A DNA stretch of 64,000 nt from Candidatus Gottesmanbacteria bacterium. Its GTDB lineage: Bacteria; Patescibacteriota; Microgenomatia; UBA10105; UBA927. This document shows, piece after piece, positions 1 to 64,000 of the stretch; position 1 is the first letter of the stretch, and each line of letters begins with the position of its first letter. The stretch spans positions 619,282 through 683,281 of the forward strand of contig JAHFKK010000001.1 in assembly GCA_023245335.1 (NCBI GenBank), written 5' to 3'. A model generated the notes under the pieces. The model did not search any database. It had not been told where the DNA came from and was given only the letters and a program-made list of their open reading frames with translations. A program made the position numbers and the translations under genes.

Positions 1-105
1 TTGGTCCGGGGCAGTCCGTCATCGTTATCAAATTTACGGATACGCCGATCCGCACGATCGGGAATCTTGCATCTGTCGCGACACTCGTCTTTATCATACT
101 GACCT

Positions 106-852
106 ATGGCAAAAAAAGAAAAACCAACCGTTAATATCGTCCTGCCGGTGTATAACGAAGAACAGGAGCTCGCGCAAAGCACGGTAGCGCTTGTGGGATT
201 TTTGCGGAAGCACCTCACCGACTTTGTGTGGCGCGTGACTATAGCTGATAACGCATCGACGGATAAGACGCTTATGGTAGCCAAACGTCTTGCGGCAAAG
301 GATTCACGCGTAACGTTCGTTCATCTTCTTCAGAAAGGGAGGGGACGCGCGGTCAAATACGTGTGGATGGGGGGCGATGATGATTATATGGCGTATATGG
401 ATATTGATTTATCGACGGATTTGAAACATCTCCCCCCGCTTCTTCATGCGCTGGAGCGCGGTTTTGATATCGCGATAGGCAGTCGAAATGTACGGGGAGC
501 TCGGGTGTACGGCCGGGGATTACTTCGAAACATTACGTCAAAAGGATATATCACGCTCATCAAATTATTTTTCTGGGTGCATTTTACGGATGCTCAATGC
601 GGATTTAAGGCAGTGACGCGTCGCGTCGTACAAGAGTTGCTCCCTGATATCAAAGACAACGTATGGTTTTTTGACTCCGAGCTTCTCATCGTCGGAGAGA
701 AACGCGGGTGGAGAATTTATGAAGAACCGGTTACATGGGTAGATAACCCCGGTTCGACGGTGAGAGTTATGAGGACCGCTATCGGAGATCTCAAGGGGCT
801 ATGGAAGCTCTGGATGACTCGTCCATGGAAGGGATATCATGCAAGACATTGA
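106..852 (+). CDS. GT2 glycosyltransferase, DPM1/GtrB/ArnC-like polyprenyl-phosphate sugar synthase
   Basis: 248 aa ORF. The N-terminus 'VNIVLPVYNEE' and the 'DNASTDKT' and 'DID' motifs are typical of GT-A fold family 2 dolichyl/undecaprenyl-phosphate glycosyltransferases. Confidence 0.8.
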   Translation: MAKKEKPTVNIVLPVYNEEQELAQSTVALVGFLRKHLTDFVWRVTIADNASTDKTLMVAKRLAAKDSRVTFVHLLQKGRGRAVKYVWMGGDDDYMAYMDIDLSTDLKHLPPLLHALERGFDIAIGSRNVRGARVYGRGLLRNITSKGYITLIKLFFWVHFTDAQCGFKAVTRRVVQELLPDIKDNVWFFDSELLIVGEKRGWRIYEEPVTWVDNPGSTVRVMRTAIGDLKGLWKLWMTRPWKGYHARH

Positions 853-2287
853 TATAGCAACACTAAAAAAGCGGTCGATCGTGGGTATCGTCGCTCTCAC
901 CACGCGAACCTTTCTCCTGCAGGTTATCGCATTTACCGCGACATTTTTGTTGACGTTACTTCTCACGCCGTCAATTTTCGGCGTCTATTATGTGGTGTCT
1001 GCAGTCATCTCCTTTTTGGGATATTTTTCTGATATCGGTCTTGCCGCAGCATTGGTTCAAAAAAAAGAGCCGTTGACCGATGAGGATCTCACGACGACAT
1101 TTACGATCCAACAAAGTCTCGTTGTCGTCCTTGTCATTATCTCGTTTGCGGGAAGCGCATGGGTCGCGCAGTTTTATCACCTCAACGACGCGGGATTATG
1201 GTTATTCCGAGCGCTTATCGTATCGTTTTTTCTGTCATCTCTCAAAACGATTCCCTCTATTCTTATGGAGCGGGAATTGCAGTTTGATAAGCTCGTGATA
1301 CCGACGATAGCAGAAACATTGGGATTTTATATCGTGACCGTCTATCTGGCGTGGCGGGGATTCGGCATCACAAGCTTTACCTGGGGAGTGCTTGCGCGCG
1401 GCGTCATCGGGCTCGTGAGTATCTATATCATCCGTCCATGGAGGATGTCTCTTGGGTTCTCAAAAGACGTACTGCACCGGTTACTGCGGTTCGGCATTCC
1501 GTTCCAGATGAATTCATTTTTGGCGCTTCTGAAAGACGATCTGTTTACTATCTTTTTGGGCAAGGTGTTGCCGTTTGCTCAAGTCGGCTATATCGGGTGG
1601 GCGAAGAAATGGGCGGAGGTGCCGCTGCGGCTTATCATGGATAGCATTATCCGGGTGACATTCCCGGCTTTTGCCCGCATGCAGCATGACGTGAATCTCC
1701 TTCGGAAAGCAATAGAAAAGACGATTTACGGACTTGCGCTTACGATGTTGCCGATTTCTATGGGTTTGATGTTCTTTGTGGGACCGATGGTGGAGATCAT
1801 TCCGAAGTACGCGAAGTGGAATCCTGCGCTCGTGTCATTTTACTTTTTTGTGGTGGCGGCAGCGATGGCCGGCATGACGACGCCATTAACCAATGCATTA
1901 AATGCGGTCGGAAAAATTAAAACAACGCTCTTTTTTATGGTACTTTGGACCGTCCTGACATGGACTCTTGCCGTAACCGGCATCAAACTTTTTGGGTATA
2001 ACGGATTTGCTATCGCGCTTTGTATCATATCGTTTACGATTGTGTGGGTTCTTCGCGAAGTCAAAAAGATCGTATCGTTTTCGTTTTGGGCACAAATTTG
2101 GAGTGCGGTATTGGGTATCGCCGTACAAGGAGCCTGGTATGCTCTGATTGTTCCGCATCTGCCGAAAAACGTACTTCTTCTAGGCGCGACGGGTTTCACC
2201 GGTGTTATACTTTATGGAGTGACGGTATATGTCGCGGATCGCGCACGCATACAGGGATTCATCATGTCACTAAGGAAACTATCATGA
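839..2287 (+). CDS. Polysaccharide biosynthesis protein / Wzx-like MOP-superfamily flippase
   Basis: 482 aa, hydrophobic throughout with about 12-14 predicted TM helices. It overlaps the upstream GT2 by 14 nt. Confidence 0.65.
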   Translation: MQDIDIATLKKRSIVGIVALTTRTFLLQVIAFTATFLLTLLLTPSIFGVYYVVSAVISFLGYFSDIGLAAALVQKKEPLTDEDLTTTFTIQQSLVVVLVIISFAGSAWVAQFYHLNDAGLWLFRALIVSFFLSSLKTIPSILMERELQFDKLVIPTIAETLGFYIVTVYLAWRGFGITSFTWGVLARGVIGLVSIYIIRPWRMSLGFSKDVLHRLLRFGIPFQMNSFLALLKDDLFTIFLGKVLPFAQVGYIGWAKKWAEVPLRLIMDSIIRVTFPAFARMQHDVNLLRKAIEKTIYGLALTMLPISMGLMFFVGPMVEIIPKYAKWNPALVSFYFFVVAAAMAGMTTPLTNALNAVGKIKTTLFFMVLWTVLTWTLAVTGIKLFGYNGFAIALCIISFTIVWVLREVKKIVSFSFWAQIWSAVLGIAVQGAWYALIVPHLPKNVLLLGATGFTGVILYGVTVYVADRARIQGFIMSLRKLS

Positions 2288-3192
2288 CCATAAGCGTTGT
2301 TATCTCAACCCATAACCGGTCAAAAAGCCTCGCGCAGACGTTGAGTTCGGTGAAGATACTTGCTCAAGAGATTATTGTTGTGGATTCGGGCTCGACAGAC
2401 GATACGGTAAAAGTGGCCAAGAAGTTTACCGCTCAGGTGTATACGAGACCCAACAACCTCATGCTGAATGTGAATAAGAATTTCGGGTTTACGAAGGCAA
2501 CTGGAGACTGGATACTCAATCTTGATGATGATGAGGAAGTGCCTCCAGAGCTCGCAAAAGAAATCCGAGAGAGCCTCCGATACGTGCCGTCCAGTGTCGT
2601 CGGATTTTGGATTCCCCGCAAAAATATTATTTTTGGGCGCTGGATCAAACATGGTCTGTGGTGGCCGGACCGGCAGCTACGGTTATTCCGGCGCGGAGAG
2701 GGAGCATTTCCTGAAAAACACGTGCACGAATACCTCGCAGTGACCGGAATCACCAAAACGTTGGATACGCCATATATCCATCACAACTACGATTCTATAG
2801 CGCAATATCTCGGGAAGATGGAGGAGATTTACACGGAAAGCGAAATTCAAAGATATACACTTGCGAATTATCAGGTTACATGGCATGACGCGATTCGATT
2901 TCCTGCGTCTGATTTCCTGAAAATTTACTTTGCGCAGTCAGGATACAAGGATGGCTTGCACGGGTTAGTTTTGGCACTTCTTCAGTCGTTTTATTCGTTT
3001 ATCATATTCGCGAAGCTTTGGGAGAAGAAACAATTTGCGGAGCAGGAGATTACACTTCGTGATGTCCGGCAGGAATTAACCCGGTCAGGTCGCGAACTCT
3101 CATACTGGGTGACCACAGCCCGGATGCACGATGCCTCAAATCCGCTCAAAAGATTTTGGTATAAACTGCTTCGGCGATATGGAAGATCCTAA
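2284..3192 (+). CDS. GT2 glycosyltransferase (WaaE-like C-terminal region)
   Basis: The ORF-track frame 2020..3192 has an internal Met 'MTISVVISTHNRSKSL' at 2284 directly after the upstream stop. It carries 'VVDSGSTDDT' and 'LDDDE' and a C-terminal 'HGLWWPDRQLRLFRR' motif. Confidence 0.75.
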   Translation: MTISVVISTHNRSKSLAQTLSSVKILAQEIIVVDSGSTDDTVKVAKKFTAQVYTRPNNLMLNVNKNFGFTKATGDWILNLDDDEEVPPELAKEIRESLRYVPSSVVGFWIPRKNIIFGRWIKHGLWWPDRQLRLFRRGEGAFPEKHVHEYLAVTGITKTLDTPYIHHNYDSIAQYLGKMEEIYTESEIQRYTLANYQVTWHDAIRFPASDFLKIYFAQSGYKDGLHGLVLALLQSFYSFIIFAKLWEKKQFAEQEITLRDVRQELTRSGRELSYWVTTARMHDASNPLKRFWYKLLRRYGRS

Positions 3193-3227
3193 CGCGTCAG
3201 TCATAAGATGTCCTCGCGGGGTATGAT

Positions 3228-4145
3228 ATGTCAAAAGTAACCATCGTCATAGTGAATTGGAACGGAATACGCGATACGATACGTTGCCTCGAGTCGATTG
3301 AGCGGATAAAAAAACAGGGAATCGATCTCACGACTGTCGTCGTTGATAACGGATCGACGGACGGTTCCGTCGCGACGCTAAAAAAGAAATTTGCCTGGGT
3401 CGTCATACTCGCATTGCCACGGAATTTGGGTTTCACCGGAGGGAATAATGCCGGTATGAGATACGCGATTTCTCATGGGGGTGATTTTGTGTGGCTCCTC
3501 AATAACGATACATTAGTTCATCCGGATGCGCTTCGGATTACTAAAGCGTTTGAGGATGAGGCTGTCGGGATTGCCGGGTCCAAGATCTACTTTGCCCCGG
3601 GGCACGAATATCACAGAGACCGGTATAAAGAGGCAGATAAGGGGAAGGTATTCTGGTATGCCGGGGGCCTCGTTGACTGGGATAATATGTACGCAAGTCA
3701 TAAAGGAGTAGATGAAGTGGATCATGGCCAATATGACGCGGTAGAAAGAACCCCATTTATCAGCGGTTGTTCCATGATGATACGAAGGGCGGTCATAGAA
3801 TCGATTGGATATCTTGATGAGAAGTTTTATCTGTATCTTGAGGACCTAGATTATTGTCTTCGCGCGAAGAAGCGAGGCTATGAGCTTGTATACTATCCGT
3901 CTTCGGTCATTTGGCACGTGAACGCAGGTTCGTCTGGAGGAGCCGGTAATCCTTTGCATGATTACTACATTACAAGAAACAGATTATTGGTGGGTTGGAG
4001 ATATGCGTCTCTCCGCACAAAACTGGCTCTTGTGCGGGAGGGTGCGAGATTTTTACTTGGTGCAAACGCTGTAAAACGGTGGGCGGTTTGGAACGCTCTG
4101 GTAGGAAAATGGGGAAAGCAATATGAGCCCAAAAAAATTACTTAG
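3228..4145 (+). CDS. GT2 glycosyltransferase (rhamnosyltransferase-like)
   Basis: 305 aa with 'VTIVIVNWNG', 'VVDNGSTDGS' and 'LEDLDYCLRA', which are classic GT2 motifs. Confidence 0.75.
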   Translation: MSKVTIVIVNWNGIRDTIRCLESIERIKKQGIDLTTVVVDNGSTDGSVATLKKKFAWVVILALPRNLGFTGGNNAGMRYAISHGGDFVWLLNNDTLVHPDALRITKAFEDEAVGIAGSKIYFAPGHEYHRDRYKEADKGKVFWYAGGLVDWDNMYASHKGVDEVDHGQYDAVERTPFISGCSMMIRRAVIESIGYLDEKFYLYLEDLDYCLRAKKRGYELVYYPSSVIWHVNAGSSGGAGNPLHDYYITRNRLLVGWRYASLRTKLALVREGARFLLGANAVKRWAVWNALVGKWGKQYEPKKIT

Positions 4146-4890
4146 TGCCATTATTATCGCGAAAAACGAATCATTACGTATCAGCACATGTGTTGATGCG
4201 CTTTCTTTCTGTGACGAGATACTCGTTGCGGATAACGGATCTACGGATGAGACCGCATCGGTCGCCCGTGCACACGGCGGTCTGGTCATTACGTTTCACG
4301 CTCAAGATTTCGCAGAACTCCGAAACGACGCGGCGAAGCGCGTGAAGGGCGACTGGATATTGTATGTCGATGCCGATGAGGTCATCGGAGAAACGCTTGC
4401 TCGCGCCATCCGTCACCTTGTCGATTCGTGGCAGCCCGGCGCACCGACGAGTTACCGTTTGGAACGTATTAATTATTATCTAGGTCAGCGGTGGCCGGGT
4501 AGTGAGCGGATGCTTAGGCTTTTTAAATGTACCGCTTTCAAAGGCTGGGAGGGAGAACTCCATGAAACTGCGCGTACTACAGGGCATGTTGGAGATCTTA
4601 CTGGAGAGTTGAGGCATGACACCCATCGGAATCTTGAGGAAATGGTTGAGAAAACAAATGAATGGTCAGAAACGGAAGCTGAACTTCGTTTAGCCGCTCA
4701 CCATCCGCGCATATCGTGGTGGCGGTTACTGAGGGTGACATTGACCGGATTTTGGAATTCATTTGTCGGTCAGGGAGGGTGGCGCGCAGGGACAGTCGGA
4801 TGGATAGAGAGCATATACCAGGGATTCAGTCTGTTCATCACGTACGCGAAGCTGTGGGAGTTACAGAGTCAAAAAAACAGTAAGTCGTAG
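4123..4890 (+). CDS. GT2 glycosyltransferase (WaaE-like); paralogue of 33865..34638
   Basis: 255 aa with 'LSAIIIAKNES', 'VADNGSTDET' and 'VDADE', plus a C-terminal 'RLFK' segment. It overlaps the upstream gene by 23 nt. Confidence 0.7.
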   Translation: MSPKKLLSAIIIAKNESLRISTCVDALSFCDEILVADNGSTDETASVARAHGGLVITFHAQDFAELRNDAAKRVKGDWILYVDADEVIGETLARAIRHLVDSWQPGAPTSYRLERINYYLGQRWPGSERMLRLFKCTAFKGWEGELHETARTTGHVGDLTGELRHDTHRNLEEMVEKTNEWSETEAELRLAAHHPRISWWRLLRVTLTGFWNSFVGQGGWRAGTVGWIESIYQGFSLFITYAKLWELQSQKNSKS

Positions 4891-4899
4891 AAAATAAGT

Positions 4900-7209
4900 A
4901 TGAAGTATCTAGTGCGGCATTGGGGGGTAGGATTTATTATTGCGGCCTGGCTTCTATTTGCTTCGCCGTATTTTGTGAAAGGTCTGGCCCCGTTTCCGTC
5001 CAAATTTCTAGTGACGTTTTTTGCCCCATGGAGCACTACCTACGCTATGCCGGTAAAAAATGGAGCTATGCCGGACGTCATAACCCAAATATATCCGTGG
5101 AAACGCGTTACTATCGCAAGCTGGAAGTCGGGGCAGGTGCCGTTATGGAATCCGTTTAGCTTTGCCGGCACTGCGCAGGCGGGCAATTACCAGAGCGCGG
5201 TATTTTCTCCGGTTAATGCATTGTTCTTTATATTGCCGGAGATCCCCGCGTGGAGCATCATGATACTTCTGCAACCACTTCTTGCGGGGCTTTTCATGTA
5301 TCTATTCCTTCGTAGTATTTCCCGGTCTCCGGAGGGGAGCGTCATGGGGAGCCTTGCGTTTATGTTTTGCGGATTTATCGTCGTTTGGATGGCATACGGG
5401 ACTTTAGGCTACGCAGCGCTATTCCTGCCACTTGCTTTGTATGCGGTAAACGTCTACGAACAAGGAAAACATCCGTGGGCCGGTCCGCTACTCGCCCTGT
5501 CTATTGGCCTGTCGCTCGTTTCCGGGCACTTCCAAATCAGCCTTTATGTGTTGCTGTTTACGGTGTTATATCTTCTGTTTCGTTCGTTCCAGGCAAAGAA
5601 GGGGATCCGGATTTTTTCCGCAGTATGGTATATAGGTCTGGGATTATTGTTTGCCGCACCCCAGATACTGCCGTCGCTTTCGACATATCTTGCCGCAGTG
5701 CGAAGCAGCATCTTTCAGAAGGGTGAGGTTATACCTTGGCAGTATCTCGTGACGATATTTTCTCCTGATTTTTATGGGAATCCTGTGACGAGAAACGACT
5801 GGTTTGGTCATTATGCAGAATGGGCTATGTTTATCGGTGTTGCACCGCTTATAGCAGTTATCGCTCTGTGGTTTCTTCCGCGAAAAGACAACGCCGTAAA
5901 GTTTTTTAGTCTGACTGCAATTATTCTTTTCCTCTTTGCGTTGCCGACACCGCTCACTGATCTCTTATATGCTGCCCGAATTCCCGTCCTGTCCACGAGT
6001 GCCGCATCGCGCATTATCATTCTTGTAAGTTTCGCATTCGCGGCACTTTCAGCGTACGGAATCGATGCGATACGTACGTCCTGGGAAAAGGACTCGTATA
6101 AACGGATCCTGGGGGCTGTCCTGACAGTCTGCTTTTCCATAGTCGCCGTCTGGGGAGCGCTCAAGTTATTGAAGCCGTTTCCTGCGGAAAAGCTTTCGGT
6201 TGCGATGCATAATACACTCCTGCCCACCTTCATCGCGGTTGTTGCTGTTGCCGCTATTGTGTTGGGGTATTTCGTGCCGAAACGATGGCGCCGGATCTTG
6301 CCGTACGCCCTCATTCTCATAGCGCTTGTCGATCTCCTGCGGTTTGCGGGGAAATGGATGCCGTTTGACCCCAAAGAATATGTGTACCCCAACGTGAACG
6401 TATTGCGGTATGTGTCATCGGTAATAGCCCCAACACACGCACGGGTGAATGGAAACATCGGTAATGAGGTAGCCTCAGCCTTTGGTATACCGGTTTTGGA
6501 AGGCTATGACGCCGTTTATCAGGCGCGGTATGGCAAGTTTATAAGCAGCGCGACCGATGGAAAGATCGCAGTTCTCAATCGCTCCGTCGTACAGCTTGAT
6601 AAACAGGGGAAATACACCGAGGATATACTACGGCTTTTAGGGGTACGGTACCTCATGCATAAAGTAAGTGATGGCAGGAATACATGGGCGTATCCGTTTT
6701 GGAATTTTCCGTCGTATCGTTCGATCTGGAAAGACGCGTCCTATGAAGTTTTTGAAAACGATGCCGCCTACCCCCGCGCATATCTGGCATCGAGCTACAC
6801 TGTGGCGACGCAGGAATTCTCGATTCTTACGAAGTTATTTGCGAAGGATATCGATAGACGGGAGACATTGGTATTGGAAGAAGATCCTGTCATAAAGCCG
6901 GCTACTGGTGCCGGCACGGCTACGATTACGACCTACGAGCCGACACGCGTCGCCGTACGGGTCGTAAGCCAAGCGCCAAAGCTTTTGTTTCTTTCCGATG
7001 TATATGACCCGGGTTGGCATGCGGCAGTTGATGGGAAAGCCGCACCTCTCTATCGGGCGGATTATGATTTTCGTGCCGTATCAGTACCTGCCGGCACGCA
7101 TACGGTAACCATGTGGTATTGGCCGATAGAAGAGACAATTGGGTTCATAGCCGCCGGATTTGCTACACTATGGTGTATAGGAGTATTGTTTAGACGAAAA
7201 CGCATATGA
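4900..7209 (+). CDS. YfhO-family GT-C membrane glycosyltransferase (paralogue 1)
   Basis: 769 aa. The N-terminal half is polytopic and is followed by a large extracytoplasmic domain. The C-terminus 'DPGWHAAVDGKAAPLYRADYDFRAVSVPAGTHTVTMWYWP' and a terminal TM anchor are characteristic of YfhO. Confidence 0.75.
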   Translation: MKYLVRHWGVGFIIAAWLLFASPYFVKGLAPFPSKFLVTFFAPWSTTYAMPVKNGAMPDVITQIYPWKRVTIASWKSGQVPLWNPFSFAGTAQAGNYQSAVFSPVNALFFILPEIPAWSIMILLQPLLAGLFMYLFLRSISRSPEGSVMGSLAFMFCGFIVVWMAYGTLGYAALFLPLALYAVNVYEQGKHPWAGPLLALSIGLSLVSGHFQISLYVLLFTVLYLLFRSFQAKKGIRIFSAVWYIGLGLLFAAPQILPSLSTYLAAVRSSIFQKGEVIPWQYLVTIFSPDFYGNPVTRNDWFGHYAEWAMFIGVAPLIAVIALWFLPRKDNAVKFFSLTAIILFLFALPTPLTDLLYAARIPVLSTSAASRIIILVSFAFAALSAYGIDAIRTSWEKDSYKRILGAVLTVCFSIVAVWGALKLLKPFPAEKLSVAMHNTLLPTFIAVVAVAAIVLGYFVPKRWRRILPYALILIALVDLLRFAGKWMPFDPKEYVYPNVNVLRYVSSVIAPTHARVNGNIGNEVASAFGIPVLEGYDAVYQARYGKFISSATDGKIAVLNRSVVQLDKQGKYTEDILRLLGVRYLMHKVSDGRNTWAYPFWNFPSYRSIWKDASYEVFENDAAYPRAYLASSYTVATQEFSILTKLFAKDIDRRETLVLEEDPVIKPATGAGTATITTYEPTRVAVRVVSQAPKLLFLSDVYDPGWHAAVDGKAAPLYRADYDFRAVSVPAGTHTVTMWYWPIEETIGFIAAGFATLWCIGVLFRRKRI

Positions 7210-8252
7210 AGATCGGCTTATATAATCCATATTATGACGGGTTAGGAGGAGGCGAACGGTATACTCTCACGCTCGCAAGCCATTGGTCACGCGTTCATGA
7301 TGTGTCGCTTTTTTGGGACGACCCGAATATTCTCGCCGTTTCGGAATCAAGGTTCGGTCTTGATCTTTCGCGTGTTCGTGTGACACCGAATGTATTTAAA
7401 AACGGGAATATATTTGAAAAACTCTGGGCCTCACGTAAGTACGACCTCATATTTTTCTTGAGCGACGGAAGCATTCCGATGACGCTCGCCCGGCACAACA
7501 TATTGCATTTCCAGGTGCCGTTTCCGTCTATTCTTACCGACCCGTGGAAAATGGGAAGATATGACGCGGTTATATGTAATTCTCAATTCACCAAAAACGC
7601 CATAGATGCGGAGGTAGGGCTTAAGGCAATGGTCATCTACCCGCCCGTGCCGAGCATAGGGCTACCGAAACAGATTAAGAAAAAGAAACGGATACTTTCC
7701 GTAGGAAGATTCACGAATTATTTTCAGGCAAAGAAGCAGGAAGTGCTCATAGAAGCATTTAAGTCTGTGTATCAGCACAGCACGTTTGCCGATTGGGAGC
7801 TTGTGTTTGCCGGGGGTCTCATGAATTCGGATGAAGAATATTTCGCTAAGCTCAAGACACTTGCCGCCGGTATGCCGATACATTTTCTCCCCAACGTAAC
7901 GAACGATGAATTGACGAAACTGTACCAGACGTCCACGATTTTTTGGCACGCGGCAGGATTCGGAGAAACGAACGCCGTACTTCTCGAGCACTTCGGTATT
8001 GCAACAGTCGAAGCCATGAGCGCGGGTGCGGTTCCTTTGGTTTTTGCAGCGGGCGGACAGCCGGAGATCGTTACCGACGGCGTGAGCGGTGAACTATGGG
8101 CAACGATGAAGGAGCTGGTAGATGGTACTATTTCGCTCGTGACTGACCAGGCAAGACTTTTGAGGCTTCGGAAAGCCGCTATGCTGAGGTCGCAGGCGTT
8201 TAGCATTGAGCGATTCACCCGCGCATTTGACGGACTTATCGCCGGTTGGTAA
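7206..8252 (+). CDS. GT4 (group 1) glycosyltransferase
   Basis: 348 aa with the 'EHFGIATVEAMSAGAVPL' E-x7-E-type GT-B motif. It has an ATGA overlap with the upstream YfhO. Confidence 0.75.
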   Translation: MKIGLYNPYYDGLGGGERYTLTLASHWSRVHDVSLFWDDPNILAVSESRFGLDLSRVRVTPNVFKNGNIFEKLWASRKYDLIFFLSDGSIPMTLARHNILHFQVPFPSILTDPWKMGRYDAVICNSQFTKNAIDAEVGLKAMVIYPPVPSIGLPKQIKKKKRILSVGRFTNYFQAKKQEVLIEAFKSVYQHSTFADWELVFAGGLMNSDEEYFAKLKTLAAGMPIHFLPNVTNDELTKLYQTSTIFWHAAGFGETNAVLLEHFGIATVEAMSAGAVPLVFAAGGQPEIVTDGVSGELWATMKELVDGTISLVTDQARLLRLRKAAMLRSQAFSIERFTRAFDGLIAGW

Positions 8253-8262
8253 TACCACCCAT

Positions 8263-10530
8263 ATGAAGCGAATTGGACTCACCGGATGGCCCCTTCTCCT
8301 CATGACTTTTATACTCGTCACCGTAGTCTTTTTTTATCAGACGTTTTCTAAAGGCTATTTACCTATTCCGACGGACGCGCTTATCGGGTTATATCACCCG
8401 TGGCGGGATGTATATGCGAAGGAGTATCCCAGAGGAGTACCGTTTAAGAATTTTCTTATCACCGATCCCATTCGTCAACAGATACCATGGCGTAAGCTCG
8501 TTATAGATACCTGGAAATCCGGACATACTCCGGGATGGAATCCATATACGTTCGTCGGCGTACCGCTGAACGCAAATATACAGGCAGCACCTTTTTACGC
8601 TCTAAATATACTTTTTTTCTTGTTTACTTTCCCTATAGCATGGACACTCCTTGTCATGGCACAGCCTTTACTCGCCGGACTGTTCCTTTTTTTATACCTT
8701 CGTAATCGACGCTTGAGTCACGTAGCTTCGTTTGTCGGAGGTATAGTGTGGGCGTTTAGCGGATTCTCCGTTGCGTGGATGACGTGGGGCACGATTATGC
8801 AGACGGCTCTTTGGGCGCCTCTCATTCTTCTCTCTTTAGATAATCTTTTGCTTCCGAAAGCGCATAAGCCAGAAAAATCACGGATTATCCTTTGGATGAT
8901 CATTCTGGCCGGAGCGATTGCGATGACAGTCACAGCAGGTCACATTCAAGTAGCCTTATATACAATGACGCTTGCAGCCTTTTATGTCTTCTGGAGTGTG
9001 AAGTCGGAAGGTCGTACTATGGGTGCGCGATGGGTGATTGTTGCTGTCGGAGGAGCCATACTTCTTACTGCGGTACAGTGGATTCCACTCCTGCAATTTT
9101 TGCCGCAAACCGGGAGAGCGGGAGCGGCTGATGCCTGGAAGGTAGCAGGCTGGTTCCTGCCGTGGCAGAACCTTGTTCAATTTGTGGCGCCTGACTTTTT
9201 CGGCAATCCGGCGACGTTAAACTACTGGGGTGTGTGGAACTACGGTGAATTTATAGGCTATATAGGTATCTTGCCGTTGGTTTTTGCTCTTTCTGCGGTG
9301 TTTCTTTCCGGGATACCCATATTTTTTTCCGTCGTCCTATGCGTGAGTTTCTTGTTTATGACTCCAAATCCCGTTTCCGGCATTCCGTTTGTGTTGCATA
9401 TACCATTTCTCTCGATATTGCAGCCGACGCGGCTCATGGCAGTCGTTGACCTGAGTCTCGCGGTACTTGCCGCATACGGACTGGAAGCGATGACAAAACA
9501 CAAAAGTCGCGCGTACGGCGCCTTTGCCGTTGTTGGTTTAGTCATTCTCGGATCGTGGGGAGTCGTTTTGGCAGGAAAATTTATCTCGCACGATCCGACG
9601 GTGTCGGGTAATTTACTCATCACCAGGCACAACCTTGTTTTGCCGACGCTTATATTTGCCGTGGGTCTCCTTTGGTATGCCATTCGGAACTATAGGAACG
9701 TCGTACGATGGCGATTGGCTGGAGAAGTGGCGCTTATCCTGATTGTCATTTTTGATCTTTTTCGTTTCGGATGGAAGTTTACGCCGTTTACTCCGCAAGC
9801 GTATTTTTTCCCGACGACACAAACGATTCAGTATCTACAGCACATACCCAAGCCGTTTCGGGTGATGAGTCTGGATGACCGTATCCTTCCTCCGAACGCC
9901 GGGAGCTATTATGGCATCGAGACCATAGAAGGGTACGATCCAATTGCGCCCAGACTCTACGAAGATTTTCTCGTGGCCTCCGAGCGTGGGAAAGCAGACA
10001 CGAGTCGTCCGACAGGCTTTAACCGGATATATACGGCCCACAACATAGACTCGCCGTTATTACCGTATCTTAACGTCCGTTATGTATTGTCGCTTACCGA
10101 CGTATCAAGGCCTTTTCTTACCAAAGTATATGAGGAAGGAGAGGTCAGAGTCTACGAGTATAAAAAAGCGTTGCCGCGTATATATCTTGCAGAAAGTCTT
10201 ATGCCGAGGAAGAATTCGCAAGACGTGCTACAAACGCTTTTTACCGCATCACCGGGAGCGGTAGGGGTATATGATCCGCTTGTGCCGATCCAGTCACTCC
10301 CGCTTGCCGCAGAGGAAGGCGCGAGGATCACATCCTATCAACCAAACGAAATTCATGTGCGCGTGACGGCGGCGTATCCGAGAGTGTTGATTCTTCTCAA
10401 TGAGTTCGACGCGCATTGGGCTGCAACGATTGATAATGGCGGACCGTTTACCGTGTTTCCGGTGAATTACCTGTTTATGGGCGTGAACATTCCCATGGGT
10501 TCTCATACGGTCGTTTTCACGTACCGATAA
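8263..10530 (+). CDS. YfhO-family GT-C membrane glycosyltransferase (paralogue 2)
   Basis: The track ORF starts at 8206. The Met at 8263 ('MKRIGLTGWPLLL') follows the upstream stop and matches the N-terminal layout of the other YfhO paralogues. The C-terminus 'NEFDAHWAATIDNG...GSHTVVFTY' is the YfhO C-terminal module. Confidence 0.72.
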   Translation: MKRIGLTGWPLLLMTFILVTVVFFYQTFSKGYLPIPTDALIGLYHPWRDVYAKEYPRGVPFKNFLITDPIRQQIPWRKLVIDTWKSGHTPGWNPYTFVGVPLNANIQAAPFYALNILFFLFTFPIAWTLLVMAQPLLAGLFLFLYLRNRRLSHVASFVGGIVWAFSGFSVAWMTWGTIMQTALWAPLILLSLDNLLLPKAHKPEKSRIILWMIILAGAIAMTVTAGHIQVALYTMTLAAFYVFWSVKSEGRTMGARWVIVAVGGAILLTAVQWIPLLQFLPQTGRAGAADAWKVAGWFLPWQNLVQFVAPDFFGNPATLNYWGVWNYGEFIGYIGILPLVFALSAVFLSGIPIFFSVVLCVSFLFMTPNPVSGIPFVLHIPFLSILQPTRLMAVVDLSLAVLAAYGLEAMTKHKSRAYGAFAVVGLVILGSWGVVLAGKFISHDPTVSGNLLITRHNLVLPTLIFAVGLLWYAIRNYRNVVRWRLAGEVALILIVIFDLFRFGWKFTPFTPQAYFFPTTQTIQYLQHIPKPFRVMSLDDRILPPNAGSYYGIETIEGYDPIAPRLYEDFLVASERGKADTSRPTGFNRIYTAHNIDSPLLPYLNVRYVLSLTDVSRPFLTKVYEEGEVRVYEYKKALPRIYLAESLMPRKNSQDVLQTLFTASPGAVGVYDPLVPIQSLPLAAEEGARITSYQPNEIHVRVTAAYPRVLILLNEFDAHWAATIDNGGPFTVFPVNYLFMGVNIPMGSHTVVFTYR

Positions 10531-10543
10531 GGAATGAGATACG

Positions 10544-11518
10544 TTGCTAAGACGACGTATCCATGCTATTGTAAAATACGTTTCTATGGCAAATTCGGCA
10601 AAGAAATCATTTACGGTCAGCGTTATCCTTCCCAACTGGAACGGTGAGCATTTGCTCGCCAAAAACTTACCCAGCGTTTTGGAAGCGGCGCCGACGGCTG
10701 AAATTATTGTGGCCGACGACGCCTCCAAAGATGCATCGGTAGAGCTCCTCCGTAAGAAATTTCCTAGCGTCATCGTTATCGAGAATAAAAGACAACGGGG
10801 TTTTGCAGGAAACGTAAATAGCGGTGTCGCTAGAGCGAAAGGTGACATAGTCGTGCTTCTCAATACCGATGTGCGCCCCAACAAAGGTTTTTTGGAACCG
10901 CTCCTTGCCCGTTTTCTGGATCCGCATGTTGCGGCAGTCGGGTGTCTTGAGGAAAGTCATGACCTGGGGGGGGTCATCCTGCGGGGAAGAGGTGTCGCGC
11001 GGTGGATTAAAGGATATTTTATTCATACAAAGGGCGAGGTCACCAAAAGCGATACTGCTTGGGTAGCCGGAGGGAGCAGTGCGTTTAGAAAAAGCGTATG
11101 GAATGAGTTGGGGGGCATGGATACGATATATAATCCGTTTTATTGGGAAGACATAGACCTTTCATACCAGATGCAGAAAGCCGGACTGCGGATCGTATTT
11201 GAGAGGAAAAGCGTCGTTGGTCACTACCACGAGGAGGGGAAAATTAAAACATCCTTTACGCCCTCCGACATAACGCGTATTGCGTACCGGAATCAATTCA
11301 TATTTCTTTGGAAAAACATATCGGATCCCGGATTGTGGGTCGCTCACTGTGTATGGACGCCGATACGTCTGGTGCAGGCCCTCATACAGGGCGACTTTCT
11401 CATGCTGCAGGGGTATTTTGAGGCAATTATGAAACTACCTGCAGTCTGGCCTTCCCGCAAAAGAGCTTCCCGGCATTGGCGGTTGACCGATGCCGCGACT
11501 CTTCCTCAATCCGACTAA
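10544..11518 (+). CDS. GT2 glycosyltransferase
   Basis: 324 aa with 'FTVSVILPNWNGEHLL', 'VADDASKDAS' and 'WEDIDLSYQ'. An alternative start is the Met at 10586. Confidence 0.7.
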   Translation: MLRRRIHAIVKYVSMANSAKKSFTVSVILPNWNGEHLLAKNLPSVLEAAPTAEIIVADDASKDASVELLRKKFPSVIVIENKRQRGFAGNVNSGVARAKGDIVVLLNTDVRPNKGFLEPLLARFLDPHVAAVGCLEESHDLGGVILRGRGVARWIKGYFIHTKGEVTKSDTAWVAGGSSAFRKSVWNELGGMDTIYNPFYWEDIDLSYQMQKAGLRIVFERKSVVGHYHEEGKIKTSFTPSDITRIAYRNQFIFLWKNISDPGLWVAHCVWTPIRLVQALIQGDFLMLQGYFEAIMKLPAVWPSRKRASRHWRLTDAATLPQSD

Positions 11519-11521
11519 CCT

Positions 11522-12385
11522 ATGCAATGCCTTCTTTGTCGCATACCAACTGAGAAATATTTGTACAAAAACGGCTATTGGATCTACCGGTGCCCCCGGT
11601 GCCACTTGGGAGAGACGAACCTCAAAAAAGATTACTCACAGTTCGTGAAGGAATTTTATTCTCAAGGCTACTATGAGGGAGATCCCACACGAAGCGCTTA
11701 CGCGAGCTATGAAGCGGATAAGCCTCTTATTGTCCGGAATATGCATAAGTTTCTTTCTGTAATTCGCGCGAAGAAGTCCACAGGGAAACTACTGGATGTC
11801 GGATGCGCGTTTGGGTACTTCGTGGAGCTTGCATTGTCGAAAGGCTATGATGCATACGGATTTGACGCGTCGCATTTTGCTGCTGGAGAAGCAGGTGCGC
11901 TTGTCGGAAAGTCCCGTATCAAGGAAGGCACAGTCCAGTCAGTATCGTATCCGAAAAATTCGTTTGACATTATCACGCTTTTTGACGTCTTTGAACATTT
12001 ACAAGATCCGCTTGCCGACATGAAAAAATTGGCGGGATTCCTCAAGAAAGATGGGGTCATTCTGATCGCGACGGGAGACACGCGGAGTATCGCCGCCAAG
12101 GTTTTTCAGAGGCGTTGGACATTTTATATACCGCCGCAACATATCTTTTTCTTTCACAGAAAAAATGTCAGGGAACTGTTGAAAGCCGCAGGTCTCAGGC
12201 CCCGCTCGTGGTTTCGGGTGGGGAAATGGTTGAGCTTGGGGTATGTCCTGCATCTTGCCCGCACGACTGGCGAGAGTCCATTCGCACGCTTTCTTTATCA
12301 GGTTATAAAAGACACACCGTTTGCCCGGTTTCCGCTATACGTACCGATGAAAGATAATATGGTGATTGAAGTCAGTAAGATGTAG
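11522..12385 (+). CDS. Class I SAM-dependent methyltransferase with N-terminal Cys4 zinc ribbon
   Basis: 287 aa with 'CLLCR...CPRCHL' (CxxC...CxxC) followed by SAM motif I 'LLDVGCAFGYF'. The domain order resembles the sugar C/O-methyltransferase family. Confidence 0.7.
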   Translation: MQCLLCRIPTEKYLYKNGYWIYRCPRCHLGETNLKKDYSQFVKEFYSQGYYEGDPTRSAYASYEADKPLIVRNMHKFLSVIRAKKSTGKLLDVGCAFGYFVELALSKGYDAYGFDASHFAAGEAGALVGKSRIKEGTVQSVSYPKNSFDIITLFDVFEHLQDPLADMKKLAGFLKKDGVILIATGDTRSIAAKVFQRRWTFYIPPQHIFFFHRKNVRELLKAAGLRPRSWFRVGKWLSLGYVLHLARTTGESPFARFLYQVIKDTPFARFPLYVPMKDNMVIEVSKM

Positions 12386-12400
12386 TATAAGGGAGATCGT

Positions 12401-14131
12401 ATGAAATTATTCTTCAAACGTCACTGGAAGACGATTCTCATTTTCGGCTGCTTATTTGTACTTTTTTTCCTCAATGCATTTCATGAGAAGTATCCGGACG
12501 AATTCGACAGTATCGTCGGAGGCAGATATATAGACATGGGGCTTTTACAGTACCGCGATTGGTTTCAGCATCATCAGCCCGGTGCGTACGTGATGGCTTC
12601 ACTTATCCTGCCGTTTACGGGTATATCCTTTGTGAGGTTCCGGGTGGGTTGGGCTTTGGCGATTTTTGTCATTAACGCACTCGGGTATGCCATGCTAAGT
12701 AAGCGTTTTCCGGCGAAGAACCTGACGTTTTACCTCGTCATGCTTTTTACCATAGCTCTTGCCGGTACCTATTTCTGGTGGCAGATGTTACTCGCCGATT
12801 CTCTCGCGGCATATCTTCTGCTCCCCGCGTTCGCGCTACTTTTCATGAAAGATTATTACGAGGAGAAGTTTGATCGGGTCGATCTTATGTTGGTAGGCGG
12901 ATTTGCGTTTCTTTCCTGGTTCACTTCCATGACATATATCTATATTGTGGCCGCGATTTCGGCATATGCGATTTTCCTTTATGCAAGCCGCCGCGCCCGT
13001 CGGACTTCCTTTTGGAAAACTGCATTGACCGGCACCGGAATTCTCGCGGTTCCTTATGTCCTATTCGCCTTGTGGTTACTCGTAACAGGGAGCCTCAAGG
13101 ATTGGTATTTTGCCTCCGTGTACTACAACTCGGCATATTATATCTATAACTACCCGCATGCACCCGGACAAATGGTCAATCCCATACGTTACGCAGTCGT
13201 TATATTTAATGAGTTTGTGAATAATTATATGCTCGCTCTCGGCGGGGTCACGGGGTTGCCGATTACCAATCCCGGTCAGGTGACATTTGCGTTTTCAAGC
13301 TTTGCCGCAATTCTTTTGGTCATATTCACGGGCCGCTGGACATTCCTGTTTCCGCTTCTTATTACACTCGTCTATTCCAATGCACGGAGCAACCCGCAGT
13401 CCATCCGGGAAACGGATTATCAGTCCGCGGTCTACGTGATGACGTCCATGTTCAACGGGCTATTTACCCTTTCGGTGCTCAAAGAATTGGTCGATAGCAA
13501 GAAGCTAAAGGTAAGCGGGACGATCCTTGCGTCGGCTCTTATGTTGCTTCTCACGATCTATTGGATCGCCACTCCTATGTTTTATGCGCAGCGCATGATG
13601 CAGAAATATTATGACAAATATATGGGGAAGGCGCCTCTTATCTATGACCGTCCGCAGGTCACCAACTATGTCAATGCCATAATCGATAAAGGAGACATGG
13701 CGTGGGTCGGACCATTTGCATTTGAGGAGCTTTTCTATCTCAAAACGACGAGGATTCCGTCCAAGTATCATTGGTTTCTGCAGTTTGCGCAGGACACGAA
13801 GATCGGACCGGGATTAGTCGCCGACATGACGAAAAACCTCCCGAAAGTAATTGTTTTCCAAAGGAATTATGCCCCATGGGGAGGAGACGCTTCTACGTTT
13901 AACAGTTTTTTCCGGAAGTTTTTGGATCAGTATTATTTCCGCGTTTTCACGTATAATGAAACCTTGCCGGACATAAACTACAAATGGAAGATCGGGAATA
14001 CGATAAATTATGATCTGGATGGAGACTTTAACTTCGACAAACGATATCAGAAACAGATTATTGATAAGCTTCTCTCCCTGGGTTACATCGAAGCCGTGCC
14101 AAAGCACAAAGAGATTACGAACAAGAAGTAA
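12401..14131 (+). CDS. Integral membrane protein, putative GT-C-like glycosyltransferase (family unassigned)
   Basis: 576 aa. 'YPDEFDS' lies in the first loop after TM1. About 11 TM helices are followed by a roughly 200 aa soluble C-terminal domain. A Shine-Dalgarno-like 'aagggag' precedes the start. Confidence 0.5.
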   Translation: MKLFFKRHWKTILIFGCLFVLFFLNAFHEKYPDEFDSIVGGRYIDMGLLQYRDWFQHHQPGAYVMASLILPFTGISFVRFRVGWALAIFVINALGYAMLSKRFPAKNLTFYLVMLFTIALAGTYFWWQMLLADSLAAYLLLPAFALLFMKDYYEEKFDRVDLMLVGGFAFLSWFTSMTYIYIVAAISAYAIFLYASRRARRTSFWKTALTGTGILAVPYVLFALWLLVTGSLKDWYFASVYYNSAYYIYNYPHAPGQMVNPIRYAVVIFNEFVNNYMLALGGVTGLPITNPGQVTFAFSSFAAILLVIFTGRWTFLFPLLITLVYSNARSNPQSIRETDYQSAVYVMTSMFNGLFTLSVLKELVDSKKLKVSGTILASALMLLLTIYWIATPMFYAQRMMQKYYDKYMGKAPLIYDRPQVTNYVNAIIDKGDMAWVGPFAFEELFYLKTTRIPSKYHWFLQFAQDTKIGPGLVADMTKNLPKVIVFQRNYAPWGGDASTFNSFFRKFLDQYYFRVFTYNETLPDINYKWKIGNTINYDLDGDFNFDKRYQKQIIDKLLSLGYIEAVPKHKEITNKK

Positions 14132-14300
14132 GGATACGCCGGCTGTCACCGTCTCTTTCCATGCATTCTAGGTTTTGGCTGAAATCCCTTCCACGTCAAC
14201 GCGATTTTGTTCGTCCCTTGCTCACCAAAAGTTCCGAATAAGGATGCAGTTACGATAAATTTTCGATCAATTTCGTCCTGTGTTAACCCTCGTTTTTGAG

Positions 14301-14534
14301 CTACCGTGAGAAAATGGGCGTACTGGGGATCAGCCGGCGATAGATTTCGGCTGTCCCGGTATCGACGACCTCATCCAAATGTTCTAGGCTGCCGCGCTCT
14401 CTATTCAGCAAGTCAATTGCTTTTAGTGAAGCCTGGTTCAGGCTTTCGTGCGCATATTTTCGGGTTTCGTTTTCTTCGACCATATCGTCGCAGTATATCG
14501 CTGTAGTGTCAATTATATAATTTCGCTGAGACAA
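14301..14534 (-). pseudogene. PIN-domain (VapC-like) toxin relic, apparently frameshifted
   Basis: 77 aa ORF 'MSQRNYIIDTTAIY...' resembles a PIN N-terminus ('x-I-I-D-T-x-A-I'). About 50 further codons ('AQKRGLTQDEIDRKF...') continue in another frame down to about 14150, which would restore a typical roughly 130 aa PIN length. No antitoxin ORF is present. Confidence 0.3.
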
Positions 14535-16203
14535 ATACTTCCTTTACCGTGCTTCCGTTTATATCATCCAATTTCTGGAATTCTTTCTTGTGTTGCATAT
14601 ATTCGGGAGAAGCGAGAATGAATAGCGTGTTTCCGCCATGAGGAAGGCCTTTGAAATCAAATGACGGATCCATAAGCTTCATTCCGTTGGTATCCCAACT
14701 GGCTGACGTGAAGTAATATTTGCCGAAGTGCTCCCGGTTGCCCCCGCTTTGATAAACCGCCGGATCAATTCCACCCCAGTATAGTAGGAAGATATACGGC
14801 CTCCAGTAATAGCCGGAGATGTAGATACGGTCGTACTTATGTTCGTTTGCCCGGACATACGCGACCATCTGTTTGTTGCCGTCTCCAAATGAGAGAGCGT
14901 TATTCGTGGGGTTATTTACGAAGTAGGCGTAATGGAATTTTGGAAATGACAGCAGGAACCAGATGACCAAAGCGGTAAGAAGAACGGCAACAACCGGTTT
15001 GACGCGGGATTTTTTGGGAAGATACTCAAGTAAATATATAATTCCGAATCCGGACAGTACGGCAAATACGGGAGCGGCGATGAGCGTGCGGAGCGTATTC
15101 GGCTGATTCAGGCTGAAAGCGCCGGGGAAGAATCCGGTCACGAGCCATACAAGCAATACATACATAGAAAAAGGTGATAACGAGAACAGAAGGAGTAATC
15201 CGAGCGGCAACAACATCATGTCAAACGGATATAATGCGCCATAGGTGCCGGTGCCGGTCACAAATAGATTGTGAGGGTCGATATTCTTCCAATAATTTTC
15301 TAGGATCGTCTCAAGAAGTGCGATTCTTCTGTTGTAAATAATTTTATTGATGATGGTCGGGTGCACGGCCATGATATTTGTGTACGCTTCTTTTCGGTTA
15401 ATAAAGTTTTGATCGTTGACTACGCTTACGGTATTTATCCTCTGCCAACCGCCCGGCGAGAGCATCTCGCGTCCCATGGGAAAAAATACCGTGAGACATA
15501 TAGCTAGGGTAACGACTGATGTTTTCCACTCCTTTGTTACCGTTTTCCACTGAGTCACAAGGTAGAGAAGCGCCATAAACGGTATCACTAGTCTGACGGA
15601 GTAGTAGAAATATAATGAGGTGACATAAAAAAGTCCGGCGAGGAGGATTTCCCGGTAGTTTCTGCGGCTCCGGAGTAAAAAGTATGTACCCAGCATGAAC
15701 CAGAACACAGCGCCGTTACTTTCAAATAGCTGGCGTGAGAAGTTTATATGCCATGGCTGCAGAGCAAACATAAGGGTCGGGATAAGTGCGGCGTCGAATT
15801 CGCCAAGCTTGAGATGTCGTCTGTCACCCAAGAGTTCGGCCGCTAAGACGTACATAACGATAATTGCAAGAATGCCAAAGAGCGCGGATGGGAGGCGGGC
15901 GGCTAACTCGGTTCGGCCGAACAATGCGACGAAAGGGACGGTAGTGTAGACCATACCCGGCAATTTGTAATCGTCAAACGAACGGAACAGCAAAGGATAC
16001 GGTGCGCCGTACTCATCCTTGCCGGTTTTGAGTATTGAATACGCGTTGTACGCGATTGCCGTTTCGTCATGGGAGAGGGATGGCGGTATGGTTGTCAGCC
16101 GGTCAAAACGGAGATAGATGCCGATAATAAGAATCAGAGCAAACAAAATTATGGTAAAAGTCCTTTGAGAAGCGCCACTTAGGGGTTTACTCGTGTGTTT
16201 CAT
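14509..16203 (-). CDS. GT39/PMT-like (COG1807) GT-C glycosyltransferase, paralogue A
   Basis: 564 aa with the first-loop motif 'SHDETAIAYNAYSILKTGKDEYG...DDYKLPGMVYTTVPF' and 'RLPSALFGIL'. A conserved C-terminal soluble domain follows. Confidence 0.75.
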   Translation of the reverse strand: MKHTSKPLSGASQRTFTIILFALILIIGIYLRFDRLTTIPPSLSHDETAIAYNAYSILKTGKDEYGAPYPLLFRSFDDYKLPGMVYTTVPFVALFGRTELAARLPSALFGILAIIVMYVLAAELLGDRRHLKLGEFDAALIPTLMFALQPWHINFSRQLFESNGAVFWFMLGTYFLLRSRRNYREILLAGLFYVTSLYFYYSVRLVIPFMALLYLVTQWKTVTKEWKTSVVTLAICLTVFFPMGREMLSPGGWQRINTVSVVNDQNFINRKEAYTNIMAVHPTIINKIIYNRRIALLETILENYWKNIDPHNLFVTGTGTYGALYPFDMMLLPLGLLLLFSLSPFSMYVLLVWLVTGFFPGAFSLNQPNTLRTLIAAPVFAVLSGFGIIYLLEYLPKKSRVKPVVAVLLTALVIWFLLSFPKFHYAYFVNNPTNNALSFGDGNKQMVAYVRANEHKYDRIYISGYYWRPYIFLLYWGGIDPAVYQSGGNREHFGKYYFTSASWDTNGMKLMDPSFDFKGLPHGGNTLFILASPEYMQHKKEFQKLDDINGSTVKEVFVSAKLYN

Positions 16204-16206
16204 AAG

Positions 16207-17844
16207 TTATTTGTCGGTATCTACGACTACAAACTGCTCCGTATTGTCCGGCAGGAGAATGGTTGCGATGATTTTGGGGGAAAGTGCCCTGGGTACCTCA
16301 TCGGGTTTAGTGACCAGAAGCGTATGCTTCCTTGACGGATCCTTAGTCCAGTCAATGGCGCGGAACGAGAATCGTCCGAATCCGGAAACATCGGTGAATC
16401 CATCCGAAGAAGTGGAATATCGTCTGGCTTCCGTTTGATAGGATCGAGGTGAATAGCCGCTGTAAAAGAGAATATATATGTACGGGGACGTTTCCGGATG
16501 CGTCATGATGACCTGTTTATGTATGTTTTCGGGAGAGAAGAGAACGGGAGTAAGTTTTTTGTATCCGTAGCCCCAGCTCGCCGCTTCTGTTTTTGCGAAA
16601 TGGACGTAATACTGGTTGAGATACATTGCCATAGAGGCAAGATAACTACCAATGAGAATGATGGCAAGACCCGCCCGCCACCTTTTTGGTGTTTCGGTAA
16701 GTAACCACAAGATGCCGGAAGCAACCGCTACAGCAAATCCCGGCACGACAGCAAACATCCGGTTGCTGTGCGGGGCATCCTTGGTGATGGCGGCCGCCAC
16801 GGCTCCGATTGCGATCCACCAGAGGATGAGCTGGGCTGATTTTTTCTTTCGGTTGACGATAAGCCACGTAATACCCAGAAGGAGAAGCGGTGCTTCGATA
16901 GGATGTAGGTTCCCAAATCCCTGTATGTTATGAGCACTGTTTCCGCCTCCTTTGATAAACAGGAACTCGGGCCCGTAGGATCTAAGGTAGTTCTGGTAGA
17001 CCGTCGATATGCCGTAGGTTACACGGTTATAGATGAGACGGACAGGAGGTGCGTTTGGGTTAGGATAGAGAAGCCTCGGTAACTCGATGTTGTTGTGAAC
17101 AGTCGTCGGGTCCCCGAAAATACTGATCCCGGAAATTTTTGTGCGATCCGCACCCAAGAGTGTCGCCGATAATATGATTGCCGTTACCACTGTGCCTATT
17201 GCTACTGCGATCCACCATCGGGAGATCTTTGCCGCATCTTTGCCGTAGATACCGAAGAGTCCCATGAGAAGCAACGTAGTGAAGATGTGGTTGCCGTGAT
17301 ATGTATAGTAGGTGGAGGCAAAGAGTAAGGAAGAAAAAACGAGTTTCCTGAGAGATCTTTTCCGTATCGCGGAGAGAAAAAGGATGGAACCCACGATAGT
17401 CATAAAGACGGCGGCATTTGATTCCGACTCTACCCTCGAGATGTGGATGTGCCACGGCATAAGTGCAAGGACTGCGGCAGCAAGGAGTGCGAGCGGTTCA
17501 GAGCCGAAGAGAGAAAGGGCCAGTACGTAGAGCCCGGCAACTCCCAGGATGCCGGCAAGCGCTGACGGTAGGCGGACTGCGAGTTCCGATTCCCCGAATA
17601 GGTGAATAAACGGGATGTCGGCATATATGTAGAGAGGCATCTTCCAGTCCCCGAATGACTCAAACGATAACGGTAATATTTTGCCATACTCATCCCGTCC
17701 GGTGGTCGCAAGAGAGTGTGCGGTGAAACCGATGGCCGCTTCATCGCGGTTCACCCCCGGCGGTACGCTATCTAAACGATAGAGCCGCAGGAATGAAGCG
17801 ACAAGTATGATGCCTATCAGAGCTATTTTTCCGAATTTACTCAT
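16207..17844 (-). CDS. GT39/PMT-like (COG1807) GT-C glycosyltransferase, paralogue B
   Basis: 545 aa with 'NRDEAAIGFTAHSLATTGRDEYG' and 'RLPSALAGIL'. It sits in tandem with paralogue A. Confidence 0.75.
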   Translation of the reverse strand: MSKFGKIALIGIILVASFLRLYRLDSVPPGVNRDEAAIGFTAHSLATTGRDEYGKILPLSFESFGDWKMPLYIYADIPFIHLFGESELAVRLPSALAGILGVAGLYVLALSLFGSEPLALLAAAVLALMPWHIHISRVESESNAAVFMTIVGSILFLSAIRKRSLRKLVFSSLLFASTYYTYHGNHIFTTLLLMGLFGIYGKDAAKISRWWIAVAIGTVVTAIILSATLLGADRTKISGISIFGDPTTVHNNIELPRLLYPNPNAPPVRLIYNRVTYGISTVYQNYLRSYGPEFLFIKGGGNSAHNIQGFGNLHPIEAPLLLLGITWLIVNRKKKSAQLILWWIAIGAVAAAITKDAPHSNRMFAVVPGFAVAVASGILWLLTETPKRWRAGLAIILIGSYLASMAMYLNQYYVHFAKTEAASWGYGYKKLTPVLFSPENIHKQVIMTHPETSPYIYILFYSGYSPRSYQTEARRYSTSSDGFTDVSGFGRFSFRAIDWTKDPSRKHTLLVTKPDEVPRALSPKIIATILLPDNTEQFVVVDTDK

Positions 17845-20191
17845 GATAATTTTTTTTGACGATGAAAAGTGCCGCTGCTGTCGCCATAATACTTATGATA
17901 CTCAAAACTTCGCCCACAGCAACACTTACAGGCGCGTAGGTCATGATGACCGTGTGCGTGCCGGGAGGTACGGTGACTGCGCGAAAGGTCCAATCAGCGC
18001 GTAGGATATCTCCCGGTTTGCCGTCTATTGTGGCATGCCAGCCGGGATAGTAGGTGTCCGTAAGTACTAAGACCGAAGCGACCGGTCGTTCCGTCTGTAT
18101 AGTCAATGATTCCGGCTTGTAGTCTGTGATAGCGGCGGATCCCTCTTCTGCTGACTTCTCTATACCCGAGGGAACGGCGGGCAGAAGGACCGTCTCTGCC
18201 GGATCAAACGACGGAGAAAAGAGTTGTTTACCGAAGTCATCCGCGTTTTGATACGTCAGGATGTTTTTAGCAAGAAATGCCCGGGGTGCGGCTTTGAGAT
18301 TGGTAAATATATGCCAGTCTCCGGCGCTCATGGCCATAGCATACCGGCTGGGAGGGAACGTTTCCTGCGTACTGCCGTTTTCCAGACGATCGAGGATGTA
18401 TCGCACACTCAAAAGGTCCAGCATCCGTAAAGTATATGGGTCGTCGAATCCGTTTTTGCCGAATCCCGAGGAAATTGCGGCATCGGAGCGGGTCGCATTC
18501 GTAAATTGTGTCATCAATTTGCCGGTCCGATAGCCGTAGAGGAACTCGCCGTACCATTTAGGATACAAAGGATCATATCCTTCAGGAGAAAACATGCCGT
18601 ACTGCGTCGCGAAGTTCGCAGCTATCCCTGCCGTGCCGTATCCCCAATACCGGTCAGGACCGTGATGGGTAAGATAGGAGAGTATTTCATGATCAGGGAA
18701 TACGAGTGCTTGAGGCACAAATGGGTTGAATCGGTTAAAAAAGATAAAAAGGTCAAGCATGTGGACGATGAGTAAGAGGACAATCGCGTGCCGCCGCAGT
18801 GTCGGAATGGCTATAGCGATCCAAAAGAGCACGATCGTTGCCCCCGCAATAAGTCCGCCGTACAGAATTGCACGGAGCGCAACAGCCGCGTGCGCATGGA
18901 AGTCGGTAAAGAAAGGAAGCTTGGCGCAAAGGATGAGAAGAACAAATACAAGTGCTACCTCAAGCGTTCGTATAACCAGTTTTTTGACTGAATGTTTTTC
19001 CGTCATCCAATGATCGAGTCCCAGTCCGCCCAGGACCGATAAGCAAAACGCGAAAAGAAAAGCCATGAGCGTCGGACTACTTGCACTGAAGATGGGGATA
19101 GGTACGCGGTAGAGAAGATACGTTGCCGGATTGGCAGTTATGAGAATGCCGATAATAGCAAATGACCAGACATACCATTTGGTGATAGCATCTTTTCGCC
19201 GCATGGCGGAAAGCAAAAAGAAAAGAGGTACCAAGCCCACGGTCGTTACCTTGCCGACGAATGTATCCGCCGGCCAGTAGGTGCGCGTAGCCGGATTACC
19301 GAACATGTTCGGGAAAGCGGTTGCGAGAAGCTGCCAAGGCTGGATCAGAATTTTCGTAAATAGATTGGTGAATTCGTGAGGACTACGGGCCGCGAGTTGG
19401 ATAAGTTCGATACCGGGTATAAGCTGAAGTCCCGCGATTCCTATCCCCAGACTCATGAATATGCCCGAGGGGATCCATACTCTCCGTGGCAGCCGGAATG
19501 CGGCGTAGATGACGCTAAAGAGAATAAGATACCCGTATACCTGCGGATGACCGGCAAGGAGTGCCGAAGCGTTGCCGAGTGCAAGTACAGCAAACCACCG
19601 GGCTTTAGGTTTCTCCCGCAGAGACTCGATCGCAAGAAGGAGAAGTGGAAGCCAAAGAATGACGTGGCCTACCGTATTGTACTCGAGCCACACCGCCATA
19701 AACCCCGAGAACCCGTAGGAGAGTGCGGCAAGGAGCGATCCATAGGTCTTGCCTCCGATCTTTCGTATATACCAGTAGGTGAATATACCGGCAAGTAACG
19801 GTTGGAGGAGTGTCAGGATAGTCCATGCGGATACCTCGCTAAGGAAAAGGTACAAAATGGCGAGAGGGTATAATACTGCCGACTGAAAGTTTCCAAGAAG
19901 CGGTGAGCCCGAGAAGTTATACGGATTCCAGAGTGGTAATTTCCCCTGTTTAAGCTCATTTACCGCAAGCGTTTTCCAAGGATACATTTGGCGATATGTG
20001 TCCGGATACTGTGCCTTATTGGGGATGCCGCCAGCGGCATACCCGAGATATGCGGCAGAGCGCCAGGGTTGGAAGTCGCTTGCCAGGCCGTCACCGGGAA
20101 ACGGCACTTTCCCGAAGAGAACTGTTTGGTAAAAAAATATCGCGGTAACGGCGATAAGGATCCCGGTAACCCAGACGAATTCTTTTCTCAT
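17837..20191 (-). CDS. YfhO-family GT-C membrane glycosyltransferase (paralogue 3)
   Basis: 784 aa. The C-terminus 'YYPGWHATIDGKPGDILRADWTFRAVTVPPGTHTVIMTYAP' is followed by a TM anchor. Confidence 0.75.
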   Translation of the reverse strand: MRKEFVWVTGILIAVTAIFFYQTVLFGKVPFPGDGLASDFQPWRSAAYLGYAAGGIPNKAQYPDTYRQMYPWKTLAVNELKQGKLPLWNPYNFSGSPLLGNFQSAVLYPLAILYLFLSEVSAWTILTLLQPLLAGIFTYWYIRKIGGKTYGSLLAALSYGFSGFMAVWLEYNTVGHVILWLPLLLLAIESLREKPKARWFAVLALGNASALLAGHPQVYGYLILFSVIYAAFRLPRRVWIPSGIFMSLGIGIAGLQLIPGIELIQLAARSPHEFTNLFTKILIQPWQLLATAFPNMFGNPATRTYWPADTFVGKVTTVGLVPLFFLLSAMRRKDAITKWYVWSFAIIGILITANPATYLLYRVPIPIFSASSPTLMAFLFAFCLSVLGGLGLDHWMTEKHSVKKLVIRTLEVALVFVLLILCAKLPFFTDFHAHAAVALRAILYGGLIAGATIVLFWIAIAIPTLRRHAIVLLLIVHMLDLFIFFNRFNPFVPQALVFPDHEILSYLTHHGPDRYWGYGTAGIAANFATQYGMFSPEGYDPLYPKWYGEFLYGYRTGKLMTQFTNATRSDAAISSGFGKNGFDDPYTLRMLDLLSVRYILDRLENGSTQETFPPSRYAMAMSAGDWHIFTNLKAAPRAFLAKNILTYQNADDFGKQLFSPSFDPAETVLLPAVPSGIEKSAEEGSAAITDYKPESLTIQTERPVASVLVLTDTYYPGWHATIDGKPGDILRADWTFRAVTVPPGTHTVIMTYAPVSVAVGEVLSIISIMATAAALFIVKKNYHE

Positions 20192-20194
20192 ACG

Positions 20195-21823
20195 TCAGCG
20201 TTTTTTCTTTTGAGGCCAAAGAAAAGAAAAAGCAATAATGATAAGCGTCGAGACGGTCGTGATGTCGGCAGCCGTCCGTAACGGAGTCTCTCCGAAGGAT
20301 ACGGTGACATGATGTGTGCCGGGAGTCAAATGAAAGGTGATGTTGCCGCGATGATTTTGGTCCTGAAACTCTATAGGGATTTTGGTCGTATCGCTATAGA
20401 CTCTCCAGCCCGGATAATATTGCGTATTGTCGAGTATTTGGACTTCAGATTCTGCGATGACGGTGTATGTGTGTACGGTTTCTTTTTTGATCACATCAAG
20501 GATTTTACCTTTGCCGGCGATGAGCTCAACCGGTGCCTTAGGGAAGCTTCCTGCCGGTCCCGCTGACCACACGAGATTGGTTTCCCCGAAAAATGTCGAA
20601 TCCAGAGGATAATTCCAGTAATAGTTTTCATCTATCTTGTCGAACCCCAGCGGCGGGCGAAAGTATACGAGCGAAGATAATACTGTCACGACGATGATAC
20701 TTACGATGAGAATTTTCGAGGTAGATTTGTGTATGAGAACAGTTCCCCCCAGGATCGCGAGCGAAAATACGGTGATATTTAAGAATCGCCAAGGGAACTG
20801 GAATGCGCGAAGGATGGAAATGTGTTCCCAAAGAAATGTTGAAGGCGCAATCATGACAAATAGCGCACAGGCGGTAAGGATAAGAGCAAACCAGACGATG
20901 AGCCTTGTATCTTTCTTCAACTTGTTTTTTATAAGTAGCCATATGCTTAGGAGAAGCGTCACGGTCTGCATGAGTCCAAACGATACGTCAACTCCTCCGT
21001 TTTGAAGTGCCGCGGTATTGGTAAGGTTTGGGATGAAAAAATTCCATATCGGCGCAAGGTGCGTTTTGTACATATCTTTCATGAAAAAGTCTCCATAGGT
21101 ATATTTGCGTTCAAACGCGACGGGGATCCAGAAGAAGGCCGTGAGAAGGAGTCCGACGCCGAGTCCGGAGAATCCGGCCAATCGCTTCGTGTTGTTTGGA
21201 GCGAACAGAAGAACAAAAAGTACGGCGACGGCAAAGTATATGAGTCCGATGGCGCTATGGGAAAGGATCAAAAGTGCGGTCGCAATACCGGTTGCGATAC
21301 TGTACCTGCGCACGTCAATTCCCTCAAATACCTTTACCAGAAAATACAGAACGAGCGGCAGAAACGTCATGGCGAGCGATTCCCCTATATCGCCTCGTAC
21401 CACCATGTCGACCAGGTGAAACGGCGCGAACTGGTAGAGAAACGTCGCCACAAGGGCCTTGTTGCGGTCTTTGAAAAATGCATAGGCGAAAAGATACATA
21501 AAAGTTCCCGAAAGGAGGAAGCTTATAAGAAGCATAATTTTGAATGACCAGGCCAGATTCAATCCGAGTGCGACTAACCCTGATCCGAAAAGATATGGCA
21601 CGTGGTAATAGAAGTTAAAAAGAGGCATGCCGTAACCATAGTTGAGTCCGCCTGCCCATCGGGGGAGTATCTGCCCGCCGGTCAAAGCCTTGAAGTAGGC
21701 GGGAATACGTGCGATATGCATCGGACCGTCATGCGTGTGGATCATAAGGGGCGTCGCAAAAATCGTGATAAACGGGAGCGCTGAAATTGCGAAGATAAGA
21801 AGATAGTGTTTAAATGATTTCAT
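20195..21823 (-). CDS. Membrane protein with PTPS-related (PF10131-like) domain and YfhO-type C-terminal module
   Basis: The track ORF extends to 21922. The Met at 21823 ('MKSFKHYLLIFAI') mirrors the start of the paralogue at 32246. It carries 'PRWAGGLNYGYGMPLFNFYY' and the C-terminus 'YYPGWRVYSD...LTPGTHHVTVSF' followed by a TM. Confidence 0.62.
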   Translation of the reverse strand: MKSFKHYLLIFAISALPFITIFATPLMIHTHDGPMHIARIPAYFKALTGGQILPRWAGGLNYGYGMPLFNFYYHVPYLFGSGLVALGLNLAWSFKIMLLISFLLSGTFMYLFAYAFFKDRNKALVATFLYQFAPFHLVDMVVRGDIGESLAMTFLPLVLYFLVKVFEGIDVRRYSIATGIATALLILSHSAIGLIYFAVAVLFVLLFAPNNTKRLAGFSGLGVGLLLTAFFWIPVAFERKYTYGDFFMKDMYKTHLAPIWNFFIPNLTNTAALQNGGVDVSFGLMQTVTLLLSIWLLIKNKLKKDTRLIVWFALILTACALFVMIAPSTFLWEHISILRAFQFPWRFLNITVFSLAILGGTVLIHKSTSKILIVSIIVVTVLSSLVYFRPPLGFDKIDENYYWNYPLDSTFFGETNLVWSAGPAGSFPKAPVELIAGKGKILDVIKKETVHTYTVIAESEVQILDNTQYYPGWRVYSDTTKIPIEFQDQNHRGNITFHLTPGTHHVTVSFGETPLRTAADITTVSTLIIIAFSFLWPQKKKR

Positions 21824-23333
21824 GGCAAGAGCACGCCTTAAGGGAATTATAGCAAACTCATGGGTGGTCGGCATTCTAAGCATCGCAACCTTTCTTCGGC
21901 TGTATCGGATTAATGTCCTCACCGAGTTTCTGGGAGATCAGGGGCGAACCATGTTGGTTATGTATGATTGGGTACGCCGTGGCATCGTGCCGCTCTCCGG
22001 TCCGACGACTTTGACCGGGCAACCGCTCGGCCCGTTTTTCTATTATCTATTGTTGCCCGGATACCTTCTATCTCAAGGTCCGGTCGGCGTAGCAGTGTGG
22101 GTGGCACTTTTGGGGGTGGCGTCCGTTGCCGTTCTGTACATTGCGGTCCGGCGCATGTTTGGAGTCGTGCCGGCAAGAGCCGTATCGCTTCTGTGGGCAG
22201 TGTCGCCGCTTATCGTGGGCGCTGACCGTGACATTTGGGAACCCAACCTGGTACCCCTTTTTGCGACACTATTTGTCTACCTATTGTATAGGGCGCATAG
22301 GGAATGGTCGCTCCTCGTGTGGGGAATGACCGGCGTCATCCTCGGCATACTCATGCAGCTTCACTATCCCAATGTCATTTTCGTCGGTATGACCGGTTTG
22401 TACTTTTTAGTCTCTCCGTTTCTTTATAGACGGAAGCTTATCGAGGTATTGAAGGCGGGTGGATGCGTGTTTGCGGGATTTCTTATTACGCTCCTCCCGT
22501 TTCTTTGGTACGAGAGTTCCGTCGGTTTTCGCGATATCACGGGTATAGCGTCCGTTTTTGTGCAGTCCGGGGCCACTCACGTGGGGAAGCGTGTGATGGT
22601 CATGAATGTCTCGGACTATGCGTTTCGTGTGTTTTCCGTGTTTTTGCCGTATATGTCAGAGAGGATTACTGCATTTCTTATAGCGGCTTGGATGGTGTTT
22701 GTGGCGGCAAGGCGGTCAAAGAAGAATATATTTATCACGGTGTGGCTTCTGGGAGGGCTCACGGGTATGGCCGCATATCCCGGTGTCGTGCATAATCATT
22801 ATTTGTATTTTCTCGTACCGGTACCGTTTTTTATGACGGCATCAGTCTTATCGAGTCTCAAACGAAAAACGATTCAATTCGTGGGTGTTATCGTTCTTTT
22901 GATTTGTTGTATTTTGCAGGCGGCGAAGACTGACATATTTATCCCGGGCCCTCATGATGTTGATCGGGTATCCGCGGCTGTCGAACAAATCATCCTGCGT
23001 GCCAATGATGTGCCGTTTTCGTTGACGCTCGTCAATAGCCTCTCGTTTTCGGATCTCCATTATCAGTATTATTTCCATATTTCCGGACACGAACCGGCCG
23101 CAGTGACCTCTACAGCATATCCACTCCTTTTTCTTGTATGCGACAGTACATCATGTCCGCAAACCGGAGATCTCACTTCACAAAAAAGTCTTCCGGTCAT
23201 CTGTTATGATGCGCATTGTTCTGAATTCTATCCCACGCTTAACCTCGCAAAAGATTGGAGATTCGTAGAAGAAGAGCCACTACTGAAAAATGGGATACCA
23301 TTGGGGCATCTATATGAATTCCGTCGAATGTAG
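21822..23333 (+). CDS. Divergent ArnT/COG1807-like GT-C membrane glycosyltransferase (DQG variant)
   Basis: 503 aa. TM1 is followed by 'LGDQGRTML' and 'QPLGPFFYYLLLPGY', which parallels the ArnT 'KPPLYYW' region. About 11 TM helices. Confidence 0.55.
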   Translation: MARARLKGIIANSWVVGILSIATFLRLYRINVLTEFLGDQGRTMLVMYDWVRRGIVPLSGPTTLTGQPLGPFFYYLLLPGYLLSQGPVGVAVWVALLGVASVAVLYIAVRRMFGVVPARAVSLLWAVSPLIVGADRDIWEPNLVPLFATLFVYLLYRAHREWSLLVWGMTGVILGILMQLHYPNVIFVGMTGLYFLVSPFLYRRKLIEVLKAGGCVFAGFLITLLPFLWYESSVGFRDITGIASVFVQSGATHVGKRVMVMNVSDYAFRVFSVFLPYMSERITAFLIAAWMVFVAARRSKKNIFITVWLLGGLTGMAAYPGVVHNHYLYFLVPVPFFMTASVLSSLKRKTIQFVGVIVLLICCILQAAKTDIFIPGPHDVDRVSAAVEQIILRANDVPFSLTLVNSLSFSDLHYQYYFHISGHEPAAVTSTAYPLLFLVCDSTSCPQTGDLTSQKSLPVICYDAHCSEFYPTLNLAKDWRFVEEEPLLKNGIPLGHLYEFRRM

Positions 23334-23382
23334 GATGACTCAGGTTTGGTGATCTTAGGCCGCTTTTAGTACAATACCTCGT

Positions 23383-24645
23383 ATGGCACTTGAAATCATA
23401 AATGCGGTTCTTCTGTTTGCGTTTAGCATTCCCATAGTCATGAAATACAGGATACTTCCCGTGGACGGCACGCCCTACTGGCTATTCGGGGTCCTTTTCC
23501 TCATGCTGACCGTCAACTGTGTCACATCGTTTGTTCCGTCGGTACTCGGTGCGTTTCGCCGCCATGCGGATAAGGTGAAGAATACACTCCTCGTCGTAGT
23601 CCTTATCATCGTATTGGGAGGCGTCAGTATCACGGCGATGTTTGATCGGGCAAAGACCGCCCCTTTGTACGGCGTCCACGACATCATTCTGCAGCAGGAA
23701 GCCGCCATGCGGTATGTCATAACCGGCAAAAATCCGTATAAAGAGACGTACTTCGGCACGCCCATGGAAGCATTCCATTATGCCGAGATTGATAACGATA
23801 AGGCCGTGAATCCCGCGCTCTATCATTTTGTCATGCCGCCGTGGTATCTCGTATTTCCGTTTGCATTTTATTATACGGTTCGGCCCGTCGTTGGCTTTTT
23901 CGACGGACGTATGGCGCTCCTTTTCACCATGGGATTACTTCTTATCGCGCTCTGGCATTGGTTCAAGGATAAAGAAGTGGCCAGGCTTGCCGTCATACTT
24001 ACTGCGCTGTCTCCGGCTGTCATCGACTATTTTGTCGAAGGCAGAAGTGATGTATTTGCATTGTCATGGCTTATCGTGTCGTTAGTTTTCTTAGAAAAGA
24101 AACGGTTCATCTGGTCAGCCGTCATGATGATGCTCGCGATACTCAGTAAACAAACAGTATGGGTCATGGTGCCGTTTTATGGCATGATTCTGTGGCAGAG
24201 AACGATGAAGCGGTCTGCCGTTTTTTGGTCTAGTGTCGGTGTCTCGCTATTCGCGGGCGCGATGATCACGCTGCCATTTTTTCTTTGGGACCCCCGTGCG
24301 TTTTTGGACAGCGTCATTTTTTATTTGAACGGAAGTTCTCTCCATAGTTACCCCGTGTCCGGTTATGGACTGAGTATGGTATTGTACTCCGCCGGAATTA
24401 TCCGGGACATCCATGCGTATTATCCATTCATCATCTGGCAGGTGCTTGTCTGCGGTCCTCTATTTGTGTTCCTCGCCCGGTCGCTTTGGGCGAAATCGAC
24501 ACAGTCACGCCTCATGCTGACGTACTCGGTGTTTCTCATCGTATTCTGGTATATGAGCAGGTACTTCAACAACAGTCATCTCGGGTATCTGTCTATGCTT
24601 TTTGTATTGGCGGGGCTTAAAGGAATGGACGAGGGAAACATATGA
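23383..24645 (+). CDS. Polytopic membrane protein, GT87/DUF2029-like putative mannosyltransferase
   Basis: 420 aa, entirely hydrophobic. The 'LAILSKQTVWVMVPFY' segment resembles the GT87 core. This is a weak call made by eye. Confidence 0.4.
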   Translation: MALEIINAVLLFAFSIPIVMKYRILPVDGTPYWLFGVLFLMLTVNCVTSFVPSVLGAFRRHADKVKNTLLVVVLIIVLGGVSITAMFDRAKTAPLYGVHDIILQQEAAMRYVITGKNPYKETYFGTPMEAFHYAEIDNDKAVNPALYHFVMPPWYLVFPFAFYYTVRPVVGFFDGRMALLFTMGLLLIALWHWFKDKEVARLAVILTALSPAVIDYFVEGRSDVFALSWLIVSLVFLEKKRFIWSAVMMMLAILSKQTVWVMVPFYGMILWQRTMKRSAVFWSSVGVSLFAGAMITLPFFLWDPRAFLDSVIFYLNGSSLHSYPVSGYGLSMVLYSAGIIRDIHAYYPFIIWQVLVCGPLFVFLARSLWAKSTQSRLMLTYSVFLIVFWYMSRYFNNSHLGYLSMLFVLAGLKGMDEGNI

Positions 24646-26306
24646 AGCATACGGCGATAGGCACCGTTCTTTTTCTTATCGTCATCCTTTCGGGAATACT
24701 TCGGATTACGAACATAGGCACCAACCCGCCGTCCATTTCTTGGGATGAAGCATCGATAGGGTATAACGCATATTCCATACTGAAAACCGGCCGCGATGAA
24801 CACGGCAGGGTATTGCCTGTGGATACGTTTGCGGCATTCGGTGATTACAAACCGCCGATGCCTGTCTATCTCACCGTGCCGTTTGTCGCCATATTCGGCT
24901 TAAACGAACTGGCAGTTCGTTTGCCTTCGGCTATTGCAGGAACACTCACGGTATTGGCTTTATATTTTCTGGTGAACGAGCTGCTTTCTCATTCACTACA
25001 AGGGAAAAAACGTTTTACCGTCTATGGGTTAGGGGATGTAGCATATTCCGAAGCCATCGCCATTTCTGCTGCGGCACTTCTCTCAATCACTCCCTGGCAC
25101 ATCATGCTCTCACGGGCAGGGTTTGAGGCGAACATCGCGCTTCTCTTTATTACCGTAGGCGTATTGTGGGTGCTTGCAGCACGTCATAATGATCGTTTCC
25201 TCTACGTGTGCTGGTTGCCTTTTGTTGCGGGCGTCTATACGTTCAACAGTGCACGCTATGCCGGTCCGATGATTGCCGCTGGAAGCGTTTTATTTATCTG
25301 GAACCCTATACGGACGGCCCGGAAGCAGTTCGTGATCGGCGTCATTATCGCGGCGTTGGCGCTTCTTCCGATCATTCCGCACTTAGTCTCGAAGCAGTCG
25401 CGGTTACGGTTTGATGAAGTGAGCATATTTACGGATTTGAATGTCGTTTTGACCGCCAACGCCCGTCGGAAATATGACGGGAATACCTGGTGGTCGGGAA
25501 TTCTCGATAACCGCAGATTGAGCTACGCGCATTCATATCTTGTCCATTTTTTTGACAATGTCGAGCCGAGATTTCTTTTCATGCGGGGAGACGGCAACCC
25601 TAAATTTTCGATTCAGGATACCGGCGAATTACTTTTAGTCAGTGCACCCTTTGTAGCGTACGGCATTCTCCGGCTGTTTCAGGATGCGCCCGGGGTGGCG
25701 TGGTTTCTGGTGTGGTGGCTCGCGGTTTCCATAGCGCCCGCTGCGGTAGCTCGCGAAACCCCTCATGCATTGCGCGTGGAAAACGGTTTACCGGTCTACA
25801 TGATTGTCACGGCATACGGATTTGTGATGAGCCTGGTAACTATCCATAAACGTCGGCTTCAGGCAATACTTCTTTTAATTTTCAGCTTACTCTTTGCATT
25901 CAACTTCGCATATTTTTGGCACAACCTGACGTCGCATTATCCGACCGAGTTCTCCGGTGAATGGCAATACGGATATAAGCAAGCCATCCAGTATGTCGAC
26001 ACGGTGAAAAACAATTATGATACCGTTGTCCTCACGGAAAGTATCGGTCGACCCTATATTTATGTACTCTTTTATGACCGGGTGGACCCGAAAGTATTTT
26101 GGGCACAAAAGGATGCATCGTTTGACGCGGCAGGATTTTATAACGTCTATGGGTTCGGCAAATACCGCTTCGTCAATGACAGCATAGGTGAGCCTCGCGG
26201 CCGGACGCTGTATATCCTGGATCCGCAGCGGGTGCCCACAAGCGCACATGTCCTTAAAACGATACGGGTATTAAACGGGGCGCCGGTACTGGTGATATTT
26301 GATTAA
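24642..26306 (+). CDS. GT39/PMT-like (COG1807) GT-C glycosyltransferase, paralogue C
   Basis: 554 aa with 'SWDEASIGYNAYSILKTGRDEHG...DYKPPMPVYLTVPFVAIFG' and the C-terminus 'EWQYGYKQAIQYV...PYIYVLFYDRVDP'. Confidence 0.75.
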   Translation: MKHTAIGTVLFLIVILSGILRITNIGTNPPSISWDEASIGYNAYSILKTGRDEHGRVLPVDTFAAFGDYKPPMPVYLTVPFVAIFGLNELAVRLPSAIAGTLTVLALYFLVNELLSHSLQGKKRFTVYGLGDVAYSEAIAISAAALLSITPWHIMLSRAGFEANIALLFITVGVLWVLAARHNDRFLYVCWLPFVAGVYTFNSARYAGPMIAAGSVLFIWNPIRTARKQFVIGVIIAALALLPIIPHLVSKQSRLRFDEVSIFTDLNVVLTANARRKYDGNTWWSGILDNRRLSYAHSYLVHFFDNVEPRFLFMRGDGNPKFSIQDTGELLLVSAPFVAYGILRLFQDAPGVAWFLVWWLAVSIAPAAVARETPHALRVENGLPVYMIVTAYGFVMSLVTIHKRRLQAILLLIFSLLFAFNFAYFWHNLTSHYPTEFSGEWQYGYKQAIQYVDTVKNNYDTVVLTESIGRPYIYVLFYDRVDPKVFWAQKDASFDAAGFYNVYGFGKYRFVNDSIGEPRGRTLYILDPQRVPTSAHVLKTIRVLNGAPVLVIFD

Positions 26307-26308
26307 CT

Positions 26309-27988
26309 ATGCAGAAAGCGCGACCATATTTCATACTGATAGGCATCATTGTCCTCGCCGTTTTTTTGCGGTTTTGGCAATTGGGGAAGGTGCCGATTTC
26401 GCCGGATTGGGATGAGGCGGCGCTGGGGTATAACGCATATTCCATACTGAAAACCGGGCGGGACGAGTACGGTATCTTTTTGCCGAGAGAGTTGCGGTCG
26501 TATGACGACTACAAGCCGCCGCTCTATGCGTATCTCACCATTCCGTCTATTGCTGCGTTTGGGTTGAACGTGTGGTCGGTGCGTTTGCCGTCGGCGGTCA
26601 TGGGTACACTTGCCGTCATCGGCACGTATTTCTTGGTTCTCAAGCTTTTTGAGGATGAGAAAGAAAAGGAGAAAAGCAAGATATTGGGGATACGAGTGAC
26701 TTCTCTAGCGCTTCTTACTACGTTTTTTCTTGCCATCTCTCCGTGGCATCTGCAATTTTCGCGTATAGCATTTGAAGCGAATTCAGGTTTGACACTGAAT
26801 ATTCTTGGTATCGTAGCGTTTCTGTACGGGATCACGTCGCTTCCCTGGATGGCTGTGAGTGCGTTTCTTTTCGGCCTTTCGTTATATGCGTATCACAGTG
26901 AACGTGTGTTTGTTCCGCTTCTTCTCCTTTCGCTTGTCATCCTTTGGCGCAAAGAACTTTTCCGTGACTGGCGAAAGGTGCTCGTTGCCGTGGTTATCGG
27001 GCTTATGACCGTAGCGCCTCTTCTTCCTGTGGTGACGGATAAAACCGCCATGACCAGGCTCCAGGGAACGAGTCCGCTTTCTGATACGACAGGACTTCTC
27101 ATGCGTACGGTGAAAAAAATAGAAGAAGATCAAAAATCGGGGAATAAGTTCGGAGTGATTTTTGACAATCGCCGTATCGTGTACGTAAAAACTCTTATAG
27201 ACGGATATATCAGCCACTTTTCATTTAATTGGTTATTTCTGACAGGAGATAATGACCGGCATCATGCTCCAGACAACGGGATTCTGTACCTGTGGGAATT
27301 GCCGTTTGTCTTATGGGGCATACTTGCGGTGTATAGAAGGGGCGGACGCACGTCTAAGCTTCTTTTCACTTGGGTTTTGATAGCTCCGATCGCAGCTTCC
27401 CCAACCGGCGGGACACCACATGCCATTAGGACACTCGTTTTTCTCCCGACATTTCAGATATTTTCTGCGTTCGGGCTGTTACTCGCGGTTTCGCGTCTCC
27501 GCGGGCTTCTTTCGCGGGGACCAACGTGGAAACGTGTCGCATTCGCGGCAGTCGGTTCCGGCATAGTCATATTTGCGATGTTTGATATCGTCTTTTATTT
27601 CCATATGTATTATCACCAGATGAATAGGGAATACTCCCAAAACTGGCAATACGGATACGCACAAGCCGTACAGTATGCAGAAGTTCATAAAGGGAAGTAC
27701 GAGAAGATCGTCGTGTCGACCGCGCTTGAGCAGCCCCATATGTTTTTCCTTTTTTATACCAAATATGACCCGGCCAAGTATCTCGCTCAGGGAGGGACGG
27801 CATCAGGCGGGTTTAAGGAAATACGTAATCATTTCGATAAATATGAGTTCCGGCCGATCGGTAATTGGGCGAAAGAAAATCATAACGGAGAAACTCTGTA
27901 TATCGGCACACCAAAAGAAATTCCGACCGGTGCGCAGTATTCCATATATTATTTAGACGGGCAGGAAGCGATGCGTATAGCAGAATAA
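26309..27988 (+). CDS. GT39/PMT-like (COG1807) GT-C glycosyltransferase, paralogue D
   Basis: 559 aa with 'DWDEAALGYNAYSILKTGRDEYG...DYKPPLYAYLTIP' and the C-terminus 'NWQYGYAQAVQYA'. It contains an 'EDEKEKEKSK' insert. Confidence 0.75.
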   Translation: MQKARPYFILIGIIVLAVFLRFWQLGKVPISPDWDEAALGYNAYSILKTGRDEYGIFLPRELRSYDDYKPPLYAYLTIPSIAAFGLNVWSVRLPSAVMGTLAVIGTYFLVLKLFEDEKEKEKSKILGIRVTSLALLTTFFLAISPWHLQFSRIAFEANSGLTLNILGIVAFLYGITSLPWMAVSAFLFGLSLYAYHSERVFVPLLLLSLVILWRKELFRDWRKVLVAVVIGLMTVAPLLPVVTDKTAMTRLQGTSPLSDTTGLLMRTVKKIEEDQKSGNKFGVIFDNRRIVYVKTLIDGYISHFSFNWLFLTGDNDRHHAPDNGILYLWELPFVLWGILAVYRRGGRTSKLLFTWVLIAPIAASPTGGTPHAIRTLVFLPTFQIFSAFGLLLAVSRLRGLLSRGPTWKRVAFAAVGSGIVIFAMFDIVFYFHMYYHQMNREYSQNWQYGYAQAVQYAEVHKGKYEKIVVSTALEQPHMFFLFYTKYDPAKYLAQGGTASGGFKEIRNHFDKYEFRPIGNWAKENHNGETLYIGTPKEIPTGAQYSIYYLDGQEAMRIAE

Positions 27989-27996
27989 GGAATGCA

Positions 27997-29058
27997 ATGA
28001 ACAGCAAAAAAGTACTTATTACGGGTGGCAATGGATTCCTGGGCCAGCATCTCGTCCCGTATCTCTTAGACAAAGGCGGCGTGTCGCTTGTGATCTTTGA
28101 CAAACTGGACTCCCAGGAACGTAACACCCGAAAAGACGTCAGATACGCAAAAGGCGATATACGAAGAGAAGGCGATGTCACAAGAGTATTTCAAGAATAT
28201 GGACCGTTCGATACGGTGTATCACCTAGCTTCAGCCATGCCGGACCGCTCTCTCACCGATAGAGACACGTGGGAAACAAATGTCACAGGAACCGTCAACA
28301 TGATATCTGCCGCCCGGAAGAATAACGTGAGATCATTTCTATTTACGTCTAGTAACGTCACCTACGGACTCGTCAAAGATCTCCCCGTGACGGAAGACAC
28401 CCCCCTGCGGCCCATTGAGGTATACGGGAAAAGTAAGGTCCGCGCGGAAGAGGAGCTGGAAAAATATAAAAATCAAATCAACATACAGATATTCCGGTGT
28501 CCGGTCATTACCGGCGTCGGCAGACTAGGGTTACAGGCAATTTTATTTGATTTTATTTCCGAAAACCGAAACGTGTACGTCCTGGGAAACGGTGCAAACA
28601 TATATCAGTTCGTTGACGCGACCGATGTCTCGCAGGCATTGGAACGGGGTAGCCGCATGAAAGGCTTCGATATATACACCATAGGAGGGGACGGTGCCAT
28701 GCCGCTTAGAGATTTGTACCGGGAGGTCATCGAGTTTGCGCACAGTACATCACGTATCGTCTCATTGCCCCAATCCCCGGCACTAGGTATGCTTTCCTTC
28801 CTTAACGCGTTGAAAATTTCTCCGCTCGGAGTCTATCAGTATTCAATGATCGGACAATCCATGTATGCGGATACCACGAAGATCAAAAAGAAGCTCGGTT
28901 GGATCCCTCAAAAAACCATAGAAGAGTCGTTCATAGAAAATTATATATGGTACACGAAACACAAAGGGAATTTCGTGGAATTGGGCTCGGGTATATCGTC
29001 CTCAAACAGAAGCGTGCCGAAAATGGGAATTTTTAAGTTATTGAAAATGATTTCCTAA
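27997..29058 (+). CDS. NAD-dependent epimerase/dehydratase (SDR family), specificity unknown
   Basis: 353 aa with the Rossmann motif 'VLITGGNGFLGQHLV' and the YxxxK motif 'YGKSK'. Confidence 0.75.
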   Translation: MNSKKVLITGGNGFLGQHLVPYLLDKGGVSLVIFDKLDSQERNTRKDVRYAKGDIRREGDVTRVFQEYGPFDTVYHLASAMPDRSLTDRDTWETNVTGTVNMISAARKNNVRSFLFTSSNVTYGLVKDLPVTEDTPLRPIEVYGKSKVRAEEELEKYKNQINIQIFRCPVITGVGRLGLQAILFDFISENRNVYVLGNGANIYQFVDATDVSQALERGSRMKGFDIYTIGGDGAMPLRDLYREVIEFAHSTSRIVSLPQSPALGMLSFLNALKISPLGVYQYSMIGQSMYADTTKIKKKLGWIPQKTIEESFIENYIWYTKHKGNFVELGSGISSSNRSVPKMGIFKLLKMIS

Positions 29059-29084
29059 GATACCATTTTTCACTATTCGTTCGT

Positions 29085-30749
29085 ATGCGGAAGTTTTTAG
29101 ATACCGTCATCTCGAAAAAAATAATCCTCGTCCTCATTATGTTGCTCGCCGCAACCTTGCGGTTGTGGCAACTTGGGAGCGTACCGCCAAACACGTCAAA
29201 TGATGAAGCCTCTATAGGGTATAATGCCTACTCGGTTTCAAAAATCGGTGTGGATGAGTACGGTAAATTCCCTCTTATTTCACAGCGAGCCTATGATGAC
29301 TGGCGGCGGTCTACATATCTCCTGCTTGTGGTGCCGTTTGTTTCAACGCTGGGTTTATACAATATCCCCATCCGGCTGCCCGCTGTTCTATTGGGGTTAT
29401 TCACTATCCTCGCGACCTATTATCTTGTGCGTGCGCTGTTTCGAAAGCGATCCCTTATTTCTGAAATTACCGCCCTTCTTGCAGCTCTTTTTCTGGCTAT
29501 TTCGCCCTGGCATGTCTACATATCGCGCTTAGGGCACGAGTCGAACGCATATATGTCATTTTTTGTCTTCGGCCTTCTGTTTTTTCTCTGGGGCGTCCGG
29601 GACGCGAAGAACATGTTTCTCTCTTTTCTTTTTTTTACCCTCTCGATGATAAGCTATTATGCAGGCCAGGTCATCGTGCCCCTCATAGCGTTGGGGCTTC
29701 TCTTTGTCTATTGGAAAGATCTTACCCGCCTGGTCATATCGGATAAGCGGGTGCTTTTCGGGTTTTTGGCGTTTGTAGTACTCCTTGTGCCTATCCTATG
29801 GTCCATATTTTCTCCGGAAGCGCTCATACGTTTTCATGGGACGAGCACATTTGATCCCTCGGCACATCCCGCAGAGTATGCACAGCTTGTTCTTCGCCGA
29901 AACCAATCCGCCGCCGCCCACGACGTCATCGGCATGATTCTCTACAACAGGAGAATTTTTCCAATCCGAGTATTTGTCGAAGGGTATCTTTCTCATTTCA
30001 GCCCCGGATGGCTCTTTACCAATTCCGGCAAGGAATCGTTCAAAATTCCCAACATGGGCCTTATAAATATATGGGAAATTCCGCTCATACTGATCGGTAT
30101 GCTTGCATTTCTTTTTCACAAGGATGTCGATACCAAGTCAAAGAAGCTTATCGTTCTCTGGTTTTTCCTTGCCGCAGTCCCGGCCGCAATCGCGACCCAA
30201 GCGCCGCACGCGATGCGGGCATACGCGTTTCTTCCGACGTGGGAGATTTTTTCGGCGTTTGGGCTTGCCTATATTTTTTCGCATGCGAAAAAAATACAGA
30301 TAGCTATCCTGGTGCTTTTCCTGGCGGTCGCGGTCTATGATACCCGCGCTTTGTACACGAATTACTTTGTGGTATTTCCGCGCGAACAGTCGGAATCGTT
30401 TTACTACGCCATGTCAAAAGCGGTTCCCTACGTGTTGTCGAAATCCGCGGGCTATGAGTCTGTCGTTTTTTCTAACAAGGACAGTCTATACCAGTCCTAC
30501 ATGGGATTTTTGTACTACAGCCGTTATGACCCGTCACTCTATCAAACGGAGGGCGGGACAAAATCAGGCGGGTTTGCGGAAACGCACCGTTTTGGCAAGT
30601 ATGAGTTCCGTCCGATCCATTGGGAGACCGAAAAAAATGTTGAAAAGACACTGTATGTAGGGAATGTCGCTGACTTTCCTGCGGGCTCCCAATTCATGAC
30701 CTTCACATCTCTGGATGGAAAACCGACCATACTTGCCGTGAGTAAGTAA
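29085..30749 (+). CDS. GT39/PMT-like (COG1807) GT-C glycosyltransferase, paralogue E
   Basis: 554 aa with 'SNDEASIGYNAYSVSKIGVDEYG', 'RLPAVLLGLF' and a C-terminal 'YDPSLYQ' domain. Confidence 0.7.
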   Translation: MRKFLDTVISKKIILVLIMLLAATLRLWQLGSVPPNTSNDEASIGYNAYSVSKIGVDEYGKFPLISQRAYDDWRRSTYLLLVVPFVSTLGLYNIPIRLPAVLLGLFTILATYYLVRALFRKRSLISEITALLAALFLAISPWHVYISRLGHESNAYMSFFVFGLLFFLWGVRDAKNMFLSFLFFTLSMISYYAGQVIVPLIALGLLFVYWKDLTRLVISDKRVLFGFLAFVVLLVPILWSIFSPEALIRFHGTSTFDPSAHPAEYAQLVLRRNQSAAAHDVIGMILYNRRIFPIRVFVEGYLSHFSPGWLFTNSGKESFKIPNMGLINIWEIPLILIGMLAFLFHKDVDTKSKKLIVLWFFLAAVPAAIATQAPHAMRAYAFLPTWEIFSAFGLAYIFSHAKKIQIAILVLFLAVAVYDTRALYTNYFVVFPREQSESFYYAMSKAVPYVLSKSAGYESVVFSNKDSLYQSYMGFLYYSRYDPSLYQTEGGTKSGGFAETHRFGKYEFRPIHWETEKNVEKTLYVGNVADFPAGSQFMTFTSLDGKPTILAVSK

Positions 30750-30762
30750 TAATTATATTGAC

Positions 30763-32241
30763 ATGAAATATCTCATCCTTTGCCTCGTTGCGGTCGCCGC
30801 AGTATTGGGAATAGCCCTTCGATCTGTTGAAGTCCTGAATCATAACTACGTATTCGTATACGACCAGGGTCTCGACATGTTGGCGGCCCGAAGTATCGCA
30901 GTTGATCACAAGCTGACACTCATAGGAAGCGAAGCGGGTGGGGGATTTGCAGGACTACCGGGCATTTTTCACGGTCCGGGTTATCATTATATATTGGCCG
31001 GGATTTCCGTTTTAACCCGGGGTGATCCGTACGGAGAAATATTTGCTCTTTGGGTTGCCAGCTTGTTGAGCGTTTGGTTTCTTTATCTCATCGGCAAAAG
31101 GCTTTTCGGATTCTGGGGCGGAGTGGCGACGGCTGTCATAGCGCTTGTCTCGCCTGCGTTTATCGGCATGAGCCGGATGATATGGGCGCCAAACTTCGCA
31201 GGGTTATTTGTTGTAGCGTACATTGCCGCACTCCTGGTACGAAAGCACAAAAACTTTTCGGATGGTTTGCTTCTCGGGTTGTCTGCGGCATTCCTGTACA
31301 ATTTTGAAATACCGCTTGCGGCCGCAGCGTGCTTGGGTGCGCTAGCATACCTCATCTTCGTAGACAGGATAAAAGTCTTCCGCGTTTGGGGGGGATTTAT
31401 CCTGGGCTGTGCCGTCGCATTTCTTCCGATGGCAGCTTTTGACGCACGGCACGGCTGGCTTACAACGCGGGGGCTTGTCGGCTTTTTCCTGCATCCTGCC
31501 GTAGTTACAAAGACTGCACCGTTTGATGTCGCTGGGCATCTTTCCGTATTTCTCTACCATGCCAGCGGAATTTTTCCGTTCATCACAGGACTTCCGTTCT
31601 GGTTCTGGTTTGTGCTCCTTGCCCTAGGTGTGTGGTTTTTCCGTCCTGGCGTTAAGGAACGAGAGGCCAGGAACGGAATGTCAGGACTCGTCCTTTTGGT
31701 TTTAGCACATATCGTTCTCTTTCTGCCGTACCGGAATCCTATTTATGGTCATTATCTGACCATATTGTCGTATGTGTACGTTTTGGTCGCGGGAGGAATT
31801 ATAGCTCGTATCATAGCGACGCGCCGGTGGGTCATATTGACGGTCTCCGCCATTTTGTTCATTGTGCCTAGTATCCTTTCGTATCCCAAAACCATCAGTA
31901 CTGATTATCACGACTACGGGGGCACTGCAAAAATCCGCGGTAAGAAAGACGCCGTTGATTTTATTTACCGCGATGCCAAGGGCGCTCCTTTCGGGCTTTT
32001 GGTGTTTTCGCCTCCGGTATACACCTATCCATATGAATATGTACTACAATGGTATGCGAAATCGCGATACGGCTATTTGCCGACGGCGGGAAAAGATAAA
32101 ATCTTTTATCTATTGATCGAACCCGACCCGGAGAAGCCGTGGAGTTACCGTGGTTGGCTTGAAACGGTCATAAAGTCGGGAACGACGATAGCTTCGTGGA
32201 CATTGCCGAGCGGATTTATGATAGAAAAGAGGATGGAGTAG
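30763..32241 (+). CDS. Divergent ArnT/COG1807-like GT-C membrane glycosyltransferase (DQG variant), paralogue of 21822..23333
   Basis: 492 aa with 'VFVYDQGLDMLAARS' and 'HGPGYHYILAGI'. Its topology is the same as 21822..23333. Confidence 0.55.
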   Translation: MKYLILCLVAVAAVLGIALRSVEVLNHNYVFVYDQGLDMLAARSIAVDHKLTLIGSEAGGGFAGLPGIFHGPGYHYILAGISVLTRGDPYGEIFALWVASLLSVWFLYLIGKRLFGFWGGVATAVIALVSPAFIGMSRMIWAPNFAGLFVVAYIAALLVRKHKNFSDGLLLGLSAAFLYNFEIPLAAAACLGALAYLIFVDRIKVFRVWGGFILGCAVAFLPMAAFDARHGWLTTRGLVGFFLHPAVVTKTAPFDVAGHLSVFLYHASGIFPFITGLPFWFWFVLLALGVWFFRPGVKEREARNGMSGLVLLVLAHIVLFLPYRNPIYGHYLTILSYVYVLVAGGIIARIIATRRWVILTVSAILFIVPSILSYPKTISTDYHDYGGTAKIRGKKDAVDFIYRDAKGAPFGLLVFSPPVYTYPYEYVLQWYAKSRYGYLPTAGKDKIFYLLIEPDPEKPWSYRGWLETVIKSGTTIASWTLPSGFMIEKRME

Positions 32242-32245
32242 TTAT

Positions 32246-33883
32246 ATGAATAAAACACCAAGGCATGGATGGTGGTGGCTTGTCGTTTTCGTTCTTTCAC
32301 TTCTGCCTCTTTTGGACCTTTTGCACCCCGGCCTCCCGGTGACGCATGACGGACAGGATCATGTCGCGCGCATCGCGAATTTTTATCAAAGCATTTCGGA
32401 GGGGAATCCCGTTCCCCGATGGGCGGCAAACCTCAATTGGGGATATGGGCATCCGGTTGTCATGTTTTTATACCCGTTGCCGTCCTATGTCGCATCTTTC
32501 TTCCATACTGCGGGATTCTCGTTTGTGGACAGTACGAAGCTCGTATTCGCGGCAGCATTTGCCGCTAGCATGCTCGCTATGTTTCTTTGGTTGAGTGCGG
32601 TTTGGGGGGTGATACCGGGCGTTGTCGGAGCGGTGTTGTACGGATTTGCACCCTATCGGTTTGTGGATCTGTACGTGCGGGGGGCGATCGGGGAGCATGT
32701 GGCGTTTGTGTTTTTGCCGGTGGTTTTATGGGGGATTTCGATACTCAAAAAGAAACGAATGTCTCGGACGGGGATAGCGGCTGTTACCTTAGGGACTACT
32801 GCGCTCATCCTTTCCCATAATGCGCTAAGTATTATGTTTTTGCCGATCATTCTCTTCTATGTTCTGTATGTATCCTTCGATCATGAAGATAATCCGTTGA
32901 GTCTTTTGGTGATCTCGGCGATCTCAATCGGTACAGGATTTGTGCTGTCGGCGTTTTTTTGGGTGCCGGCCTTTCTGGAAGGGAAGTATACGCTCCGGGA
33001 CATAGTGACTGCCGGGCAGTTCAATGAAAGGTTCGTTCCCTGGCTATGGTTTATCTATTCCCAGTGGAATTATGGAGGCGGAGATACGCTCTCTAAATCT
33101 TTAGGGTGGGCGCAACTTGTCGCAATCGTCATGTCCGTTGTAGCGCTTGCGAAACGCAAAAAGGATCGTGTGCTCCTCGGAGGCGCTCTTTGTATTCTTT
33201 TTGTGTCGCTTATCGTCATGACGTCGCTTTCCGGCCCTCTTTGGATTCATGTGAGCTTGCTGCAGAAATTCCAGTTTCCCTGGAGGTTTCTCTCCTTGAG
33301 CGTTTTTGCGACCGCGTTTCTCGGCGCCCTTTTTGTCGCATCGATCGAGAAAAAGCAAAAGGTGATCGCGCTGGGTCTTTGTTCCCTCGCAATACTCGGT
33401 ACGGCCAACATGTGGCGCGCACGGGTCTACAAGACGTATCCCGAGTCGTTTTTTACCGGCATATATCACGGGACGACGGATACCGGGGAAAGCAGTCCCA
33501 TCTGGTCGATCCGGTTTATGGAGCACGAAGCCACGTCCTCGATGTCCCTGGTATCCGGAGCGGCAGTGATAAGTCCTCAATCGCGGACGACTACCAGACA
33601 TACGTACGAGGTGACCGCAAGCGCCCAATCACGATTGGTAGAAAATACGCTGTATTTTCCGGGCTGGAATGTCTTGGTGGATAGAACGCCCGCCGCACTT
33701 CAGTTTCAGGATCCCTCATATCGCGGGCTTATGACGTTTATGGTGTCACCCGGCTCACATACGGTTGACGTGGTTTTTACCGATACAAAACTGAGGAAAT
33801 TAAGTAATGCCGCGAGCCTTGGAAGCTTCGTGCTGTTTACCCTCGTTCTTGGTACAATGCCCCTATGGCGGCGAAAAAAATGA
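32246..33883 (+). CDS. Membrane protein with PTPS-related (PF10131-like) domain and YfhO-type C-terminal module (paralogue 2)
   Basis: 545 aa with 'HDGQDHVARIANFY...PRWAANLNWGYGHPVVMFLY' and the C-terminus 'LYFPGWNVLVD...VSPGSHTVDVVF' followed by a TM. Confidence 0.65.
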   Translation: MNKTPRHGWWWLVVFVLSLLPLLDLLHPGLPVTHDGQDHVARIANFYQSISEGNPVPRWAANLNWGYGHPVVMFLYPLPSYVASFFHTAGFSFVDSTKLVFAAAFAASMLAMFLWLSAVWGVIPGVVGAVLYGFAPYRFVDLYVRGAIGEHVAFVFLPVVLWGISILKKKRMSRTGIAAVTLGTTALILSHNALSIMFLPIILFYVLYVSFDHEDNPLSLLVISAISIGTGFVLSAFFWVPAFLEGKYTLRDIVTAGQFNERFVPWLWFIYSQWNYGGGDTLSKSLGWAQLVAIVMSVVALAKRKKDRVLLGGALCILFVSLIVMTSLSGPLWIHVSLLQKFQFPWRFLSLSVFATAFLGALFVASIEKKQKVIALGLCSLAILGTANMWRARVYKTYPESFFTGIYHGTTDTGESSPIWSIRFMEHEATSSMSLVSGAAVISPQSRTTTRHTYEVTASAQSRLVENTLYFPGWNVLVDRTPAALQFQDPSYRGLMTFMVSPGSHTVDVVFTDTKLRKLSNAASLGSFVLFTLVLGTMPLWRRKK

Positions 33884-34638
33884 AGATGTCCGTCGCGATG
33901 GCGACGTTCAACGAAGAAAAGAATCTCGATGCATGTCTCGGAACGGTGAGCGCGTGGGTCGATGAAACGGTCATTGTCGATGGGGGATCAAAGGATAGGA
34001 CTGTCGCAATCGCGAGGAAGTACGGCGCAACCGTCATCGAAACGGACAATCCGCCGATATTCCATATCAATAAGCAAAAGGCTCTGGATGCGTGTCACGG
34101 GGACTGGATACTGCAGTTGGACGCCGACGAAGTGGTAGACGGTGCGCTCCGTGATGAGATACTCGCGGTCATACATAATCCCGATGCCAAAGACGCATAC
34201 TACCTGCCCCGAAAGAATTTCTTCATAGGACACTGGTTGTCCAAGGGGGGACAATATCCCGACTACCTTATCCGTCTCTTCCGAAATGGCAAAGGGAAAT
34301 TCCCGAATAGAAGCGTTCATGAACAGATTGCAGTATCGGGATCGGTCGGGTATCTTACCAAACCACTTTTGCACTATACAAACCGGACATTTGCCGATTA
34401 TTGGCGAAAAGCGGGCACCTATACGACGCTCACCTCGGATGAGCTTCTAGCCTGTCACACAGGTAAAGACCCTCTAACATTTGTGCGCTTCATGGTCCTA
34501 AAGCCTCTATGGACTTTTCTAAGGCTGTATATCCGTCACAAAGGCTTTGTTGACGGCATGTGGGGATTTCTATTTGCGCTTTTTTCCGGACTTCATTACC
34601 CGATCGCGTATTGGAAATATCTGACCCGCGCGGCATAA
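33865..34638 (+). CDS. GT2 glycosyltransferase (WaaE-like); paralogue of 4123..4890
   Basis: 257 aa with 'MSVAMATFNEEKNL', 'VDGGSKDRT', 'LDADE' and 'YLIRLFRNG'. The start may be the Met at 33880 or 33886. Confidence 0.7.
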   Translation: MAAKKMKMSVAMATFNEEKNLDACLGTVSAWVDETVIVDGGSKDRTVAIARKYGATVIETDNPPIFHINKQKALDACHGDWILQLDADEVVDGALRDEILAVIHNPDAKDAYYLPRKNFFIGHWLSKGGQYPDYLIRLFRNGKGKFPNRSVHEQIAVSGSVGYLTKPLLHYTNRTFADYWRKAGTYTTLTSDELLACHTGKDPLTFVRFMVLKPLWTFLRLYIRHKGFVDGMWGFLFALFSGLHYPIAYWKYLTRAA

Positions 34639-34655
34639 GCTAAGGGAGAAATTAT

Positions 34656-35822
34656 ATGGTCAAACGCCGTTACACAGTATTCCGATTCCGTCATATAGTA
34701 CCTTTATTACTTTTCGTCGCGGTCCTTGTAACTCCGCTCTCCATCGTCATTCCCCGATGGGCTTATTACTTAAGTCCATATTATGGAGAAGCTATTTTCA
34801 AGGGATTAGAGCGTGCATTTAATACGTCTCAATACCGTGTAAAAAATAGCCCCTCAATAATGCCGGATGAAACGCTATTTTCCTATGTTTCGGGCGCATA
34901 TCTCCGCGGTATGGATCCGATACTCGCTAATTCCGAGCACACGCCTTTGGGGAAATATATGATCGCCGTATCCATATATTTTCTCCATAATGACCGTTTT
35001 CCCACACTCGTCTTTGGAGTGCTATCCGGAGTGAGCATATGGCTCGTGGGATCTATGGCGTTAGGGAGCAGTACGCTGGCCCTCATTCCCGTACTTATAA
35101 TCACTCTTGACCGGTTGTTTACGAACCAACTCATTATTGCGCCGCTTTTGGATATCATCCAGCTGCCGTTTATCTTTTTTGCTCTCGCGGCATTCATACA
35201 TGAGCGTCAGAGCGGGAAGTATATCTTCACTGCCGTAAGTATCGGGACAGTCATAGCGACAAAAACGGTAGTGCCTGGCATACTTTTGGTAGGGTGTATG
35301 GGCCTGTTTCTTTTGTTGAGGAAAGATATCCGCGGAGCAGTGACGTTTAGCCTTTGGTTGCCGATCGCATTTCTTGTGTTGCTACTCTCGTACACACGGA
35401 CATTTATGAGCGGATATACTTTTTGGGATTTTCTCAAATTTCAGAAATGGATATTTTTGTATCAGGGCAGTAAGCTCATATATCCGTTTTCTTCTCTGCG
35501 GCTTCTCCTTTTTAACCAGTGGCAGACCTGGTGGGCAGGAAACAAGATCGTGTCAGCTGTCGACTGGAGCATACTTTGGCCCATAAGCACGGTGAGCTCG
35601 GTTGGCGTGGGAATATGGATGGCCGTCCGTAAGACCTGGGCCAACAAGATGTTGTCGTTACTCCTGCTTTGGATAGTCGTGTACCAACTTTTCTTATGTC
35701 TCGGCGTCGTGTCCTCCCGCTTTTTTCTGCCTCTACTTCCGGCACAATACATTCTCCTTACCTATGGTGCTATGGTTATTTGGAACCATCTGCGGGCCCG
35801 AAATGCCACACGAGCCCGGTGA
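34656..35822 (+). CDS. Small polytopic membrane protein, putative minimal GT-C-like glycosyltransferase
   Basis: 388 aa. A first-loop 'MPDETLFSYVSGAYLRGMDP' (DE motif after TM1) is followed by about 10 TM helices. Confidence 0.45.
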   Translation: MVKRRYTVFRFRHIVPLLLFVAVLVTPLSIVIPRWAYYLSPYYGEAIFKGLERAFNTSQYRVKNSPSIMPDETLFSYVSGAYLRGMDPILANSEHTPLGKYMIAVSIYFLHNDRFPTLVFGVLSGVSIWLVGSMALGSSTLALIPVLIITLDRLFTNQLIIAPLLDIIQLPFIFFALAAFIHERQSGKYIFTAVSIGTVIATKTVVPGILLVGCMGLFLLLRKDIRGAVTFSLWLPIAFLVLLLSYTRTFMSGYTFWDFLKFQKWIFLYQGSKLIYPFSSLRLLLFNQWQTWWAGNKIVSAVDWSILWPISTVSSVGVGIWMAVRKTWANKMLSLLLLWIVVYQLFLCLGVVSSRFFLPLLPAQYILLTYGAMVIWNHLRARNATRAR

Positions 35823-35867
35823 TTTGTATTCACCCGTTGTATCCGTTATACTCATCCGCAAGCCTTT

Positions 35868-36932
35868 ATGCGTATCGCCATAAGCACACTTCCGCTTACG
35901 ACCGGTCACAAAGACAGGGGCATCGGGACATATACGCGTGAGCTTGTTGAAGCCCTCAAATCCGTAAAGTCCAAGCACTCTTTTTCGTTTTTTTCTAAGG
36001 ATTCTGAAATTCCCAAAAATGCGGACGTCGTTCATTATCCGTTTTTTGACCCTTTCTTCTTGACGCTTCCGGTATTTCGCGGGAAGCCTACGGTCGTCAC
36101 CGTACATGATCTTATTCCGATTGTGTTTCCGGAGCATTTCCCCCGCGGAATCCGAGGCGAAGTGAAATGGCAGGTGCAGAGGAAAAACCTCACCGGGGTG
36201 ACGCACGTCATCACTGACTCCGAATGCTCAAAGCGGGATATCGTTCGTTTTGTCGGGCTGGATGACGCTAAGATTACGGTCGTACCGCTCGCGCCGCCTG
36301 CCAGTATGACCCCCATGCGTGATCCTACCAAACTCGCAGCGATTATGGAGCGCTATCATTTGCCTCATCATTTTGCCATGTATGTGGGAGACGTGAATTG
36401 GAATAAAAATATTATCGGATTACTTCATGCATGGCAGCGTGTTACGGCGAGGAGAAATTTGCCGGAAGGAGCCAAACTCATACTTGTCGGTAAAGCGTTT
36501 AAACAGGAAGGGTTGCTGGAGGCCGAGGCGATAGAGCGGACCATCCAGGAACTTCGGATAGGAGACTCTGTTCATCGTGTCGGGTACGTACCGGACGAGG
36601 ACCTGCGCGGGCTCTACATGCTTTCCCATGCATGTGTATTTCCATCACTTTATGAGGGATTCGGTTTGCCCATTCTCGAAGCCATGTCCTGTGGCGGTAT
36701 AGTCGTATCTTCTTCAGCTGCCAGCCTTTCCGAAGTGGCAGGACCCGCTGTTATCGTAAATCCCGAAGATCCCAAAGATATCGCATCGGGTATACTGAAA
36801 GCATGTCAGCTTCCTACGCAAAAACGCGAGGAGCTTGTGGACGAGGGTATCGCTTGGGCAAAGCGGTTTACCTGGCCACGTGTTGCGAGGGCTACGATAG
36901 CGGTGTATGAACACATGGCGGAAAGACCTTAA
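35868..36932 (+). CDS. GT4 (group 1) glycosyltransferase
   Basis: 354 aa with the 'EGFGLPILEAMSCGGIVVSS' GT-B C-terminal domain motif. Confidence 0.75.
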   Translation: MRIAISTLPLTTGHKDRGIGTYTRELVEALKSVKSKHSFSFFSKDSEIPKNADVVHYPFFDPFFLTLPVFRGKPTVVTVHDLIPIVFPEHFPRGIRGEVKWQVQRKNLTGVTHVITDSECSKRDIVRFVGLDDAKITVVPLAPPASMTPMRDPTKLAAIMERYHLPHHFAMYVGDVNWNKNIIGLLHAWQRVTARRNLPEGAKLILVGKAFKQEGLLEAEAIERTIQELRIGDSVHRVGYVPDEDLRGLYMLSHACVFPSLYEGFGLPILEAMSCGGIVVSSSAASLSEVAGPAVIVNPEDPKDIASGILKACQLPTQKREELVDEGIAWAKRFTWPRVARATIAVYEHMAERP

Positions 36933-37989
36933 ATTCATTCTCCCCGCGTTTCTCATCTGGCGCATAAGCTTATACGGAATAGAGCTTGTCAGCCGAGGGT
37001 GGTGGCAGCCACAGTTTCTTTTCCTCATGAGTCATTGGGCGAATTTCGACGGATTGCAGTATATCGTGATCGCGACGCAAGGATATCTGCAGTACCAACA
37101 AGCGTATTTTCCGCTCTATCCCATCTTAATCGCGCTGGTTCATATACTTAATCCCGGATTCCCGCCTGTTACGACGGCACTTATCATCTCGCATCTAGCA
37201 TTTTTTGCGGGCTTACTCTGCTTTTATCGGTTCGCGAGACAGTATGGTGAGGACGTTGCCCGTTGGGCAACGCTTCTGCTCCTTACGTTTCCGATGAGTT
37301 ATTACTTCGCAAGCGCGTACACGGAAAGTCTATTTTTTTGTTTGGTCGCAGCTTTTTTACTTTTGTGCCGAAATAAATATTTTCTGTGGGCCGCAGTTAT
37401 CGGGATGTTTGCCTCAGCGACACGGTTAGTCGGCATACTTCTTCTCCCGTATCTCGTTTGGGAAATGTGGCGCGATGGGCGGAAATGGGGTATGAGTGTC
37501 GCACTTTTGGCGCCTTTGGGCCTTGCGGCATATATGGTATTTCTTCTCTATACCACGGGAGATCCTCTGGCATTTATCCACGTGCAGCCGTATTTCGGCG
37601 CGCACAGGACCGGCGGAACGATCGTACTCCTTCCTCAAGTGCTGTGGCGATACTTCAAAATTCTCACAAGTGTTTCTCCGCGGACATTTTCATATTGGGT
37701 GGCCGTTTCCGAGTTAGCAGCATTATTTTACGGTGCATATGTTATTCTCCGGGCGCTTTTGAAACGGGAGTTTGTCGCATTGAGCATCTACTGTGCGGCC
37801 GTACTTCTGTTGCCGACACTGACGGGTACACTGTCATCTCTCCCGCGATATATTCTTTCTGCATTCCCGCTTTTCATTGTCACGGCAAAGTTGCATAATG
37901 ATCGGATAAAGATAGCGATGTTCGCGATCGGAGCGGTCGGATTGACCGTCGCGACGTCGTTTTACCTTTCCGGATATTTTATTTCATAA
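36907..37989 (+). CDS. PIG-V/GT76-like membrane mannosyltransferase homologue
   Basis: 360 aa with 'WANFDGLQYIVIATQGYLQYQQAYFPLYP' and 'YTESLFFCL', matching the GPI mannosyltransferase 2 (PIG-V) signature region. Polytopic. Confidence 0.5.
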   Translation: MNTWRKDLKFILPAFLIWRISLYGIELVSRGWWQPQFLFLMSHWANFDGLQYIVIATQGYLQYQQAYFPLYPILIALVHILNPGFPPVTTALIISHLAFFAGLLCFYRFARQYGEDVARWATLLLLTFPMSYYFASAYTESLFFCLVAAFLLLCRNKYFLWAAVIGMFASATRLVGILLLPYLVWEMWRDGRKWGMSVALLAPLGLAAYMVFLLYTTGDPLAFIHVQPYFGAHRTGGTIVLLPQVLWRYFKILTSVSPRTFSYWVAVSELAALFYGAYVILRALLKREFVALSIYCAAVLLLPTLTGTLSSLPRYILSAFPLFIVTAKLHNDRIKIAMFAIGAVGLTVATSFYLSGYFIS

Positions 37990-37993
37990 CTTT

Positions 37994-38710
37994 ATGCCGA
38001 CAGTATCCATACTTATCCCGGTTTTTAACGAGGAAAATACGATCGTTTCCACTTTGGAGCGCGTGTCGGGGGCGGTAACGCCGGGATGGAAGAAGCAGAT
38101 GATAGTCGTGGATGACGGGTCAACCGATGGTACGTGGTCTGAGCTTAGCGGGTGGAAAAAGCGCTGCACCGTGGTCCGGTCCCCAAAAAACGGAGGCAAA
38201 GGAACAGCTTTGTCACTGGGGTTTGCCAAGGCAGTAGGAGACCTCATACTTATCCAGGATGCGGATTTGGAATATAGCCCTGATGATTACCCTGTGCTCC
38301 TCAAACCGTTTGATGACCCCCGCGTCCAGGTAGTCTACGGGTCTCGCTTTTTGGGGTCCCACCTTTCCACCATGTTTATTTATGCATTGGGAAACAAATT
38401 CGTCACACTGATAACGAACATTCTCTTCAACACCAATATAAGCGACATGGAAACCGGTTATAAAGTATTCCGGAAAAATGTGCTTACGGATGTCATGCCC
38501 ATCACGGCTCATAGATTTGATTTCGAACCCGAATTTACAGCAAAGGCGCTTCGTGCCGGGTACCAGATCTACGAAGTGCCGATTTCGTATTTCGGACGCA
38601 AATTTTCCGAAGGCAAGAAGTTGACGTGGCGAGACGGAATAGCCGCGTTAGGAACGCTTCTTAGACTCCGTTGGTGGCGACCGGAGAGTCTCACAAAGGA
38701 GAGCGCGTGA
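37994..38710 (+). CDS. GT2 glycosyltransferase, DPM1/GtrB-like polyprenyl-phosphate sugar synthase
   Basis: 238 aa with 'VSILIPVFNEENTI', 'VVDDGSTDGT' and 'QDADLEYSP'. The short DPM1-like length includes a C-terminal amphipathic region. Confidence 0.8.
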   Translation: MPTVSILIPVFNEENTIVSTLERVSGAVTPGWKKQMIVVDDGSTDGTWSELSGWKKRCTVVRSPKNGGKGTALSLGFAKAVGDLILIQDADLEYSPDDYPVLLKPFDDPRVQVVYGSRFLGSHLSTMFIYALGNKFVTLITNILFNTNISDMETGYKVFRKNVLTDVMPITAHRFDFEPEFTAKALRAGYQIYEVPISYFGRKFSEGKKLTWRDGIAALGTLLRLRWWRPESLTKESA

Positions 38711-39966
38711 GGCGCATAATTTCTCACTTCAGAAAAGCCGCGTCTCATCCTCTCGCGAAAGGAAGCGCCATAGTTTTCGCCGGAACGATGGTCGCAAACG
38801 CAGGAGCGTATCTCTACCATCTCGTCGTCGGGCGGATATTGGGTCCTGCTCAATACGGGGAACTAGCGGCTCTTCTCTCGCTGTCGTATATATTAAATGT
38901 CCCCTCTATTGTATTACAGACCGTTGTCACGAGATTTGTCGCAGAACACGCGGCAAAAAAATCGTATGGCGATATCCGTGCGTTGGTGCTGAGACTGACG
39001 GCTTTCTTGTTGGTCGCGGGCGCCTTGTGTTTGCTCGGATTGATTTTCGCTGCGCCATATATCGCCAGTTTCCTTCACATAAAAGACACGCTTGTCATTT
39101 TTTTCCTTGTCACCGGTATTGTCGTCAGCATGGTAGGCATAGTATTTTCCAGCGTTCTTCAGGGTACTCAGCGGTTTACTGCAAGCGTCGTGATAACCAA
39201 CATGAATTCATTATTACGTCTGGCGGCAGGCGCTATAGCAGCTTGGTACGGAGTGGCGGCGACATTGGGAGCGAATATGGCGGCAGCTGTTGTCGGTACG
39301 CTCATGACTCTTTGGATCATCCGATTGGTTATCCGAAATACGGAAAAAGCTAAAATGACTTCGCTTAAGCCTCTTTTCCGGTCGAGTGTCACGACGTTTT
39401 TGGCAATCCTGGGAATAAGCATCCTCAATAGTCAGGATGTCGTCGTGGTAAAGCACTTTTTGCCCGCGTTGCAGTCGGGATGGTATGGCGCTCTCGCCAC
39501 GATGGGCAAAATAATCTTTTTTGCATGCTATTCTTTTATGTTTGTGCTGTTGCCGATTGTATCTGACCGATCTGCACGCGGGGCGAAGTCCGGAAGACTG
39601 GTGTATGTATCTGTTGCCGTCGTCGCGGTTCTTTCGGCCGGAATTACCTTGGGATTTTTTCTGCTTCCCAAACTCGCGCTTGGCTTGTTATACGGGTCAG
39701 CATTTATAGCTGCCGCTCCTTATTTGGGCTTATTCGGACTTTTTAGCTCACTCTATACAATTTCCTATACGATCGTGATTGCGCTTTTGGGACTCGGGAA
39801 ATTTTCGGTGTGGATGATCCTTATCGCGGCAGCAATAATACAAGATGTGTTGTTATCCTATTTCCATGCCGGTATCTCTTCAGTCATATGGGTGAATATC
39901 ATGGTGACTGCAACACTCGTCGTTGCACTTTTGTTATACTATCGCCATGCAGTCAAAGAACATTAA
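38671..39966 (+). CDS. Polysaccharide biosynthesis protein / Wzx-like flippase
   Basis: 431 aa with about 12 TM helices. The start is uncertain. A GTG at 38707 that overlaps the upstream stop as 'GTGA' is an alternative. Confidence 0.62.
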   Translation: MVATGESHKGERVRRIISHFRKAASHPLAKGSAIVFAGTMVANAGAYLYHLVVGRILGPAQYGELAALLSLSYILNVPSIVLQTVVTRFVAEHAAKKSYGDIRALVLRLTAFLLVAGALCLLGLIFAAPYIASFLHIKDTLVIFFLVTGIVVSMVGIVFSSVLQGTQRFTASVVITNMNSLLRLAAGAIAAWYGVAATLGANMAAAVVGTLMTLWIIRLVIRNTEKAKMTSLKPLFRSSVTTFLAILGISILNSQDVVVVKHFLPALQSGWYGALATMGKIIFFACYSFMFVLLPIVSDRSARGAKSGRLVYVSVAVVAVLSAGITLGFFLLPKLALGLLYGSAFIAAAPYLGLFGLFSSLYTISYTIVIALLGLGKFSVWMILIAAAIIQDVLLSYFHAGISSVIWVNIMVTATLVVALLLYYRHAVKEH

Positions 39967-40750
39967 ACTTCTGTCGCTTATAATTCCCGTCCATCATCAG
40001 GAGCGGACGATCCGGCGCCAGCTCCAGAATATTCTCGGTGAGCTTGAATTATTGCCGACACCATGTGAATTGATCGTTGTCGTCGATGGTATGGATGATC
40101 GCAGCTTCACTGAAGCAAATAAAATAAAATCTTCGCACCTTCTTGTTACCGGGTATCACACGAATCATGGAAAAGGGTATGCGGTCCGGTTCGGAATGGC
40201 AAAAAGTCACGGTGATGTCATCGGATTTATTGACGCGGGAGGGGACGTAAGCGAATTAGGCCTATCCATGATGCTGGAGCACTTCAAATGGTATAACGCG
40301 GACATCATTGTCGGAAGCAAGCGACACCCCGTATCGAAAGTACAATATCCGGTGGCGAGAAAGATTCTCTCGTGGGGATATCAACAACTTACGCGCGTTC
40401 TCTTCGGTCTGAATGTGCGGGACACGCAGGCCGGTATGAAGCTATACCGACGGTATGTTCTGGAAGATGTCTTGCCGCGCCTCGTGGTGAAAGAATTTGC
40501 ATTTGATATCGAGATACTGGCTGTCGCATACCATTTGGGATATACACGCATTTATGAGGCGCCTATTATGCTTGACTTCAGCGGCGCCTCAAGCATCACG
40601 TCACTATCCGTTTGGAAGATAATATGGAATATGCTGTGGGATACATTCGCGGTCTTTTATCGGCTCCGGATCCTCCGTTATTATGACAACCTAAACAAAC
40701 GTAAATGGCGCTTTGATAAAGAACTCAATTTCAGCATTCCTGTTCCCTGA
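39923..40750 (+). CDS. GT2 glycosyltransferase
   Basis: 275 aa with 'LSLIIPVHHQERTI', 'VVVDGMDD' and 'FIDAGGD'. An alternative start is the Met at 39947. Confidence 0.65.
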   Translation: MHFCYTIAMQSKNIKLLSLIIPVHHQERTIRRQLQNILGELELLPTPCELIVVVDGMDDRSFTEANKIKSSHLLVTGYHTNHGKGYAVRFGMAKSHGDVIGFIDAGGDVSELGLSMMLEHFKWYNADIIVGSKRHPVSKVQYPVARKILSWGYQQLTRVLFGLNVRDTQAGMKLYRRYVLEDVLPRLVVKEFAFDIEILAVAYHLGYTRIYEAPIMLDFSGASSITSLSVWKIIWNMLWDTFAVFYRLRILRYYDNLNKRKWRFDKELNFSIPVP

Positions 40751-40797
40751 ATTCTTTCTTTTCCGATCGGACTAATTGGGGTATACTCATACGTTAT

Positions 40798-41823
40798 ATG
40801 AAGATCGTCATAACGGGGGGCGCAGGGTTTATCGGTAGCAATACCGCTTCATATTATCTTTCCCGAAAGGCAGATGTGGTGGTGTTTGATAATCTTGTTC
40901 GCCGCGGGACGGATAAAAACCTTTCCTGGTTAAAAAGCCTTGGCGGTAATTTGACGTTTGTGCGCGGTGATATTACGGACGTAAAGGACATGGGGAAACT
41001 CATACCTTTTTTCAGCAATGCTGATGCTGTCATCCACCTTGCCGCACAAGTCGCCGTTACGACGTCAGTTACTGATCCGCGTACTGATTTTGAGATCAAT
41101 GCACTCGGCACTTTTAACGCACTAGAAGCGATGCGGGCATCAGAGAGTAAGGCCAAATTCATTTATTCTTCTACCAACAAGGTCTATGGAGGGATGGATG
41201 ACATAAAGGTTGTCGAAAGAAAAAATCGGTATGCTTATGCGTCACTCCCGTACGGCGCAAGTGAATTGCAACCATTAGATTTCCATTCACCATATGGATG
41301 TTCGAAAGGGGCCGCTGATCAGTATGTTCACGATTACGGTCGGATATATGATCTGGATACGGTTGTCTTGCGGCAGTCCTGTATTTACGGGCCGAGGCAA
41401 TTCGGCGTGGAAGATCAAGGATGGGTAGCGTGGTTTATCATAGCAACGGCGCTCGGCAAGAAATTGACGATCTACGGCGATGGCAAGCAGGTACGTGATC
41501 TTTTATATGTTGAAGATTTGGTTCGAGCATATGATATGGCAATCCATGCGGGTGAGAACACGCGCGGAAAGATCTACAATATCGGTGGGGGAAACGATAA
41601 TACGTTGTCCGTATGGACGGAATTCGGTCCCTTACTGGAAAAATTATTCAAGAAAAAGCTTCAGGTTTCTTTTAGAGACTGGAGGCCGGGGGATCAGAAA
41701 ATATTTGTCGCCGATATCCGTAAGGCAAAGAAGGAATTCGGATGGTTTCCCCGAACGACTGTTCCCGAAGGCGTCTCCAAGCTCTTCTATTGGGTTACCG
41801 CCAACAAGCATCTTTTTGGTTAA
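40798..41823 (+). CDS. NAD-dependent epimerase, CDP-paratose 2-epimerase-like
   Basis: 341 aa with 'KIVITGGAGFIGSN', 'YSSTNKVYG' and the YxxxK motif 'YGCSKGAADQY'. Confidence 0.7.
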   Translation: MKIVITGGAGFIGSNTASYYLSRKADVVVFDNLVRRGTDKNLSWLKSLGGNLTFVRGDITDVKDMGKLIPFFSNADAVIHLAAQVAVTTSVTDPRTDFEINALGTFNALEAMRASESKAKFIYSSTNKVYGGMDDIKVVERKNRYAYASLPYGASELQPLDFHSPYGCSKGAADQYVHDYGRIYDLDTVVLRQSCIYGPRQFGVEDQGWVAWFIIATALGKKLTIYGDGKQVRDLLYVEDLVRAYDMAIHAGENTRGKIYNIGGGNDNTLSVWTEFGPLLEKLFKKKLQVSFRDWRPGDQKIFVADIRKAKKEFGWFPRTTVPEGVSKLFYWVTANKHLFG

Positions 41824-41826
41824 TTT

Positions 41827-42930
41827 ATGAATATTCTCATCCTCAACTGGAAGGATATAAAAAATCCTGATGTAGGCGGAGCTGAGATTATTTTGTACGA
41901 GTTGGCCAAGCGCCTCGTCAGAGAGGGTCACACTGTCACATGGTTTTGTCGGAGATTCGGTTTCGGGAAAAATACAGACATAATTGACGGTATACATATT
42001 ATCCGTCGGGGAAACAGGTTCACAGTCTATTGGGAAGCGTATCGGTATTATCAATCGCTCAAAAAGAAACCGGATAAGGTTCTGGACTGCATCAATACTA
42101 TTTGCTGGCAGACACCGCTTTACGTGCCAAACGAGAAACGGGTCGCGTATGTAAATCAGCTTGCGAAAGAAGTTTTTTTTTATGAGCTCCCGCCGGTTAT
42201 TTCTCATCTTGCATACTTCCTGGAACCTTTGGAATATCTCTTGTACCGCGGGACGCAATTCCTTTGTTACTCTGAAAGTGTCAAACGCGATATTGCTGGC
42301 ATCGGTATTCCGTCAGAGCACATTTCGACGTTTCCCATAGGCATTGATCACGCGAGGTATACGCCGGGGGTAAAGTCTAAAGATCCGCTATTCCTATTTG
42401 TCGCACGGCTCGCACGAATGAAGCGGCCGGACCTATGCATACGTGCGATGCGGCTGGTCGTAGATCATTATCCGAGTGCCAAACTAGCGATCGTTGGTTA
42501 CGGACCGATGGAAAGGGAACTGGATCGCTTGATACATTCCTGCAATTTGGAAAAGAACGTTACGTTGGTTAAAAAAGATGCACTTTTTTTTGATAAGCAC
42601 CCGAGTGATCAAAAAGTGAAACTTATGCAGCAGGCGTGGGCGCTTCTTTTGCCGTCAGTGAAAGAAGGATGGGGGATGGTGGTGACGGAAGCAGCGGCCT
42701 GTGGAACACTCTCTATTGTTACTCACGTAACTGGCCTTGTAGATTCGGTTATACATGATACAACTGGCATTGTGCTTTCTTCATCTCCAGATACACAAGA
42801 ATTAGCAGATGCAATGATTGACGTTATACAGTCTACGTCGCACAGAGGGACTTTGGCCCGCAACGCAGTTCGTCAGAGTCATATGTTTACCTGGGATAGA
42901 TCATACGATCTTTTTATGAAGTCGTTATGA
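41827..42930 (+). CDS. GT4 (group 1) glycosyltransferase
   Basis: 367 aa with 'MNILILNWKDIKNPDVGGAE' and 'EGWGMVVTEAAACG'. Confidence 0.7.
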   Translation: MNILILNWKDIKNPDVGGAEIILYELAKRLVREGHTVTWFCRRFGFGKNTDIIDGIHIIRRGNRFTVYWEAYRYYQSLKKKPDKVLDCINTICWQTPLYVPNEKRVAYVNQLAKEVFFYELPPVISHLAYFLEPLEYLLYRGTQFLCYSESVKRDIAGIGIPSEHISTFPIGIDHARYTPGVKSKDPLFLFVARLARMKRPDLCIRAMRLVVDHYPSAKLAIVGYGPMERELDRLIHSCNLEKNVTLVKKDALFFDKHPSDQKVKLMQQAWALLLPSVKEGWGMVVTEAAACGTLSIVTHVTGLVDSVIHDTTGIVLSSSPDTQELADAMIDVIQSTSHRGTLARNAVRQSHMFTWDRSYDLFMKSL

Positions 42931-43760
42931 AACAATCGCGCGTTTCGATTATCATTCCTGCTAAGAATTCGGCTACGATGCTTTCCGCATGTCTACAAAG
43001 TATTGCGGGGCAATCATACGAGGACATTGAAATTATTATCGTTGACAGTAATTCCGCTGATGGGACCAAAGCGTTGGCAAAAAAATACGGTGCGATTCTC
43101 ATGCAATATGTCCCGAAGGTACCGAAAGGAACATTTGATGCTCCCTATAAGCGAAATTATGGAGTTGCTCATGCGCACGGAACATATGTGTACATCGTGG
43201 ATGCAGATATGGAATTGCCCAAAGGACTCATAGCTGAAGCTGTGAAATTGTGTGAAAAAGGAGCAGATGCGGTGATTCTCCCTGAAGATTCATTCGGTAT
43301 CGGACCTTGGGCTCGCGCAAAGAATCTGGAACGACAATGTTACTGGGGGGACGATACGATAGAGGCTCCACGTTTTTTCAAGAAATCCGTTTGGCACGAT
43401 TTTGGCGGATTAGATGAGTCACTGGGCGGCGGCGGGGATGATTGGGATATGTATGAGAAACTGAAGTATGAAGGGTACCACGTTATGCGGACAAAACTCA
43501 AAGTCGCTCATAATGAAGGGAAATTACACCTATGGGCCCTGATGAGGAAGCGATTTATGTACGGTAGAGATTCCGTACAATACATTCGTAAGAGACCAAT
43601 CGCCGGATTTGTCAGTTACTTCCCGGTACGGAAAGCTTATATTAAAAACTGGAGATTATTTATAAGTAGACCGAAGGACTCTGTTTACTTTATAATCATG
43701 AGATCCGCAGAGTATTTGGCTGGTCTAAGTGGAATTATATTTTCGTATATTATTAAATGA
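42927..43760 (+). CDS. GT2 glycosyltransferase
   Basis: 277 aa with 'VSIIIPAKNSATML', 'IVDSNSADGT' and 'VDADMEL'. ATGA overlap with the upstream GT4. Confidence 0.7.
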   Translation: MKQSRVSIIIPAKNSATMLSACLQSIAGQSYEDIEIIIVDSNSADGTKALAKKYGAILMQYVPKVPKGTFDAPYKRNYGVAHAHGTYVYIVDADMELPKGLIAEAVKLCEKGADAVILPEDSFGIGPWARAKNLERQCYWGDDTIEAPRFFKKSVWHDFGGLDESLGGGGDDWDMYEKLKYEGYHVMRTKLKVAHNEGKLHLWALMRKRFMYGRDSVQYIRKRPIAGFVSYFPVRKAYIKNWRLFISRPKDSVYFIIMRSAEYLAGLSGIIFSYIIK

Positions 43761-44734
43761 ATATTTTTTGGAAAAACAAACGAGTATTAGTAACTGGCGG
43801 AGCCGGATTTATTGGCTCACATGTTGTCAAAGAATTGGTAAAAAGAGAATCTAAAGTAACGATTGTCATATCTCCAAAAACTTCGATTGTTCATCTAAAG
43901 CTTTTATATGGTCCGATATTAGACTTGATAAGTGTTAAGAAAGCCGATTTATTGGTTTTTACTCAATTTCTAAAGGTGACGAAAACACAGGAAATCGTAC
44001 TAAATTTTGCTGCGCTGGATGGAGGAGCCGAATTTAAGCAAATTAACGAAACTGAAATTTTTAGGATAAATACTCAGTTAATATTAAATCTACTTGAGAG
44101 CAGTAGAATAAATAAGATCGACAGAGTTTTGATCATGAGTTCTATAGACATATATCCTAATGACCTTAAATTTCCCATTAAAGAAGAACATGCACATCTA
44201 AATGATTTCGTCGAAAATATTAGTGGTTACAGGTGGTCAAAACGAATAGCAGAAATTGCGGCCAATCTTTACTATCGCAAGTACGGTTTGAAAATAGCTA
44301 TCGTTAGGGCGGGAAACGTTTACGGTGAAGATGATTATACGGGTATAGCTAAAAAAAGAATTATTCCAACCTTTATCAATGCTGCATTAGAGGATAAGGA
44401 CATAATAATTTGGGGAAATACGGATCTAAAAAAATCTTATCTGTACATTTCGGATTTGTCTAAAGCGCTACTTGATGCGATTGAGAAATATCCAGTCGGC
44501 GAACCCATCAATATTGCAAGTTCAGAATATGTTTCGTTAATAGATCTCGTAAAATTAATACTTAAACTTACACACGGAAAGAGCAAAATTATTCATAAAA
44601 TTAGCACTGTCCCAATTAAGGGCCTATTTAAACAATCTATATCATCAAATAAAGCACTACGCGTTTTGGGATGGAAACCAAAAATCTCATTAGCAAAGGG
44701 CTTACAAAAGACGATCGAAAGTTTTCGTTCATAG
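43757..44734 (+). CDS. Divergent SDR-family NAD(P)-dependent sugar epimerase/reductase (low-GC island)
   Basis: 325 aa with 'VLVTGGAGFIGSHVV' and the YxxxK motif 'YRWSK'. Codon usage is AT-rich. Confidence 0.55.
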   Translation: MNIFWKNKRVLVTGGAGFIGSHVVKELVKRESKVTIVISPKTSIVHLKLLYGPILDLISVKKADLLVFTQFLKVTKTQEIVLNFAALDGGAEFKQINETEIFRINTQLILNLLESSRINKIDRVLIMSSIDIYPNDLKFPIKEEHAHLNDFVENISGYRWSKRIAEIAANLYYRKYGLKIAIVRAGNVYGEDDYTGIAKKRIIPTFINAALEDKDIIIWGNTDLKKSYLYISDLSKALLDAIEKYPVGEPINIASSEYVSLIDLVKLILKLTHGKSKIIHKISTVPIKGLFKQSISSNKALRVLGWKPKISLAKGLQKTIESFRS

Positions 44735-44793
44735 TTGCGTACTCGTTATATTCGTAATCATACGTATAAATGTATTTGTTATAATGCGATGTT

Positions 44794-45738
44794 ATGAGAA
44801 GCTATTTTAAAAATAAACGTATATTAGTTACAGGTGGCATGGGATTTCTCGGTACGAACGTAGTAAACAAATTACTACAAAAGGGTGTAAACAGAGATAA
44901 CATTATTATTCCTAGATCATCTGACTACGATTTGCGAAATGCCACCAATGTCAAAAAAGTTGTTAAAAATATTGATGTAATTATCCACTTAGCTGCAAAA
45001 GTCGGTGGAATAGGCTTTAACAAAGAGCATCCAGCTGAAATGTTCTATGACAACTTAATTATGGGTATAGAACTGATGCATCAGGCGTATCTGGCGCACG
45101 TCCAAAAATTTGTTGCGGTAGGAACAATATGTTGTTATCCCAAATACACTAAAGTGCCTTTTAAAGAGGAGAATTTATGGGACGGGTATCCAGAAGAAAC
45201 AAACGCGCCATATGGTCTTGCTAAAAAAATGCTTCTGGTCCAATCTCAGGCGTACAGGCAGCAATACGGATTTAACGCGATTTTTCTCTTGCCAGTAAAT
45301 TTGTACGGATGCGGTGATAACTTCAACCCGGATTCTTCACACGTCATCCCGGCATTAGTTAAAAAGTTTTTTGATGCTAAGACGAAGGGACTTGCGAAAG
45401 TAGACGTTTGGGGCACAGGAAGGGCAACAAGAGAGTTTCTCTATGTCGAGGATGCAGCGAAAGCAATAATAATGGCAACTGAAAAATATAATAAGCCTGC
45501 ACCAATTAATATTGGAGCGGGTTTCGAGATATCGATCAAAGAATTAGCATATACGATCGCGAAAATTATTGGTTATAAAGGAAAGATAGTTTGGGATACG
45601 ACGAAGCCGGATGGGCAGCCCAGAAGAATGTTAGATACCGCCAAGGCACAAAAAGAGTTCGGTTTCAAAGCAACAACATCATTTGCTGAGGGGTTGAGGA
45701 AAACCATTACCTATTATGAAAAAGAATTTATTAGTTAA
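44794..45738 (+). CDS. fcl: GDP-L-fucose synthase (GDP-4-keto-6-deoxy-D-mannose 3,5-epimerase/4-reductase)
   Basis: 314 aa with 'RILVTGGMGFLGTNV', 'APYGLAKKMLLVQSQAYRQQYGFNAIFLLPVNLYG' and 'NPDSSHVIPALVKKF', which are hallmark Fcl segments. Confidence 0.85.
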   Translation: MRSYFKNKRILVTGGMGFLGTNVVNKLLQKGVNRDNIIIPRSSDYDLRNATNVKKVVKNIDVIIHLAAKVGGIGFNKEHPAEMFYDNLIMGIELMHQAYLAHVQKFVAVGTICCYPKYTKVPFKEENLWDGYPEETNAPYGLAKKMLLVQSQAYRQQYGFNAIFLLPVNLYGCGDNFNPDSSHVIPALVKKFFDAKTKGLAKVDVWGTGRATREFLYVEDAAKAIIMATEKYNKPAPINIGAGFEISIKELAYTIAKIIGYKGKIVWDTTKPDGQPRRMLDTAKAQKEFGFKATTSFAEGLRKTITYYEKEFIS

Positions 45739-46348
45739 GTTCGGACAATATAAATGTGATATTTTCCATAAGTTGAACTTTTCGTTCAAAAGAGGCAATA
45801 GTATTCTTGATGTCGGATGCGGCGACGGCGTTGATGCTGAAATATTCATCAAAGTGTACGGTCTGAAAGTGTATGCCCTCGATGTTTTCAAGCACGAAAA
45901 CATACGAAATATTAAAAGTCTCAAATTTACGAAGGGGAGCATATTCAAATTGCCGTTTGAGGACAAGAGATTTGATTATGTTTTTATACATGACGTCCTG
46001 CATCATATCGACGAAAAGACTCAAAGCACGAGTAAACACCTGAAAGCACTTGCTGAGTTAGAAAGGGTTTGTAAAAAGGGAGGGACCGTTATCATCATTG
46101 AGGCCAACAGGTTTAATCCTCTTACATACCCTCATATGGTTTTGATGATGGGGCACAACCATTTTCGGCAGAGTTATTTCGTTTACCTGTTAAATAAAGC
46201 ATTTGTACGATGTAGGTTTAAATACTTTGAAGCACATTTTTATCCACAAAGCTTTCTTGGACTATTCAAAGTGTATGAAAAATTTATGGAATTGCAGCCC
46301 TTTAAAGGGATTTTAAATTATAATACCGCATTCATTGAGGCTCGATAA
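45716..46348 (+). CDS. Class I SAM-dependent methyltransferase
   Basis: 210 aa with motif I 'ILDVGCGDGVDA' and motif 'FIHDVLHHI'. Confidence 0.6.
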   Translation: MKKNLLVKFGQYKCDIFHKLNFSFKRGNSILDVGCGDGVDAEIFIKVYGLKVYALDVFKHENIRNIKSLKFTKGSIFKLPFEDKRFDYVFIHDVLHHIDEKTQSTSKHLKALAELERVCKKGGTVIIIEANRFNPLTYPHMVLMMGHNHFRQSYFVYLLNKAFVRCRFKYFEAHFYPQSFLGLFKVYEKFMELQPFKGILNYNTAFIEAR

Positions 46349-46403
46349 ACTTTTTTACCCTGAATAAGAAGGTTCCAATAATTCGTAAACAAATCAACAT
46401 AAA

Positions 46404-47558
46404 ATGTATTTACAGAATAAGAGAATTGTTATCGTGTCGCATGAATATGCTACTGGACCTTCACATTCCTTAGAGGACTATCTTAGTTCTAAAGTAAAAA
46501 ACCTTCTTTTTATCGGCCATCCTTTTGTTTTTGCGCATGACACTAGGTCACATTATCGATTATATACGCATGGGGTTACGACACCGGTACGTAACCGATT
46601 CATATCGTTCAGCCAGAACCAAATAATCAGCATAATGAAGGATATCGTGCTGACCGTTATTTGGGTTCTAAACAACGGCAAATTCGATATATATGTTGGA
46701 GTTGATAATGTAAATACATTTGTAGGCATTTTTCTGAGAAAGATCGGGGTTGTTAAAAAGGTCGTATTTTATACAATTGACTATGTACCATTTAGGTTTA
46801 CCAACAAATTGCTAAATAGACTTTATCATAACCTCGACGTGTACGGAGTAAGACACAGCAATATCGTTTGGAACCTGTCGTCGTCAATGGTTGATGGCAG
46901 AGAAAAAGCCGGTCTTGAAAAAGCATTCAGATATAAACAAATCGTAGTTCCCGTCGGCACAGAAAGCAATGTCAAAGACGTCCCCCGGAAAAAAATTAAA
47001 AGATTTCATGTCGTACATATGGGGCATCTGATTAAAAAACAGGGGATTCAGCTGGTTATTGAGGCTATTCCGCTTATTATCAAGAAAATTCCGGAATTTC
47101 ACTTTGATATTATCGGCGGAGGTGACTACGAGGACTATTTGAAGGCATTAGCTCAAAAGTTAGGGGTGTCAAAGTACATTACATTTTACGGGTACATACA
47201 GAGTCATCAGGAAATAGAAAGAATGCTTTCTTATTGCGCTGTCGGGATAGCGCCGTACGTAGATAGCCCGGACAGTTACGTGAGATATGCAGACCCAGGC
47301 AAGGTAAAAGCCTATCTCGCAGCAAGTTTGCCTATAATAATAACCCGGGTCACCCCAATGGCGCATGAGATAGAAAGAAATAGATGTGGTATTTCTATAC
47401 CTTATGACAAAAAAATACTGGTAAAAGCCATCACTACATTGTTATCGGATGATAAGTTATTGTCGGAATTTAGACGCAATTCAAAGGCTATGGCAAAAGA
47501 GTATAGCTGGAACAAAGTTTTTGATCGGGCGATGGAAATTACTCTGCGCGCGGTCTAA
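46404..47558 (+). CDS. GT4-like glycosyltransferase (paralogue of 49419..50699)
   Basis: 384 aa. The GT-B C-terminal domain carries 'HVVHMGHL...GIQLVIEA' and 'AVGIAPYVDS'. The N-domain resembles the downstream paralogue. Confidence 0.65.
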   Translation: MYLQNKRIVIVSHEYATGPSHSLEDYLSSKVKNLLFIGHPFVFAHDTRSHYRLYTHGVTTPVRNRFISFSQNQIISIMKDIVLTVIWVLNNGKFDIYVGVDNVNTFVGIFLRKIGVVKKVVFYTIDYVPFRFTNKLLNRLYHNLDVYGVRHSNIVWNLSSSMVDGREKAGLEKAFRYKQIVVPVGTESNVKDVPRKKIKRFHVVHMGHLIKKQGIQLVIEAIPLIIKKIPEFHFDIIGGGDYEDYLKALAQKLGVSKYITFYGYIQSHQEIERMLSYCAVGIAPYVDSPDSYVRYADPGKVKAYLAASLPIIITRVTPMAHEIERNRCGISIPYDKKILVKAITTLLSDDKLLSEFRRNSKAMAKEYSWNKVFDRAMEITLRAV

Positions 47559-47565
47559 TTTTGTA

Positions 47566-47574
47566 TGCTATAAT
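47566..47574 (+). promoter_or_regulatory. Candidate extended -10 promoter element (TGcTATAAT) in a 128 nt intergenic gap
   Basis: The sequence 'tgctataat' lies about 112 nt upstream of the 47687 start. A Shine-Dalgarno 'aaggag' at 47676..47681 sits 5 nt before the ATG. Confidence 0.25.
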
Positions 47575-47686
47575 AATTTTCGTTCACAATCTCAAAATCT
47601 ATTTACGATAACGAGGTATATTCGTTTATCCCTACCCTATAGTTTAGATATTTAGACCTTTTGTGTTATCAATTTAAGGAGAATAT

Positions 47687-48349
47687 ATGTTTCAGAAAAT
47701 AAAGAATTACATTATAGAACATAGAGCTCAGGATCTATATTACTTGTGGACCTTATCCAAAGAGCTTTCCGGAGCAAAATCGGTCCTGGATGTAGGATGC
47801 GGTTATGATTCACCTCTGGCTAAGCTACGCAAATCGTTTACCAGCGAAGGAATCGATATTTTTAGGAGCAACATAATTCTAAGCAGGAAAAATCATATGC
47901 ATGACAGACATAAACTTGGAGATATTCGGAAGTTATCCCAAATTTATAAGTCGAATAGTTTTGACGCGGTAATAGCGCTTGACGTAATTGAACACGTGAC
48001 AAAAAAGGAAGCAATCAAACTGATTAAAAGTTGTGAGCAAATCGCCAGAAAGAAAGTTATATTGGTGACTCCAAACGGTTATTATGAACAGGGAGAATTA
48101 TTTCATAATCCTTATCAGGCTCATCATTCTGGTTGGGATAAGGAGACCTTAAGAAAATTGGGTTATCGAGTAAACGGTTTACGAGGTTTTAAATATTTAT
48201 GGGGTAAGAACGCGGATATAAAATATAAACCATGGTTATTTTGGGGATTTGTGACATTTATGTCACAATTTTTGTTTTATTATATTCCGGCCTTGTCATT
48301 TGATCTTTTGGCTACTAAGAATATCGTTAAAAGCGAGATCAGAGAGTGA
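47687..48349 (+). CDS. Class I SAM-dependent methyltransferase
   Basis: 220 aa with motif I '[13 protein letters not shown]' and '[11 protein letters not shown]'. Confidence 0.6.
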
Positions 48350-49413
48350 TACAAATAATGAAAAAGATTCTCATAACCGGTTCCGCGGGTCTAATTGGAT
48401 CTGAAGCCGTCAGATTTTTTTGCAACAAAGGATACGAAGTCATTGGCGTAGATAACAACATGAGACAATTTTATTTCGGCAAGGAAGCGAGCACCAAATG
48501 GAATGAACAATTACTAGAGGCGAAGTATCCTAAACAGTATCGAAATTATAGCGTCGATATCCGTGATGAAAAGCGAATTGCAAAAATATTTCAAAAAAAC
48601 GCCATTGATATGATTATTCACACCGCTGCACAGCCTTCTCACGATTGGGCGGCCAAGGAACCGATAACAGATTTTACCGTAAATGCACTTGGCACCTTGG
48701 TGCTATTAGAAAATTATAGAAAATATTGCCCAGAAGCAGTATTTATTTTCACCTCCACGAACAAAGTATATGGGGATATGCCAAACTTATTGCCATTGAT
48801 AGAGCAGGATTCTCGTTTTGAACTTCCTCGGACTCATCATTTCTATAAGGGTATAAACGAAACGATGAGCATAGATAATTCTAAGCATAGTATTTTTGGC
48901 GTATCAAAAGCATCGGCAGATTTATTAGTACAGGAGTATGGAAGATATTTTGGTTTAAAGACGGGCGTCTTCCGCTGTGGTTGTTTAACAGGCCCGGCGC
49001 ATTCAGGCACGCAACTCCATGGATTTTTAGCATATTTGGTTAAATGTATTAAAACGGGCAAAACATATACAATTTATGGTTATAAAGGTAAGCAAGTTCG
49101 AGATAATATTCATTCATATGATCTAGTTAATGCATTTTACTATTTTTATAAAAACCCATCATCCGGCGCCGTTTATAATATGGGAGGCTCAAGGCACTCG
49201 AACGTGTCTATACTCGAAGCCATAAAGAAAATCGAGAGAGGGCTTGATAAAAAAGGCAAGTTTCATTATTCGAATACCAACAGATCGGGGGATCATATCT
49301 GGTATATATCAGATGTTTCCAAGTTTCAAAAAAAATACCCCAAATGGAAATATAAATACGGCATTGACGAAATAATCGATGAACTTTGTATTGGCGTACA
49401 TACAGGGGAATAA
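48346..49413 (+). CDS. NAD-dependent epimerase/dehydratase, CDP-paratose 2-epimerase-like
   Basis: 355 aa with '[14 protein letters not shown]', '[10 protein letters not shown]' and the YxxxK motif '[10 protein letters not shown]'. Confidence 0.7.
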
Positions 49414-49418
49414 CGCTC

Positions 49419-50699
49419 ATGATTATGCGAGCAAAAAGACCTCATATTGGCAATCGAAATGATAAAATAAACCAGCCCCGACCTCTAAATAAAAATACTT
49501 CAGTCGTATTCGCAACATTCTCACTTCATATTCGAGGGAGAAGATTATCTAATAACGGCAACGTAGAGCCGTTACGAGATTTTCTCATCTCAAGGATTAA
49601 AAGGTTTGTGTTAATAGAACAACCTCTTCCTGGAAGCGATTACGTCATGCCCAAAATAGCAGTTTATGAGCACAACAGACTTGCAAAATTAACACGTTCT
49701 TCTTGGTGGCTATACATTCTCTATCCCTTATTGTCTTTGACTAATGCGAATGGAACCCAAGTCAGCTTTAAGATAAGGGATTTTTTAGCGGTACTTGATT
49801 GGTGCCTGCGAGAAAAATCTAAGATTGATTATATGATCGGAATGGAGTCTATCAATACGCTCGCAGGGATTATTTTACGGAAATTCAACATTGTCCGTAA
49901 AGTAGTCTATTATGAATTTGACTACTCCCCGAAGCGATATACACAGTCCTGGTTTAATTGGATTTATTTACAACTTGATAAATTTTGCGCTACTCACGCT
50001 GATTATATCTGGGAAGTATCGAAAGCAATGCATACCGCTCGAATAGACGCGGGATTTACTCCTCATAAGTCCGCATCAGTGATACATGTTCCTATCGGCC
50101 TTTACCCGCAGCAAATAAAAAACGTTCCAGAGCATATGAATAGGATGTTTAAGTTAGTATATATGGGAACGTTGGGGACCGATAACGGCCCTGAACTGGC
50201 GATAGAATCAATCCCAATTATCGCAAGGAAATTTCCTTCAGTTTGTCTCTACATCATAGGGGACGATAACAACAATCTAGTGAGGCTTACGGCTATAGTA
50301 CGAAGTCTGAAGATTGAACGAAATGTCAAATTTATGGGCCTCATGACTAATAGAGAAGAAATAGCAACTTTGATGAGTCGTATGTATATAGCGTTGGCCC
50401 CGTATAGGGCAATTTCTGGGTCGCCAAGATACTATGCCGACTCAAGTAAAATTCGTGCTTATTTTGGTGCAGGTTTACCCGTGATCACAACTGCAGTTCC
50501 GCCGTTGGGGATAGAGGCAGCTAAAAAGGGTGCGGCCCTCATAGTGAAAGACGACGCCCAAGATATCGCCCAAGCCGTAATAAAGCTTTTTACTAACCAT
50601 AAGAGATATTCCGACATGAGAAATAAAGCAGTTGAATTTGCCAAAGACAATACGTTCGAAAAAGGGTTTACACGCGCATTTTCCCAAATGACATTGTAA
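49419..50699 (+). CDS. GT4-like glycosyltransferase (paralogue of 46404..47558)
   Basis: The track ORF begins at 49386. The Met at 49419 is preceded by 'agggga' and clears the upstream stop. The C-terminal domain carries 'YMGTLGTDNGPELAIES' and 'ALAPYRA'. Confidence 0.65.
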   Translation: MIMRAKRPHIGNRNDKINQPRPLNKNTSVVFATFSLHIRGRRLSNNGNVEPLRDFLISRIKRFVLIEQPLPGSDYVMPKIAVYEHNRLAKLTRSSWWLYILYPLLSLTNANGTQVSFKIRDFLAVLDWCLREKSKIDYMIGMESINTLAGIILRKFNIVRKVVYYEFDYSPKRYTQSWFNWIYLQLDKFCATHADYIWEVSKAMHTARIDAGFTPHKSASVIHVPIGLYPQQIKNVPEHMNRMFKLVYMGTLGTDNGPELAIESIPIIARKFPSVCLYIIGDDNNNLVRLTAIVRSLKIERNVKFMGLMTNREEIATLMSRMYIALAPYRAISGSPRYYADSSKIRAYFGAGLPVITTAVPPLGIEAAKKGAALIVKDDAQDIAQAVIKLFTNHKRYSDMRNKAVEFAKDNTFEKGFTRAFSQMTL

Positions 50700-50711
50700 A
50701 ATAACAAATAT

Positions 50712-51599
50712 ATGAAGAAAGTTTTTGATTACGAAGAAACATTTATGGGGCTCACACCCGACAGATCCCCAGGTTTGGACAGAAGAATATATCAATACGA
50801 TCATAGGTTTAGGAAATTTGTTGACACCGTAAAATTAGCAAAAGGCAGAATAATCGATGTGGGTTGTGGGGGAGGCTCATTTATAGAAAGTCTGGCTAAT
50901 TATTATCCAAACGTACACATGTACGGCTGTGATATAAGTAAAAAAGCTATTTTTTACGCAAAAAAAACCGGCAGCGGGAAGGTTAACTATGGTGTGATTC
51001 GCAATGGTAAATTTCCTTATAAAGACGATTTTTTTGATGTGTTGATATGCGTAGATGTCTTGGAACATGTTCCGGACGTACATTTTTTTCTTAATGAAGT
51101 CCGGCGAGTGCTTAAGAAGAAAGGATTATTCTACCTGGCGGTTCCTTGTGAAGGAGAACCTCTGACTTATACGTGGTTCTTGCAAAAGATCGGTATCGGA
51201 GACAAACTAACGTTTAAACATTTTGGGCATATTCATCCGGAATTTACGCACCGATTTGTACGTAAACTACTTAACCAGCATAAGCTAAAGATAGTGGATA
51301 CTTCTTACGATATGCACTTTTTATCCCAAGTATTTATGCTGTTGCAATATTTTCTACCTAAGGAATTGCTTAATGTTGTATTGGGCAACAATAGGGCTGC
51401 TAAATACTATGATAAGTCGGTAGTGATAGCTGAAAATCAAAAAAAGCTGCAAAAGGATCCAATTTATATCTTTAGAGAAGTCTGGTTTGGAATTTGGAGG
51501 ATGTTGAGCCCGGTCAGCTTATTTGAATTCATTTTATTTAATAAAGTAAGTATCACAAGCTGGAGATTGCTTGCTCTCTCTCAAAAGCTTGAGAAATAA
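50712..51599 (+). CDS. Class I SAM-dependent methyltransferase
   Basis: 295 aa with motif I 'IIDVGCGGGSFIESL' and 'ICVDVLEHV'. Confidence 0.65.
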   Translation: MKKVFDYEETFMGLTPDRSPGLDRRIYQYDHRFRKFVDTVKLAKGRIIDVGCGGGSFIESLANYYPNVHMYGCDISKKAIFYAKKTGSGKVNYGVIRNGKFPYKDDFFDVLICVDVLEHVPDVHFFLNEVRRVLKKKGLFYLAVPCEGEPLTYTWFLQKIGIGDKLTFKHFGHIHPEFTHRFVRKLLNQHKLKIVDTSYDMHFLSQVFMLLQYFLPKELLNVVLGNNRAAKYYDKSVVIAENQKKLQKDPIYIFREVWFGIWRMLSPVSLFEFILFNKVSITSWRLLALSQKLEK

Positions 51600-51613
51600 T
51601 ACCAAGTGGGAAA

Positions 51614-54600
51614 ATGATTAAATATTGGACCAAATATAAAGAAATTTTCTTCCTTCTACTGATAAGTTTAATTCCCCTTTTGTGGTATGGGACCGGATCC
51701 CACCAGCTCATATTTAGTAATGACGTCGGTTATAATTTAAACCCGGTCGGATTATTCAAATCTAAATTGTTCGCGTGGGAAAGCACATTGAATTTCGGCT
51801 CCACCCAGGCGGAATTAACTGGTTTCATTCCCAATTTCAGTATAGAGGCTCTTCTGACGTTATTAAGTCATTCCGTTTTTAACGCTCAAAAAATATACGT
51901 CGTAAGTTGGTTTTTCACAATTATGATTGTCATGTATTGGTTTGTGAAAAAGATTCCGGTGTTTGCCAACAAACCCTATATGGCGTTTATGGCGGCTGTG
52001 CTCTTCGGTATAAATCATTTTCAGCTTTACGCCTGGAGAATATTTTGGAGAGGCTTATTTTCAACCTATGTGACCCTGCCGATATTTTTTATTTTATTGA
52101 CTGAATATTTTGAGGAGAGAAGAAGTCTTATACGGACGTCAATTTTTATTTCGCTTACATTATTTTTATTTAACGGCGGTGGATCTCCTCCGACATTTGG
52201 TGCCCTTATTTTATTGGTGCTGACTCTAGTTTTGTACTATTTCCTTTCCGGATTATTGCATAAGAGTGCTATACATTTCCTGAAGAAATGTACACTTCTT
52301 TTCATTGTCGCCGGGCTGTTCACGTTTTTAATTTCCTCATATTGGTTACTTCCATACATTTATTACGCGAAAAATTCTTATTCAACGATTGTTAGCGGGA
52401 TCGGGGGCGTGTTGCAGACACTGGCCTGGACTGACGTTGTGAGCGCTAACACGAGCATTTTAAATCTATTGAGAGCGAGCGGTACTGCTTTATGGGGTGC
52501 GGATGTGGCAGGATATGCACAGGTTTATTCTCAGAACCCGTTTTTCATTATTCTAAGCTATCTGGCGCCGGTATTAGCGCTGTCAGCAATTATCGTAGCC
52601 AAAAAAAGCAGCGAGAGGAAATACATTTATATATTTTCCGTATTTGTAGTCATTGCTGTGCTTTTTTCCGCCGGAACGCATGCTCCGTTGAGAGGATTTT
52701 ATGTGTTTTTACTGAAAACAATACCTGGGTATGTTATTTTTCGGTCTCCGATTTGGAAATTCGGCGGGTTATTATGGTTTTCATATGCAGTTTTAATCTC
52801 ATTTACTATTAGCACCTTCAAAGAACGGATATACGCGTATTCTGATCGAATGAAGGAGGTGAAAAAATTGATTTCACATCTCATTCCCGTAATGTTTCTA
52901 GTAATAGTTTTTGGCTACAATTTTCCATTTTTCAATGGAAATTTTTATAAGTGGAATGTGGGATTAGATATTATGGAGGAAATCCCCCAGTATGTTTTGG
53001 ATTTTGGAAAGTGGGTAGATACAAATCTAAATGACGACTCAAGAACATTACTTTTGCCCGATTTGAATACTAATTGGAGAGCTGAGGCGTATAAGTGGGG
53101 TTATTGGAGTTTAGGTCCTGCGACTTATTACGTAACAACGAAGAATACTCTCACAAACGAATCTAGCCTGATTAATAAAGAACCGCCAATAGTAGATAGT
53201 TTATATGCTGCGTTACGAAACAATGACCCCATCTGGCTAAATTTGGCTAAATTACTGAATGTCCGGTACCTGCTTTTACAAAACGATTTTTTTTACAATT
53301 TAAGTTGGCAACCTACCACACCCCCGTCGGTTTATAAGAGTATTCTCACAAACAGTAAGGACGTAGCACCGCTACAGACATTTGCCGAATGGGAATTATA
53401 TAAAGTAACGGGTAATACAACGCCGATTATATATACACCGACGGTACTAAATTTCGCCGGAACGGACGGGACTGCAATAAAAGACATATTGGAAATTAAT
53501 AGCAATAGGAGCCTTAGCGCAAGGCCGCTTATCGTATTCTTGGATGACTCCATAACAGACAAAGTGAAAAACAATCTTCCTGAGGGAAATAATGTAATAA
53601 TTCAGGCCAAGTGCGTATTGTGTAAACCTGAAGAAATTACTAGCGTGACAAATAGCATCTTTTCAGAAATACCCTATGCAAGTTTACTTCCCGATTCAGT
53701 CTTTTATTTTTATATTTCATGGAAGGAAGATAGGATGCTCAAAAATACCAGTAACTTTGCCGACCAAAGAATCGATGTCGACTTAGCCCTTGCGGACAAG
53801 CGTCTGTCAGAAATAAATCAGTTAATAAGCAGGAAGGATAGATCAGGATCGAACGATTTAATTAAACTTACCGCTCAGAGATATAGTAATTTACTTGCAG
53901 ATATTATGCGTCAGCAAACGAACCTTTCAGAAAGTGCAAGAAATGACTATCTTGTTCGTATTTTGGAATACCTAGAAGCGCAAAGAAGATATATACGTGA
54001 GATTAGTGATCAAAACATGATTTCTAAATTGATACCGGATCTATCATATTCTATTTTAAGGGCGACACAGGAAATTAAAACAAATGTATGGATGACAAAT
54101 GAGGAGAATGACCAAAAGTTTACCGTTAACTTAGACAAGGCTGATAATTATTCCTTAACTATCTCGAACAATAAGGGCAAGCAGACAAGCGTTTTTATCG
54201 ACGGCAATCGACAAACCGCCGAAGATACTGTTTTTTTAACGCAGGGTGTTCATCAGGTGGAATTAAGGAGTCCCAATGATAATCTGGTTGATAGTCAGCA
54301 CGCAACATCTAGCGGTCAATATGATCTCAACTATGGGGAAAAAGTAAGTTTCCCCGTTTCGGGATTCTCCGGTCAAAATACTTATCAAATCAAGTTTAAT
54401 TATAGAATCATTCAGGGAAAAGCTCCGAGTGTCATTCTTCACCAGGACAATGATGAGAAAAGTATCGGGACGGATTTGTCATCCGATAACAGTCTGAAAG
54501 ATGATGGAAAGTGGAATAATTTTACAAAGGTTTTTTCATCTAATGTAGATGCAAAATCTGGCGTTATAGATATTATAAAAATGGGTTTTGATAACAGCGA

Positions 54601-55141
54601 AAGTATATTTGAAATTAGTAATCTGACCGTTAATGAAATGGTAACGCCGCAATTGCTTTTCGTTCGAAAATCAGGTGGGTCTAGTCTTTATGCTCCACGA
54701 ATCACTTTCCAAAAACTTAGCCCAATCAGATATAGAGTCCATGTCGAAAACGCCACAGCTCCATATTTCTTAAATTTTGGCGAGCAGTTTGACAGGTCTT
54801 GGGAGATATATATGAAGAACTCTCAACCCCTCTCTCTGAGGGACGGTCATTTTACCTCGTATTTTAATGGTGATGTTAAAGAAATACGTCCGCAAAATAT
54901 TTTTCTTGACAGAGAACTTTTTACCGATGTGATGTCGAAAGCATCAGGCGGAAATTTTCATTTCCAGACCAACGGATTTGGTAACGGTTGGTACATTACT
55001 AAAATAGGAACCTATGACATAAGTATTGTGTATTGGCCTCAAGTATTTTATTATTTTGGCATTATTATTTCCGGAATAATACTTTTAATAAGTCTCGCGA
55101 TTTTATTTAAACTAAACAAATTAAATGATAAACAAAATTAA
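51614..55141 (+). CDS. Giant integral membrane protein (1175 aa): polytopic N-terminal domain, about 700 aa extracytoplasmic region, C-terminal TM anchor; putative GT-C-like enzyme of unassigned family
   Basis: Long uninterrupted ORF. About 12 N-terminal TM helices are followed by a large hydrophilic region. The C-terminal 'GTYDISIVYWPQ' plus the TM 'YYFGIIISGIILLISLAILF' echoes the YfhO C-terminal module. Confidence 0.6.
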   Translation: MIKYWTKYKEIFFLLLISLIPLLWYGTGSHQLIFSNDVGYNLNPVGLFKSKLFAWESTLNFGSTQAELTGFIPNFSIEALLTLLSHSVFNAQKIYVVSWFFTIMIVMYWFVKKIPVFANKPYMAFMAAVLFGINHFQLYAWRIFWRGLFSTYVTLPIFFILLTEYFEERRSLIRTSIFISLTLFLFNGGGSPPTFGALILLVLTLVLYYFLSGLLHKSAIHFLKKCTLLFIVAGLFTFLISSYWLLPYIYYAKNSYSTIVSGIGGVLQTLAWTDVVSANTSILNLLRASGTALWGADVAGYAQVYSQNPFFIILSYLAPVLALSAIIVAKKSSERKYIYIFSVFVVIAVLFSAGTHAPLRGFYVFLLKTIPGYVIFRSPIWKFGGLLWFSYAVLISFTISTFKERIYAYSDRMKEVKKLISHLIPVMFLVIVFGYNFPFFNGNFYKWNVGLDIMEEIPQYVLDFGKWVDTNLNDDSRTLLLPDLNTNWRAEAYKWGYWSLGPATYYVTTKNTLTNESSLINKEPPIVDSLYAALRNNDPIWLNLAKLLNVRYLLLQNDFFYNLSWQPTTPPSVYKSILTNSKDVAPLQTFAEWELYKVTGNTTPIIYTPTVLNFAGTDGTAIKDILEINSNRSLSARPLIVFLDDSITDKVKNNLPEGNNVIIQAKCVLCKPEEITSVTNSIFSEIPYASLLPDSVFYFYISWKEDRMLKNTSNFADQRIDVDLALADKRLSEINQLISRKDRSGSNDLIKLTAQRYSNLLADIMRQQTNLSESARNDYLVRILEYLEAQRRYIREISDQNMISKLIPDLSYSILRATQEIKTNVWMTNEENDQKFTVNLDKADNYSLTISNNKGKQTSVFIDGNRQTAEDTVFLTQGVHQVELRSPNDNLVDSQHATSSGQYDLNYGEKVSFPVSGFSGQNTYQIKFNYRIIQGKAPSVILHQDNDEKSIGTDLSSDNSLKDDGKWNNFTKVFSSNVDAKSGVIDIIKMGFDNSESIFEISNLTVNEMVTPQLLFVRKSGGSSLYAPRITFQKLSPIRYRVHVENATAPYFLNFGEQFDRSWEIYMKNSQPLSLRDGHFTSYFNGDVKEIRPQNIFLDRELFTDVMSKASGGNFHFQTNGFGNGWYITKIGTYDISIVYWPQVFYYFGIIISGIILLISLAILFKLNKLNDKQN

Positions 55142-55493
55142 TACATCATATAAACACGTCCTAGCGTATCTTGATACGTATCATGTTAAGTTTATATTTA
55201 TTATATTGAGCGTGTTAATGTTGGACGCGGTATATAAAATACCATACATTAATATTTTTTTCTCTCAGGAGCTGTTTTTTTTGCTCGAGTGGATCATTAT
55301 CATTAATGTATTAGAATTTTCTCATAATGTCTCGTTCTATATGGCTCTATTACTATTGGGTTTTGCCATGTTACTTATGATTACAAAAAGTGATCAGACC
55401 GCCGAAAAAATGGGGAATTTTGCTTTTATCGTATTTACGGTCGGCCTCGGGCAGGCTATTTGGTCTAATTTAAGAAAGGCTCCGGTGCTGTAA
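55125..55493 (+). CDS. Small hypothetical membrane protein (about 3 TM)
   Basis: 122 aa, hydrophobic. It overlaps the stop of the giant protein by 17 nt. No recognisable motif. Confidence 0.35.
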   Translation: MINKINTSYKHVLAYLDTYHVKFIFIILSVLMLDAVYKIPYINIFFSQELFFLLEWIIIINVLEFSHNVSFYMALLLLGFAMLLMITKSDQTAEKMGNFAFIVFTVGLGQAIWSNLRKAPVL

Positions 55494-55690
55494 TTTTCTC
55501 TTTTGTTTCTGTTCCTTTTAGTATCCTACTTCCTGATATGCATCCAGAACGAAGTTTTAAGTAGGCGGTCATCAGCTTGTTCGACTCGTACTTCTTCATT
55601 TTCGAAATGAATATAATATCGCAGATAATTGCATTATGTCATATACTTTATCGTATCAATTGTCTCGACACGAACATTTAGGGTAATCAT

Positions 55691-57751
55691 ATGAATCTGG
55701 TTATGAAAAAATTGTTATTAGTTTCAATATTTATTTTAGGTTTTCTTTTCCTGTTTTCTGGGATGGGCGTACACACGTCAGGAGATTGGCTATACCTGTA
55801 TCCGGAAACGGCAAAACAATTTTTGTTGACTCCAACGGTTTGGACATCACACTCCGGTCTGCTCGGAGGAGCGAACCTTTTTGTTACCGGGTTAGATTGG
55901 CTTTATAGTGCCTCCTCGAAAATTTTCCTCGTAGACCTTCATTTATCATGGTCTTTAATTGAACGATTACTTTGGTTTCTTCCGTTGTGGCTAATTGGGG
56001 CTGTCGGATCTGTCCGGTTCAGTAATAGGTTCAGTTCATCAGTCTTTGTATATCTTAGTTTACTATTTGTGTTTAACACGTATTTTCTTATGATTACCGG
56101 GGGAGGTCAGATGGGTGTGGCCTGGGGTTATGCGCTCGTACCGTGGGTATTAGACGGATTCTTTAATTTGTTCGATGCGCTTCGGATCAATTTGAAACAT
56201 TTATGGCACAAAACATATTTGGTGGCGATCGTATTTGGTATACAATTATTTTTTGATGCACGGATGGCGTACCTGACGCTGTTCGTAGTCGGTCTATATC
56301 TCATCTGGTTATTTGTAATTCGGGAGGCAGATAGATCTTTTCTCCTGCGTTGCTTGATAAGTTCTTTTATATTTGCGATTTCTGTTATCGGATTACATGC
56401 TTTTTGGCTGCTCCCGTTTATAAAATTTCCGGTTTCAATATCAGAATCGCTGGGTTCTGTATATACTTCTATAGATGCAGTTAAATTCTTCAGTTTTGCG
56501 GACTTTTCTCATGCGCTATCTCTCTTACATCCAAATTGGCCGGAAGATATTTTTGGAAAAACGTACTTTCTGCAGCCCGAGTTTCTTCTTCTTCCAATAA
56601 TTGCGTTTTCAGCTCTTTTATTTATTCGTGATAATTCCAAGGATAAGTGGCAGGAAATACAGATTCGTTTCTTCGCGATTCTCGCTATAGTCGGAGCCTT
56701 TTTGGCAAAAGGTACAAATCCACCGTTTGGCGGCCTATATGTATGGCTCTTTAACAGTATCCCGGGATTTGTCATGTTTCGAGACCCGACGAAGTTTTAT
56801 CTATTTATAGCCTTATCCTACTCAGTATTAATACCGTATGCATGTGCGCATATAAGTCAGGTAGTTTACACAGCCCTGAAACGCTCTGGTACACACATTC
56901 CGTTGCGAGTTCTGGCGGTTGGCGTTTTCGCCTTCTTTATCATAGGTTGGTCATATTTGCATAGAGAGTTATTACTTGGACGGCTTGGAGGTACGTTTAG
57001 ATCACAGGTTGTTCCGGTGGAATATATCCAACTGAAAGATTTTTTGACAGCAGATCTATCATACAAGCGTGTATTATGGGTGCCCTCAAAAAGCAGATTT
57101 GGGTTTTATTCTGATGATAAACCGGGTATATCGCTTCAAGCTATCAACGTAGCGAGCTCATCGTCGTTTATTTCCTGGATATCCGATCAGAAGCATGATG
57201 AAGAGCTTGCAAGGTATTCGGTTGCGTATATCGTTGTGCCGACGGATCCGCAGTCGGAATTATTTGTTAGTGATCGGAAATATGATCGTCAACTTCGGTT
57301 GTCAGTAATAAAGGCAATAGACGCGACCGGGAGATTCACACGCGTTACTTCGATACCTGACATTGCGGTTTACAAATCGAATAAATATTATGGGCACGCG
57401 TTTTGGGCTAATGATCCCAACATACCTGTCGTAATCAATCGTATAGAACCGACACATTACACGGTATCCATACCAAATCACAAGTCCTTAGAAGATTTAA
57501 TATTTTCCGAGTCGTTCGATCCTTACTGGGAGTTAATTATCAATGGTACTCGGATACGCCCGGTAAAAACAGTAGATGGTCTTCAGCAATATCGCCTTCA
57601 GGGCGGTGTGTATGGCCAGGCGATTATATATTACCGACCGCAGGGTTTTGAGTCCGTCGGGTTATGGATTTCAGGCATCACTCTTTTGACCATTGTCGTA
57701 TGGATTGGGTATGATAGTGTTATCTTATGGCACAAAAAGCGTGCGTCGTGA
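55691..57751 (+). CDS. Large integral membrane protein (686 aa) with C-terminal extracytoplasmic domain and terminal TM anchor; putative GT-C-like
   Basis: The N-terminal loop is loosely similar to that of the 1175 aa protein. The C-terminus 'GGVYGQAIIYYRPQ' is followed by the TM 'LWISGITLLTIVVWIG'. A roughly 200 nt AT-rich gap lies upstream. Confidence 0.55.
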   Translation: MNLVMKKLLLVSIFILGFLFLFSGMGVHTSGDWLYLYPETAKQFLLTPTVWTSHSGLLGGANLFVTGLDWLYSASSKIFLVDLHLSWSLIERLLWFLPLWLIGAVGSVRFSNRFSSSVFVYLSLLFVFNTYFLMITGGGQMGVAWGYALVPWVLDGFFNLFDALRINLKHLWHKTYLVAIVFGIQLFFDARMAYLTLFVVGLYLIWLFVIREADRSFLLRCLISSFIFAISVIGLHAFWLLPFIKFPVSISESLGSVYTSIDAVKFFSFADFSHALSLLHPNWPEDIFGKTYFLQPEFLLLPIIAFSALLFIRDNSKDKWQEIQIRFFAILAIVGAFLAKGTNPPFGGLYVWLFNSIPGFVMFRDPTKFYLFIALSYSVLIPYACAHISQVVYTALKRSGTHIPLRVLAVGVFAFFIIGWSYLHRELLLGRLGGTFRSQVVPVEYIQLKDFLTADLSYKRVLWVPSKSRFGFYSDDKPGISLQAINVASSSSFISWISDQKHDEELARYSVAYIVVPTDPQSELFVSDRKYDRQLRLSVIKAIDATGRFTRVTSIPDIAVYKSNKYYGHAFWANDPNIPVVINRIEPTHYTVSIPNHKSLEDLIFSESFDPYWELIINGTRIRPVKTVDGLQQYRLQGGVYGQAIIYYRPQGFESVGLWISGITLLTIVVWIGYDSVILWHKKRAS

Positions 57752-58668
57752 CGGGAGGGGCGGGATTTATCGGAAGTCATTTAGTCGATGCCTTACTTGA
57801 GAAAGGGTATCGTGTTATCGTCCTTGATAATCTCCTCACAGGGAAAGAAGACAATCTTTCCGAGGCCAAAAAGAATCCTCAGTTTACCTTCATCCGACAT
57901 GATGTAACTCAGACGCTTCCGGATATGGGAACCGTCGATTATATATATCATTTGGCCTCTCCTGCTTCGGTCGTCGATTATCAAAAGTTTGCGGAGGAAA
58001 CGGCATTAGTCAACTCGGTCGGCACACGTCTCATGCTGGAATATGCAAAAAATCATCATGCCCGTTTCTTATTTACGTCAACCAGCGAAGTCTACGGGGA
58101 TCCCAAAGAGCACCCTCAAAGTGAGTCGTACTGGGGCAACGTCAATCCCAACGGCGTCAGGAGCTGTTATGACGAGTCCAAACGGTACGGTGAGATGATG
58201 ACGATGCTCTACTATCGGAAATACAAGACAGATGTCCGGATTATTCGTATTTTTAACACCTACGGGCCAAGACTCAAGAAAGACGATGGTCGCGTCGTAT
58301 CCAATTTTATCAATCAGGCGTTGACGGGGGAGCCTCTCACCATCTACGGAAACGGGTCGCAGACGCGGTCGCCGTGCTACGTCAGTGATATGGTCTCCGG
58401 TCTTATCGCCGCGATGGAGAACGATGCCGCAACAGGCGAGGTAATCAATATCGGTAATCCCGAAGAATACACCATGATAGATCTTGCGAATAAAGTGAAG
58501 GCGATGACCGGCTCACAATCGGAAATAGTATACCTTGAATTGCCTGTTGATGACCCGACCAGGAGACGGCCTGATATAGCTAAGGCCATGAGAATTTTGG
58601 GTTGGAAGCCGACGGTTACCTTCGATGAAGGCCTCAAAAAGACGGTCGAGTATTATAAAAGTACATGA
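57727..58668 (+). CDS. uxs: UDP-glucuronate decarboxylase (UDP-xylose synthase)
   Basis: 313 aa with 'VVTGGAGFIGSHLVD', 'TSTSEVYGDPKEHPQSESYWGNVNPNGVRSCYDESKRYGE' and 'RIIRIFNTYGPR', which are highly characteristic of UXS. Confidence 0.85.
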   Translation: MAQKACVVTGGAGFIGSHLVDALLEKGYRVIVLDNLLTGKEDNLSEAKKNPQFTFIRHDVTQTLPDMGTVDYIYHLASPASVVDYQKFAEETALVNSVGTRLMLEYAKNHHARFLFTSTSEVYGDPKEHPQSESYWGNVNPNGVRSCYDESKRYGEMMTMLYYRKYKTDVRIIRIFNTYGPRLKKDDGRVVSNFINQALTGEPLTIYGNGSQTRSPCYVSDMVSGLIAAMENDAATGEVINIGNPEEYTMIDLANKVKAMTGSQSEIVYLELPVDDPTRRRPDIAKAMRILGWKPTVTFDEGLKKTVEYYKST

Positions 58669-58886
58669 AACTTCAGGATGTCCTCTTTTTGGTCACACTC
58701 GCGGTGCTTTTGTGGGTCAGGAAGCCCCGGTTGATGGCCTGGGCGGGAATCGGAAGTCTCGTTTTGGCGATTCCGCTTTTTGCACTCCGCATATTTTTCA
58801 CGGCAGAGCGGCTGACCTGGTACGCCGCCGCATTTTTTGGCTTTTTCATCCTTATTTCATACTTCAGGCCCCATACGGTACAATAA
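58665..58886 (+). CDS. Small hypothetical membrane protein (2 TM)
   Basis: 73 aa. ATGA overlap with the uxs stop. Two hydrophobic helices. It ends 4 nt before the galE start. Confidence 0.35.
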   Translation: MKLQDVLFLVTLAVLLWVRKPRLMAWAGIGSLVLAIPLFALRIFFTAERLTWYAAAFFGFFILISYFRPHTVQ

Positions 58887-58890
58887 CAGC

Positions 58891-59886
58891 ATGAAGATTT
58901 TGGTGACGGGTGGCGCAGGCTACATCGGCAGCCACATGACCCGCATGCTTGTGTCACGAGGATACGATGTCGTTGTCCTTGATACCATGGAGTTCGGTCA
59001 CAAGGAAGCCCTGCCGGATAAAGCTACACTTGTCGTCGGAAATGTAGCTGATGAGAACGTCGTCCGGAAGCTATTTTCAGACCATACTATAGACGGCGTC
59101 CTGCATTTTGCTGGCTACATCTCCGTCGAGGAATCCGTGAAAGACCCTATCAAATACATGAAAAATAATACGATAGGTCCGGTCAACCTTCTCGAGTGTA
59201 TGCGGGGAGCCGGTGTCAAATATATTATTTTTTCTTCTACCGCAGCTGTGTACGGCAATCCTATGACGGTGCCTATCCCGGAGGATCACCGTAAAGAACC
59301 TATCTCGCCGTATGGCCTGTCCAAATGGGTATTTGAGGAGCTTTTGCGGGTTTATGACCGTTCATATGGCTTACGAAGCATCGCATTTCGGTACTTTAAT
59401 GCGGCAGGCGCGAGCTTAGACGCTTTGCATGGAGAATTGCACCGGCCGGAAACCCACCTCATACCTCTGGCGTGCGCTGCAGCCTTGGGGATGAGAGACG
59501 GATTTTCGGTATATGGCACGGATTATGATACCCCGGACGGGTCAGCACTTCGGGACTATATCCATGTTGAAGATTTATGTGCAGCTCATATTCTCGGTCT
59601 GGAAGCATTGGGAAACGGTCACGAAACTCAGGTTTATAATGTGGGAACAGGAGTCGGCATCAGCGTAAAAGAGGTTATTAGAGCCGTCCGAAAGATATCG
59701 GGGCGCGATTTTTCCATAAAGGAGTCCGGCAGAAGGTCCGGAGACGCGTCGGTTCTCGTGTCTGATCCCGCTCGAATTATGAAGGAGTTTGGATGGAAGC
59801 CGAAATACTCCGATATTGATGCTGTCGTAAAAACCGCACTTGCCTGGCACACGTCACATCCCGAAGGCTATGAGAATCGCCATTGA
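58891..59886 (+). CDS. galE: UDP-glucose 4-epimerase
   Basis: 'MKILVTGGAGYIGSH', 'YGLSKWVFEE' (YxxxK) and 'FRYFNAAGA' are classic GalE segments. The start is chosen at the Met at 58891 within the longer track ORF. Confidence 0.8.
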   Translation: MKILVTGGAGYIGSHMTRMLVSRGYDVVVLDTMEFGHKEALPDKATLVVGNVADENVVRKLFSDHTIDGVLHFAGYISVEESVKDPIKYMKNNTIGPVNLLECMRGAGVKYIIFSSTAAVYGNPMTVPIPEDHRKEPISPYGLSKWVFEELLRVYDRSYGLRSIAFRYFNAAGASLDALHGELHRPETHLIPLACAAALGMRDGFSVYGTDYDTPDGSALRDYIHVEDLCAAHILGLEALGNGHETQVYNVGTGVGISVKEVIRAVRKISGRDFSIKESGRRSGDASVLVSDPARIMKEFGWKPKYSDIDAVVKTALAWHTSHPEGYENRH

Positions 59887-60454
59887 TATCAGTCAAATCG
59901 TCTACGAAGGAACCGGTGTGTCTCGGTACGTCCGCAATCTCGTCTTCTCACTGCTTCGGCATGATACGAAGAACGAGTATGTTCTTTTTGGGGCTTCATT
60001 ACGGAAGCGTGAGGTGTTTCTTGCTTTCGCGTCTTCTTTGAAGCAGTATGGCTCGCGTGTCCGGCTGGTTGCTGTACCCATCCCACCTACACTTATGGAC
60101 CTCATGTGGAATGTGTGGCACGTAATACCTGCAGAATGGTTTGTCGGACCGGTTGATGTTTTTTGGTCAAGCGACTGGACACAGCCTCCTCTAGCGATTG
60201 CTCATGGCATCACGACGGTTCATGATTTGAGCCCGTATTATTTCCCGAAGGAATCGCATGACAGAACGGAATTGGATGTATCCCGCGCACACATATCGCC
60301 GAATATTGTAGGAGTGCAGGCACGGCGTTTGGCATATGTGGCCAAGGAGTGCGGCATGATATTTTGTGATTCTGAGGCGACGAAAACGGATTTCATGAAG
60401 CTCTTTCAGGTTCCAGACAGCCGGTTAGTGGTAGTCTACCCGGGATTTACATAA
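59870..60454 (+). CDS. GT4 glycosyltransferase N-terminal domain only (truncated paralogue of the downstream gene)
   Basis: It ends at '...VVVYPGFT*', the N/C-domain junction of GT-B enzymes. No C-terminal nucleotide-binding domain is present. The N-terminus 'MRIAIDISQIVYEGTGVSRYV' parallels 'MILAIDGYEANAANRVGVGRYS' of the next gene. Confidence 0.5.
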   Translation: MRIAIDISQIVYEGTGVSRYVRNLVFSLLRHDTKNEYVLFGASLRKREVFLAFASSLKQYGSRVRLVAVPIPPTLMDLMWNVWHVIPAEWFVGPVDVFWSSDWTQPPLAIAHGITTVHDLSPYYFPKESHDRTELDVSRAHISPNIVGVQARRLAYVAKECGMIFCDSEATKTDFMKLFQVPDSRLVVVYPGFT

Positions 60455-60457
60455 TCT

Positions 60458-61588
60458 ATGATTTTAGCAATAGACGGTTATGAAGCAAATGCGGCCAATC
60501 GCGTCGGAGTCGGCAGGTATTCCCTGGAACTTCTGACGCATATGCACGCGCGTATAGGAAACGGCGCTTCCCCTCTTAGCGCTGTGCGTGTGTACCTTCC
60601 GGATCGCCCGGCTAGCCATATGCCCAAAAGCGCAGATTACTGGAAATATTCTGTCCGTTCGCCGAAAACACTGTGGACGTTTTGGGCTTTCCCGATGGCT
60701 TTGCGCAGAGACAGACCACCGGCTGATGTCGTTTTTTCACCGACCCATTACCTGCCCCGCTTTGTCGCCGTCCCCAAAGTAATGGCAATTATGGACGTTT
60801 CGTATCTTAAGTATCCGGAACTGTTTCGGCCTCAAGATCTCCACAAACTTGTGCATTGGACGGCATATTCCGTCCGTCATGCTGCTGCGATCATCACGAT
60901 CAGCGAATTCAGCAAAAATGCTATAATAGAAGCCTACAATGTGCCGGACAGTCGGATCACCGTTGCCTATCCGGCTTTATCGGACTCGGTAGGGGAAAAA
61001 AGAAATATGCTGAAAACCGCGTCGCATCCAAAAGTACCAAAACGATATATTCTTTCCGTCGGGACACTCCAACCCCGCAAAAATTTCTCACGTCTCATCG
61101 AAGCATTCTCGCGTCTGTCTGACCACGAAATCGCACTGGTGATCGTCGGGAAAAAAGGATGGATGTACGAGGATATCCTGTCTGCTCCTGCACGCTTTGG
61201 TGTCAGTGACCGGGTGCATTTTTTGGATTTTGTCGCCGACTCCGATCTGCCGTCACTCTACCGCAACGCTCAGCTTTTTGCGCTTCCGAGCCTCTACGAG
61301 GGATTCGGGCTGCCGGTTCTTGAAGCGATGGTACATGGCGTACCCGTCGTAGTAAGTAATACCTCAAGCTTACCCGAAATCGCAGGTAAGGCAGGTATGT
61401 ACGTAGATCCTTCCGATACGGCAAGCATCGTCGAGGGTATGAGTCAGGCTATCCGGGAAAAAGGGACGGATGAGGAAAAATCTCGGATCGCTCTCGGCAA
61501 AAAGCTCGCAAAGCGTTTTACCTGGGACCGTTCGGCAGAAGTGGTACTCGACGTCCTTGCCCGTGTAGCAAAGGAGAGCAGACCATGA
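60458..61588 (+). CDS. GT4 (group 1) glycosyltransferase
   Basis: 376 aa, complete GT-B fold with 'EGFGLPVLEAMVHGVPVVVSNTSSLPE'. Confidence 0.75.
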   Translation: MILAIDGYEANAANRVGVGRYSLELLTHMHARIGNGASPLSAVRVYLPDRPASHMPKSADYWKYSVRSPKTLWTFWAFPMALRRDRPPADVVFSPTHYLPRFVAVPKVMAIMDVSYLKYPELFRPQDLHKLVHWTAYSVRHAAAIITISEFSKNAIIEAYNVPDSRITVAYPALSDSVGEKRNMLKTASHPKVPKRYILSVGTLQPRKNFSRLIEAFSRLSDHEIALVIVGKKGWMYEDILSAPARFGVSDRVHFLDFVADSDLPSLYRNAQLFALPSLYEGFGLPVLEAMVHGVPVVVSNTSSLPEIAGKAGMYVDPSDTASIVEGMSQAIREKGTDEEKSRIALGKKLAKRFTWDRSAEVVLDVLARVAKESRP

Positions 61589-62184
61589 GGATACTCATCG
61601 ATTTTTGGGTCTATTTGGCGACTCTCGTGGGATACATACCCAGCCATACCATACGCCTATTCTTCTACCGGTATCTTTTTGGTGTGCGTATAGGCGCCGA
61701 TTCTTCGATCCATTGGCGTGCCGAGTTTAACAATCCGGCGGGAATCGCGATCGGTCACAATACTATCATCGGCAATGACGCGTTTTTGGACGGACGGTAC
61801 AAGCGTACAAACGTCAAAGGGGCGGGAATAGCCACAAGTTACTTCAAACAATTGTTTGGAAAAGGAGTTCGTCCTCTCACGATCGGTAATAACGTATCGA
61901 TCGCCGGGGAAGTGCGGATATACACGATGGAGCACGATATAGATAGCCCGGACTTTTCGGAAACCGGTGCTCCCGTGACCATCGAGGATTATGCGGTCAT
62001 AGGCACCAGGGTCACGATACTCCCGGGGGTGACCGTGGGTCGTGGAGCGGTGGTTGCGTCAGGCGCGGTCGTCACAAAAGACGTTCCTTCGTTTACTGTC
62101 GTCGGAGGGGTCCCTGCACAATTTATCAAAAACCGCAATAAAGATGTACACTATACGCTCAAGTTCGCCCGGCTCTTCCAATAA
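61585..62184 (+). CDS. Hexapeptide-repeat (LbH) sugar O-acetyltransferase, WcaF/WbbJ-like, with N-terminal hydrophobic segment
   Basis: 199 aa with repeated [LIV]-G-x-x-x-x hexads ('IGHNTIIGNDAFL', 'TIGNNVSIAGEVRI', 'AVIGTRVTILPGVTVGRGAVVASGAVV'). Confidence 0.75.
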   Translation: MRILIDFWVYLATLVGYIPSHTIRLFFYRYLFGVRIGADSSIHWRAEFNNPAGIAIGHNTIIGNDAFLDGRYKRTNVKGAGIATSYFKQLFGKGVRPLTIGNNVSIAGEVRIYTMEHDIDSPDFSETGAPVTIEDYAVIGTRVTILPGVTVGRGAVVASGAVVTKDVPSFTVVGGVPAQFIKNRNKDVHYTLKFARLFQ

Positions 62185-62209
62185 GGTGCGGTATTCATAC
62201 CATTAAGTC

Positions 62210-63076
62210 ATGGACCTATCCGTTATTATCATTAGTTTCAATACCAAAAAGCTTACAGAGGATTGTTTGACGTCGACCATAAAGAGTCTCAAACAAGCCA
62301 AACTGACGTGGGAGATTATTGTCGTCGACAACGTATCTACAGACGGAACGCGGGAGATGCTCAAGAAGAAATTTCCCGAAGTCCGGACGATCCTCAATCA
62401 GGAAAATGTCGGTTTTGGCAGGGGAAATAACCAGGGGATCAAGGCGGCCAAAGGAGAATATATCCTCCTTCTCAACTCCGATACGGTCGTCCTCAATACG
62501 GCGATAGGGAAGCTTCTTTCGTTTGCCAAGCAGCATCCGAATGCGTTTGTCGGGCCGAAACTTTTGAACCTCGACCGCAGCCCCCAAACGTCCTGCGGAC
62601 CGTTTTTTTCGCTGCCGGTCGTTTTTATAGCGCTGTTTCTGAAAGGTGACCGGTTGGGCATCACCCGTTGGTCTCCCAATCATGTACGCAAAGTGGATTG
62701 GGTTTCGGGAGCCTGCATACTCGCGGCCAAACGGCTATTTATGAACGATCTATTGTTTGATGAGAAAATATTTATGTATATGGAAGAAATAGATCTTTTG
62801 TATCGGGCGAAAAAGAAAGGATATGCCACCTACTTTTACCCCAGGAGCCTTATCGTACACGTAGGGAGCGGCAGCTCGACGGATAAGCGAAAAGGACCGG
62901 TATTGAACATATACCGCGGATATGTGTATGTATACACAAAGCATTATTCCGGGCTCTCGCTGTCGATACTTCGTGGTATGCTAAAAACGAAAGCTATGAT
63001 TTCGTGGCTTATAGGAGTACTCACGGGGAGCGCGTATCTTAAAGAAACTTATGCAGAAGCTTATCAATTGGTGTAA
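62210..63076 (+). CDS. GT2 glycosyltransferase
   Basis: 288 aa with 'LSVIIISFNTKKL', 'VVDNVSTDGT', 'LNSD' and 'MEEIDLLYRA'. Confidence 0.75.
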   Translation: MDLSVIIISFNTKKLTEDCLTSTIKSLKQAKLTWEIIVVDNVSTDGTREMLKKKFPEVRTILNQENVGFGRGNNQGIKAAKGEYILLLNSDTVVLNTAIGKLLSFAKQHPNAFVGPKLLNLDRSPQTSCGPFFSLPVVFIALFLKGDRLGITRWSPNHVRKVDWVSGACILAAKRLFMNDLLFDEKIFMYMEEIDLLYRAKKKGYATYFYPRSLIVHVGSGSSTDKRKGPVLNIYRGYVYVYTKHYSGLSLSILRGMLKTKAMISWLIGVLTGSAYLKETYAEAYQLV

Positions 63077-64000
63077 GGACCATTGGTTGTTTTTGGCAAC
63101 CTGTTTTTTGTTGGCGTTTATCCCGCTTTATCCGAAGCTGCCGCTTATAAATGTCATCCGGACGTGGGTATACGTACGATTGGAAGATTTTTTCATCGGT
63201 GTCACCATAGTGGGATTTCTCATATACCTCGTCCGTCGGAGAGAGATCCCGAATACGCCCCTCACCACGCCCATAGTGGTCTATTGGGTCGTCGGATTTA
63301 TATCCATGGTCTGGGCTATTATTTTTTTGCGGAATGTCATCCCAGGATTTTTTCCTCACCTGGCGATCCTTCACTTCGGGAGACGGATCGAATACATGGG
63401 CTTATTTTTCATCGGTTTCTATGCCATACGGAAACGCACGAAATTATTGCCGGCAGTGGTATGGACGCTCGCTCTGACCCTTATCGGCATCATTATCTAT
63501 GGAGTAGGACAGAAGTTTTTGGGATGGCCCGCGTACCTTACCATGAATGAGGAATTCGCCAAGGGCGTGCCGCTTCGCCTTCCTCCCACCGCGAGAATCG
63601 CTTCGACTTTTGGCGGCCATTATGACCTCGCGGCGTATCTTGTTTTTATCGTGCCGCTTTTCGGGAGTCTCGCGTTTGGAATGAAAAAAATATGGCAACG
63701 GCTCCTTATGATCCTTCTTGCTGCCGGAGGCTTAGTCATGCTTCTTTTTACGGCATCCCGGATATCGTTTGGCGTTTACCTTGTCGCGATTACGACCATG
63801 CTCATATGGAAACGGAAATACTGGTATATTCTTCCGGTTATTGTCGTGAGTTTCCTGCTTCTCAATTCCGTTTCCACCGCATCGGACCGGTTCTATAAGA
63901 CGCTTAGGTTTTCGGACGTCGTTATAGACCTTTCGACAGGACAGCCGATAGGCACGCTGGATCAGTTGGAAAACGGCAAAGCCATAGTCAACAAAAAAGA
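63051..64000 (+). CDS. O-antigen ligase/polymerase-like (Wzy_C-type) polytopic membrane protein, 3' partial at the window edge
   Basis: Open frame from the ATG at 63051 to the window end with no stop. It is absent from the ORF track, presumably because it is open-ended. It is hydrophobic throughout, and 'LLFTASRISFGVYLVAIT' resembles the O-antigen ligase 'T-x-SR' region. Confidence 0.5.
   Translation, partial: MQKLINWCKDHWLFLATCFLLAFIPLYPKLPLINVIRTWVYVRLEDFFIGVTIVGFLIYLVRRREIPNTPLTTPIVVYWVVGFISMVWAIIFLRNVIPGFFPHLAILHFGRRIEYMGLFFIGFYAIRKRTKLLPAVVWTLALTLIGIIIYGVGQKFLGWPAYLTMNEEFAKGVPLRLPPTARIASTFGGHYDLAAYLVFIVPLFGSLAFGMKKIWQRLLMILLAAGGLVMLLFTASRISFGVYLVAITTMLIWKRKYWYILPVIVVSFLLLNSVSTASDRFYKTLRFSDVVIDLSTGQPIGTLDQLENGKAIVNKK

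Follow-up and report, generated by a model that had tools for sequence, protein, structure and literature searches.

Our analysis identified a homologous extracytoplasmic C-terminal stretch of ~75 aa, here termed the module, that is common to all seven of the proteins under study, which are encoded in one 64,000-nucleotide stretch of a Candidatus Gottesmanbacteria genome (the window). In the best reading of the data, the module is a C-terminal domain inherited from the ancestor of a YfhO-like GT-C clade. We consider it probable, at roughly 70%, that the seven proteins belong to one such clade as diverged paralogues, descended vertically from a common ancestor that already had the full architecture. 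Clade members would be YfhO proper, short YfhO-like "PTPS-related" forms, and an unannotated family of 686- and 1175-aa proteins. The ancestral order would have been a GT-C transmembrane (TM) core with a conserved Asp in outer loop 1, an extracytoplasmic region, a ~75-aa β-sandwich, and one last TM helix that ends in a basic tail on the cytoplasmic side. The families would have come to differ mainly through indels between core and module, not through module exchange; core-to-module spacing is ~40 aa in the short forms, ~200 aa in YfhO, and ~600 aa in the 1175-aa protein.

The first-pass annotation had placed the module-bearing genes at 17837 to 33883, but only three of the seven lie inside that range; the others are found at 4900 to 7209, 8206 to 10530, 51614 to 55141, and 55691 to 57751. 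Three genes encode YfhO-family GT-C glycosyltransferases, the only ones to pass the PF09586 gathering score of 28.5 bits: paralogue 1 (4900 to 7209, plus strand; 769 aa; 91 bits, with the top stretch at residues 674 to 742 against profile positions 756 to 825), paralogue 2 (8206 to 10530, plus strand; 774 aa; 65.3 bits), and paralogue 3 (17837 to 20191, minus strand; 784 aa; 86.7 bits). The remaining four of the seven proteins fall below this threshold. Two of them are short YfhO-like GT-Cs of the PTPS-related type, 32% identical to each other across 525 aa and both without a PF09586 match at E ≤ 0.1. The first (20195 to 21922, minus strand) is listed with 575 aa, but its true length is probably 542 aa, with the ATG at 21823 as the start; the family HMM alignment begins at residue 34. 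No Pfam family passes its cut-off in this protein, and the PF10131 threshold is not reached. The second (32246 to 33883, plus strand; 545 aa) scores 46.8 bits against PF10131 (PTPS_related; gathering score, 26.4), its TM core fitting only positions 6 to 313 of the 621-position model and the second half of the model being unmatched. The last two are a 1175-aa GT-C with a large ectodomain (51614 to 55141, plus strand), whose TM core is of the 686-aa type (the N-core HMM of that family matches residues 10 to 436, E = 3e-23), and a 686-aa GT-C (55691 to 57751, plus strand) from a family that lacks Pfam annotation and is distantly YfhO/AftD-like. The former matches no Pfam GT-C family and the latter no Pfam family at all; specifically, neither PF09586 nor PF11847 (AftD-like GT-C) matches either protein. 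Of 120 homologues listed for the 686-aa protein, two carry PF11847 and one carries PF09586.

Alignment of the C-termini revealed the same motif series in all seven proteins: a hydrophobic strand, [ST]-x-[YF]-x-P-x-W-x-[AV]-x-[VI]-[DN], then P-x-G-x-H-x-V, and finally Y-x-P. A joint module alignment of the three families contains a single invariant column, a Trp, and a degenerate pentapeptide around it is confined to these seven ORFs; this pattern was derived from the seven themselves and shows specificity only. Module HMMs were built from one family each, from the soluble part only with the TM helix excluded, and used to query the full set of six-frame window ORFs no shorter than 80 aa (215 in total). 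These single-family HMMs cross-detected exactly the seven proteins, always at the C-terminus. The YfhO module HMM found the modules of paralogue 2 (10291 to 10527, plus strand; residues 696 to 774; E = 2e-21), the 545-aa protein (33533 to 33778, plus strand; residues 430 to 511; E = 1.3e-6), and the 575-aa protein (20294 to 20539, minus strand; residues 462 to 543; E = 7.7e-6). Conversely, the PTPS module HMM detected paralogue 3 (17933 to 18166, minus strand; residues 676 to 753; E = 2.3e-5) and paralogue 1 (6889 to 7122, plus strand; residues 664 to 741; E = 1.2e-4); in the latter, the module was delimited by module HMMs and alignment, and the NCBIfam models PgfM2 and PgfM1 match at the same place. 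With the 686-family module HMM, the three YfhO proteins gave E-values of 8e-8 to 8e-4 (5.5e-4 for the paralogue 2 module), the PTPS-like pair gave 0.02 and 0.15, and the 1175-aa protein as a whole gave 1e-8. In this last protein, the module (54698 to 55042, plus strand; residues 1029 to 1143) is interrupted by an insertion of ~50 aa; the stretch 1036 to 1078 is significant (i-E = 1e-7), and 1131 to 1149 is not significant alone.

Module-only profile-profile comparison by hhalign linked the families to one another: PTPS/YfhO at 98.4% (E = 8e-15), 686/YfhO at 97.8% (E = 9e-13), and 686/PTPS at 95.9% (E = 6e-9). The alignment to YfhO places the module of the 686-aa protein at 57413 to 57640 (plus strand; residues 575 to 650), and the wider extracytoplasmic C-terminal regions of the 686-aa protein and YfhO (497 to 681 versus 582 to 784) align at 98.2% (E = 5e-14). 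On the strength of the HMM cross-detection and these E-values, the 686- and 1175-aa modules, which the first-pass annotation had described as weaker instances, are real homologues. One might argue that a few residues in β-rich hydrophobic C-termini resemble each other by chance or composition, with no common ancestry, since only one column is invariant across families, between-family identity is just 16 to 18%, and the terminal TM helix might inflate scores. However, HMMs free of the TM helix select only the seven among 215 ORFs, with E-values down to 1e-8, the module-only hhalign probabilities are 96 to 98%, and two independent AF2 models display the same strand pattern. The HMM search and the module-only hhalign comparison led us to reject chance similarity, which we regard as extremely improbable.

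The AF2 model of 17837-20191 (pLDDT, 90.5; pTM, 0.92) shows helices up to residue 488, an alpha/beta and beta region from 489 to 754, and a helix at 755 to 783. Within the module, strands are predicted at residues 685 to 692, 695 to 702, 706 to 713, 718 to 722, 725 to 732, 736 to 741, and 744 to 752. An independent model of the 545-aa protein, computed on its own family alignment and with a module pLDDT above 90, places strands at 433 to 437, 440 to 447, 451 to 458, 462 to 469, 474 to 478, 495 to 500, and 503 to 511. Thus, the YfhO and PTPS-related modules have strands equal in number, length, and register, and the predicted fold of the module is a small β-sandwich. Altogether, the first-pass proposal of a discrete conserved extracytoplasmic C-terminal module in all seven proteins is borne out by HMM cross-detection, module-only hhalign, and the modeled strands. 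In Foldseek searches, the top matches of the YfhO model were ArnT, AftD, STT3, PglB, Emb, and DPY19 (E = 8e-6 to 8e-3), and the model of 17837-20191 has a GT-C fold; the same fold would extend to the other families through their homology. The module by itself had no significant PDB match, its best hits (E = 0.03 to 0.1) being side domains of GH30 enzymes, a sterylglucosidase, and the N-domain of LTA4 hydrolase, with no CBM family among them; a weak resemblance to the GH30 side beta-domain is seen in both AF2 models. Nor did the module profile match any PDB sequence, AftD included, and the module is absent from solved structures.

A search for a hydrophobic 19-mer followed by a Lys/Arg-rich tail indicated a terminal TM helix in six of the seven proteins. 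On the plus strand, these anchors lie in paralogue 1 (7135 to 7191; residues 746 to 764; Kyte-Doolittle 19-mer score, 2.01; tail RRKRI), the 545-aa protein (33809 to 33865; residues 522 to 540; 1.74; WRRKK), the 1175-aa protein (55052 to 55108; residues 1147 to 1165; 2.65; KLNKLNDKQN), and the 686-aa protein (57653 to 57709; residues 655 to 673; 1.89; a tail ending in WHKKRAS). On the minus strand, they lie in the 575-aa protein (20219 to 20275; residues 550 to 568; 1.73; WPQKKKR) and in paralogue 3, where the modeled helix spans 17843 to 17929 (residues 755 to 783; tail VKKNYHE). In paralogue 3 numbering, the YfhO family shows almost no variation at P754, S756, G760, S764, and S767. The YfhO-type architecture of a multi-span core, a large extracytoplasmic region, and a last TM helix is seen in the model of 17837-20191, and the hydrophobic 19-mer with its K/R tail points to such a last helix in six of the seven proteins; 8206-10530 lacks it. 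That paralogue ends in FTYR right after its module, and no hydrophobic segment follows downstream in any frame. The initial claim of a module followed by a TM anchor in all three YfhO proteins thus holds for 4900-7209 and 17837-20191 but fails for 8206-10530, and the latter indicates that an anchor can be dispensed with.

The N-terminal halves of the PTPS-like proteins had been taken to be unrelated to YfhO, a view that several comparisons contradict. By BLASTP, the TM cores of 17837-20191 (residues 122 to 416) and 20195-21922 (residues 124 to 420) align at 24% identity over 309 aa (E = 7e-7), and their C-termini also align, collinear with the core alignment. Matches of 20195-21922 to YfhO TM cores reached E-values of 7e-7 and 1e-6, and within the window proteome the seven proteins match only one another, never the PMT_2-type GT-Cs. 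Moreover, 9 of 10 scanned orthologues of the 545-aa protein (57 to 66% identical) reach the PF09586 cut-off, with 28.6 to 52.9 bits; the best stretch is the TM core in eight orthologues (residues ~76 to 424 against profile positions ~74 to 393) and the C-terminal module in two (profile positions 757 to 829). The TM-core stretch of these orthologues also matches PF10131, and PF09586 often scores better over the same residues; the PTPS_related label therefore denotes a neighboring GT-C model, not an unrelated scaffold. PF10131 belongs to the GT-C clan CL0111 (PMC7801869). Core-only hhalign gave an E-value of 2.4e-5 for PTPS/YfhO over 186 columns, within which "PRWAxxLNxGYG" of the PTPS-like proteins aligns with "LPLWNPYNFSGxP" of YfhO, and 2.2e-5 for 686/PTPS over 311 columns. 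The core-only comparison of 686 with YfhO was not significant (E = 0.09). At full length, 686 and the PTPS-like family align at 95.9%, and end-to-end family alignments in global mode are collinear over the whole length. An acidic residue of the first outer loop recurs as well: nearly invariant are D34 (FPGD) among YfhO proteins, THDGxDH in the 545-aa family, and GD32W in the 686-aa family, evidence that speaks to conservation and not to catalysis.

Domain shuffling, the explanation originally offered, holds that a mobile cassette of β-sandwich and TM anchor was added independently to unrelated transferase scaffolds. Indeed, conservation between families is highest in the module, with hhalign E-values of 1e-9 to 1e-15 (8e-15 at PTPS/YfhO) against about 2e-5 for the cores, and divergent library proteins match Pfam YfhO only through profile positions 735 to 835. 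In addition, 3 of 72 library units combine a PTPS-type core with a module scoring higher with the YfhO module HMM, although these scores do not discriminate clearly; core class and module class agree in the other 69. However, the scaffolds are homologous and collinear, and mean between-family identity is equal in module (16 to 18%) and core (17 to 21%). Because the percent identities are equal, we attribute the stronger profile signal of the module to low-information TM columns in the cores. Furthermore, the nearest neighbor of every sampled module (78 of 78) belongs to its own family, and no module occurs in the PMT_2 and GT87 GT-Cs that the same cluster encodes. The paralogue array is also old and syntenic: the pairing of PTPS-like and YfhO genes, together with the array around it, recurs in a genome with a YfhO of just 64% identity, and orthologues of both families occur together on more than 20 contigs. 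These data make shuffling among distinct scaffolds an unlikely account. An ancient transfer of a module-plus-anchor cassette between already diverged GT-C lineages may nonetheless have occurred.

The module forms the last ~80 positions of PF09586 (about 756 to 835) and corresponds to the C-terminal end of the NCBIfam PgfM1 and PgfM2 models; it is widespread. P0503, a member of the 686/1175 family, attains 32.8 bits against PF09586 through the C-terminal module alone. In total, 55,290 cluster representatives match the module. Among the best 150 of these, every copy stood at the end of a GT-C unit, which again argues against a mobile cassette; in those of at least 450 aa, it lies nearly always 27 to 65 aa before the protein end or the next fused unit, with a hydrophobic stretch after it. 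A tentative further reading, to which we give limited credence, is that the sandwich, usually with the terminal helix, is a discrete ancient domain defining a very large GT-C super-clade. It would have a generic mechanistic job, its functional site would consist of the invariant Trp plus the P-x-G-x-H hairpin, and it would serve as something other than a passive scaffold or an acceptor lectin. If so, families without Pfam annotation, such as the 686- and 1175-aa proteins, would belong to it, and the job could be, for example, binding of the polyprenyl-phosphate-sugar head group or gating of the donor groove.

GT2 genes adjoin three of the seven genes: one (4123 to 4890) lies directly upstream of 4900-7209, another begins 14 nt past 8206-10530, and a third (33865 to 34638) overlaps the end of 32246-33883. 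In the proposed mechanism, the neighboring GT2 enzymes would place a sugar on polyprenyl phosphate at the cytoplasmic side, and after flipping, the GT-C core would pass it to an acceptor outside the membrane. Being tethered to the membrane at both ends, the β-sandwich would be held at the outer membrane face beside the outer loops of the core, where it may wall the extracytoplasmic catalytic chamber as a generic structural element, and the terminal helix would pack on the core through a small-residue face (S756, G760, S764, and S767 in YfhO). The module is probably not the element of acceptor specificity, for which the variable segment that links it to the core is the likelier candidate. Both the streptococcal PgfM1/PgfM2 models and Pfam YfhO match the module; the former serve protein O-glycosylation with Ser/Thr-rich proteins as acceptors (PMC12041528), and the latter was built on teichoic-acid enzymes (PMC5836110). 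An acceptor-specific role is disfavored because the module is thus kept in YfhO-type enzymes with different acceptors. A generic role also fits the window paralogues, in which identity is 33 to 49% in the module, no lower than the 28 to 33% of the core.

The first-pass annotation had suggested that the module may act as a substrate-recognition cap. A competing idea along such lines is that the module is an acceptor-binding CBM, a lectin-like cap that recognizes a glycan or polymer acceptor and on which the invariant Trp offers a stacking platform. It is in keeping with the predicted β-sandwich, the one Trp invariant across three families, and the weak fold resemblance to accessory beta-domains of glycoside hydrolases; AftD offers a precedent, in which CBMs and a β-sandwich separate the GT-C core from a TM helix that returns to the membrane (10.1101/2019.12.22.885152), and a review has speculated on an extracellular carbohydrate-binding domain in YfhO (PMC8035078). 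Nonetheless, no CBM or lectin structure matched significantly (best E = 0.03) and no PDB sequence matched. A specificity element would be expected to diverge, yet the module is conserved in seven paralogues of one genome and across acceptors as chemically different as teichoic acids and Ser/Thr-rich proteins (PMC5836110, PMC12041528), and the AftD paper calls one of the AftD sandwiches structural and non-binding (10.1101/2019.12.22.885152). Lectin-like acceptor binding is therefore doubtful.

Several known systems resemble the window proteins. AftD, the mycobacterial arabinofuranosyltransferase (PDB 6W98 and 6WBY), has an 11-TM GT-C core, a soluble GT-C domain, β-sandwich domains, and then re-entry of a TM helix (10.1101/2019.12.22.885152). 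Its architecture is similar, and Foldseek relates it to the YfhO model (E = 8e-6); however, AftD carries three CBMs and a four-helix bundle that binds acyl carrier protein (ACP), whereas in the window proteins a single small sandwich is paired with one terminal helix. ArnT, PglB, and STT3 share the TM GT-C fold with the YfhO model (E = 8e-6 to 5e-3) and, with the window proteins, the principle of a soluble extracytoplasmic domain that completes the substrate site; their soluble domains are mixed alpha/beta, with no terminal TM helix after them and no detected similarity to the module. Closest is the YfhO family (PF09586), comprising YfhO of B. subtilis and S. aureus, Listeria Lmo1079, and streptococcal PgtC2 and PgfM1/PgfM2, in which, as in the window, the GT-C core leads into a large extracytoplasmic portion that sits between the penultimate and the final TM helix. 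The GT2 pairing of CsbB/YfhO is likewise seen for window genes. The window differs from this family in several respects: the host is a Gottesmanbacteria-like member of the Patescibacteria, for which teichoic-acid acceptors are not established; in the short forms the YfhO ectodomain is reduced by ~250 aa, the last helix is missing from one paralogue, and seven module-bearing paralogues are packed into a single 64-kb stretch.

Three YfhO-family proteins (4900-7209, 8206-10530, and 17837-20191 on the minus strand), two shorter proteins (20195-21922 on the minus strand, and 32246-33883, 545 aa), a 1175-aa protein (51614-55141), and a 686-aa protein (55691-57751) share a C-terminal motif series, which was present in all seven. 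In the Pfam YfhO model, the shared module takes up the final ~80 positions; it also forms the C-terminal end of the NCBIfam streptococcal PgfM1 and PgfM2 models. The 545-aa protein scored above the Pfam PTPS_related (PF10131) threshold, over the N-terminal half of that model only; the 1175-aa and 686-aa proteins are without a Pfam GT-C assignment. The interval in which the first-pass annotation had placed this module, 17837-33883, holds only three of the seven proteins named.

Module hidden Markov models (HMMs) were built from the soluble part alone, one per family and from ~120 homologues each, and run against all 215 ORFs of ≥80 aa from a six-frame translation of the window; the terminal hydrophobic helix was removed beforehand because transmembrane (TM) composition could inflate scores. 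Each single-family HMM picked up other-family members, at their C termini, and nothing else below an E value of ~0.4. The YfhO HMM detected the two short proteins (E = 1.3e-6 and 7.7e-6), and the short-family HMM detected YfhO 17837 and YfhO 4900 (E = 2.3e-5 and 1.2e-4). The HMM of the 686 family, comprising the 686-aa and 1175-aa proteins, found the 1175-aa protein (E = 1e-8), the three YfhOs (E = 8e-8 to 8e-4), and, more faintly, the two short proteins (E = 0.02 and 0.15), showing that the 686-aa and 1175-aa cases, initially described as weaker, are real. Profile-profile comparison restricted to the module, including that against YfhO, gave probabilities of 96 to 98% and E values of 6e-9 to 8e-15. 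Only one column, the Trp of "PGW," was invariant in a joint alignment of 50 modules; nevertheless, the strand pattern was common to all of them. Altogether, these data confirm that one module is common to the seven proteins. In the 1175-aa protein it carries a ~50-aa insertion between strands (aa ~1079 to 1130), and the ectodomain of this protein has a subthreshold DUF5667 match at aa 691 to 767 (24 bits; cutoff, 27).

An AlphaFold2 model of the soluble C-terminal region of the 545-aa protein, made with an alignment of its own family only, predicted a confident beta-sandwich (pLDDT > 90 for aa 432 to 512) with strands at 433-437, 440-447, 451-458, 462-469, 474-478, 495-500, and 503-511. The full-length model of YfhO 17837-20191, from YfhO-family sequences only (pLDDT 90.5, pTM 0.92), has strands at 685-692, 695-702, 706-713, 718-722, 725-732, 736-741, and 744-752, followed by a helix at 755-783. 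As a whole, this model matched the solved GT-Cs ArnT, AftD, STT3, PglB, and Emb (E = 8e-6 to 5e-3); a match to the GH30-type xylanase 1NOF was not significant (E = 0.89, 78 columns). The isolated module had no significant Foldseek match in the PDB (E ≥ 0.03), the best being accessory beta-domains of GH30 enzymes and a sterylglucosidase (E = 0.03 to 0.1), and its fold was therefore left without a family assignment. Searching PDB sequences with the three family profiles and the module profile gave no match; a hit to the C381 turret protein (E = 0.16) was judged to be chance.

The N-terminal halves had been described as unrelated, a view that the core comparisons contradict. BLASTP aligned aa 122 to 416 of YfhO 17837 with aa 124 to 420 of the short protein 20195 (E = 7e-7) and also aligned YfhO 4900 with 20195 (E = 1e-6), both alignments being collinear with a separate C-terminal match. 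Within the 48-protein proteome of the window, the seven proteins matched only one another and never the PMT_2-type GT-Cs. Moreover, 9 of 10 orthologues of the 545-aa protein exceeded the Pfam YfhO (PF09586) gathering threshold. The best stretch was the TM core in eight (residues ~76 to 424, profile ~74 to 393) and the C terminus in two (profile 757 to 829); the same TM-core residues also matched PF10131 in the five of 10 orthologues for which that model was also listed, and Pfam places PTPS_related in its GT-C clan (PMC7801869). Core-only hhalign linked the short family to YfhO (E = 2.4e-5, 186 columns) and the 686 family to the short family (E = 2.2e-5, 311 columns). The direct core comparison of the 686 family with YfhO was not significant (E = 0.09), and this link is transitive, via the short family and library proteins matching both core HMMs. 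Narrow N-core HMMs from close orthologues gave no cross-family detection within the window; the case for cross-family core homology comes from BLASTP, hhalign, and the broader Pfam model. The motif "PRWAxxLN(Y/W)GYG," cited in the first-pass annotation as marking an unrelated scaffold, aligns opposite YfhO "LPLWNPYNFSGxP" inside the core alignment. This equivalence is drawn from the longer core alignment (E = 2.4e-5) together with the global one; hhalign on the first outer loop (EL1) alone was not significant. Global-mode hhalign E values are uncalibrated and served for collinearity only. A weak match to NCBIfam MmpA, a trehalose lipid delivery protein, lies at aa 300 to 393 of the 686-aa protein (E = 6e-5, score far under the cutoff).

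The window is a dense array of envelope-glycosylation genes in a Patescibacteria genome, and it also encodes seven PMT_2-type GT-Cs, one GT87-like protein, several GT2 and GT4 enzymes, an epimerase, a methyltransferase, and a Wzx-type flippase. GT2 genes lie directly beside YfhO 4900 (4123-4890), YfhO 8206 (10544-11518), and the 545-aa gene (33865-34638, overlapping the end of the latter by 19 nt). ORF 34656-35822 (388 aa) has no Pfam family. GC content falls from ~0.49 to 0.36-0.39 across 44000-56000, where the 1175-aa gene lies, and because of this drop the stretch may be an acquired island. The short ORF 20195-21922 is listed from a GTG, and its 5' end as listed overlaps the divergent gene 21822-23333; as its alignment to the family HMM starts no earlier than residue 34 (MKSFKHYLL, ATG at 21823), the product is probably 542 aa.

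Gene order is kept in a relative whose YfhO is 64% identical (locus L001, 1-18361, versus window 8206-27988): PMT_2, PMT_2, PMT, GT87, a 501-aa protein, PTPS_related, YfhO, PMT_2, and PMT_2, with a methyltransferase, GT2, and YfhO further on. Read in the opposite direction, the syntenic array has a ~580-aa gene between the methyltransferase and the two PMT_2 genes and a ~500-aa PMT_2-like gene between the PTPS-like gene and GT87. ORF 12401-14131 (576 aa, multispan by sequence, without a Pfam family) has a 582-aa counterpart in the relative. Orthologues of both the short protein and YfhO occurred together on more than 20 contigs. We then consider the stand-alone module profile (alignment A4), which, in a library of 1.84 billion proteins, found 55,290 cluster representatives, 11,001 of them with E ≤ 1e-10. 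Among the best 150, the module almost always lay 27 to 65 aa before the C terminus (63 proteins of at least 450 aa), and a hydrophobic stretch followed terminal and internal copies alike. In proteins of 0.7 to 3.3 kaa with two to four units, internal copies precede the start of the next unit. Such library proteins (P0361 to P0507, e.g., P0392, P0411, P0448, and P0507) consist of two to four complete GT-C units, every one of which closes with the module and a hydrophobic stretch, with a recurrent pair of a unit with a "KxTYHPxW" module and then a PTPS-type unit; they are either real fusions or merged gene calls.

The class of the upstream core equaled that of the module in 69 of 72 units, the three discordant ones coming from distant lineages where the two module HMMs separate unclearly. 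The nearest neighbor of a module was in its own family for all 78 sampled modules, and mean between-family identities were similar for modules (16 to 18%) and aligned cores (17 to 21%). Together with the synteny, these results speak against the domain shuffling originally proposed. The only observation pointing toward exchange is that profile-profile comparison was far more significant for the module than for the cores. We give an ancient transfer of a module cassette a small probability and attribute the difference to a beta-sandwich having sharper column preferences than TM helices do, because module and core identities are equal. For the same reason, more recent common ancestry of the modules was provisionally rejected as the source of their stronger signal. 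The sequence and gene-order data are consistent with an old family of paralogues in which the module was inherited, and exchange is not required.

Six of the seven proteins end in a hydrophobic 19-mer (Kyte-Doolittle 1.7 to 2.65) and a Lys/Arg-rich tail, which by the positive-inside rule would be cytoplasmic, with the module outside. The TM anchor anticipated after the module is thus present in these six, while YfhO 8206-10530 stops directly after the module, 14 nt upstream of the GT2 gene. A hidden, frameshifted anchor was rejected, as no frame has a hydrophobic stretch after the module (region 10291-10560). Only one of 119 homologues listed is likewise tailless, P0330 (621 aa, on a 2.1-kb contig), and it looks truncated. 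The YfhO family keeps P754, S756, G760, S764, and S767 almost without exception, and "Y-x-P...G...S/IS" is common to this and the 686-aa family; we propose packing of the terminal helix against the core.

The core-to-module length varies from ~40 aa in the short forms to ~200 aa (alpha/beta) in YfhO and ~600 aa in the 1175-aa protein. In the 545-aa protein, no other stretch is as conserved among orthologues as the 40-aa linker (aa 393 to 432, 33422-33541; "Y.GTTDTGESSPIWS.RFME") that joins the last core helix to the module. Its identity to paralogue 20195 is only 15%, and its confidence in the isolated AlphaFold2 model is low. The linker is a candidate element for specificity or for the active site. 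With both ends tethered in six of the seven proteins, the sandwich may form a constant wall of the extracytoplasmic chamber. A purely acceptor-specific cap, close to the substrate-recognition role first suggested, seems less likely, because the module is kept across teichoic-acid and Ser/Thr-rich-protein enzymes (PMC12041528) and because paralogue modules are at least as conserved as cores (33 to 49% versus 28 to 33% identity in this genome).

Overall, a conserved C-terminal domain of YfhO-like GT-Cs is recognized here in new, partly unannotated subfamilies encoded by a Patescibacteria genome. Easier to detect across families than any other part of these enzymes, it ties unannotated or misleadingly named ("6-pyruvoyl-tetrahydropterin synthase-related") families to YfhO-type glycosyltransferases, and its profile is a practical annotation handle for many GT-C paralogues of Patescibacteria and other lineages. 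Lacking a solved structure, the module is a reasonable structural and mutational target in YfhO-type teichoic-acid and protein glycosyltransferases. This recognition will not surprise a specialist and, being no demonstration of domain shuffling, leaves the picture of GT-C evolution unchanged. Among solved structures, AftD is the closest analogue: its GT-C core, soluble GT-C domain, carbohydrate-binding modules (CBMs), and structural beta-sandwich precede a TM helix that returns to the membrane (10.1101/2019.12.22.885152). The topology found here matches that published for YfhO, in which the last two TM helices flank a large extracellular region (PMC5836110). Finally, the GT2 genes next to three of the genes resemble the GT-A/GT-C pairs of the CsbB/YfhO paradigm, in which a GT2 makes the C55-P-sugar and a GT-C transfers the sugar outside the cell (PMC5836110, PMC8035078).

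Follow-up and report, generated by a model that had tools for sequence, protein, structure and literature searches.

A low-GC block in a conserved surface-glycan locus of Candidatus Gottesmanbacteria: a likely serotype-like cassette, most of it probably exchanged with lower-GC relatives

O-antigen and capsule clusters of Enterobacteriaceae (e.g., Salmonella rfb) hold genes for sugar pathways, glycosyltransferases and processing at a fixed locus between conserved genes, with GC far below the genome average, and the low GC and mosaic structure of O-antigen clusters have been ascribed to genes acquired laterally from unidentified donors of lower GC (PMC3715488). Replacement flexible genomic islands of aquatic bacteria and archaea, such as "glycotype" islands, keep position and function while their gene sets differ among relatives; they carry no mobility genes, and their exchange is ascribed to homologous recombination in conserved flanks (PMC4033161, PMC4898812, PMC11898729). 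In multi-component glycosylation systems (GtrABC type, GT136 three-component, and YfhO/CsbB in Gram-positives), glycans are decorated outside the membrane by a GT-C transferase that works with a flippase and a GT2 synthase of polyprenyl-phosphate sugars, and some of these GT-C transferases end in a C-terminal CBM (PMC11127046, PMC8035078).

Here we describe a low-GC block in a 64,000-nucleotide stretch of Candidatus Gottesmanbacteria DNA (the window), which resembles O-antigen clusters in its gene classes, fixed position between conserved genes and low GC, and replacement flexible islands in that relatives carry different gene sets at the same position. Unlike O-antigen clusters, however, it belongs to a small-genome member of the Patescibacteria (1.2-Mb contig), is known from genes alone, and holds neither Wzy nor Wzz, its processing enzymes being two AftD-like GT-C proteins. 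Whereas replacement flexible islands were defined on strains of one species, the relatives compared here are at genus or family level, and we infer replacement within a species. The block is genuine, though of a type already known, probably a swapped surface-glycan cassette. We think it fairly likely that it forms the variable, serotype-like part of a very large and conserved surface-glycan locus, and that recombination with lower-GC relatives within this lineage brought in at least the enzyme and AftD-like genes, displacing an earlier cassette from that site. Its features are as follows (L numbers denote loci fetched for comparison).

38671..39966, + strand: Wzx-type flippase, conserved left flank (Polysacc_synt, E 9e-14)
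42927..43760, + strand: GT2 glycosyltransferase, left edge (GC3 0.414; last 60-codon block 0.32)
43631..57544, no strand: compositional island (two-change-point likelihood, delta logL 266; codon and dinucleotide differences from flanks)
43757..44734, + strand: extended SDR nucleotide-sugar enzyme, 325 aa (SDR325; best solved relatives GDP-mannose 3,5-epimerases, E 9e-25)
44794..45738, + strand: Fcl-like (GDP-L-fucose-synthase-like) 3,5-epimerase/4-reductase, 314 aa (NF047922, 302 bits; GDP-fucose synthases in PDB, E 3e-65)
45716..46348, + strand: class I SAM methyltransferase, 210 aa (Methyltransf_11, E 3e-16)
46404..47558, + strand: GT4 glycosyltransferase GT4a, 384 aa (closest among fetched loci 54%, low-GC locus L022)
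47687..48349, + strand: class I SAM methyltransferase MT220, 220 aa (homologues in L024, 59%, and L010, 55%)
48346..49413, + strand: CDP-tyvelose-2-epimerase-like SDR, 355 aa (PDB 9rl0, E 3e-41; 1orr, E 3e-34)
49386..50699, + strand: GT4 glycosyltransferase GT4b, 437 aa (homologues at 47–48% in L024 and L010)
50712..51599, + strand: class I SAM methyltransferase MT295, 295 aa (L024 homologue 51%)
51614..55141, + strand: AftD-like GT-C membrane glycosyltransferase, 1175 aa (by AF2/Foldseek fold and family profile)
55125..55493, + strand: small membrane ORF, 122 aa (by position after the AftD-like gene)
55691..57751, + strand: second, shorter AftD-like GT-C glycosyltransferase, 686 aa (AF2 pLDDT 90.2; Foldseek AftD, E 8.5e-8)
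57727..58668, + strand: SDR (SDR313), right anchor (conserved, 64–73% identity in relatives; host-like GC3, 0.548)

A maximum-likelihood two-change-point model places the block at 43,631–57,544, with GC of 0.487 in the left flank, 0.379 inside and 0.494 in the right flank, and gains 266 log units over a uniform model; the 2-log-unit support intervals are 43,431–43,655 and 56,833–57,633 for the left and right change points, respectively. GC in 1-kb steps is 0.334–0.411 at 44–57 kb and 0.455–0.519 everywhere else in the window, and the left flank varies only from 0.483 to 0.493 across sixty 13.9-kb windows. Third codon positions shift the most, with GC3 at 0.29–0.41 in all 11 island genes and 0.47–0.60 in flank genes, with the exception of the intermediate GT2 gene at 42927–43760. 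Synonymous codon usage separates island from flank (summed chi-square 586, 41 df; 49 when one half of the flank is set against the other), and the island prefers A/T-ending codons (Leu TTA, Arg AGA, Ile ATT and Val GTT versus CTT, CGG, ATC and GTC in the flank). Dinucleotide relative-abundance distances to the flank reference (×1000) are 51–65 for island segments and 13–33 for flank segments; host composition was available for about 78 kb of sequence. The AT-rich block of ~14 kb and the codon shift proposed by the initial annotation are thus confirmed, as are its gene content and order.

Among the sugar enzymes, the likeness of SDR325 to GDP-mannose 3,5-epimerase is weak, and the Fcl-like protein falls below the 500-bit cut-off of NF047922. 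The CDP-tyvelose-2-epimerase-like SDR (66% identical to its L007 homologue) is 351 aa long if the ATG at 48358 is used, and GT4b shortens from 437 aa (TTG start) to 426 aa if translation begins at the ATG at 49419. GT4a and GT4b are paralogous over their full length (30% identity, E 2e-56). A local duplication behind the repeated methyltransferase/GT4 modules of the initial annotation was rejected, since GT4a (54%) and GT4b (47–48%) are closer to orthologues in other genomes than to each other, and the three methyltransferases share only 28–33% identity over partial lengths.

A methylated glycan is plausible. The more specific proposal of methyl-fucose is unsupported, because the whole window lacks a gene for GDP-mannose 4,6-dehydratase (gmd), the Fcl-like protein scores below its cut-off, the other SDRs resemble other enzymes, and no characterised close relatives of the island methyltransferases were found. 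The mycobacterial 3-O-methylmannose polysaccharide, a methylated glycan whose ManT is encoded with MeT1 and MeT3 in one small cluster, offers a parallel in that a glycosyltransferase and several SAM methyltransferases are clustered. However, no specific sequence relationship of the island GT4s and methyltransferases to the mycobacterial methylated-polysaccharide enzymes was detected, and mycobacterial methylated polysaccharides are cytoplasmic, whereas the island cluster is tied to extracytoplasmic GT-C enzymes.

Both large membrane proteins, suggested earlier as polymerases or transferases of the glycan, are AftD-like GT-C glycosyltransferases by fold, as judged by Foldseek on AF2 models, in which the mycobacterial arabinofuranosyltransferase AftD (PDB 6W98, 6WBX, 6WBY; bioRxiv 10.1101/2019.12.22.885152) is the top structural match of each. 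The 1175-aa protein (pLDDT 85.7; 6wbx/6w98, E 1e-14) begins with ~11 TM helices, the first outside loop of which holds an invariant Asp37; an alpha/beta domain and beta-sandwich CBM-like modules follow, and a single TM helix lies at the C-terminus. Its family profile matches AftD by sequence (E 1e-5), and its homologues carry PF11847, for which neither window protein gave a Pfam match; no relative exceeds 41% identity among 1.84 billion representatives. The 686-aa protein is 27% identical to the 1175-aa core; its invariant Asp is Asp32, and it has a single beta-sandwich module and likewise ends in a TM helix. The 11-TM GT-C core, the conserved Asp and the large extracytoplasmic part with carbohydrate-binding-like modules are shared with AftD, which by analogy suggests a glycan rather than a peptide acceptor. 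In contrast to AftD, to which sequence identity is 10–12%, there is one C-terminal TM helix instead of TM12–16, hence no equivalent of the ACP-binding membrane domain, and the 1175-aa protein contains a long helical insert (672–824, weak DUF5667 match). No decaprenyl-phospho-arabinose pathway genes were seen. In five loci (L022, L023, L024, L026/L028 and L027) the next ORF after the AftD-like gene is 108–141 aa long, L023 being a second contig with the same AftD-like protein as L022.

As in multi-component glycosylation systems, the flanks carry polyprenyl-phosphate-sugar-synthase-like GT2s (AglJ/PpgS-like at 37994) and many GT-C genes. However, the island itself lacks a GT2 synthase, no GtrA match was found for the 122-aa ORF beside the GT-C gene, and two GT-Cs stand in tandem. 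On the basis of protein families and gene linkage, the three cytoplasmic SDRs (GDP-mannose 3,5-epimerase-like, Fcl-like and CDP-tyvelose 2-epimerase-like) would remodel nucleotide sugars, the two old GT4 paralogues would put sugars on a lipid-linked acceptor, and the three methyltransferases would methylate the lipid-linked glycan, for which the flank Wzx-type flippase (38671..39966) is a candidate exporter. Outside the membrane, the two AftD-like enzymes may lengthen, branch or transfer the glycan with polyprenyl-phosphate sugars from the flank GT2 enzymes as donors, while their beta-sandwich modules may hold the glycan acceptor.

An AftD-like gene followed, directly or 1–3 genes later, by a 686-like gene lies upstream of a conserved block (SDR313, GalE, split GT4, hexapeptide acetyltransferase and GT2) in L011–L014, L017–L021, L024, L026/L028 and L027, and the order AftD-like/small ORF/686-like is usual at this site in about ten related Microgenomates/Gottesmanbacteria genomes. 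The genes upstream of the pair vary: L028 has rmlABCD, MTase_21 and a GT2, the closest relative with data carries rmlABCD in place of the island's upstream genes, and L022 has two DegT aminotransferases, rmlA/C and heptose-type genes. L025 lacks the AftD-like gene and has other membrane proteins there. In the closest relatives, flank genes are 52–76% identical and the AftD-like gene only 18–28%; the nearest flank relative (83% protein identity) is on a 2-kb contig.

In NJ distance trees of 13–20 taxa, the window groups with L025/L026/L027 for the flank concatenate and with these plus L006 for the 686-aa gene, but with L024/L022/L010 for the AftD-like (1175-aa) gene, and L024 was closer than L026 in 500/500 bootstraps for the AftD-like gene and in 0/500 for both the flank and the 686-aa gene. 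The partners of the AftD-like gene are distant genomes of 33–41% GC, whereas those of the flanks and the 686-aa gene are relatives of 40–47% GC. GT4b, MT220 and MT295 also have their closest homologues in low-GC genomes, L024 (locus GC 0.33) carrying all three (48%, 59% and 51%) in linked order adjoining its AftD-like gene, with the same GT4b/methyltransferase/AftD-like linkage in L010. Since the AftD-like allele travels with these genes, it probably suits the glycan that this cassette makes. Part of the incongruence could be hidden paralogy, as the AftD-like family divides into deep clades and two of its members (P0005, P0023) share a contig in at least one case. Although AT-shifted (GC3 0.405), the 686-aa gene is congruent with the flank phylogeny; it may derive from a close relative of low GC (L006, 55% identity, GC3 0.43; L027, 48%, GC3 0.40), or else part of the low GC arose in place.

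Most of the cassette was therefore probably exchanged with lower-GC relatives, as in O-antigen clusters, and such exchange might serve surface or antigenic diversity. The idea that the whole segment is ancestral and fast-evolving, its GC having drifted down in place, e.g., by AT-biased mutation where selection is weak on glycan genes of low expression and rich in membrane-protein codons, appears rather unlikely. It would fit the 686-aa gene, the K/N/I/F/Y richness of the island proteins, and L018 and L020, where the AftD-like and 686-like genes lie 5–9 GC points below the downstream block, and processing genes have the lowest GC of many O-antigen clusters, still without explanation (PMC3715488). 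However, the third-position shift and altered dinucleotide signature speak against drift, the edges are abrupt, each confined to a few hundred bases, and the soluble SDR325, with the lowest GC of the large island genes (0.339; 122-aa ORF, 0.336), is as shifted as the membrane proteins, while the locus's numerous other GT-C membrane genes are at host GC. Moreover, the pair shares the flank GC3 in L013, L014 and L025–L028 (0.49–0.58 throughout L028), so these genes are not inherently low in GC, and the AftD-like, GT4b and methyltransferase genes side with distant low-GC genomes.

The initial annotation had instead proposed horizontally acquired cargo from a different lineage that added new functions to an ancestral locus. 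Foreign origin is indeed indicated by the dinucleotide signature and incongruent trees, and island genes are only distantly related to anything known (best matches 37–66%), with no close donor, so that the transfer is old or the donor unsampled. But the incongruence is internal to the lineage, the 686-aa gene sides with the flanks, and all homologues found, of island and flanks alike, come from Microgenomates/Gottesmanbacteria/Patescibacteria-type genomes. The AftD-like/686-like arrangement already at the site in about ten relatives largely refutes an insertion and makes the event a replacement of a variable cassette; no tRNA or flanking direct or long repeat was found around the island, integrase and transposase genes are absent with all ORFs accounted for, and added cargo is accordingly improbable. 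Both junctions argue likewise: the change points fall inside genes, the left one within the 3' end of the GT2 gene, whose stop overlaps the SDR325 start (ATGA), and the 686-aa gene stops 25 nt inside SDR313. That a low-GC piece of another organism was misjoined during assembly or binning is very improbable. Contigs of other assemblies do start at 43,787 and 56,814, at or near both edges, and a related species' contig starts 79 nt upstream of its SDR313 homologue, but a 311-kb ENA contig matches the window at 100% identity from 41,614 through to its last position and so covers both junctions, a 21-kb Logan contig independently crosses the right one, a 1.218-Mb NCBI contig also carries the protein, the gene overlaps are frame-consistent, and 686-like then SDR313 is the normal order in relatives.

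In L015/L016 a GT4a-like gene comes immediately after homologues of the left-edge GT2 (31–35% identity), and one source names SDR313 as UDP-glucuronate decarboxylase family. The limits 43,757–57,751 given by the initial annotation are gene boundaries, ~130–200 nt off the compositional change points.

The AT-rich block of about 14 kb, here called the island, stands out clearly from the glycan locus in which it lies. GC content in 1-kb steps is 0.334-0.411 from 44 to 57 kb, compared with 0.455-0.519 outside the block. A two-change-point likelihood model placed the edges at 43,631 (support interval 43,431-43,655) and 57,544 (56,833-57,633), with GC of 0.487, 0.379 and 0.494 to the left, inside and to the right, respectively, and gained 266 log units over a uniform model. 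As a control, 60 of 60 windows of 13.9 kb in the left flank fell within GC 0.483-0.493, and the sequence adjoining the window (9 kb on the upstream side, 4.7 kb on the downstream side) also has GC of 0.49-0.51. Third codon positions show the strongest shift, with GC3 of 0.29-0.41 in the 11 island genes vs. 0.47-0.60 in flank genes, and the GT2 gene at the left edge (42927-43760) is intermediate (0.414). Synonymous codon usage differs between island and flank (summed chi-square 586, 41 df), whereas no difference shows between one half of the flank and the other (chi-square 49), and in dinucleotide signature the distance of the island from the flank reference is two to three times that of any flank segment. 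The block and its codon shift, which the initial annotation had noted by eye, are therefore real, and the gene list and order given there are correct. All genes run on the plus strand, and only start positions are listed for the first eight:

43757, plus: SDR325, an SDR enzyme
44794, plus: Fcl-like protein
45716, plus: MT210, methyltransferase
46404, plus: GT4a
47687, plus: MT220, methyltransferase
48346, plus: SDR355, an SDR enzyme
49386, plus: GT4b
50712, plus: MT295, methyltransferase
51614-55141, plus: 1175-aa membrane protein
55125-55493, plus: 122-aa membrane ORF
55691-57751, plus: 686-aa membrane protein
57727-58668, plus: SDR313, the right anchor in the flank

The left change point lies inside the 3' end of the GT2 gene 42927 and the right one inside the 3' part of the 686-aa gene, and at each junction the codons of neighbouring genes overlap (ATGA at 43,757; 25 nt at 57,727-57,751). 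Such edges would be expected from recombination between homologous loci, and not from an inserted mobile element. A classical integrative genomic island was considered and rejected, since the island has no integrase or transposase (all of its ORFs encode glycan functions or membrane proteins), no tRNA gene is present in the 64-kb window as a target, and the search for flanking direct repeats returned only chance-level matches of 16-35 nt. Nor was there any enrichment of promoter-like or terminator-like sites as a sign of site-specific integration.

We compared the window with contigs and loci designated L003-L030, mostly from related genomes (L003 and L029 extend the window itself). One genome per species was scanned with a 12-sequence alignment of AftD-like proteins, i.e., those resembling the 1175-aa protein, which gave 16 loci; look-ups of individual homologues added more. 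An AftD-like gene followed by a 686-like gene was found in L011-L014, L017-L021, L024, L026/L028, and L027, often with a membrane ORF of 108-141 aa after the AftD-like gene. This pair lies immediately upstream of the same block as in the window, consisting of SDR313, GalE, a split GT4, a hexapeptide acyltransferase and GT2, and this right-flank block is conserved in L011-L014, L017-L021, and L024-L028. In the left flank, the GT2 at 39923 has 54% identity to its counterpart in L015/L016. The presence of the pair at the same place in relatives means that the two large island genes sit at an ancestral position, and it contradicts the view that the block is cargo added to the locus, as the pair was already there, upstream of the same block. 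Some of the compared loci (L006, L009, L011, L012, L014, L016, L017, and L021) carry TPA MAG titles of "uncultured Gammaproteobacteria/Pseudomonadales"; these titles look like misassigned taxonomy and were not taken at face value, because the loci have Microgenomates-type AftD-like synteny.

What differs between the loci is everything upstream of the two large genes, plus the alleles of these genes. For example, L028, nearest by flank among the relatives with an AftD-like gene, carries rmlABCD, MTase_21 and GT2 upstream, L022 contains two DegT aminotransferases, rmlA/C and heptose-type genes, L027 has a glycerophosphotransferase (Glyphos_transf) gene, and L025 has other membrane proteins and lacks the AftD-like gene. 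AftD-like alleles are 18-43% identical. At the right edge of the island identity steps sharply, and in the closest relatives it is 52-76% for the flank, 42-48% for the 686-like protein and 18-28% for the AftD-like protein. Low GC is not built into the AftD-like and 686-like genes; in L013, L014, and L025-L028 they share the GC3 of their neighbours (0.49-0.58 throughout in L028). A smaller GC dip of 5-9 points at the same two genes in L018 and L020 suggests that cassette exchanges recur.

The genes of the window have different histories. In distance trees, the flank concatenate groups the window with L025/L026/L027, and the 686-aa protein groups with L006 and then L025-L027, while the AftD-like protein belongs to a distinct deep clade together with L024, L022, and L010. 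No genome in the flank tree is more distant than L024, whose flank proteins are 37-46% identical, yet for AftD (43%) no genome is closer; bootstrapping put L024 nearer than L026 in 500/500 replicates with AftD and in 0/500 with either the flank or the 686-aa protein. Next to its AftD-like gene, L024 (locus GC 0.33) carries homologues of GT4b (48%), MT220 (59%), and MT295 (51%), a linkage also seen in L010; a GT4a homologue (54%) occurs in L022 (GC 0.34) and an SDR355 homologue (66%) in L007 (GC 0.37). The kin of the island enzyme genes and of the AftD-like gene are thus found in members of the same lineage that are more distant and lower in GC, and the island genes probably came from at least two or three different sources. 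A close donor was not found: 559 clusters match the 1175-aa protein at E ≤ 1e-30 among 1.84 billion cluster representatives, and none is more than 41% identical. A source in a lineage other than that of the flanks, which the initial annotation had implied, is not borne out, since the named relatives of island and flank proteins alike are Candidatus Gottesmanbacteria, Microgenomates and "Patescibacteria group" MAGs. These relatives also place the host among the small-genome Patescibacteria of this type.

Horizontal origin is supported for part of the block, in that composition and, for AftD, phylogeny are discordant with the flanks, but the 686-aa gene tracks the flanks. Its GC3 is 0.405 and uniform along its length, yet it follows the flank phylogeny. 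This gene may have come from a close lower-GC relative, and such relatives exist (L006, 55% identity, GC3 0.43; L027, 48%, GC3 0.40); the other option is that some of the AT shift occurred in situ. Further, the AftD-like family forms deep clades with occasional paralogues on one contig, and hidden paralogy could therefore inflate the incongruence. We consider it likely, on balance, that the block represents a replacement cassette, similar to those of O antigens, within a Patescibacteria glycan locus. O-antigen clusters contain low-GC segments with different histories that have been attributed to lateral transfer (PMC3715488), and the block resembles them in both its low GC and its mixed histories. 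It is likewise similar to replacement flexible genomic islands (PMC4033161, PMC4898812, PMC11898729): as in replacement-type cassettes, its position is fixed, its content is variable with divergent alleles, its composition is atypical, and its phylogeny is discordant except for the 686-aa gene. Of the original interpretation, the observation itself and the assignment of the large proteins as transferases at the fold level survive, but the added cargo and the methyl-fucose do not.

The large membrane proteins had been proposed as candidate polymerases or transferases, and this is borne out at the fold level, AftD being the top structural match of both. Homologues of the 1175-aa protein are assigned to Pfam PF11847 (GT-C_AftD) or DUF5667, several with a precomputed PF11847 match, and a profile built from 39 of its homologues finds mycobacterial AftD chains by sequence (E 1e-5). 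The AlphaFold (AF2) model of the 1175-aa protein (pLDDT 85.7, pTM 0.81) predicts about 11 N-terminal transmembrane (TM) helices, an alpha/beta domain, a helical insert, beta-sandwich modules and one C-terminal TM helix (1142-1174). Its best PDB matches by Foldseek are AftD structures 6wbx/6w98/6wby (E ~1e-14, probability 1.00), followed by yeast STT3; CBM16 modules and ArnT are matched locally. The local CBM16 matches fall in the putative carbohydrate-binding beta-sandwich domains (~833-1140). The helical insert (residues 672-824, window 53627-54085), which separates the GT-C soluble domain from the beta-sandwich modules, has a weak DUF5667 match (E 5e-5) and no counterpart in AftD or the 686-aa protein. 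The 686-aa protein is 27% identical to the core of the 1175-aa protein over 198 residues (E 2e-16), and its AF2 model (pLDDT 90.2) has about 11 N-terminal TM helices, one beta-sandwich (~549-648) and a single C-terminal TM helix (650-685); AftD is again its best Foldseek match (E 8.5e-8, probability 1.00), followed by STT3, ALG9 and ArnT.

AftD has an 11-TM GT-C core, a large extracytoplasmic part that includes beta-sandwich carbohydrate-binding-like modules, a C-terminal TM12-16 domain that binds acyl carrier protein, and an essential acidic residue, D41, in the first extracytoplasmic loop (bioRxiv 10.1101/2019.12.22.885152). The first-loop residues Asp37 (1175-aa) and Asp32 (686-aa) are invariant in 39 and 38 homologues, respectively. 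The HMM alignment begins four residues later, and extrapolating from it would place D37 within one residue of AftD D41; further searches with two profiles (A2 and A3), meant to pin down whether Asp37 corresponds to D41, yielded no alignment to AftD. The TM12-16 domain is absent from both models and neither protein matches PF11847 at the gathering score; we call them AftD-like by predicted fold and do not claim AftD orthology. Genes of the decaprenyl-phospho-arabinose (DPA) pathway were not recognised among the window ORFs.

In each of the following five loci, the AftD-like gene has a small membrane ORF (108-141 aa) on its 3' side:

window 55125-55493: the 122-aa ORF
L022 13530-13874: small membrane ORF
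L024 13141-13566: small membrane ORF
L026 3443-3823: small membrane ORF
L027 6129-6455: small membrane ORF

The 122-aa ORF is weakly conserved (27% identity to L022), with an LPYINL motif in common. It was considered as a GtrA-type flippase and rejected, having no Pfam match even at E ≤ 5. It is possible that the small ORF is a subunit or flippase of the GT-C machine.

As for the remaining island enzymes, SDR355 is nearest to CDP-tyvelose 2-epimerases (E 3e-41) and SDR325 weakly nearest to GDP-mannose 3,5-epimerases (E 9e-25). The Fcl-like protein matches GDP-fucose synthases in the PDB over its full length (E 3e-65) and scores 302 bits on the NCBIfam equivalog NF047922, whose cut-off is 500. 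The three methyltransferases are generic class I enzymes, 28-33% identical to one another over partial lengths only, and their matches are unnamed methyltransferases with no characterised close relative. GT4a and GT4b are full-length paralogues (30% identity), and GT4a has no informative solved relative, with generic matches only (Gtf1/GlgA at E ~1e-3). Given the epimerase, Fcl-like and methyltransferase matches, it is a reasonable inference from sequence that the glycan product is methylated and contains epimerised or deoxy sugars. The methylated glycan envisaged at the outset is thus plausible from the SDR and methyltransferase families, but methyl-fucose in particular is not supported, since the window has no GDP-mannose 4,6-dehydratase (Gmd; the best SDR scores 50 bits on TIGR01472, cut-off 415) and the Fcl-like protein stays below its cut-off. 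A Gmd gene may lie elsewhere in the genome.

We propose a working model for the cassette. Cytoplasmic SDR enzymes would remodel nucleotide sugars, GT4a and GT4b would put sugars on a lipid-linked intermediate, the three SAM methyltransferases would methylate it, and the Wzx-type flippase of the conserved flank (38671-39966) would export it. Outside the membrane, the two AftD-like GT-C enzymes would take over and extend, branch or transfer the glycan, with polyprenyl-phosphate sugars as donors; these may be made by flank GT2s, e.g., 37994 (AglJ/PpgS-like). The beta-sandwich modules of the AftD-like proteins might bind the acceptor glycan, as proposed for AftD (bioRxiv 10.1101/2019.12.22.885152). 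That the AftD-like allele is co-inherited with GT4b, MT220 and MT295 suggests that the enzyme recognises a cassette-specific structure. The overall logic is similar to that of multi-component GT-C systems (PMC11127046; PMC8035078).

The whole window is one glycan locus, which continues for at least 10 kb upstream (9 kb of it in L029 1-9162) and at least 4.7 kb downstream (L003 16275-20942), so that glycosylation takes at least 78 kb of the 1.218-Mb contig. It encodes about 20 GT-C-type membrane proteins (YfhO, PMT_2, GT87/MptA and PTPS_related families), a pair of Wzx-type flippases, both in the flanks (839-2287 and 38671-39966), and numerous GT2 and GT4 enzymes. The island has no match to a Wzy or O-antigen-ligase family, and the GT-C proteins could stand in for the Wzy role. 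Features outside the island are:

L029 1-9162: upstream extension, 9 kb, with a GT2-GtrA fusion, two PMT_2, MptA_B/GT87 and PTPS_related
14509-21922, minus: sole minus-strand block of the window, four genes (PMT_2, PMT_2, YfhO, unassigned 575-aa)
~58665-58886: 73-aa ORF between SDR313 and GalE, called in the source contig, without family assignment
59840-60454: GT4 ORF of 204 aa, N-terminal domain only
60458-61588: complete GT4 of 376 aa
63051-64000, on into L003 15325-18333: 1002-aa predicted membrane protein, after GT2 62210
L003 16275-20942: downstream extension, 4.7 kb, with the 1002-aa protein, PMT and GT4

The minus-strand block has host-like GC, and the rest of the locus is unidirectional. 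Three proteins of 576, 575 and 388 aa (12401-14131, plus; 20195-21922, minus; 34656-35822, plus) have no Pfam match at E ≤ 0.01. All relatives examined keep the split GT4 as two ORFs, which in the nearer relatives are 45-61% and 52-62% identical, and an ORF of the same length as the 73-aa ORF occurs at the same place in L026/L028 and L030. A counterpart of the 1002-aa protein was called at the same position in relatives (L025, where it is truncated); the protein was ruled out as a second AftD-like paralogue, as it has no similarity to the AftD-like protein and no Pfam match.

The surfaces of Patescibacteria cells are little known, though host attachment and phage escape must depend on them. 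In its behaviour the cassette resembles an O-antigen serotype determinant, and it is linked to a very diverse, uncharacterised AftD-like GT-C family. Confirmation would mean that surface-glycan cassette exchange reaches the candidate phyla radiation, and that the conserved flanks (GT2 39923 to SDR 57727) could be used as "glycotype" typing anchors in metagenomes; in other bacteria the principle behind this is firmly established, and what is added here is the Patescibacteria and the large AftD-like family. As a speculation that we put forward with some doubt, Microgenomates-type Patescibacteria might share a lineage-wide, fixed-position extracytoplasmic glycan machine (an AftD-like GT-C of ~1100 aa, a micro membrane ORF and an AftD-like GT-C of ~680 aa), re-programmed by swapping whole sugar-pathway/GT4/methyltransferase cassettes between distant members. 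The resulting methylated glycotypes would govern host attachment or phage susceptibility of these ultra-small, probably episymbiotic cells, in an O-antigen-like diversity with AftD-type enzymes in place of Wzy/WaaL.

A 311-kb ENA contig and a Logan contig carry the same DNA at 100% identity, and the protein is also on record from the 1.218-Mb NCBI contig. All recovered copies of the window organism, whose proteins occur in NCBI, ENA and Logan sources only, are 100% identical, and the nearest other relative (83%, protein) lies on a 2-kb contig. A Logan contig begins at window 43787, 30 nt into the first island gene, an ENA contig of a different sample begins at 56814, 19 nt outside the right support interval, and L030, a contig of a related species, begins 79 nt upstream of its SDR313 homologue. 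These assembly breaks at or near the island edges could reflect strain heterogeneity or a coverage change at a variable region.

Follow-up and report, generated by a model that had tools for sequence, protein, structure and literature searches.

Probable AftD-like GT-C glycosyltransferases paired in a glycan locus of a Gottesmanbacteria genome, with two small membrane proteins as neighbors

Results

Organization of the locus

The window, a stretch of 64,000 nucleotides from a Candidatus Gottesmanbacteria bacterium (GCA_023245335.1 JAHFKK010000001.1:619282-683281), is as a whole a glycan locus. It encodes three bona fide YfhO proteins, two Wzx-type flippases and three AglJ/PpgS/ArnC-like GT2 proteins (37994-38710, 39923-40750 and 106-852), the latter being candidate polyprenyl-phosphate-sugar synthases. 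Composition profiles delineate a low-GC block (43757..57751, plus strand; GC 0.32-0.44 compared to about 0.49 in the flanks) with 11 co-directional glycan genes. According to Pfam and the analyses below, these comprise three epimerase/dehydratases, three SAM methyltransferases, two GT4 proteins, a long GT-C protein, a small protein and a short GT-C protein. The block itself includes no polyprenyl-phosphate-sugar synthase. The window ORFs submitted to Pfam yielded neither a UbiA-type DPPR synthase nor DprE1/E2-like domains, making an arabinofuranose donor unlikely.

The last three genes of the block, all on the plus strand, are the subject of this analysis. The long gene (51614..55141) encodes 1175 amino acids and overlaps by 17 nucleotides with the start of a gene for a small membrane protein of 122 amino acids (55125..55493). 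The short gene (55691..57751) encodes 686 amino acids; translation probably begins at M5 (55703). These coordinates coincide exactly with those of the initial annotation, and the first-loop strings quoted there were recovered as well ('GTGSHQLIFSNDVGYNL..W.ST' in the long and 'GMGVHTSGDWLYLYPET..W.S' in the short protein). Each of the three genes has hundreds to thousands of homologs and the large pair match each other; hence they are not chance ORFs. Further downstream on the same strand, an NAD-dependent sugar epimerase/dehydratase of 313 amino acids (57727..58668; Pfam Epimerase and GDP_Man_Dehyd) separates the short gene from a gene for a conserved protein of 73 amino acids with two TM helices (58665..58886), which carries the pattern MK.QD..F ... 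IPLF..FFTAERL.WY.

Remote homology to AftD

The long and short proteins are paralogs (BLASTP 2e-16; family-versus-family hhalign probability 99.9, E 9e-36 over 574 columns). Individually, neither reaches a Pfam or NCBIfam threshold or has a significant match in PDB sequence searches, so their earlier description as proteins of unassigned family holds at the level of direct searches. Three profiles were used, representing the long family (A1), the short family (A2) and both families jointly (A3). The joint profile matches mycobacterial AftD (6w98_A) with an E-value of 2.2e-24 (88.7 bits) in three collinear stretches, corresponding to AftD residues 45-316 (TM domain), 407-570 (soluble GT-C domain) and 1197-1276 (C-terminal sandwich with its TM helix). 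The A1 profile by itself also finds AftD (E 2.4e-7), while A2 by itself matched nothing in PDB; sequence homology to AftD is therefore found with A3 and A1, not with A2. Pfam GT-C_AftD is matched at E ≤ 0.01 by 18 of 41 long homologs (best E 4.7e-12) and by three of 50 short homologs. The gathering threshold of the AftD family (PF11847) is not reached and neither window protein matches it at E ≤ 1; the two large proteins share no more than about 11-12% sequence identity with AftD.

The short family has at least 915 homologs, the family profile retrieves 13,732 cluster representatives in metagenomes, and within Patescibacteria the gene module is found repeatedly in Levy- and Gottesmanbacteria.

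Predicted structure and domain architecture

AF2 models were obtained with a pLDDT of 85.8 and a pTM of 0.82 for the long protein, and of 91 and 0.91 for the short one. The two models have in common a bundle of about 11 TM helices at the N-terminus (residues 1-445 and 1-428, respectively), an alpha/beta domain on the outer side, a beta-sandwich and, at the C-terminus, one long helix (1142-1174 and 650-685). The AF2 secondary structure thereby bears out the earlier reading of a polytopic N-terminal block followed by a large non-membrane region and one TM anchor. The Lys-rich N- and C-termini are consistent, as judged from crude hydropathy, with an in/out/in topology that places the large region outside.

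Foldseek ranks AftD best for both models (3.7e-15 for the long and 8.7e-8 for the short protein). It is followed by STT3 (8agc 4.5e-6, 6s7o 7e-5) and ArnT in the case of the long protein, and by PglB (5ogl 1.2e-4), AftA and ArnT in the case of the short one. At E ≤ 0.001 the membrane-protein matches are limited to AftD, PglB/STT3 and AftA (probability 1.00), with ArnT at E 0.007-0.014 (probability 0.98-1.00); no transporter is among the significant matches, and MFS, GPCR and ABC proteins remain at probabilities of at most 0.3. These structural matches identify both large proteins as predicted glycosyltransferases of the GT-C fold. Their earlier designation as transferase candidates, based on a polytopic architecture, a large extracytoplasmic region and a C-terminal anchor, is thus retained, yet the proposal of an undescribed family is not upheld, nor is an undescribed fold, since the profile, Foldseek and Pfam results make both proteins remote relatives of AftD/DUF3367. 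This family was one of those that the initial annotation had put forward for a remote-homology search.

The long protein can be parsed into successive domains. Its membrane GT-C domain (amino acids 1-445; 51614..52948), defined by AF2 helices, the invariant columns of A1 and the alignment to AftD 45-316, includes the motif G354..P358..FRSP..K382-F383. The extracytoplasmic 'soluble GT-C' domain (amino acids 446-690; 52949..53683) is modeled as mixed alpha/beta, aligns with AftD 407-570 and carries R477..P482, WGYWS (495-499) and Y..ND558. The next two modules are specific to the long protein and have no counterpart in the short paralog. One is a bundle of five helices (amino acids 698-824; 53705..54085) resembling DUF5667, for which the Pfam match at residues 691-767 scores 24 bits, under the cutoff of 27, and which is matched by 13 of the 41 long homologs. 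The other is a CBM-like beta-sandwich (amino acids 833-1019; 54110..54670), for which Foldseek lists the hyaluronan-binding module 4d0q as well as the CBM16 modules 2zez and 3oea (probability 1.00, TM about 0.5). The earlier expectation that this region is long enough for several domains was therefore well founded. A second beta-sandwich (amino acids 1029-1140) and the C-terminal TM helix (1142-1174) complete the protein (54698..55135). This last module is common to the short paralog, AftD and YfhO: BLASTP pairs long 1030-1078 with short 580-630, the HMM alignment places the module on AftD 1197-1276, and in hhalign A2 aligns through its C-terminal module with a YfhO protein of the window at a probability of 87%.

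Conserved residues

In both families an acidic residue is conserved in the first extracytoplasmic loop, a feature expected of GT-C enzymes. In the long protein it is D37 (codon 51722-51724), invariant throughout the 41 long homologs, and in the short protein it is D32 (codon 55784-55786), invariant throughout the 50 short homologs; the two pair with each other in hhalign. The initial annotation, which noted no DE-type loop, had overlooked this residue. Motifs common with AftD are W..FG in the first loop, R-x-L-x-x-P and Y-h-h-h-x-N/T-D; in the last of these, D558 of the long protein aligns with native D535 of AftD in the A3 HMM alignment. In addition, K382 (long) and K368 (short) are invariant across both families.

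The essential residues of AftD are K39, D41, E251, K361 and D474 (bioRxiv 10.1101/2019.12.22.885152, which also describes its architecture). By ungapped extension of the HMM alignment, which does not establish equivalence at residue level, D37 and D32 sit two to three positions off D41. K382 and K368 are near K361 by position, in a segment without alignment, and the region of E251 is ambiguous in the HMM alignment. The essential pair D474/E475 corresponds in the A3 alignment to non-acidic, non-conserved columns in both families. At this position the short protein of the window reads 'SDD'. The WWD(Y/W)G motif of oligosaccharyltransferases is absent, the equivalent conserved motif being WGYWS in the long and RFG.xS in the short family.

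Small membrane proteins and synteny

The 122-amino-acid protein belongs to a conserved, un-named family with a near-invariant P40-Y41-x-N43 and an 'AE..G' motif, as deduced from its translation, its synteny and an alignment of 22 positional orthologs (A4). A 19-residue hydropathy scan gives three hydrophobic segments, and reading of the sequence together with the orthologs about four. An ORF of this family directly follows 24 of the 26 long genes examined, at -88 to +5 nucleotides. None of the 22 orthologs has a Pfam match, including GtrA (PF04138) at E ≤ 1, and the profile finds no PDB match and no sequence similarity to AftD. The ORF does show GtrA/GtcA-like traits, i.e., a length of about 120 amino acids, three to four TM helices and a gene position beside a GT-C enzyme.

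The 73-amino-acid protein, without match in a Pfam search, is 52% identical to the ortholog L005 and is recognized by its family HMM (E 6e-26). Of 67 short GT-C genes, 42 have a member of this family, typically 72 amino acids long, no more than 3 kb downstream, in 17 cases as the adjacent gene. The spacing by one gene seen here, with the epimerase/dehydratase in between, recurs in 17 other genomes. Upstream, a related large GT-C gene directly precedes the short gene on the same strand at 57 of 72 short-family loci. In one member of the short family (P0168), a small-protein-like domain is fused to the N-terminus.

Discussion

In this study, we propose that the long and short proteins are AftD-like membrane glycosyltransferases of the GT-C fold in Patescibacteria (CPR, Microgenomates-type), predicted to transfer sugars at the outer face onto a surface glycan. 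We assign this reading a probability of nearly 0.8. The pair adds a new branch to a known class of enzymes and is not a new kind of enzyme; in one group of CPR bacteria, which are ultra-small, such an AftD-like pair is encoded together with two tiny membrane proteins as a conserved set of genes.

Functionally, outer-face transfer of sugars from polyprenyl-phosphate donors to a surface glycan is most likely. In the mechanism that we envisage, the invariant Asp of the first outer loop would be the catalytic or donor-binding acid, the extracytoplasmic alpha/beta domain would close the active-site cleft, and the beta-sandwich with the single C-terminal TM helix would anchor this domain back to the membrane. 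Single sugars would presumably pass from a polyprenyl-phosphate-sugar donor to a growing cell-surface glycan, the latter being possibly made by the products of the neighboring GT2, GT4, epimerase, methyltransferase and Wzx genes. The helical stalk and the CBM-like sandwich of the long enzyme may serve to grip the polymer, and the short paralog may form a second, different linkage. The conserved partners, the 122-amino-acid protein with four TM helices and the 73-amino-acid protein with two, are most likely membrane subunits.

Other assignments have to be weighed against AftD. The proteins could instead be YfhO-type GT-C enzymes that decorate teichoic-acid-like polymers from C55-P-GlcNAc or similar donors, in which case the mechanism would be equal and the difference would concern the name of the family and the acceptor, which would be a secondary cell-wall polymer. 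CPR envelopes are thought to be Gram-positive-like, which counts for this alternative, as do the three YfhO genes sharing the window, the C-terminal module aligning with a true YfhO paralog and the three of 50 short homologs that match Pfam YfhO (PF09586) at E ≤ 0.01 (best E 1.1e-6). We nevertheless consider it rather improbable. The window proteins themselves lack a Pfam YfhO match at E ≤ 1, GT-C_AftD is matched far more often and more strongly among the long homologs, and AftD is the only significant PDB sequence match, a comparison that is one-sided as there is no YfhO among the PDB matches.

An oligosaccharyltransferase-like role, in which lipid-linked donors would serve to glycosylate pilins, S-layer components or other proteins in the manner of STT3, PglB and AglB, appears improbable to a still greater degree. 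STT3 and PglB do rank next after AftD structurally, and the Trp-rich WGYWS lies in the soluble domain near the location of WWDYG in these enzymes. However, the motif itself is missing, its AftD counterpart is 'TWGLTRDE' and that of the long family is non-acidic; sequence homology extends to AftD only, and the CBM-like modules favor a polysaccharide as acceptor. The lowest likelihood is given to non-enzymatic transporters or scaffolds, e.g., for MMPL/MmpA-like lipid delivery, or to Wzy-like polymerases or ligases. The sole transporter-like match, to NCBIfam MmpA, is weak (E 6e-5; short-protein residues 300-393), and its 21.7 bits are well under the cutoff of 210. The structural matches include no transporter at significant level, and the invariant first-loop Asp together with the modeled GT-C fold would favor catalysis. 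Neither a confident transporter match nor a lack of predicted membrane topology, the two outcomes named earlier as speaking against transferases, was encountered.

The AftD-like assignment invites a comparison with known systems. AftD, a mycobacterial sugar transferase of the cell wall (Rv0236c and its M. abscessus homolog, PDB 6W98; PF11847 GT-C_AftD, formerly DUF3367), shares with the pair the GT-C fold, a set of about 11 TM helices, an alpha/beta domain on the outer side right after the last core helix, beta-sandwich modules of CBM type and a return to the membrane by a single helix (TM12 of AftD). Yet its full architecture of TM1-11, soluble GT-C domain, three CBMs, TM12 and a separate TM13-16 does not fit the pair. 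Instead of three CBMs, the long protein has two sandwiches and a helical bundle and the short protein one sandwich. An equivalent of TM13-16 is found in neither polypeptide, whereas a separate gene for a four-TM protein follows the long gene. Furthermore, the host is a CPR bacterium with no arabinogalactan pathway in view, and the genes form a long/short pair.

Cooperation of GT-C enzymes with small proteins of three to four TM helices has precedent (PMC8035078; PMC11127046). In YfhO/GtlB-type systems, which are multi-component systems for transmembrane glycosylation, the GT-C enzyme works with a lipid-phosphate-sugar synthase and such a small protein (PMC8035078). The likeness lies in a large GT-C protein that bears an extracellular domain and ends in a TM helix, but the YfhO model does not recognize the window proteins, the small proteins next to them show no match to GtrA/GtcA and no GT-A synthase gene is adjacent to the pair. 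Gtr-type and GT136 three-component systems (GtrA/GtrB/Gtr*, ORF12/14/15; PMC11127046) resemble the module in outer-face glycosylation after polymerization, in a GT-C enzyme with CBM and in the use of a flipped polyprenyl-phosphate-sugar. They differ by another GT-C family, whereas the module here has two GT-C paralogs and small partners from un-named families; their PRPP-dependent synthase is not seen here. The small proteins of the module might take the place of AftD's separate TM13-16 domain or handle the lipid-linked donor in the way of GtrA or GacJ.

The arabinosyltransferases EmbA, EmbB and EmbC are likewise GT-C enzymes with C-terminal CBMs encoded by adjacent paralogs, but they have 15 TM helices and another domain order, and none of them is among the Foldseek matches with E ≤ 0.001 for either model. 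EmbA and EmbB form a heterodimer, a precedent for the long and short proteins working jointly. More speculatively, the long GT-C protein, the four-TM 'PYxN' protein, the short GT-C protein, the optional epimerase and the 72-amino-acid two-TM protein might form one hetero-oligomeric machine for outer-face glycan assembly, specific to Microgenomates-type CPR. The two GT-C paralogs would then be paired as in the Emb enzymes and both small proteins would be obligate subunits, either as a split form of the TM13-16 regulatory domain of AftD or as new handlers or flippases of lipid-linked sugars; we regard this extension as tentative and doubtful in its entirety.

Two large GT-C proteins related to AftD

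The two large membrane proteins of the window, a long protein of 1175 aa (51614-55141) and a short protein of 686 aa (55691-57751), are remote relatives of AftD, a mycobacterial cell-wall sugar transferase (PDB 6W98), and have a GT-C fold. ORF analysis and translation place both genes, with a small ORF of 122 aa between them (55125-55493), on the plus strand at exactly the coordinates of the initial annotation, and the first-loop strings quoted there for both large proteins are present in the translations. The start of the small ORF overlaps the end of the long gene by 17 nt, and an AT-rich gap of 197 nt (55494-55690) separates it from the short gene. Promoter-like consensus hexamers occur in this gap and a weak terminator-like hairpin (55443-55457) lies within the end of the small ORF. 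M5 is near-invariant in the short-family alignment, which makes 55703 the probable start of the short gene.

None of the three proteins could be placed in a Pfam or NCBIfam family by direct scans, which returned only sub-threshold matches: DUF5667 on residues 691-767 of the long protein (Pfam, 24 bits for a cutoff of 27), Sec61_beta, and MmpA on the short protein (NCBIfam, 21.7 bits for a cutoff of 210). A phmmer search of each large protein against PDB sequences returned only noise, and the homolog P0042 had no match. Because these direct scans are null, calling the family of the large proteins unassigned was fair at the level of single-sequence searches.

Profiles reach further. We aligned 41 long homologs and 50 short homologs, and combined both sets in a joint profile of 92 sequences. 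To judge by their sequences, the long and short proteins are paralogs. In BLASTP, residues 222-412 of the former pair with 217-398 of the latter (E 2e-16), as do 1030-1078 with 580-630; both paralogs carry the motif GT(H/N)xP..G.Y..L...IPG...FR.P.KF, and hhalign joins the two family alignments over 574 columns (prob 99.9, E 9e-36) that cover the entire membrane domain and the first outer domain. The long-family profile retrieves AftD 6W98 with E 2.4e-7 and the joint profile with E 2.2e-24 (88.7 bits), and the short-family profile alone has no match in the PDB. The joint profile aligns in three stretches in the same order, namely 45-316 (TM domain), 407-570 (soluble GT-C domain) and 1197-1276 (last beta-sandwich and returning TM helix) in chain numbering; a re-run at E<=10 for the segment around AftD K361 added no further stretch. 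When the homologs were compared with Pfam member by member, GT-C_AftD (PF11847, formerly DUF3367) was matched by 18 of the 41 long homologs (E<=0.01, best E 4.7e-12) and by 3 of the 50 short ones, the short set also containing three YfhO matches.

AlphaFold2 models built from the homolog alignments (pLDDT 85.8 and pTM 0.82 for the long, 91.0 and 0.91 for the short protein) were compared with the PDB by Foldseek. AftD is the first match of both models, followed by yeast and human STT3 and ArnT for the long (AftD E 3.7e-15; probability ~1.00, ArnT 0.98) and by PglB, AftA and ArnT for the short model (AftD E 8.7e-8; probability ~1.00). The expectation that the large proteins are transferases is thus borne out by the joint-profile match to AftD and by Foldseek, which make them GT-C transferases; the same evidence places them in a known fold and does not support the notion of an undescribed family. 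Together, the long and short families constitute a deep branch, as yet un-named, within the AftD/YfhO-like group.

Domain anatomy and conserved residues

In the long model, ~11 TM helices (aa 1-445) are followed by an alpha/beta outer domain (446-690), a five-helix, DUF5667-like bundle (698-824), two beta-sandwiches (833-1019 and 1029-1140) and a terminal TM helix (1142-1174); the first sandwich has CBM16-type Foldseek matches (prob 1.00, TM about 0.5). The short model combines a similar membrane domain (aa 1-428), also of ~11 helices, with an outer domain (443-562), a single beta-sandwich (570-648) and a terminal helix (650-685), and is devoid of both the helical bundle and the CBM-like sandwich. 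The N-terminal TM block, the large C-terminal region and the single C-terminal TM anchor of the initial annotation are therefore present in both models, and the beta-sandwich or carbohydrate-binding modules sought in the C-terminal region appear as sandwiches in both, CBM16-like in the long protein. By a crude hydropathy analysis, the Lys-rich termini fit a cytoplasmic location of both ends, with the large region outside.

An Asp is invariant in each family, D37 in the long and D32 in the short one; hhalign aligns the two with each other. They lie ~10 residues past TM1 in the first outer loop, where we take GT-C enzymes to have their catalytic or donor-binding acid, and are the candidate catalytic residues of both families, which the placement in the AftD branch also provides with a testable function. 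The residues reported as essential in AftD are K39, D41, E251, K361 and D474 (bioRxiv 10.1101/2019.12.22.885152). In the joint-profile alignment, 6W98 chain numbering equals native numbering plus 3, since E251 is printed as E254 and D474/E475 as D477/E478. The equivalence of D37 with AftD D41 is likely rather than certain because the alignment starts just past D41 and, when extended without gaps, leaves D37 at a distance of two to three residues. AftD clearly shares the first-loop motif W..(F/L)G, as well as R-x-L-x-x-P (R477..P482) and Y-h-h-h-x-N/T-D, in which D558 aligns with native D535. K382/K368, part of the FR(S/D)P..KF motif, is invariant in the long as well as the short family and similar in position to AftD K361, whose segment did not align with the joint profile. 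The AftD pair D474/E475 falls in non-acidic, non-conserved columns of the long and short families.

Two small membrane partners

A word-index homolog search with the 122-aa ORF retrieved only itself, and orthologs were obtained by synteny and HMM, from three homolog loci and then from 80 genome loci retrieved by means of the short family. Immediately behind the long gene, these loci carry an ORF of 105-150 aa with about four hydrophobic segments. The alignment of 22 positional orthologs displays two motifs, a near-invariant P40-Y41-x-N43 that follows TM1 and an 'AE..G' that precedes TM4; if the N-terminus lies inside, the two would face outward, on the GT-C active-site side. The family HMM finds a member after 24 of 26 long genes of the window type, counting both copies of the tandem duplicates in loci L057 and L084, with a start -88 to +5 nt from the stop codon. 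By synteny and family HMM, the small ORF is a real, conserved gene. In L057 (253-7999) and L084 (1014-8767), from Levybacteria-type genomes, one short GT-C is preceded by a tandem duplication of the unit of long GT-C and small 4-TM protein. P0168, a short-family GT-C of 800 aa on a Logan contig, has an extra N-terminal 3-TM segment matching the profile of the small proteins (E 6.7e-5 in a 300-sequence set); the fusion is either natural or an artefact of gene calling.

The second partner is a 72-aa, 2-TM protein of an un-named family with the consensus MK.QD..F...IPLF.FW.FFTAERL.YY, encoded downstream of the short gene and no more than 3 kb away in 42 of 67 loci. It adjoins the short gene in 17 of these, usually with a 4-nt overlap, and follows one intervening gene of ~310 aa in 17 others. 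The window has the latter spacing, the short gene being followed by an epimerase (57727-58668) and a 73-aa, 2-TM ORF on the plus strand (58665-58886; family HMM E 6e-26, 52% identical to the L005 ortholog). This family is more conserved than the accompanying enzymes; its resemblance to the C-terminal half of the 122-aa family is weak. Because the gene overlaps are tight, they suggest co-translation and physical association.

Upstream, we surveyed the 72 short-family loci with enough sequence for a same-strand, directly preceding gene: it encodes a long GT-C of the window type in 23, another kind of relative, at least 950 aa long, in 18 and a relative of 700-950 aa in 16 loci, with no large GT-C relative in the remaining 15. 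In L012, L013, L015, L019, L046, L050 and others, about 1 kb upstream of the short GT-C, a weakly related ~770-aa protein precedes it, and the gene between the two encodes 315-350 aa with a C-terminal hairpin similar to the small-protein family. The intervening 320-350 aa proteins were considered as GtrB-like synthases and rejected, as they have no Pfam domain.

Proposed function

The best-supported reading is that both large proteins would transfer sugars from polyprenyl-phosphate-linked donors to a surface glycan at the membrane's outer face. The first-loop Asp would sit in the active site, and the long enzyme would hold the polymer by means of its CBM-like sandwich and helical stalk, a mechanism modelled on the known AftD, YfhO/GtlB, Gtr* and GT136 enzymes (bioRxiv 10.1101/2019.12.22.885152; PMC8035078; PMC11127046). 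Assigning the proteins to the YfhO type would imply the same chemistry under a different label; hhalign also matches the last sandwich and its TM helix to a bona fide YfhO paralog of the window (prob 87%), but the match counts favor AftD and we consider this assignment improbable. An OST-like role in protein glycosylation is unlikely because the WWDYG motif is absent and the modules are CBM-like. A transporter/MMPL or scaffold reading was rejected on fold, transporters and GPCRs reaching only non-significant E-values in the Foldseek lists of both models. For outer-face sugar transfer, arabinofuranose is an unlikely donor, since the scanned window ORFs include no DPA-pathway gene.

The two small membrane proteins are probably subunits. 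The long protein ends where TM12 of AftD ends, whereas AftD continues into a separate 4-TM domain (TM13-16) comparable to the 122-aa protein in size and topology (bioRxiv 10.1101/2019.12.22.885152). The 122-aa protein might thus be TM13-16 of AftD in a split gene, which fits the topology; alternatively, the small proteins may handle the lipid-linked donor in a GtrA- or GacJ-like way. Neither the split-AftD nor the GtrA idea has sequence support, because the orthologs of the 122-aa protein, taken one by one, match no Pfam family, GtrA included, and their profile has no match in the PDB.

Distribution and genomic context

An exhaustive HMM search with the long-family alignment against 1.84 billion cluster representatives (50% identity) gave 13,732 matches at E<=1e-3, 9,036 at E<=1e-10 and 3,228 at E<=1e-30; the best 150 of the 13,732 are all essentially full-length (1036-1204 aa). 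Named hosts of homologs are Gottesmanbacteria, Levybacteria/Levyibacteriota, Roizmanbacteria and 'Patescibacteria group', and copies identical to the window protein occur on contigs from two other samples. Both families are large but un-named, and these two 'dark' protein families now join the AftD branch of GT-C glycosyltransferases, with two un-named small membrane proteins as candidate new subunits or lipid-sugar handlers. CPR bacteria (Patescibacteria) have tiny genomes, attach to hosts via the cell surface and have an almost unknown envelope chemistry. A literature search for AftD-like enzymes in CPR bacteria found no paper. The family assignment, the long/short pairing, the two small partners and the restriction to Microgenomates-type CPR are modestly new; they serve annotation and CPR envelope biology and overturn no established idea.

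Pfam matches on the window ORFs identify the entire 64 kb as a glycan locus. Besides the long and short proteins, 13 Pfam-matched GT-C paralogs span 4900-37989 on both strands at extraordinary density: seven PMT_2 (14509-16203 and 16207-17844, both minus strand; 21822-23333, 24642-26306, 26309-27988, 29085-30749, 30763-32241), two GT87 (23383-24645, 36907-37989), one PTPS_related (32246-33883) and three YfhO proteins (4900-7209, 8206-10530 and, on the minus strand, 17837-20191). Some 15 recognizable GT-C enzymes per 64 kb represent a large surface-glycan share of a ~1.2 Mb genome. Several GT2 and GT4 enzymes, two Wzx-type flippases, many epimerase/dehydratases and methyltransferases are also present, and three GT2 proteins resemble AglJ/PpgS/ArnC-type polyprenyl-phosphate sugar synthases below equivalog cutoffs.

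O-antigen and capsule loci typically hold variable or acquired cassettes. The long, small and short genes belong to a low-GC block (43757-57751; 0.32-0.44 vs. about 0.49) of eleven co-directional glycan genes that looks like such a cassette, with a sharp fall from about 0.45-0.49 to 0.32-0.40 at an epimerase gene (43757) and a gradual recovery to 0.48-0.50 at the end of the short gene. Three large ORFs elsewhere in the glycan locus match no Pfam family at E<=0.01 (12401-14131, plus strand, 576 aa; 20195-21922, minus strand, 575 aa; 34656-35822, plus strand, 388 aa). A gene for a 1002-aa protein, also with no Pfam family, runs from about 63051 past the window end at 64000 (21438-23528 in L001) and has a 1058-aa ORF at the same position in L005; it was rejected as a third AftD-like paralog (hhalign prob 2%). 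An ORF of 194-204 aa with a weak match to the Glyco_transf_4 N-terminal domain (59840-60454) directly precedes a full GT4 of 376 aa (60458-61588), a pair that recurs in L004 and L005, and may be a split or accessory GT4 N-domain.
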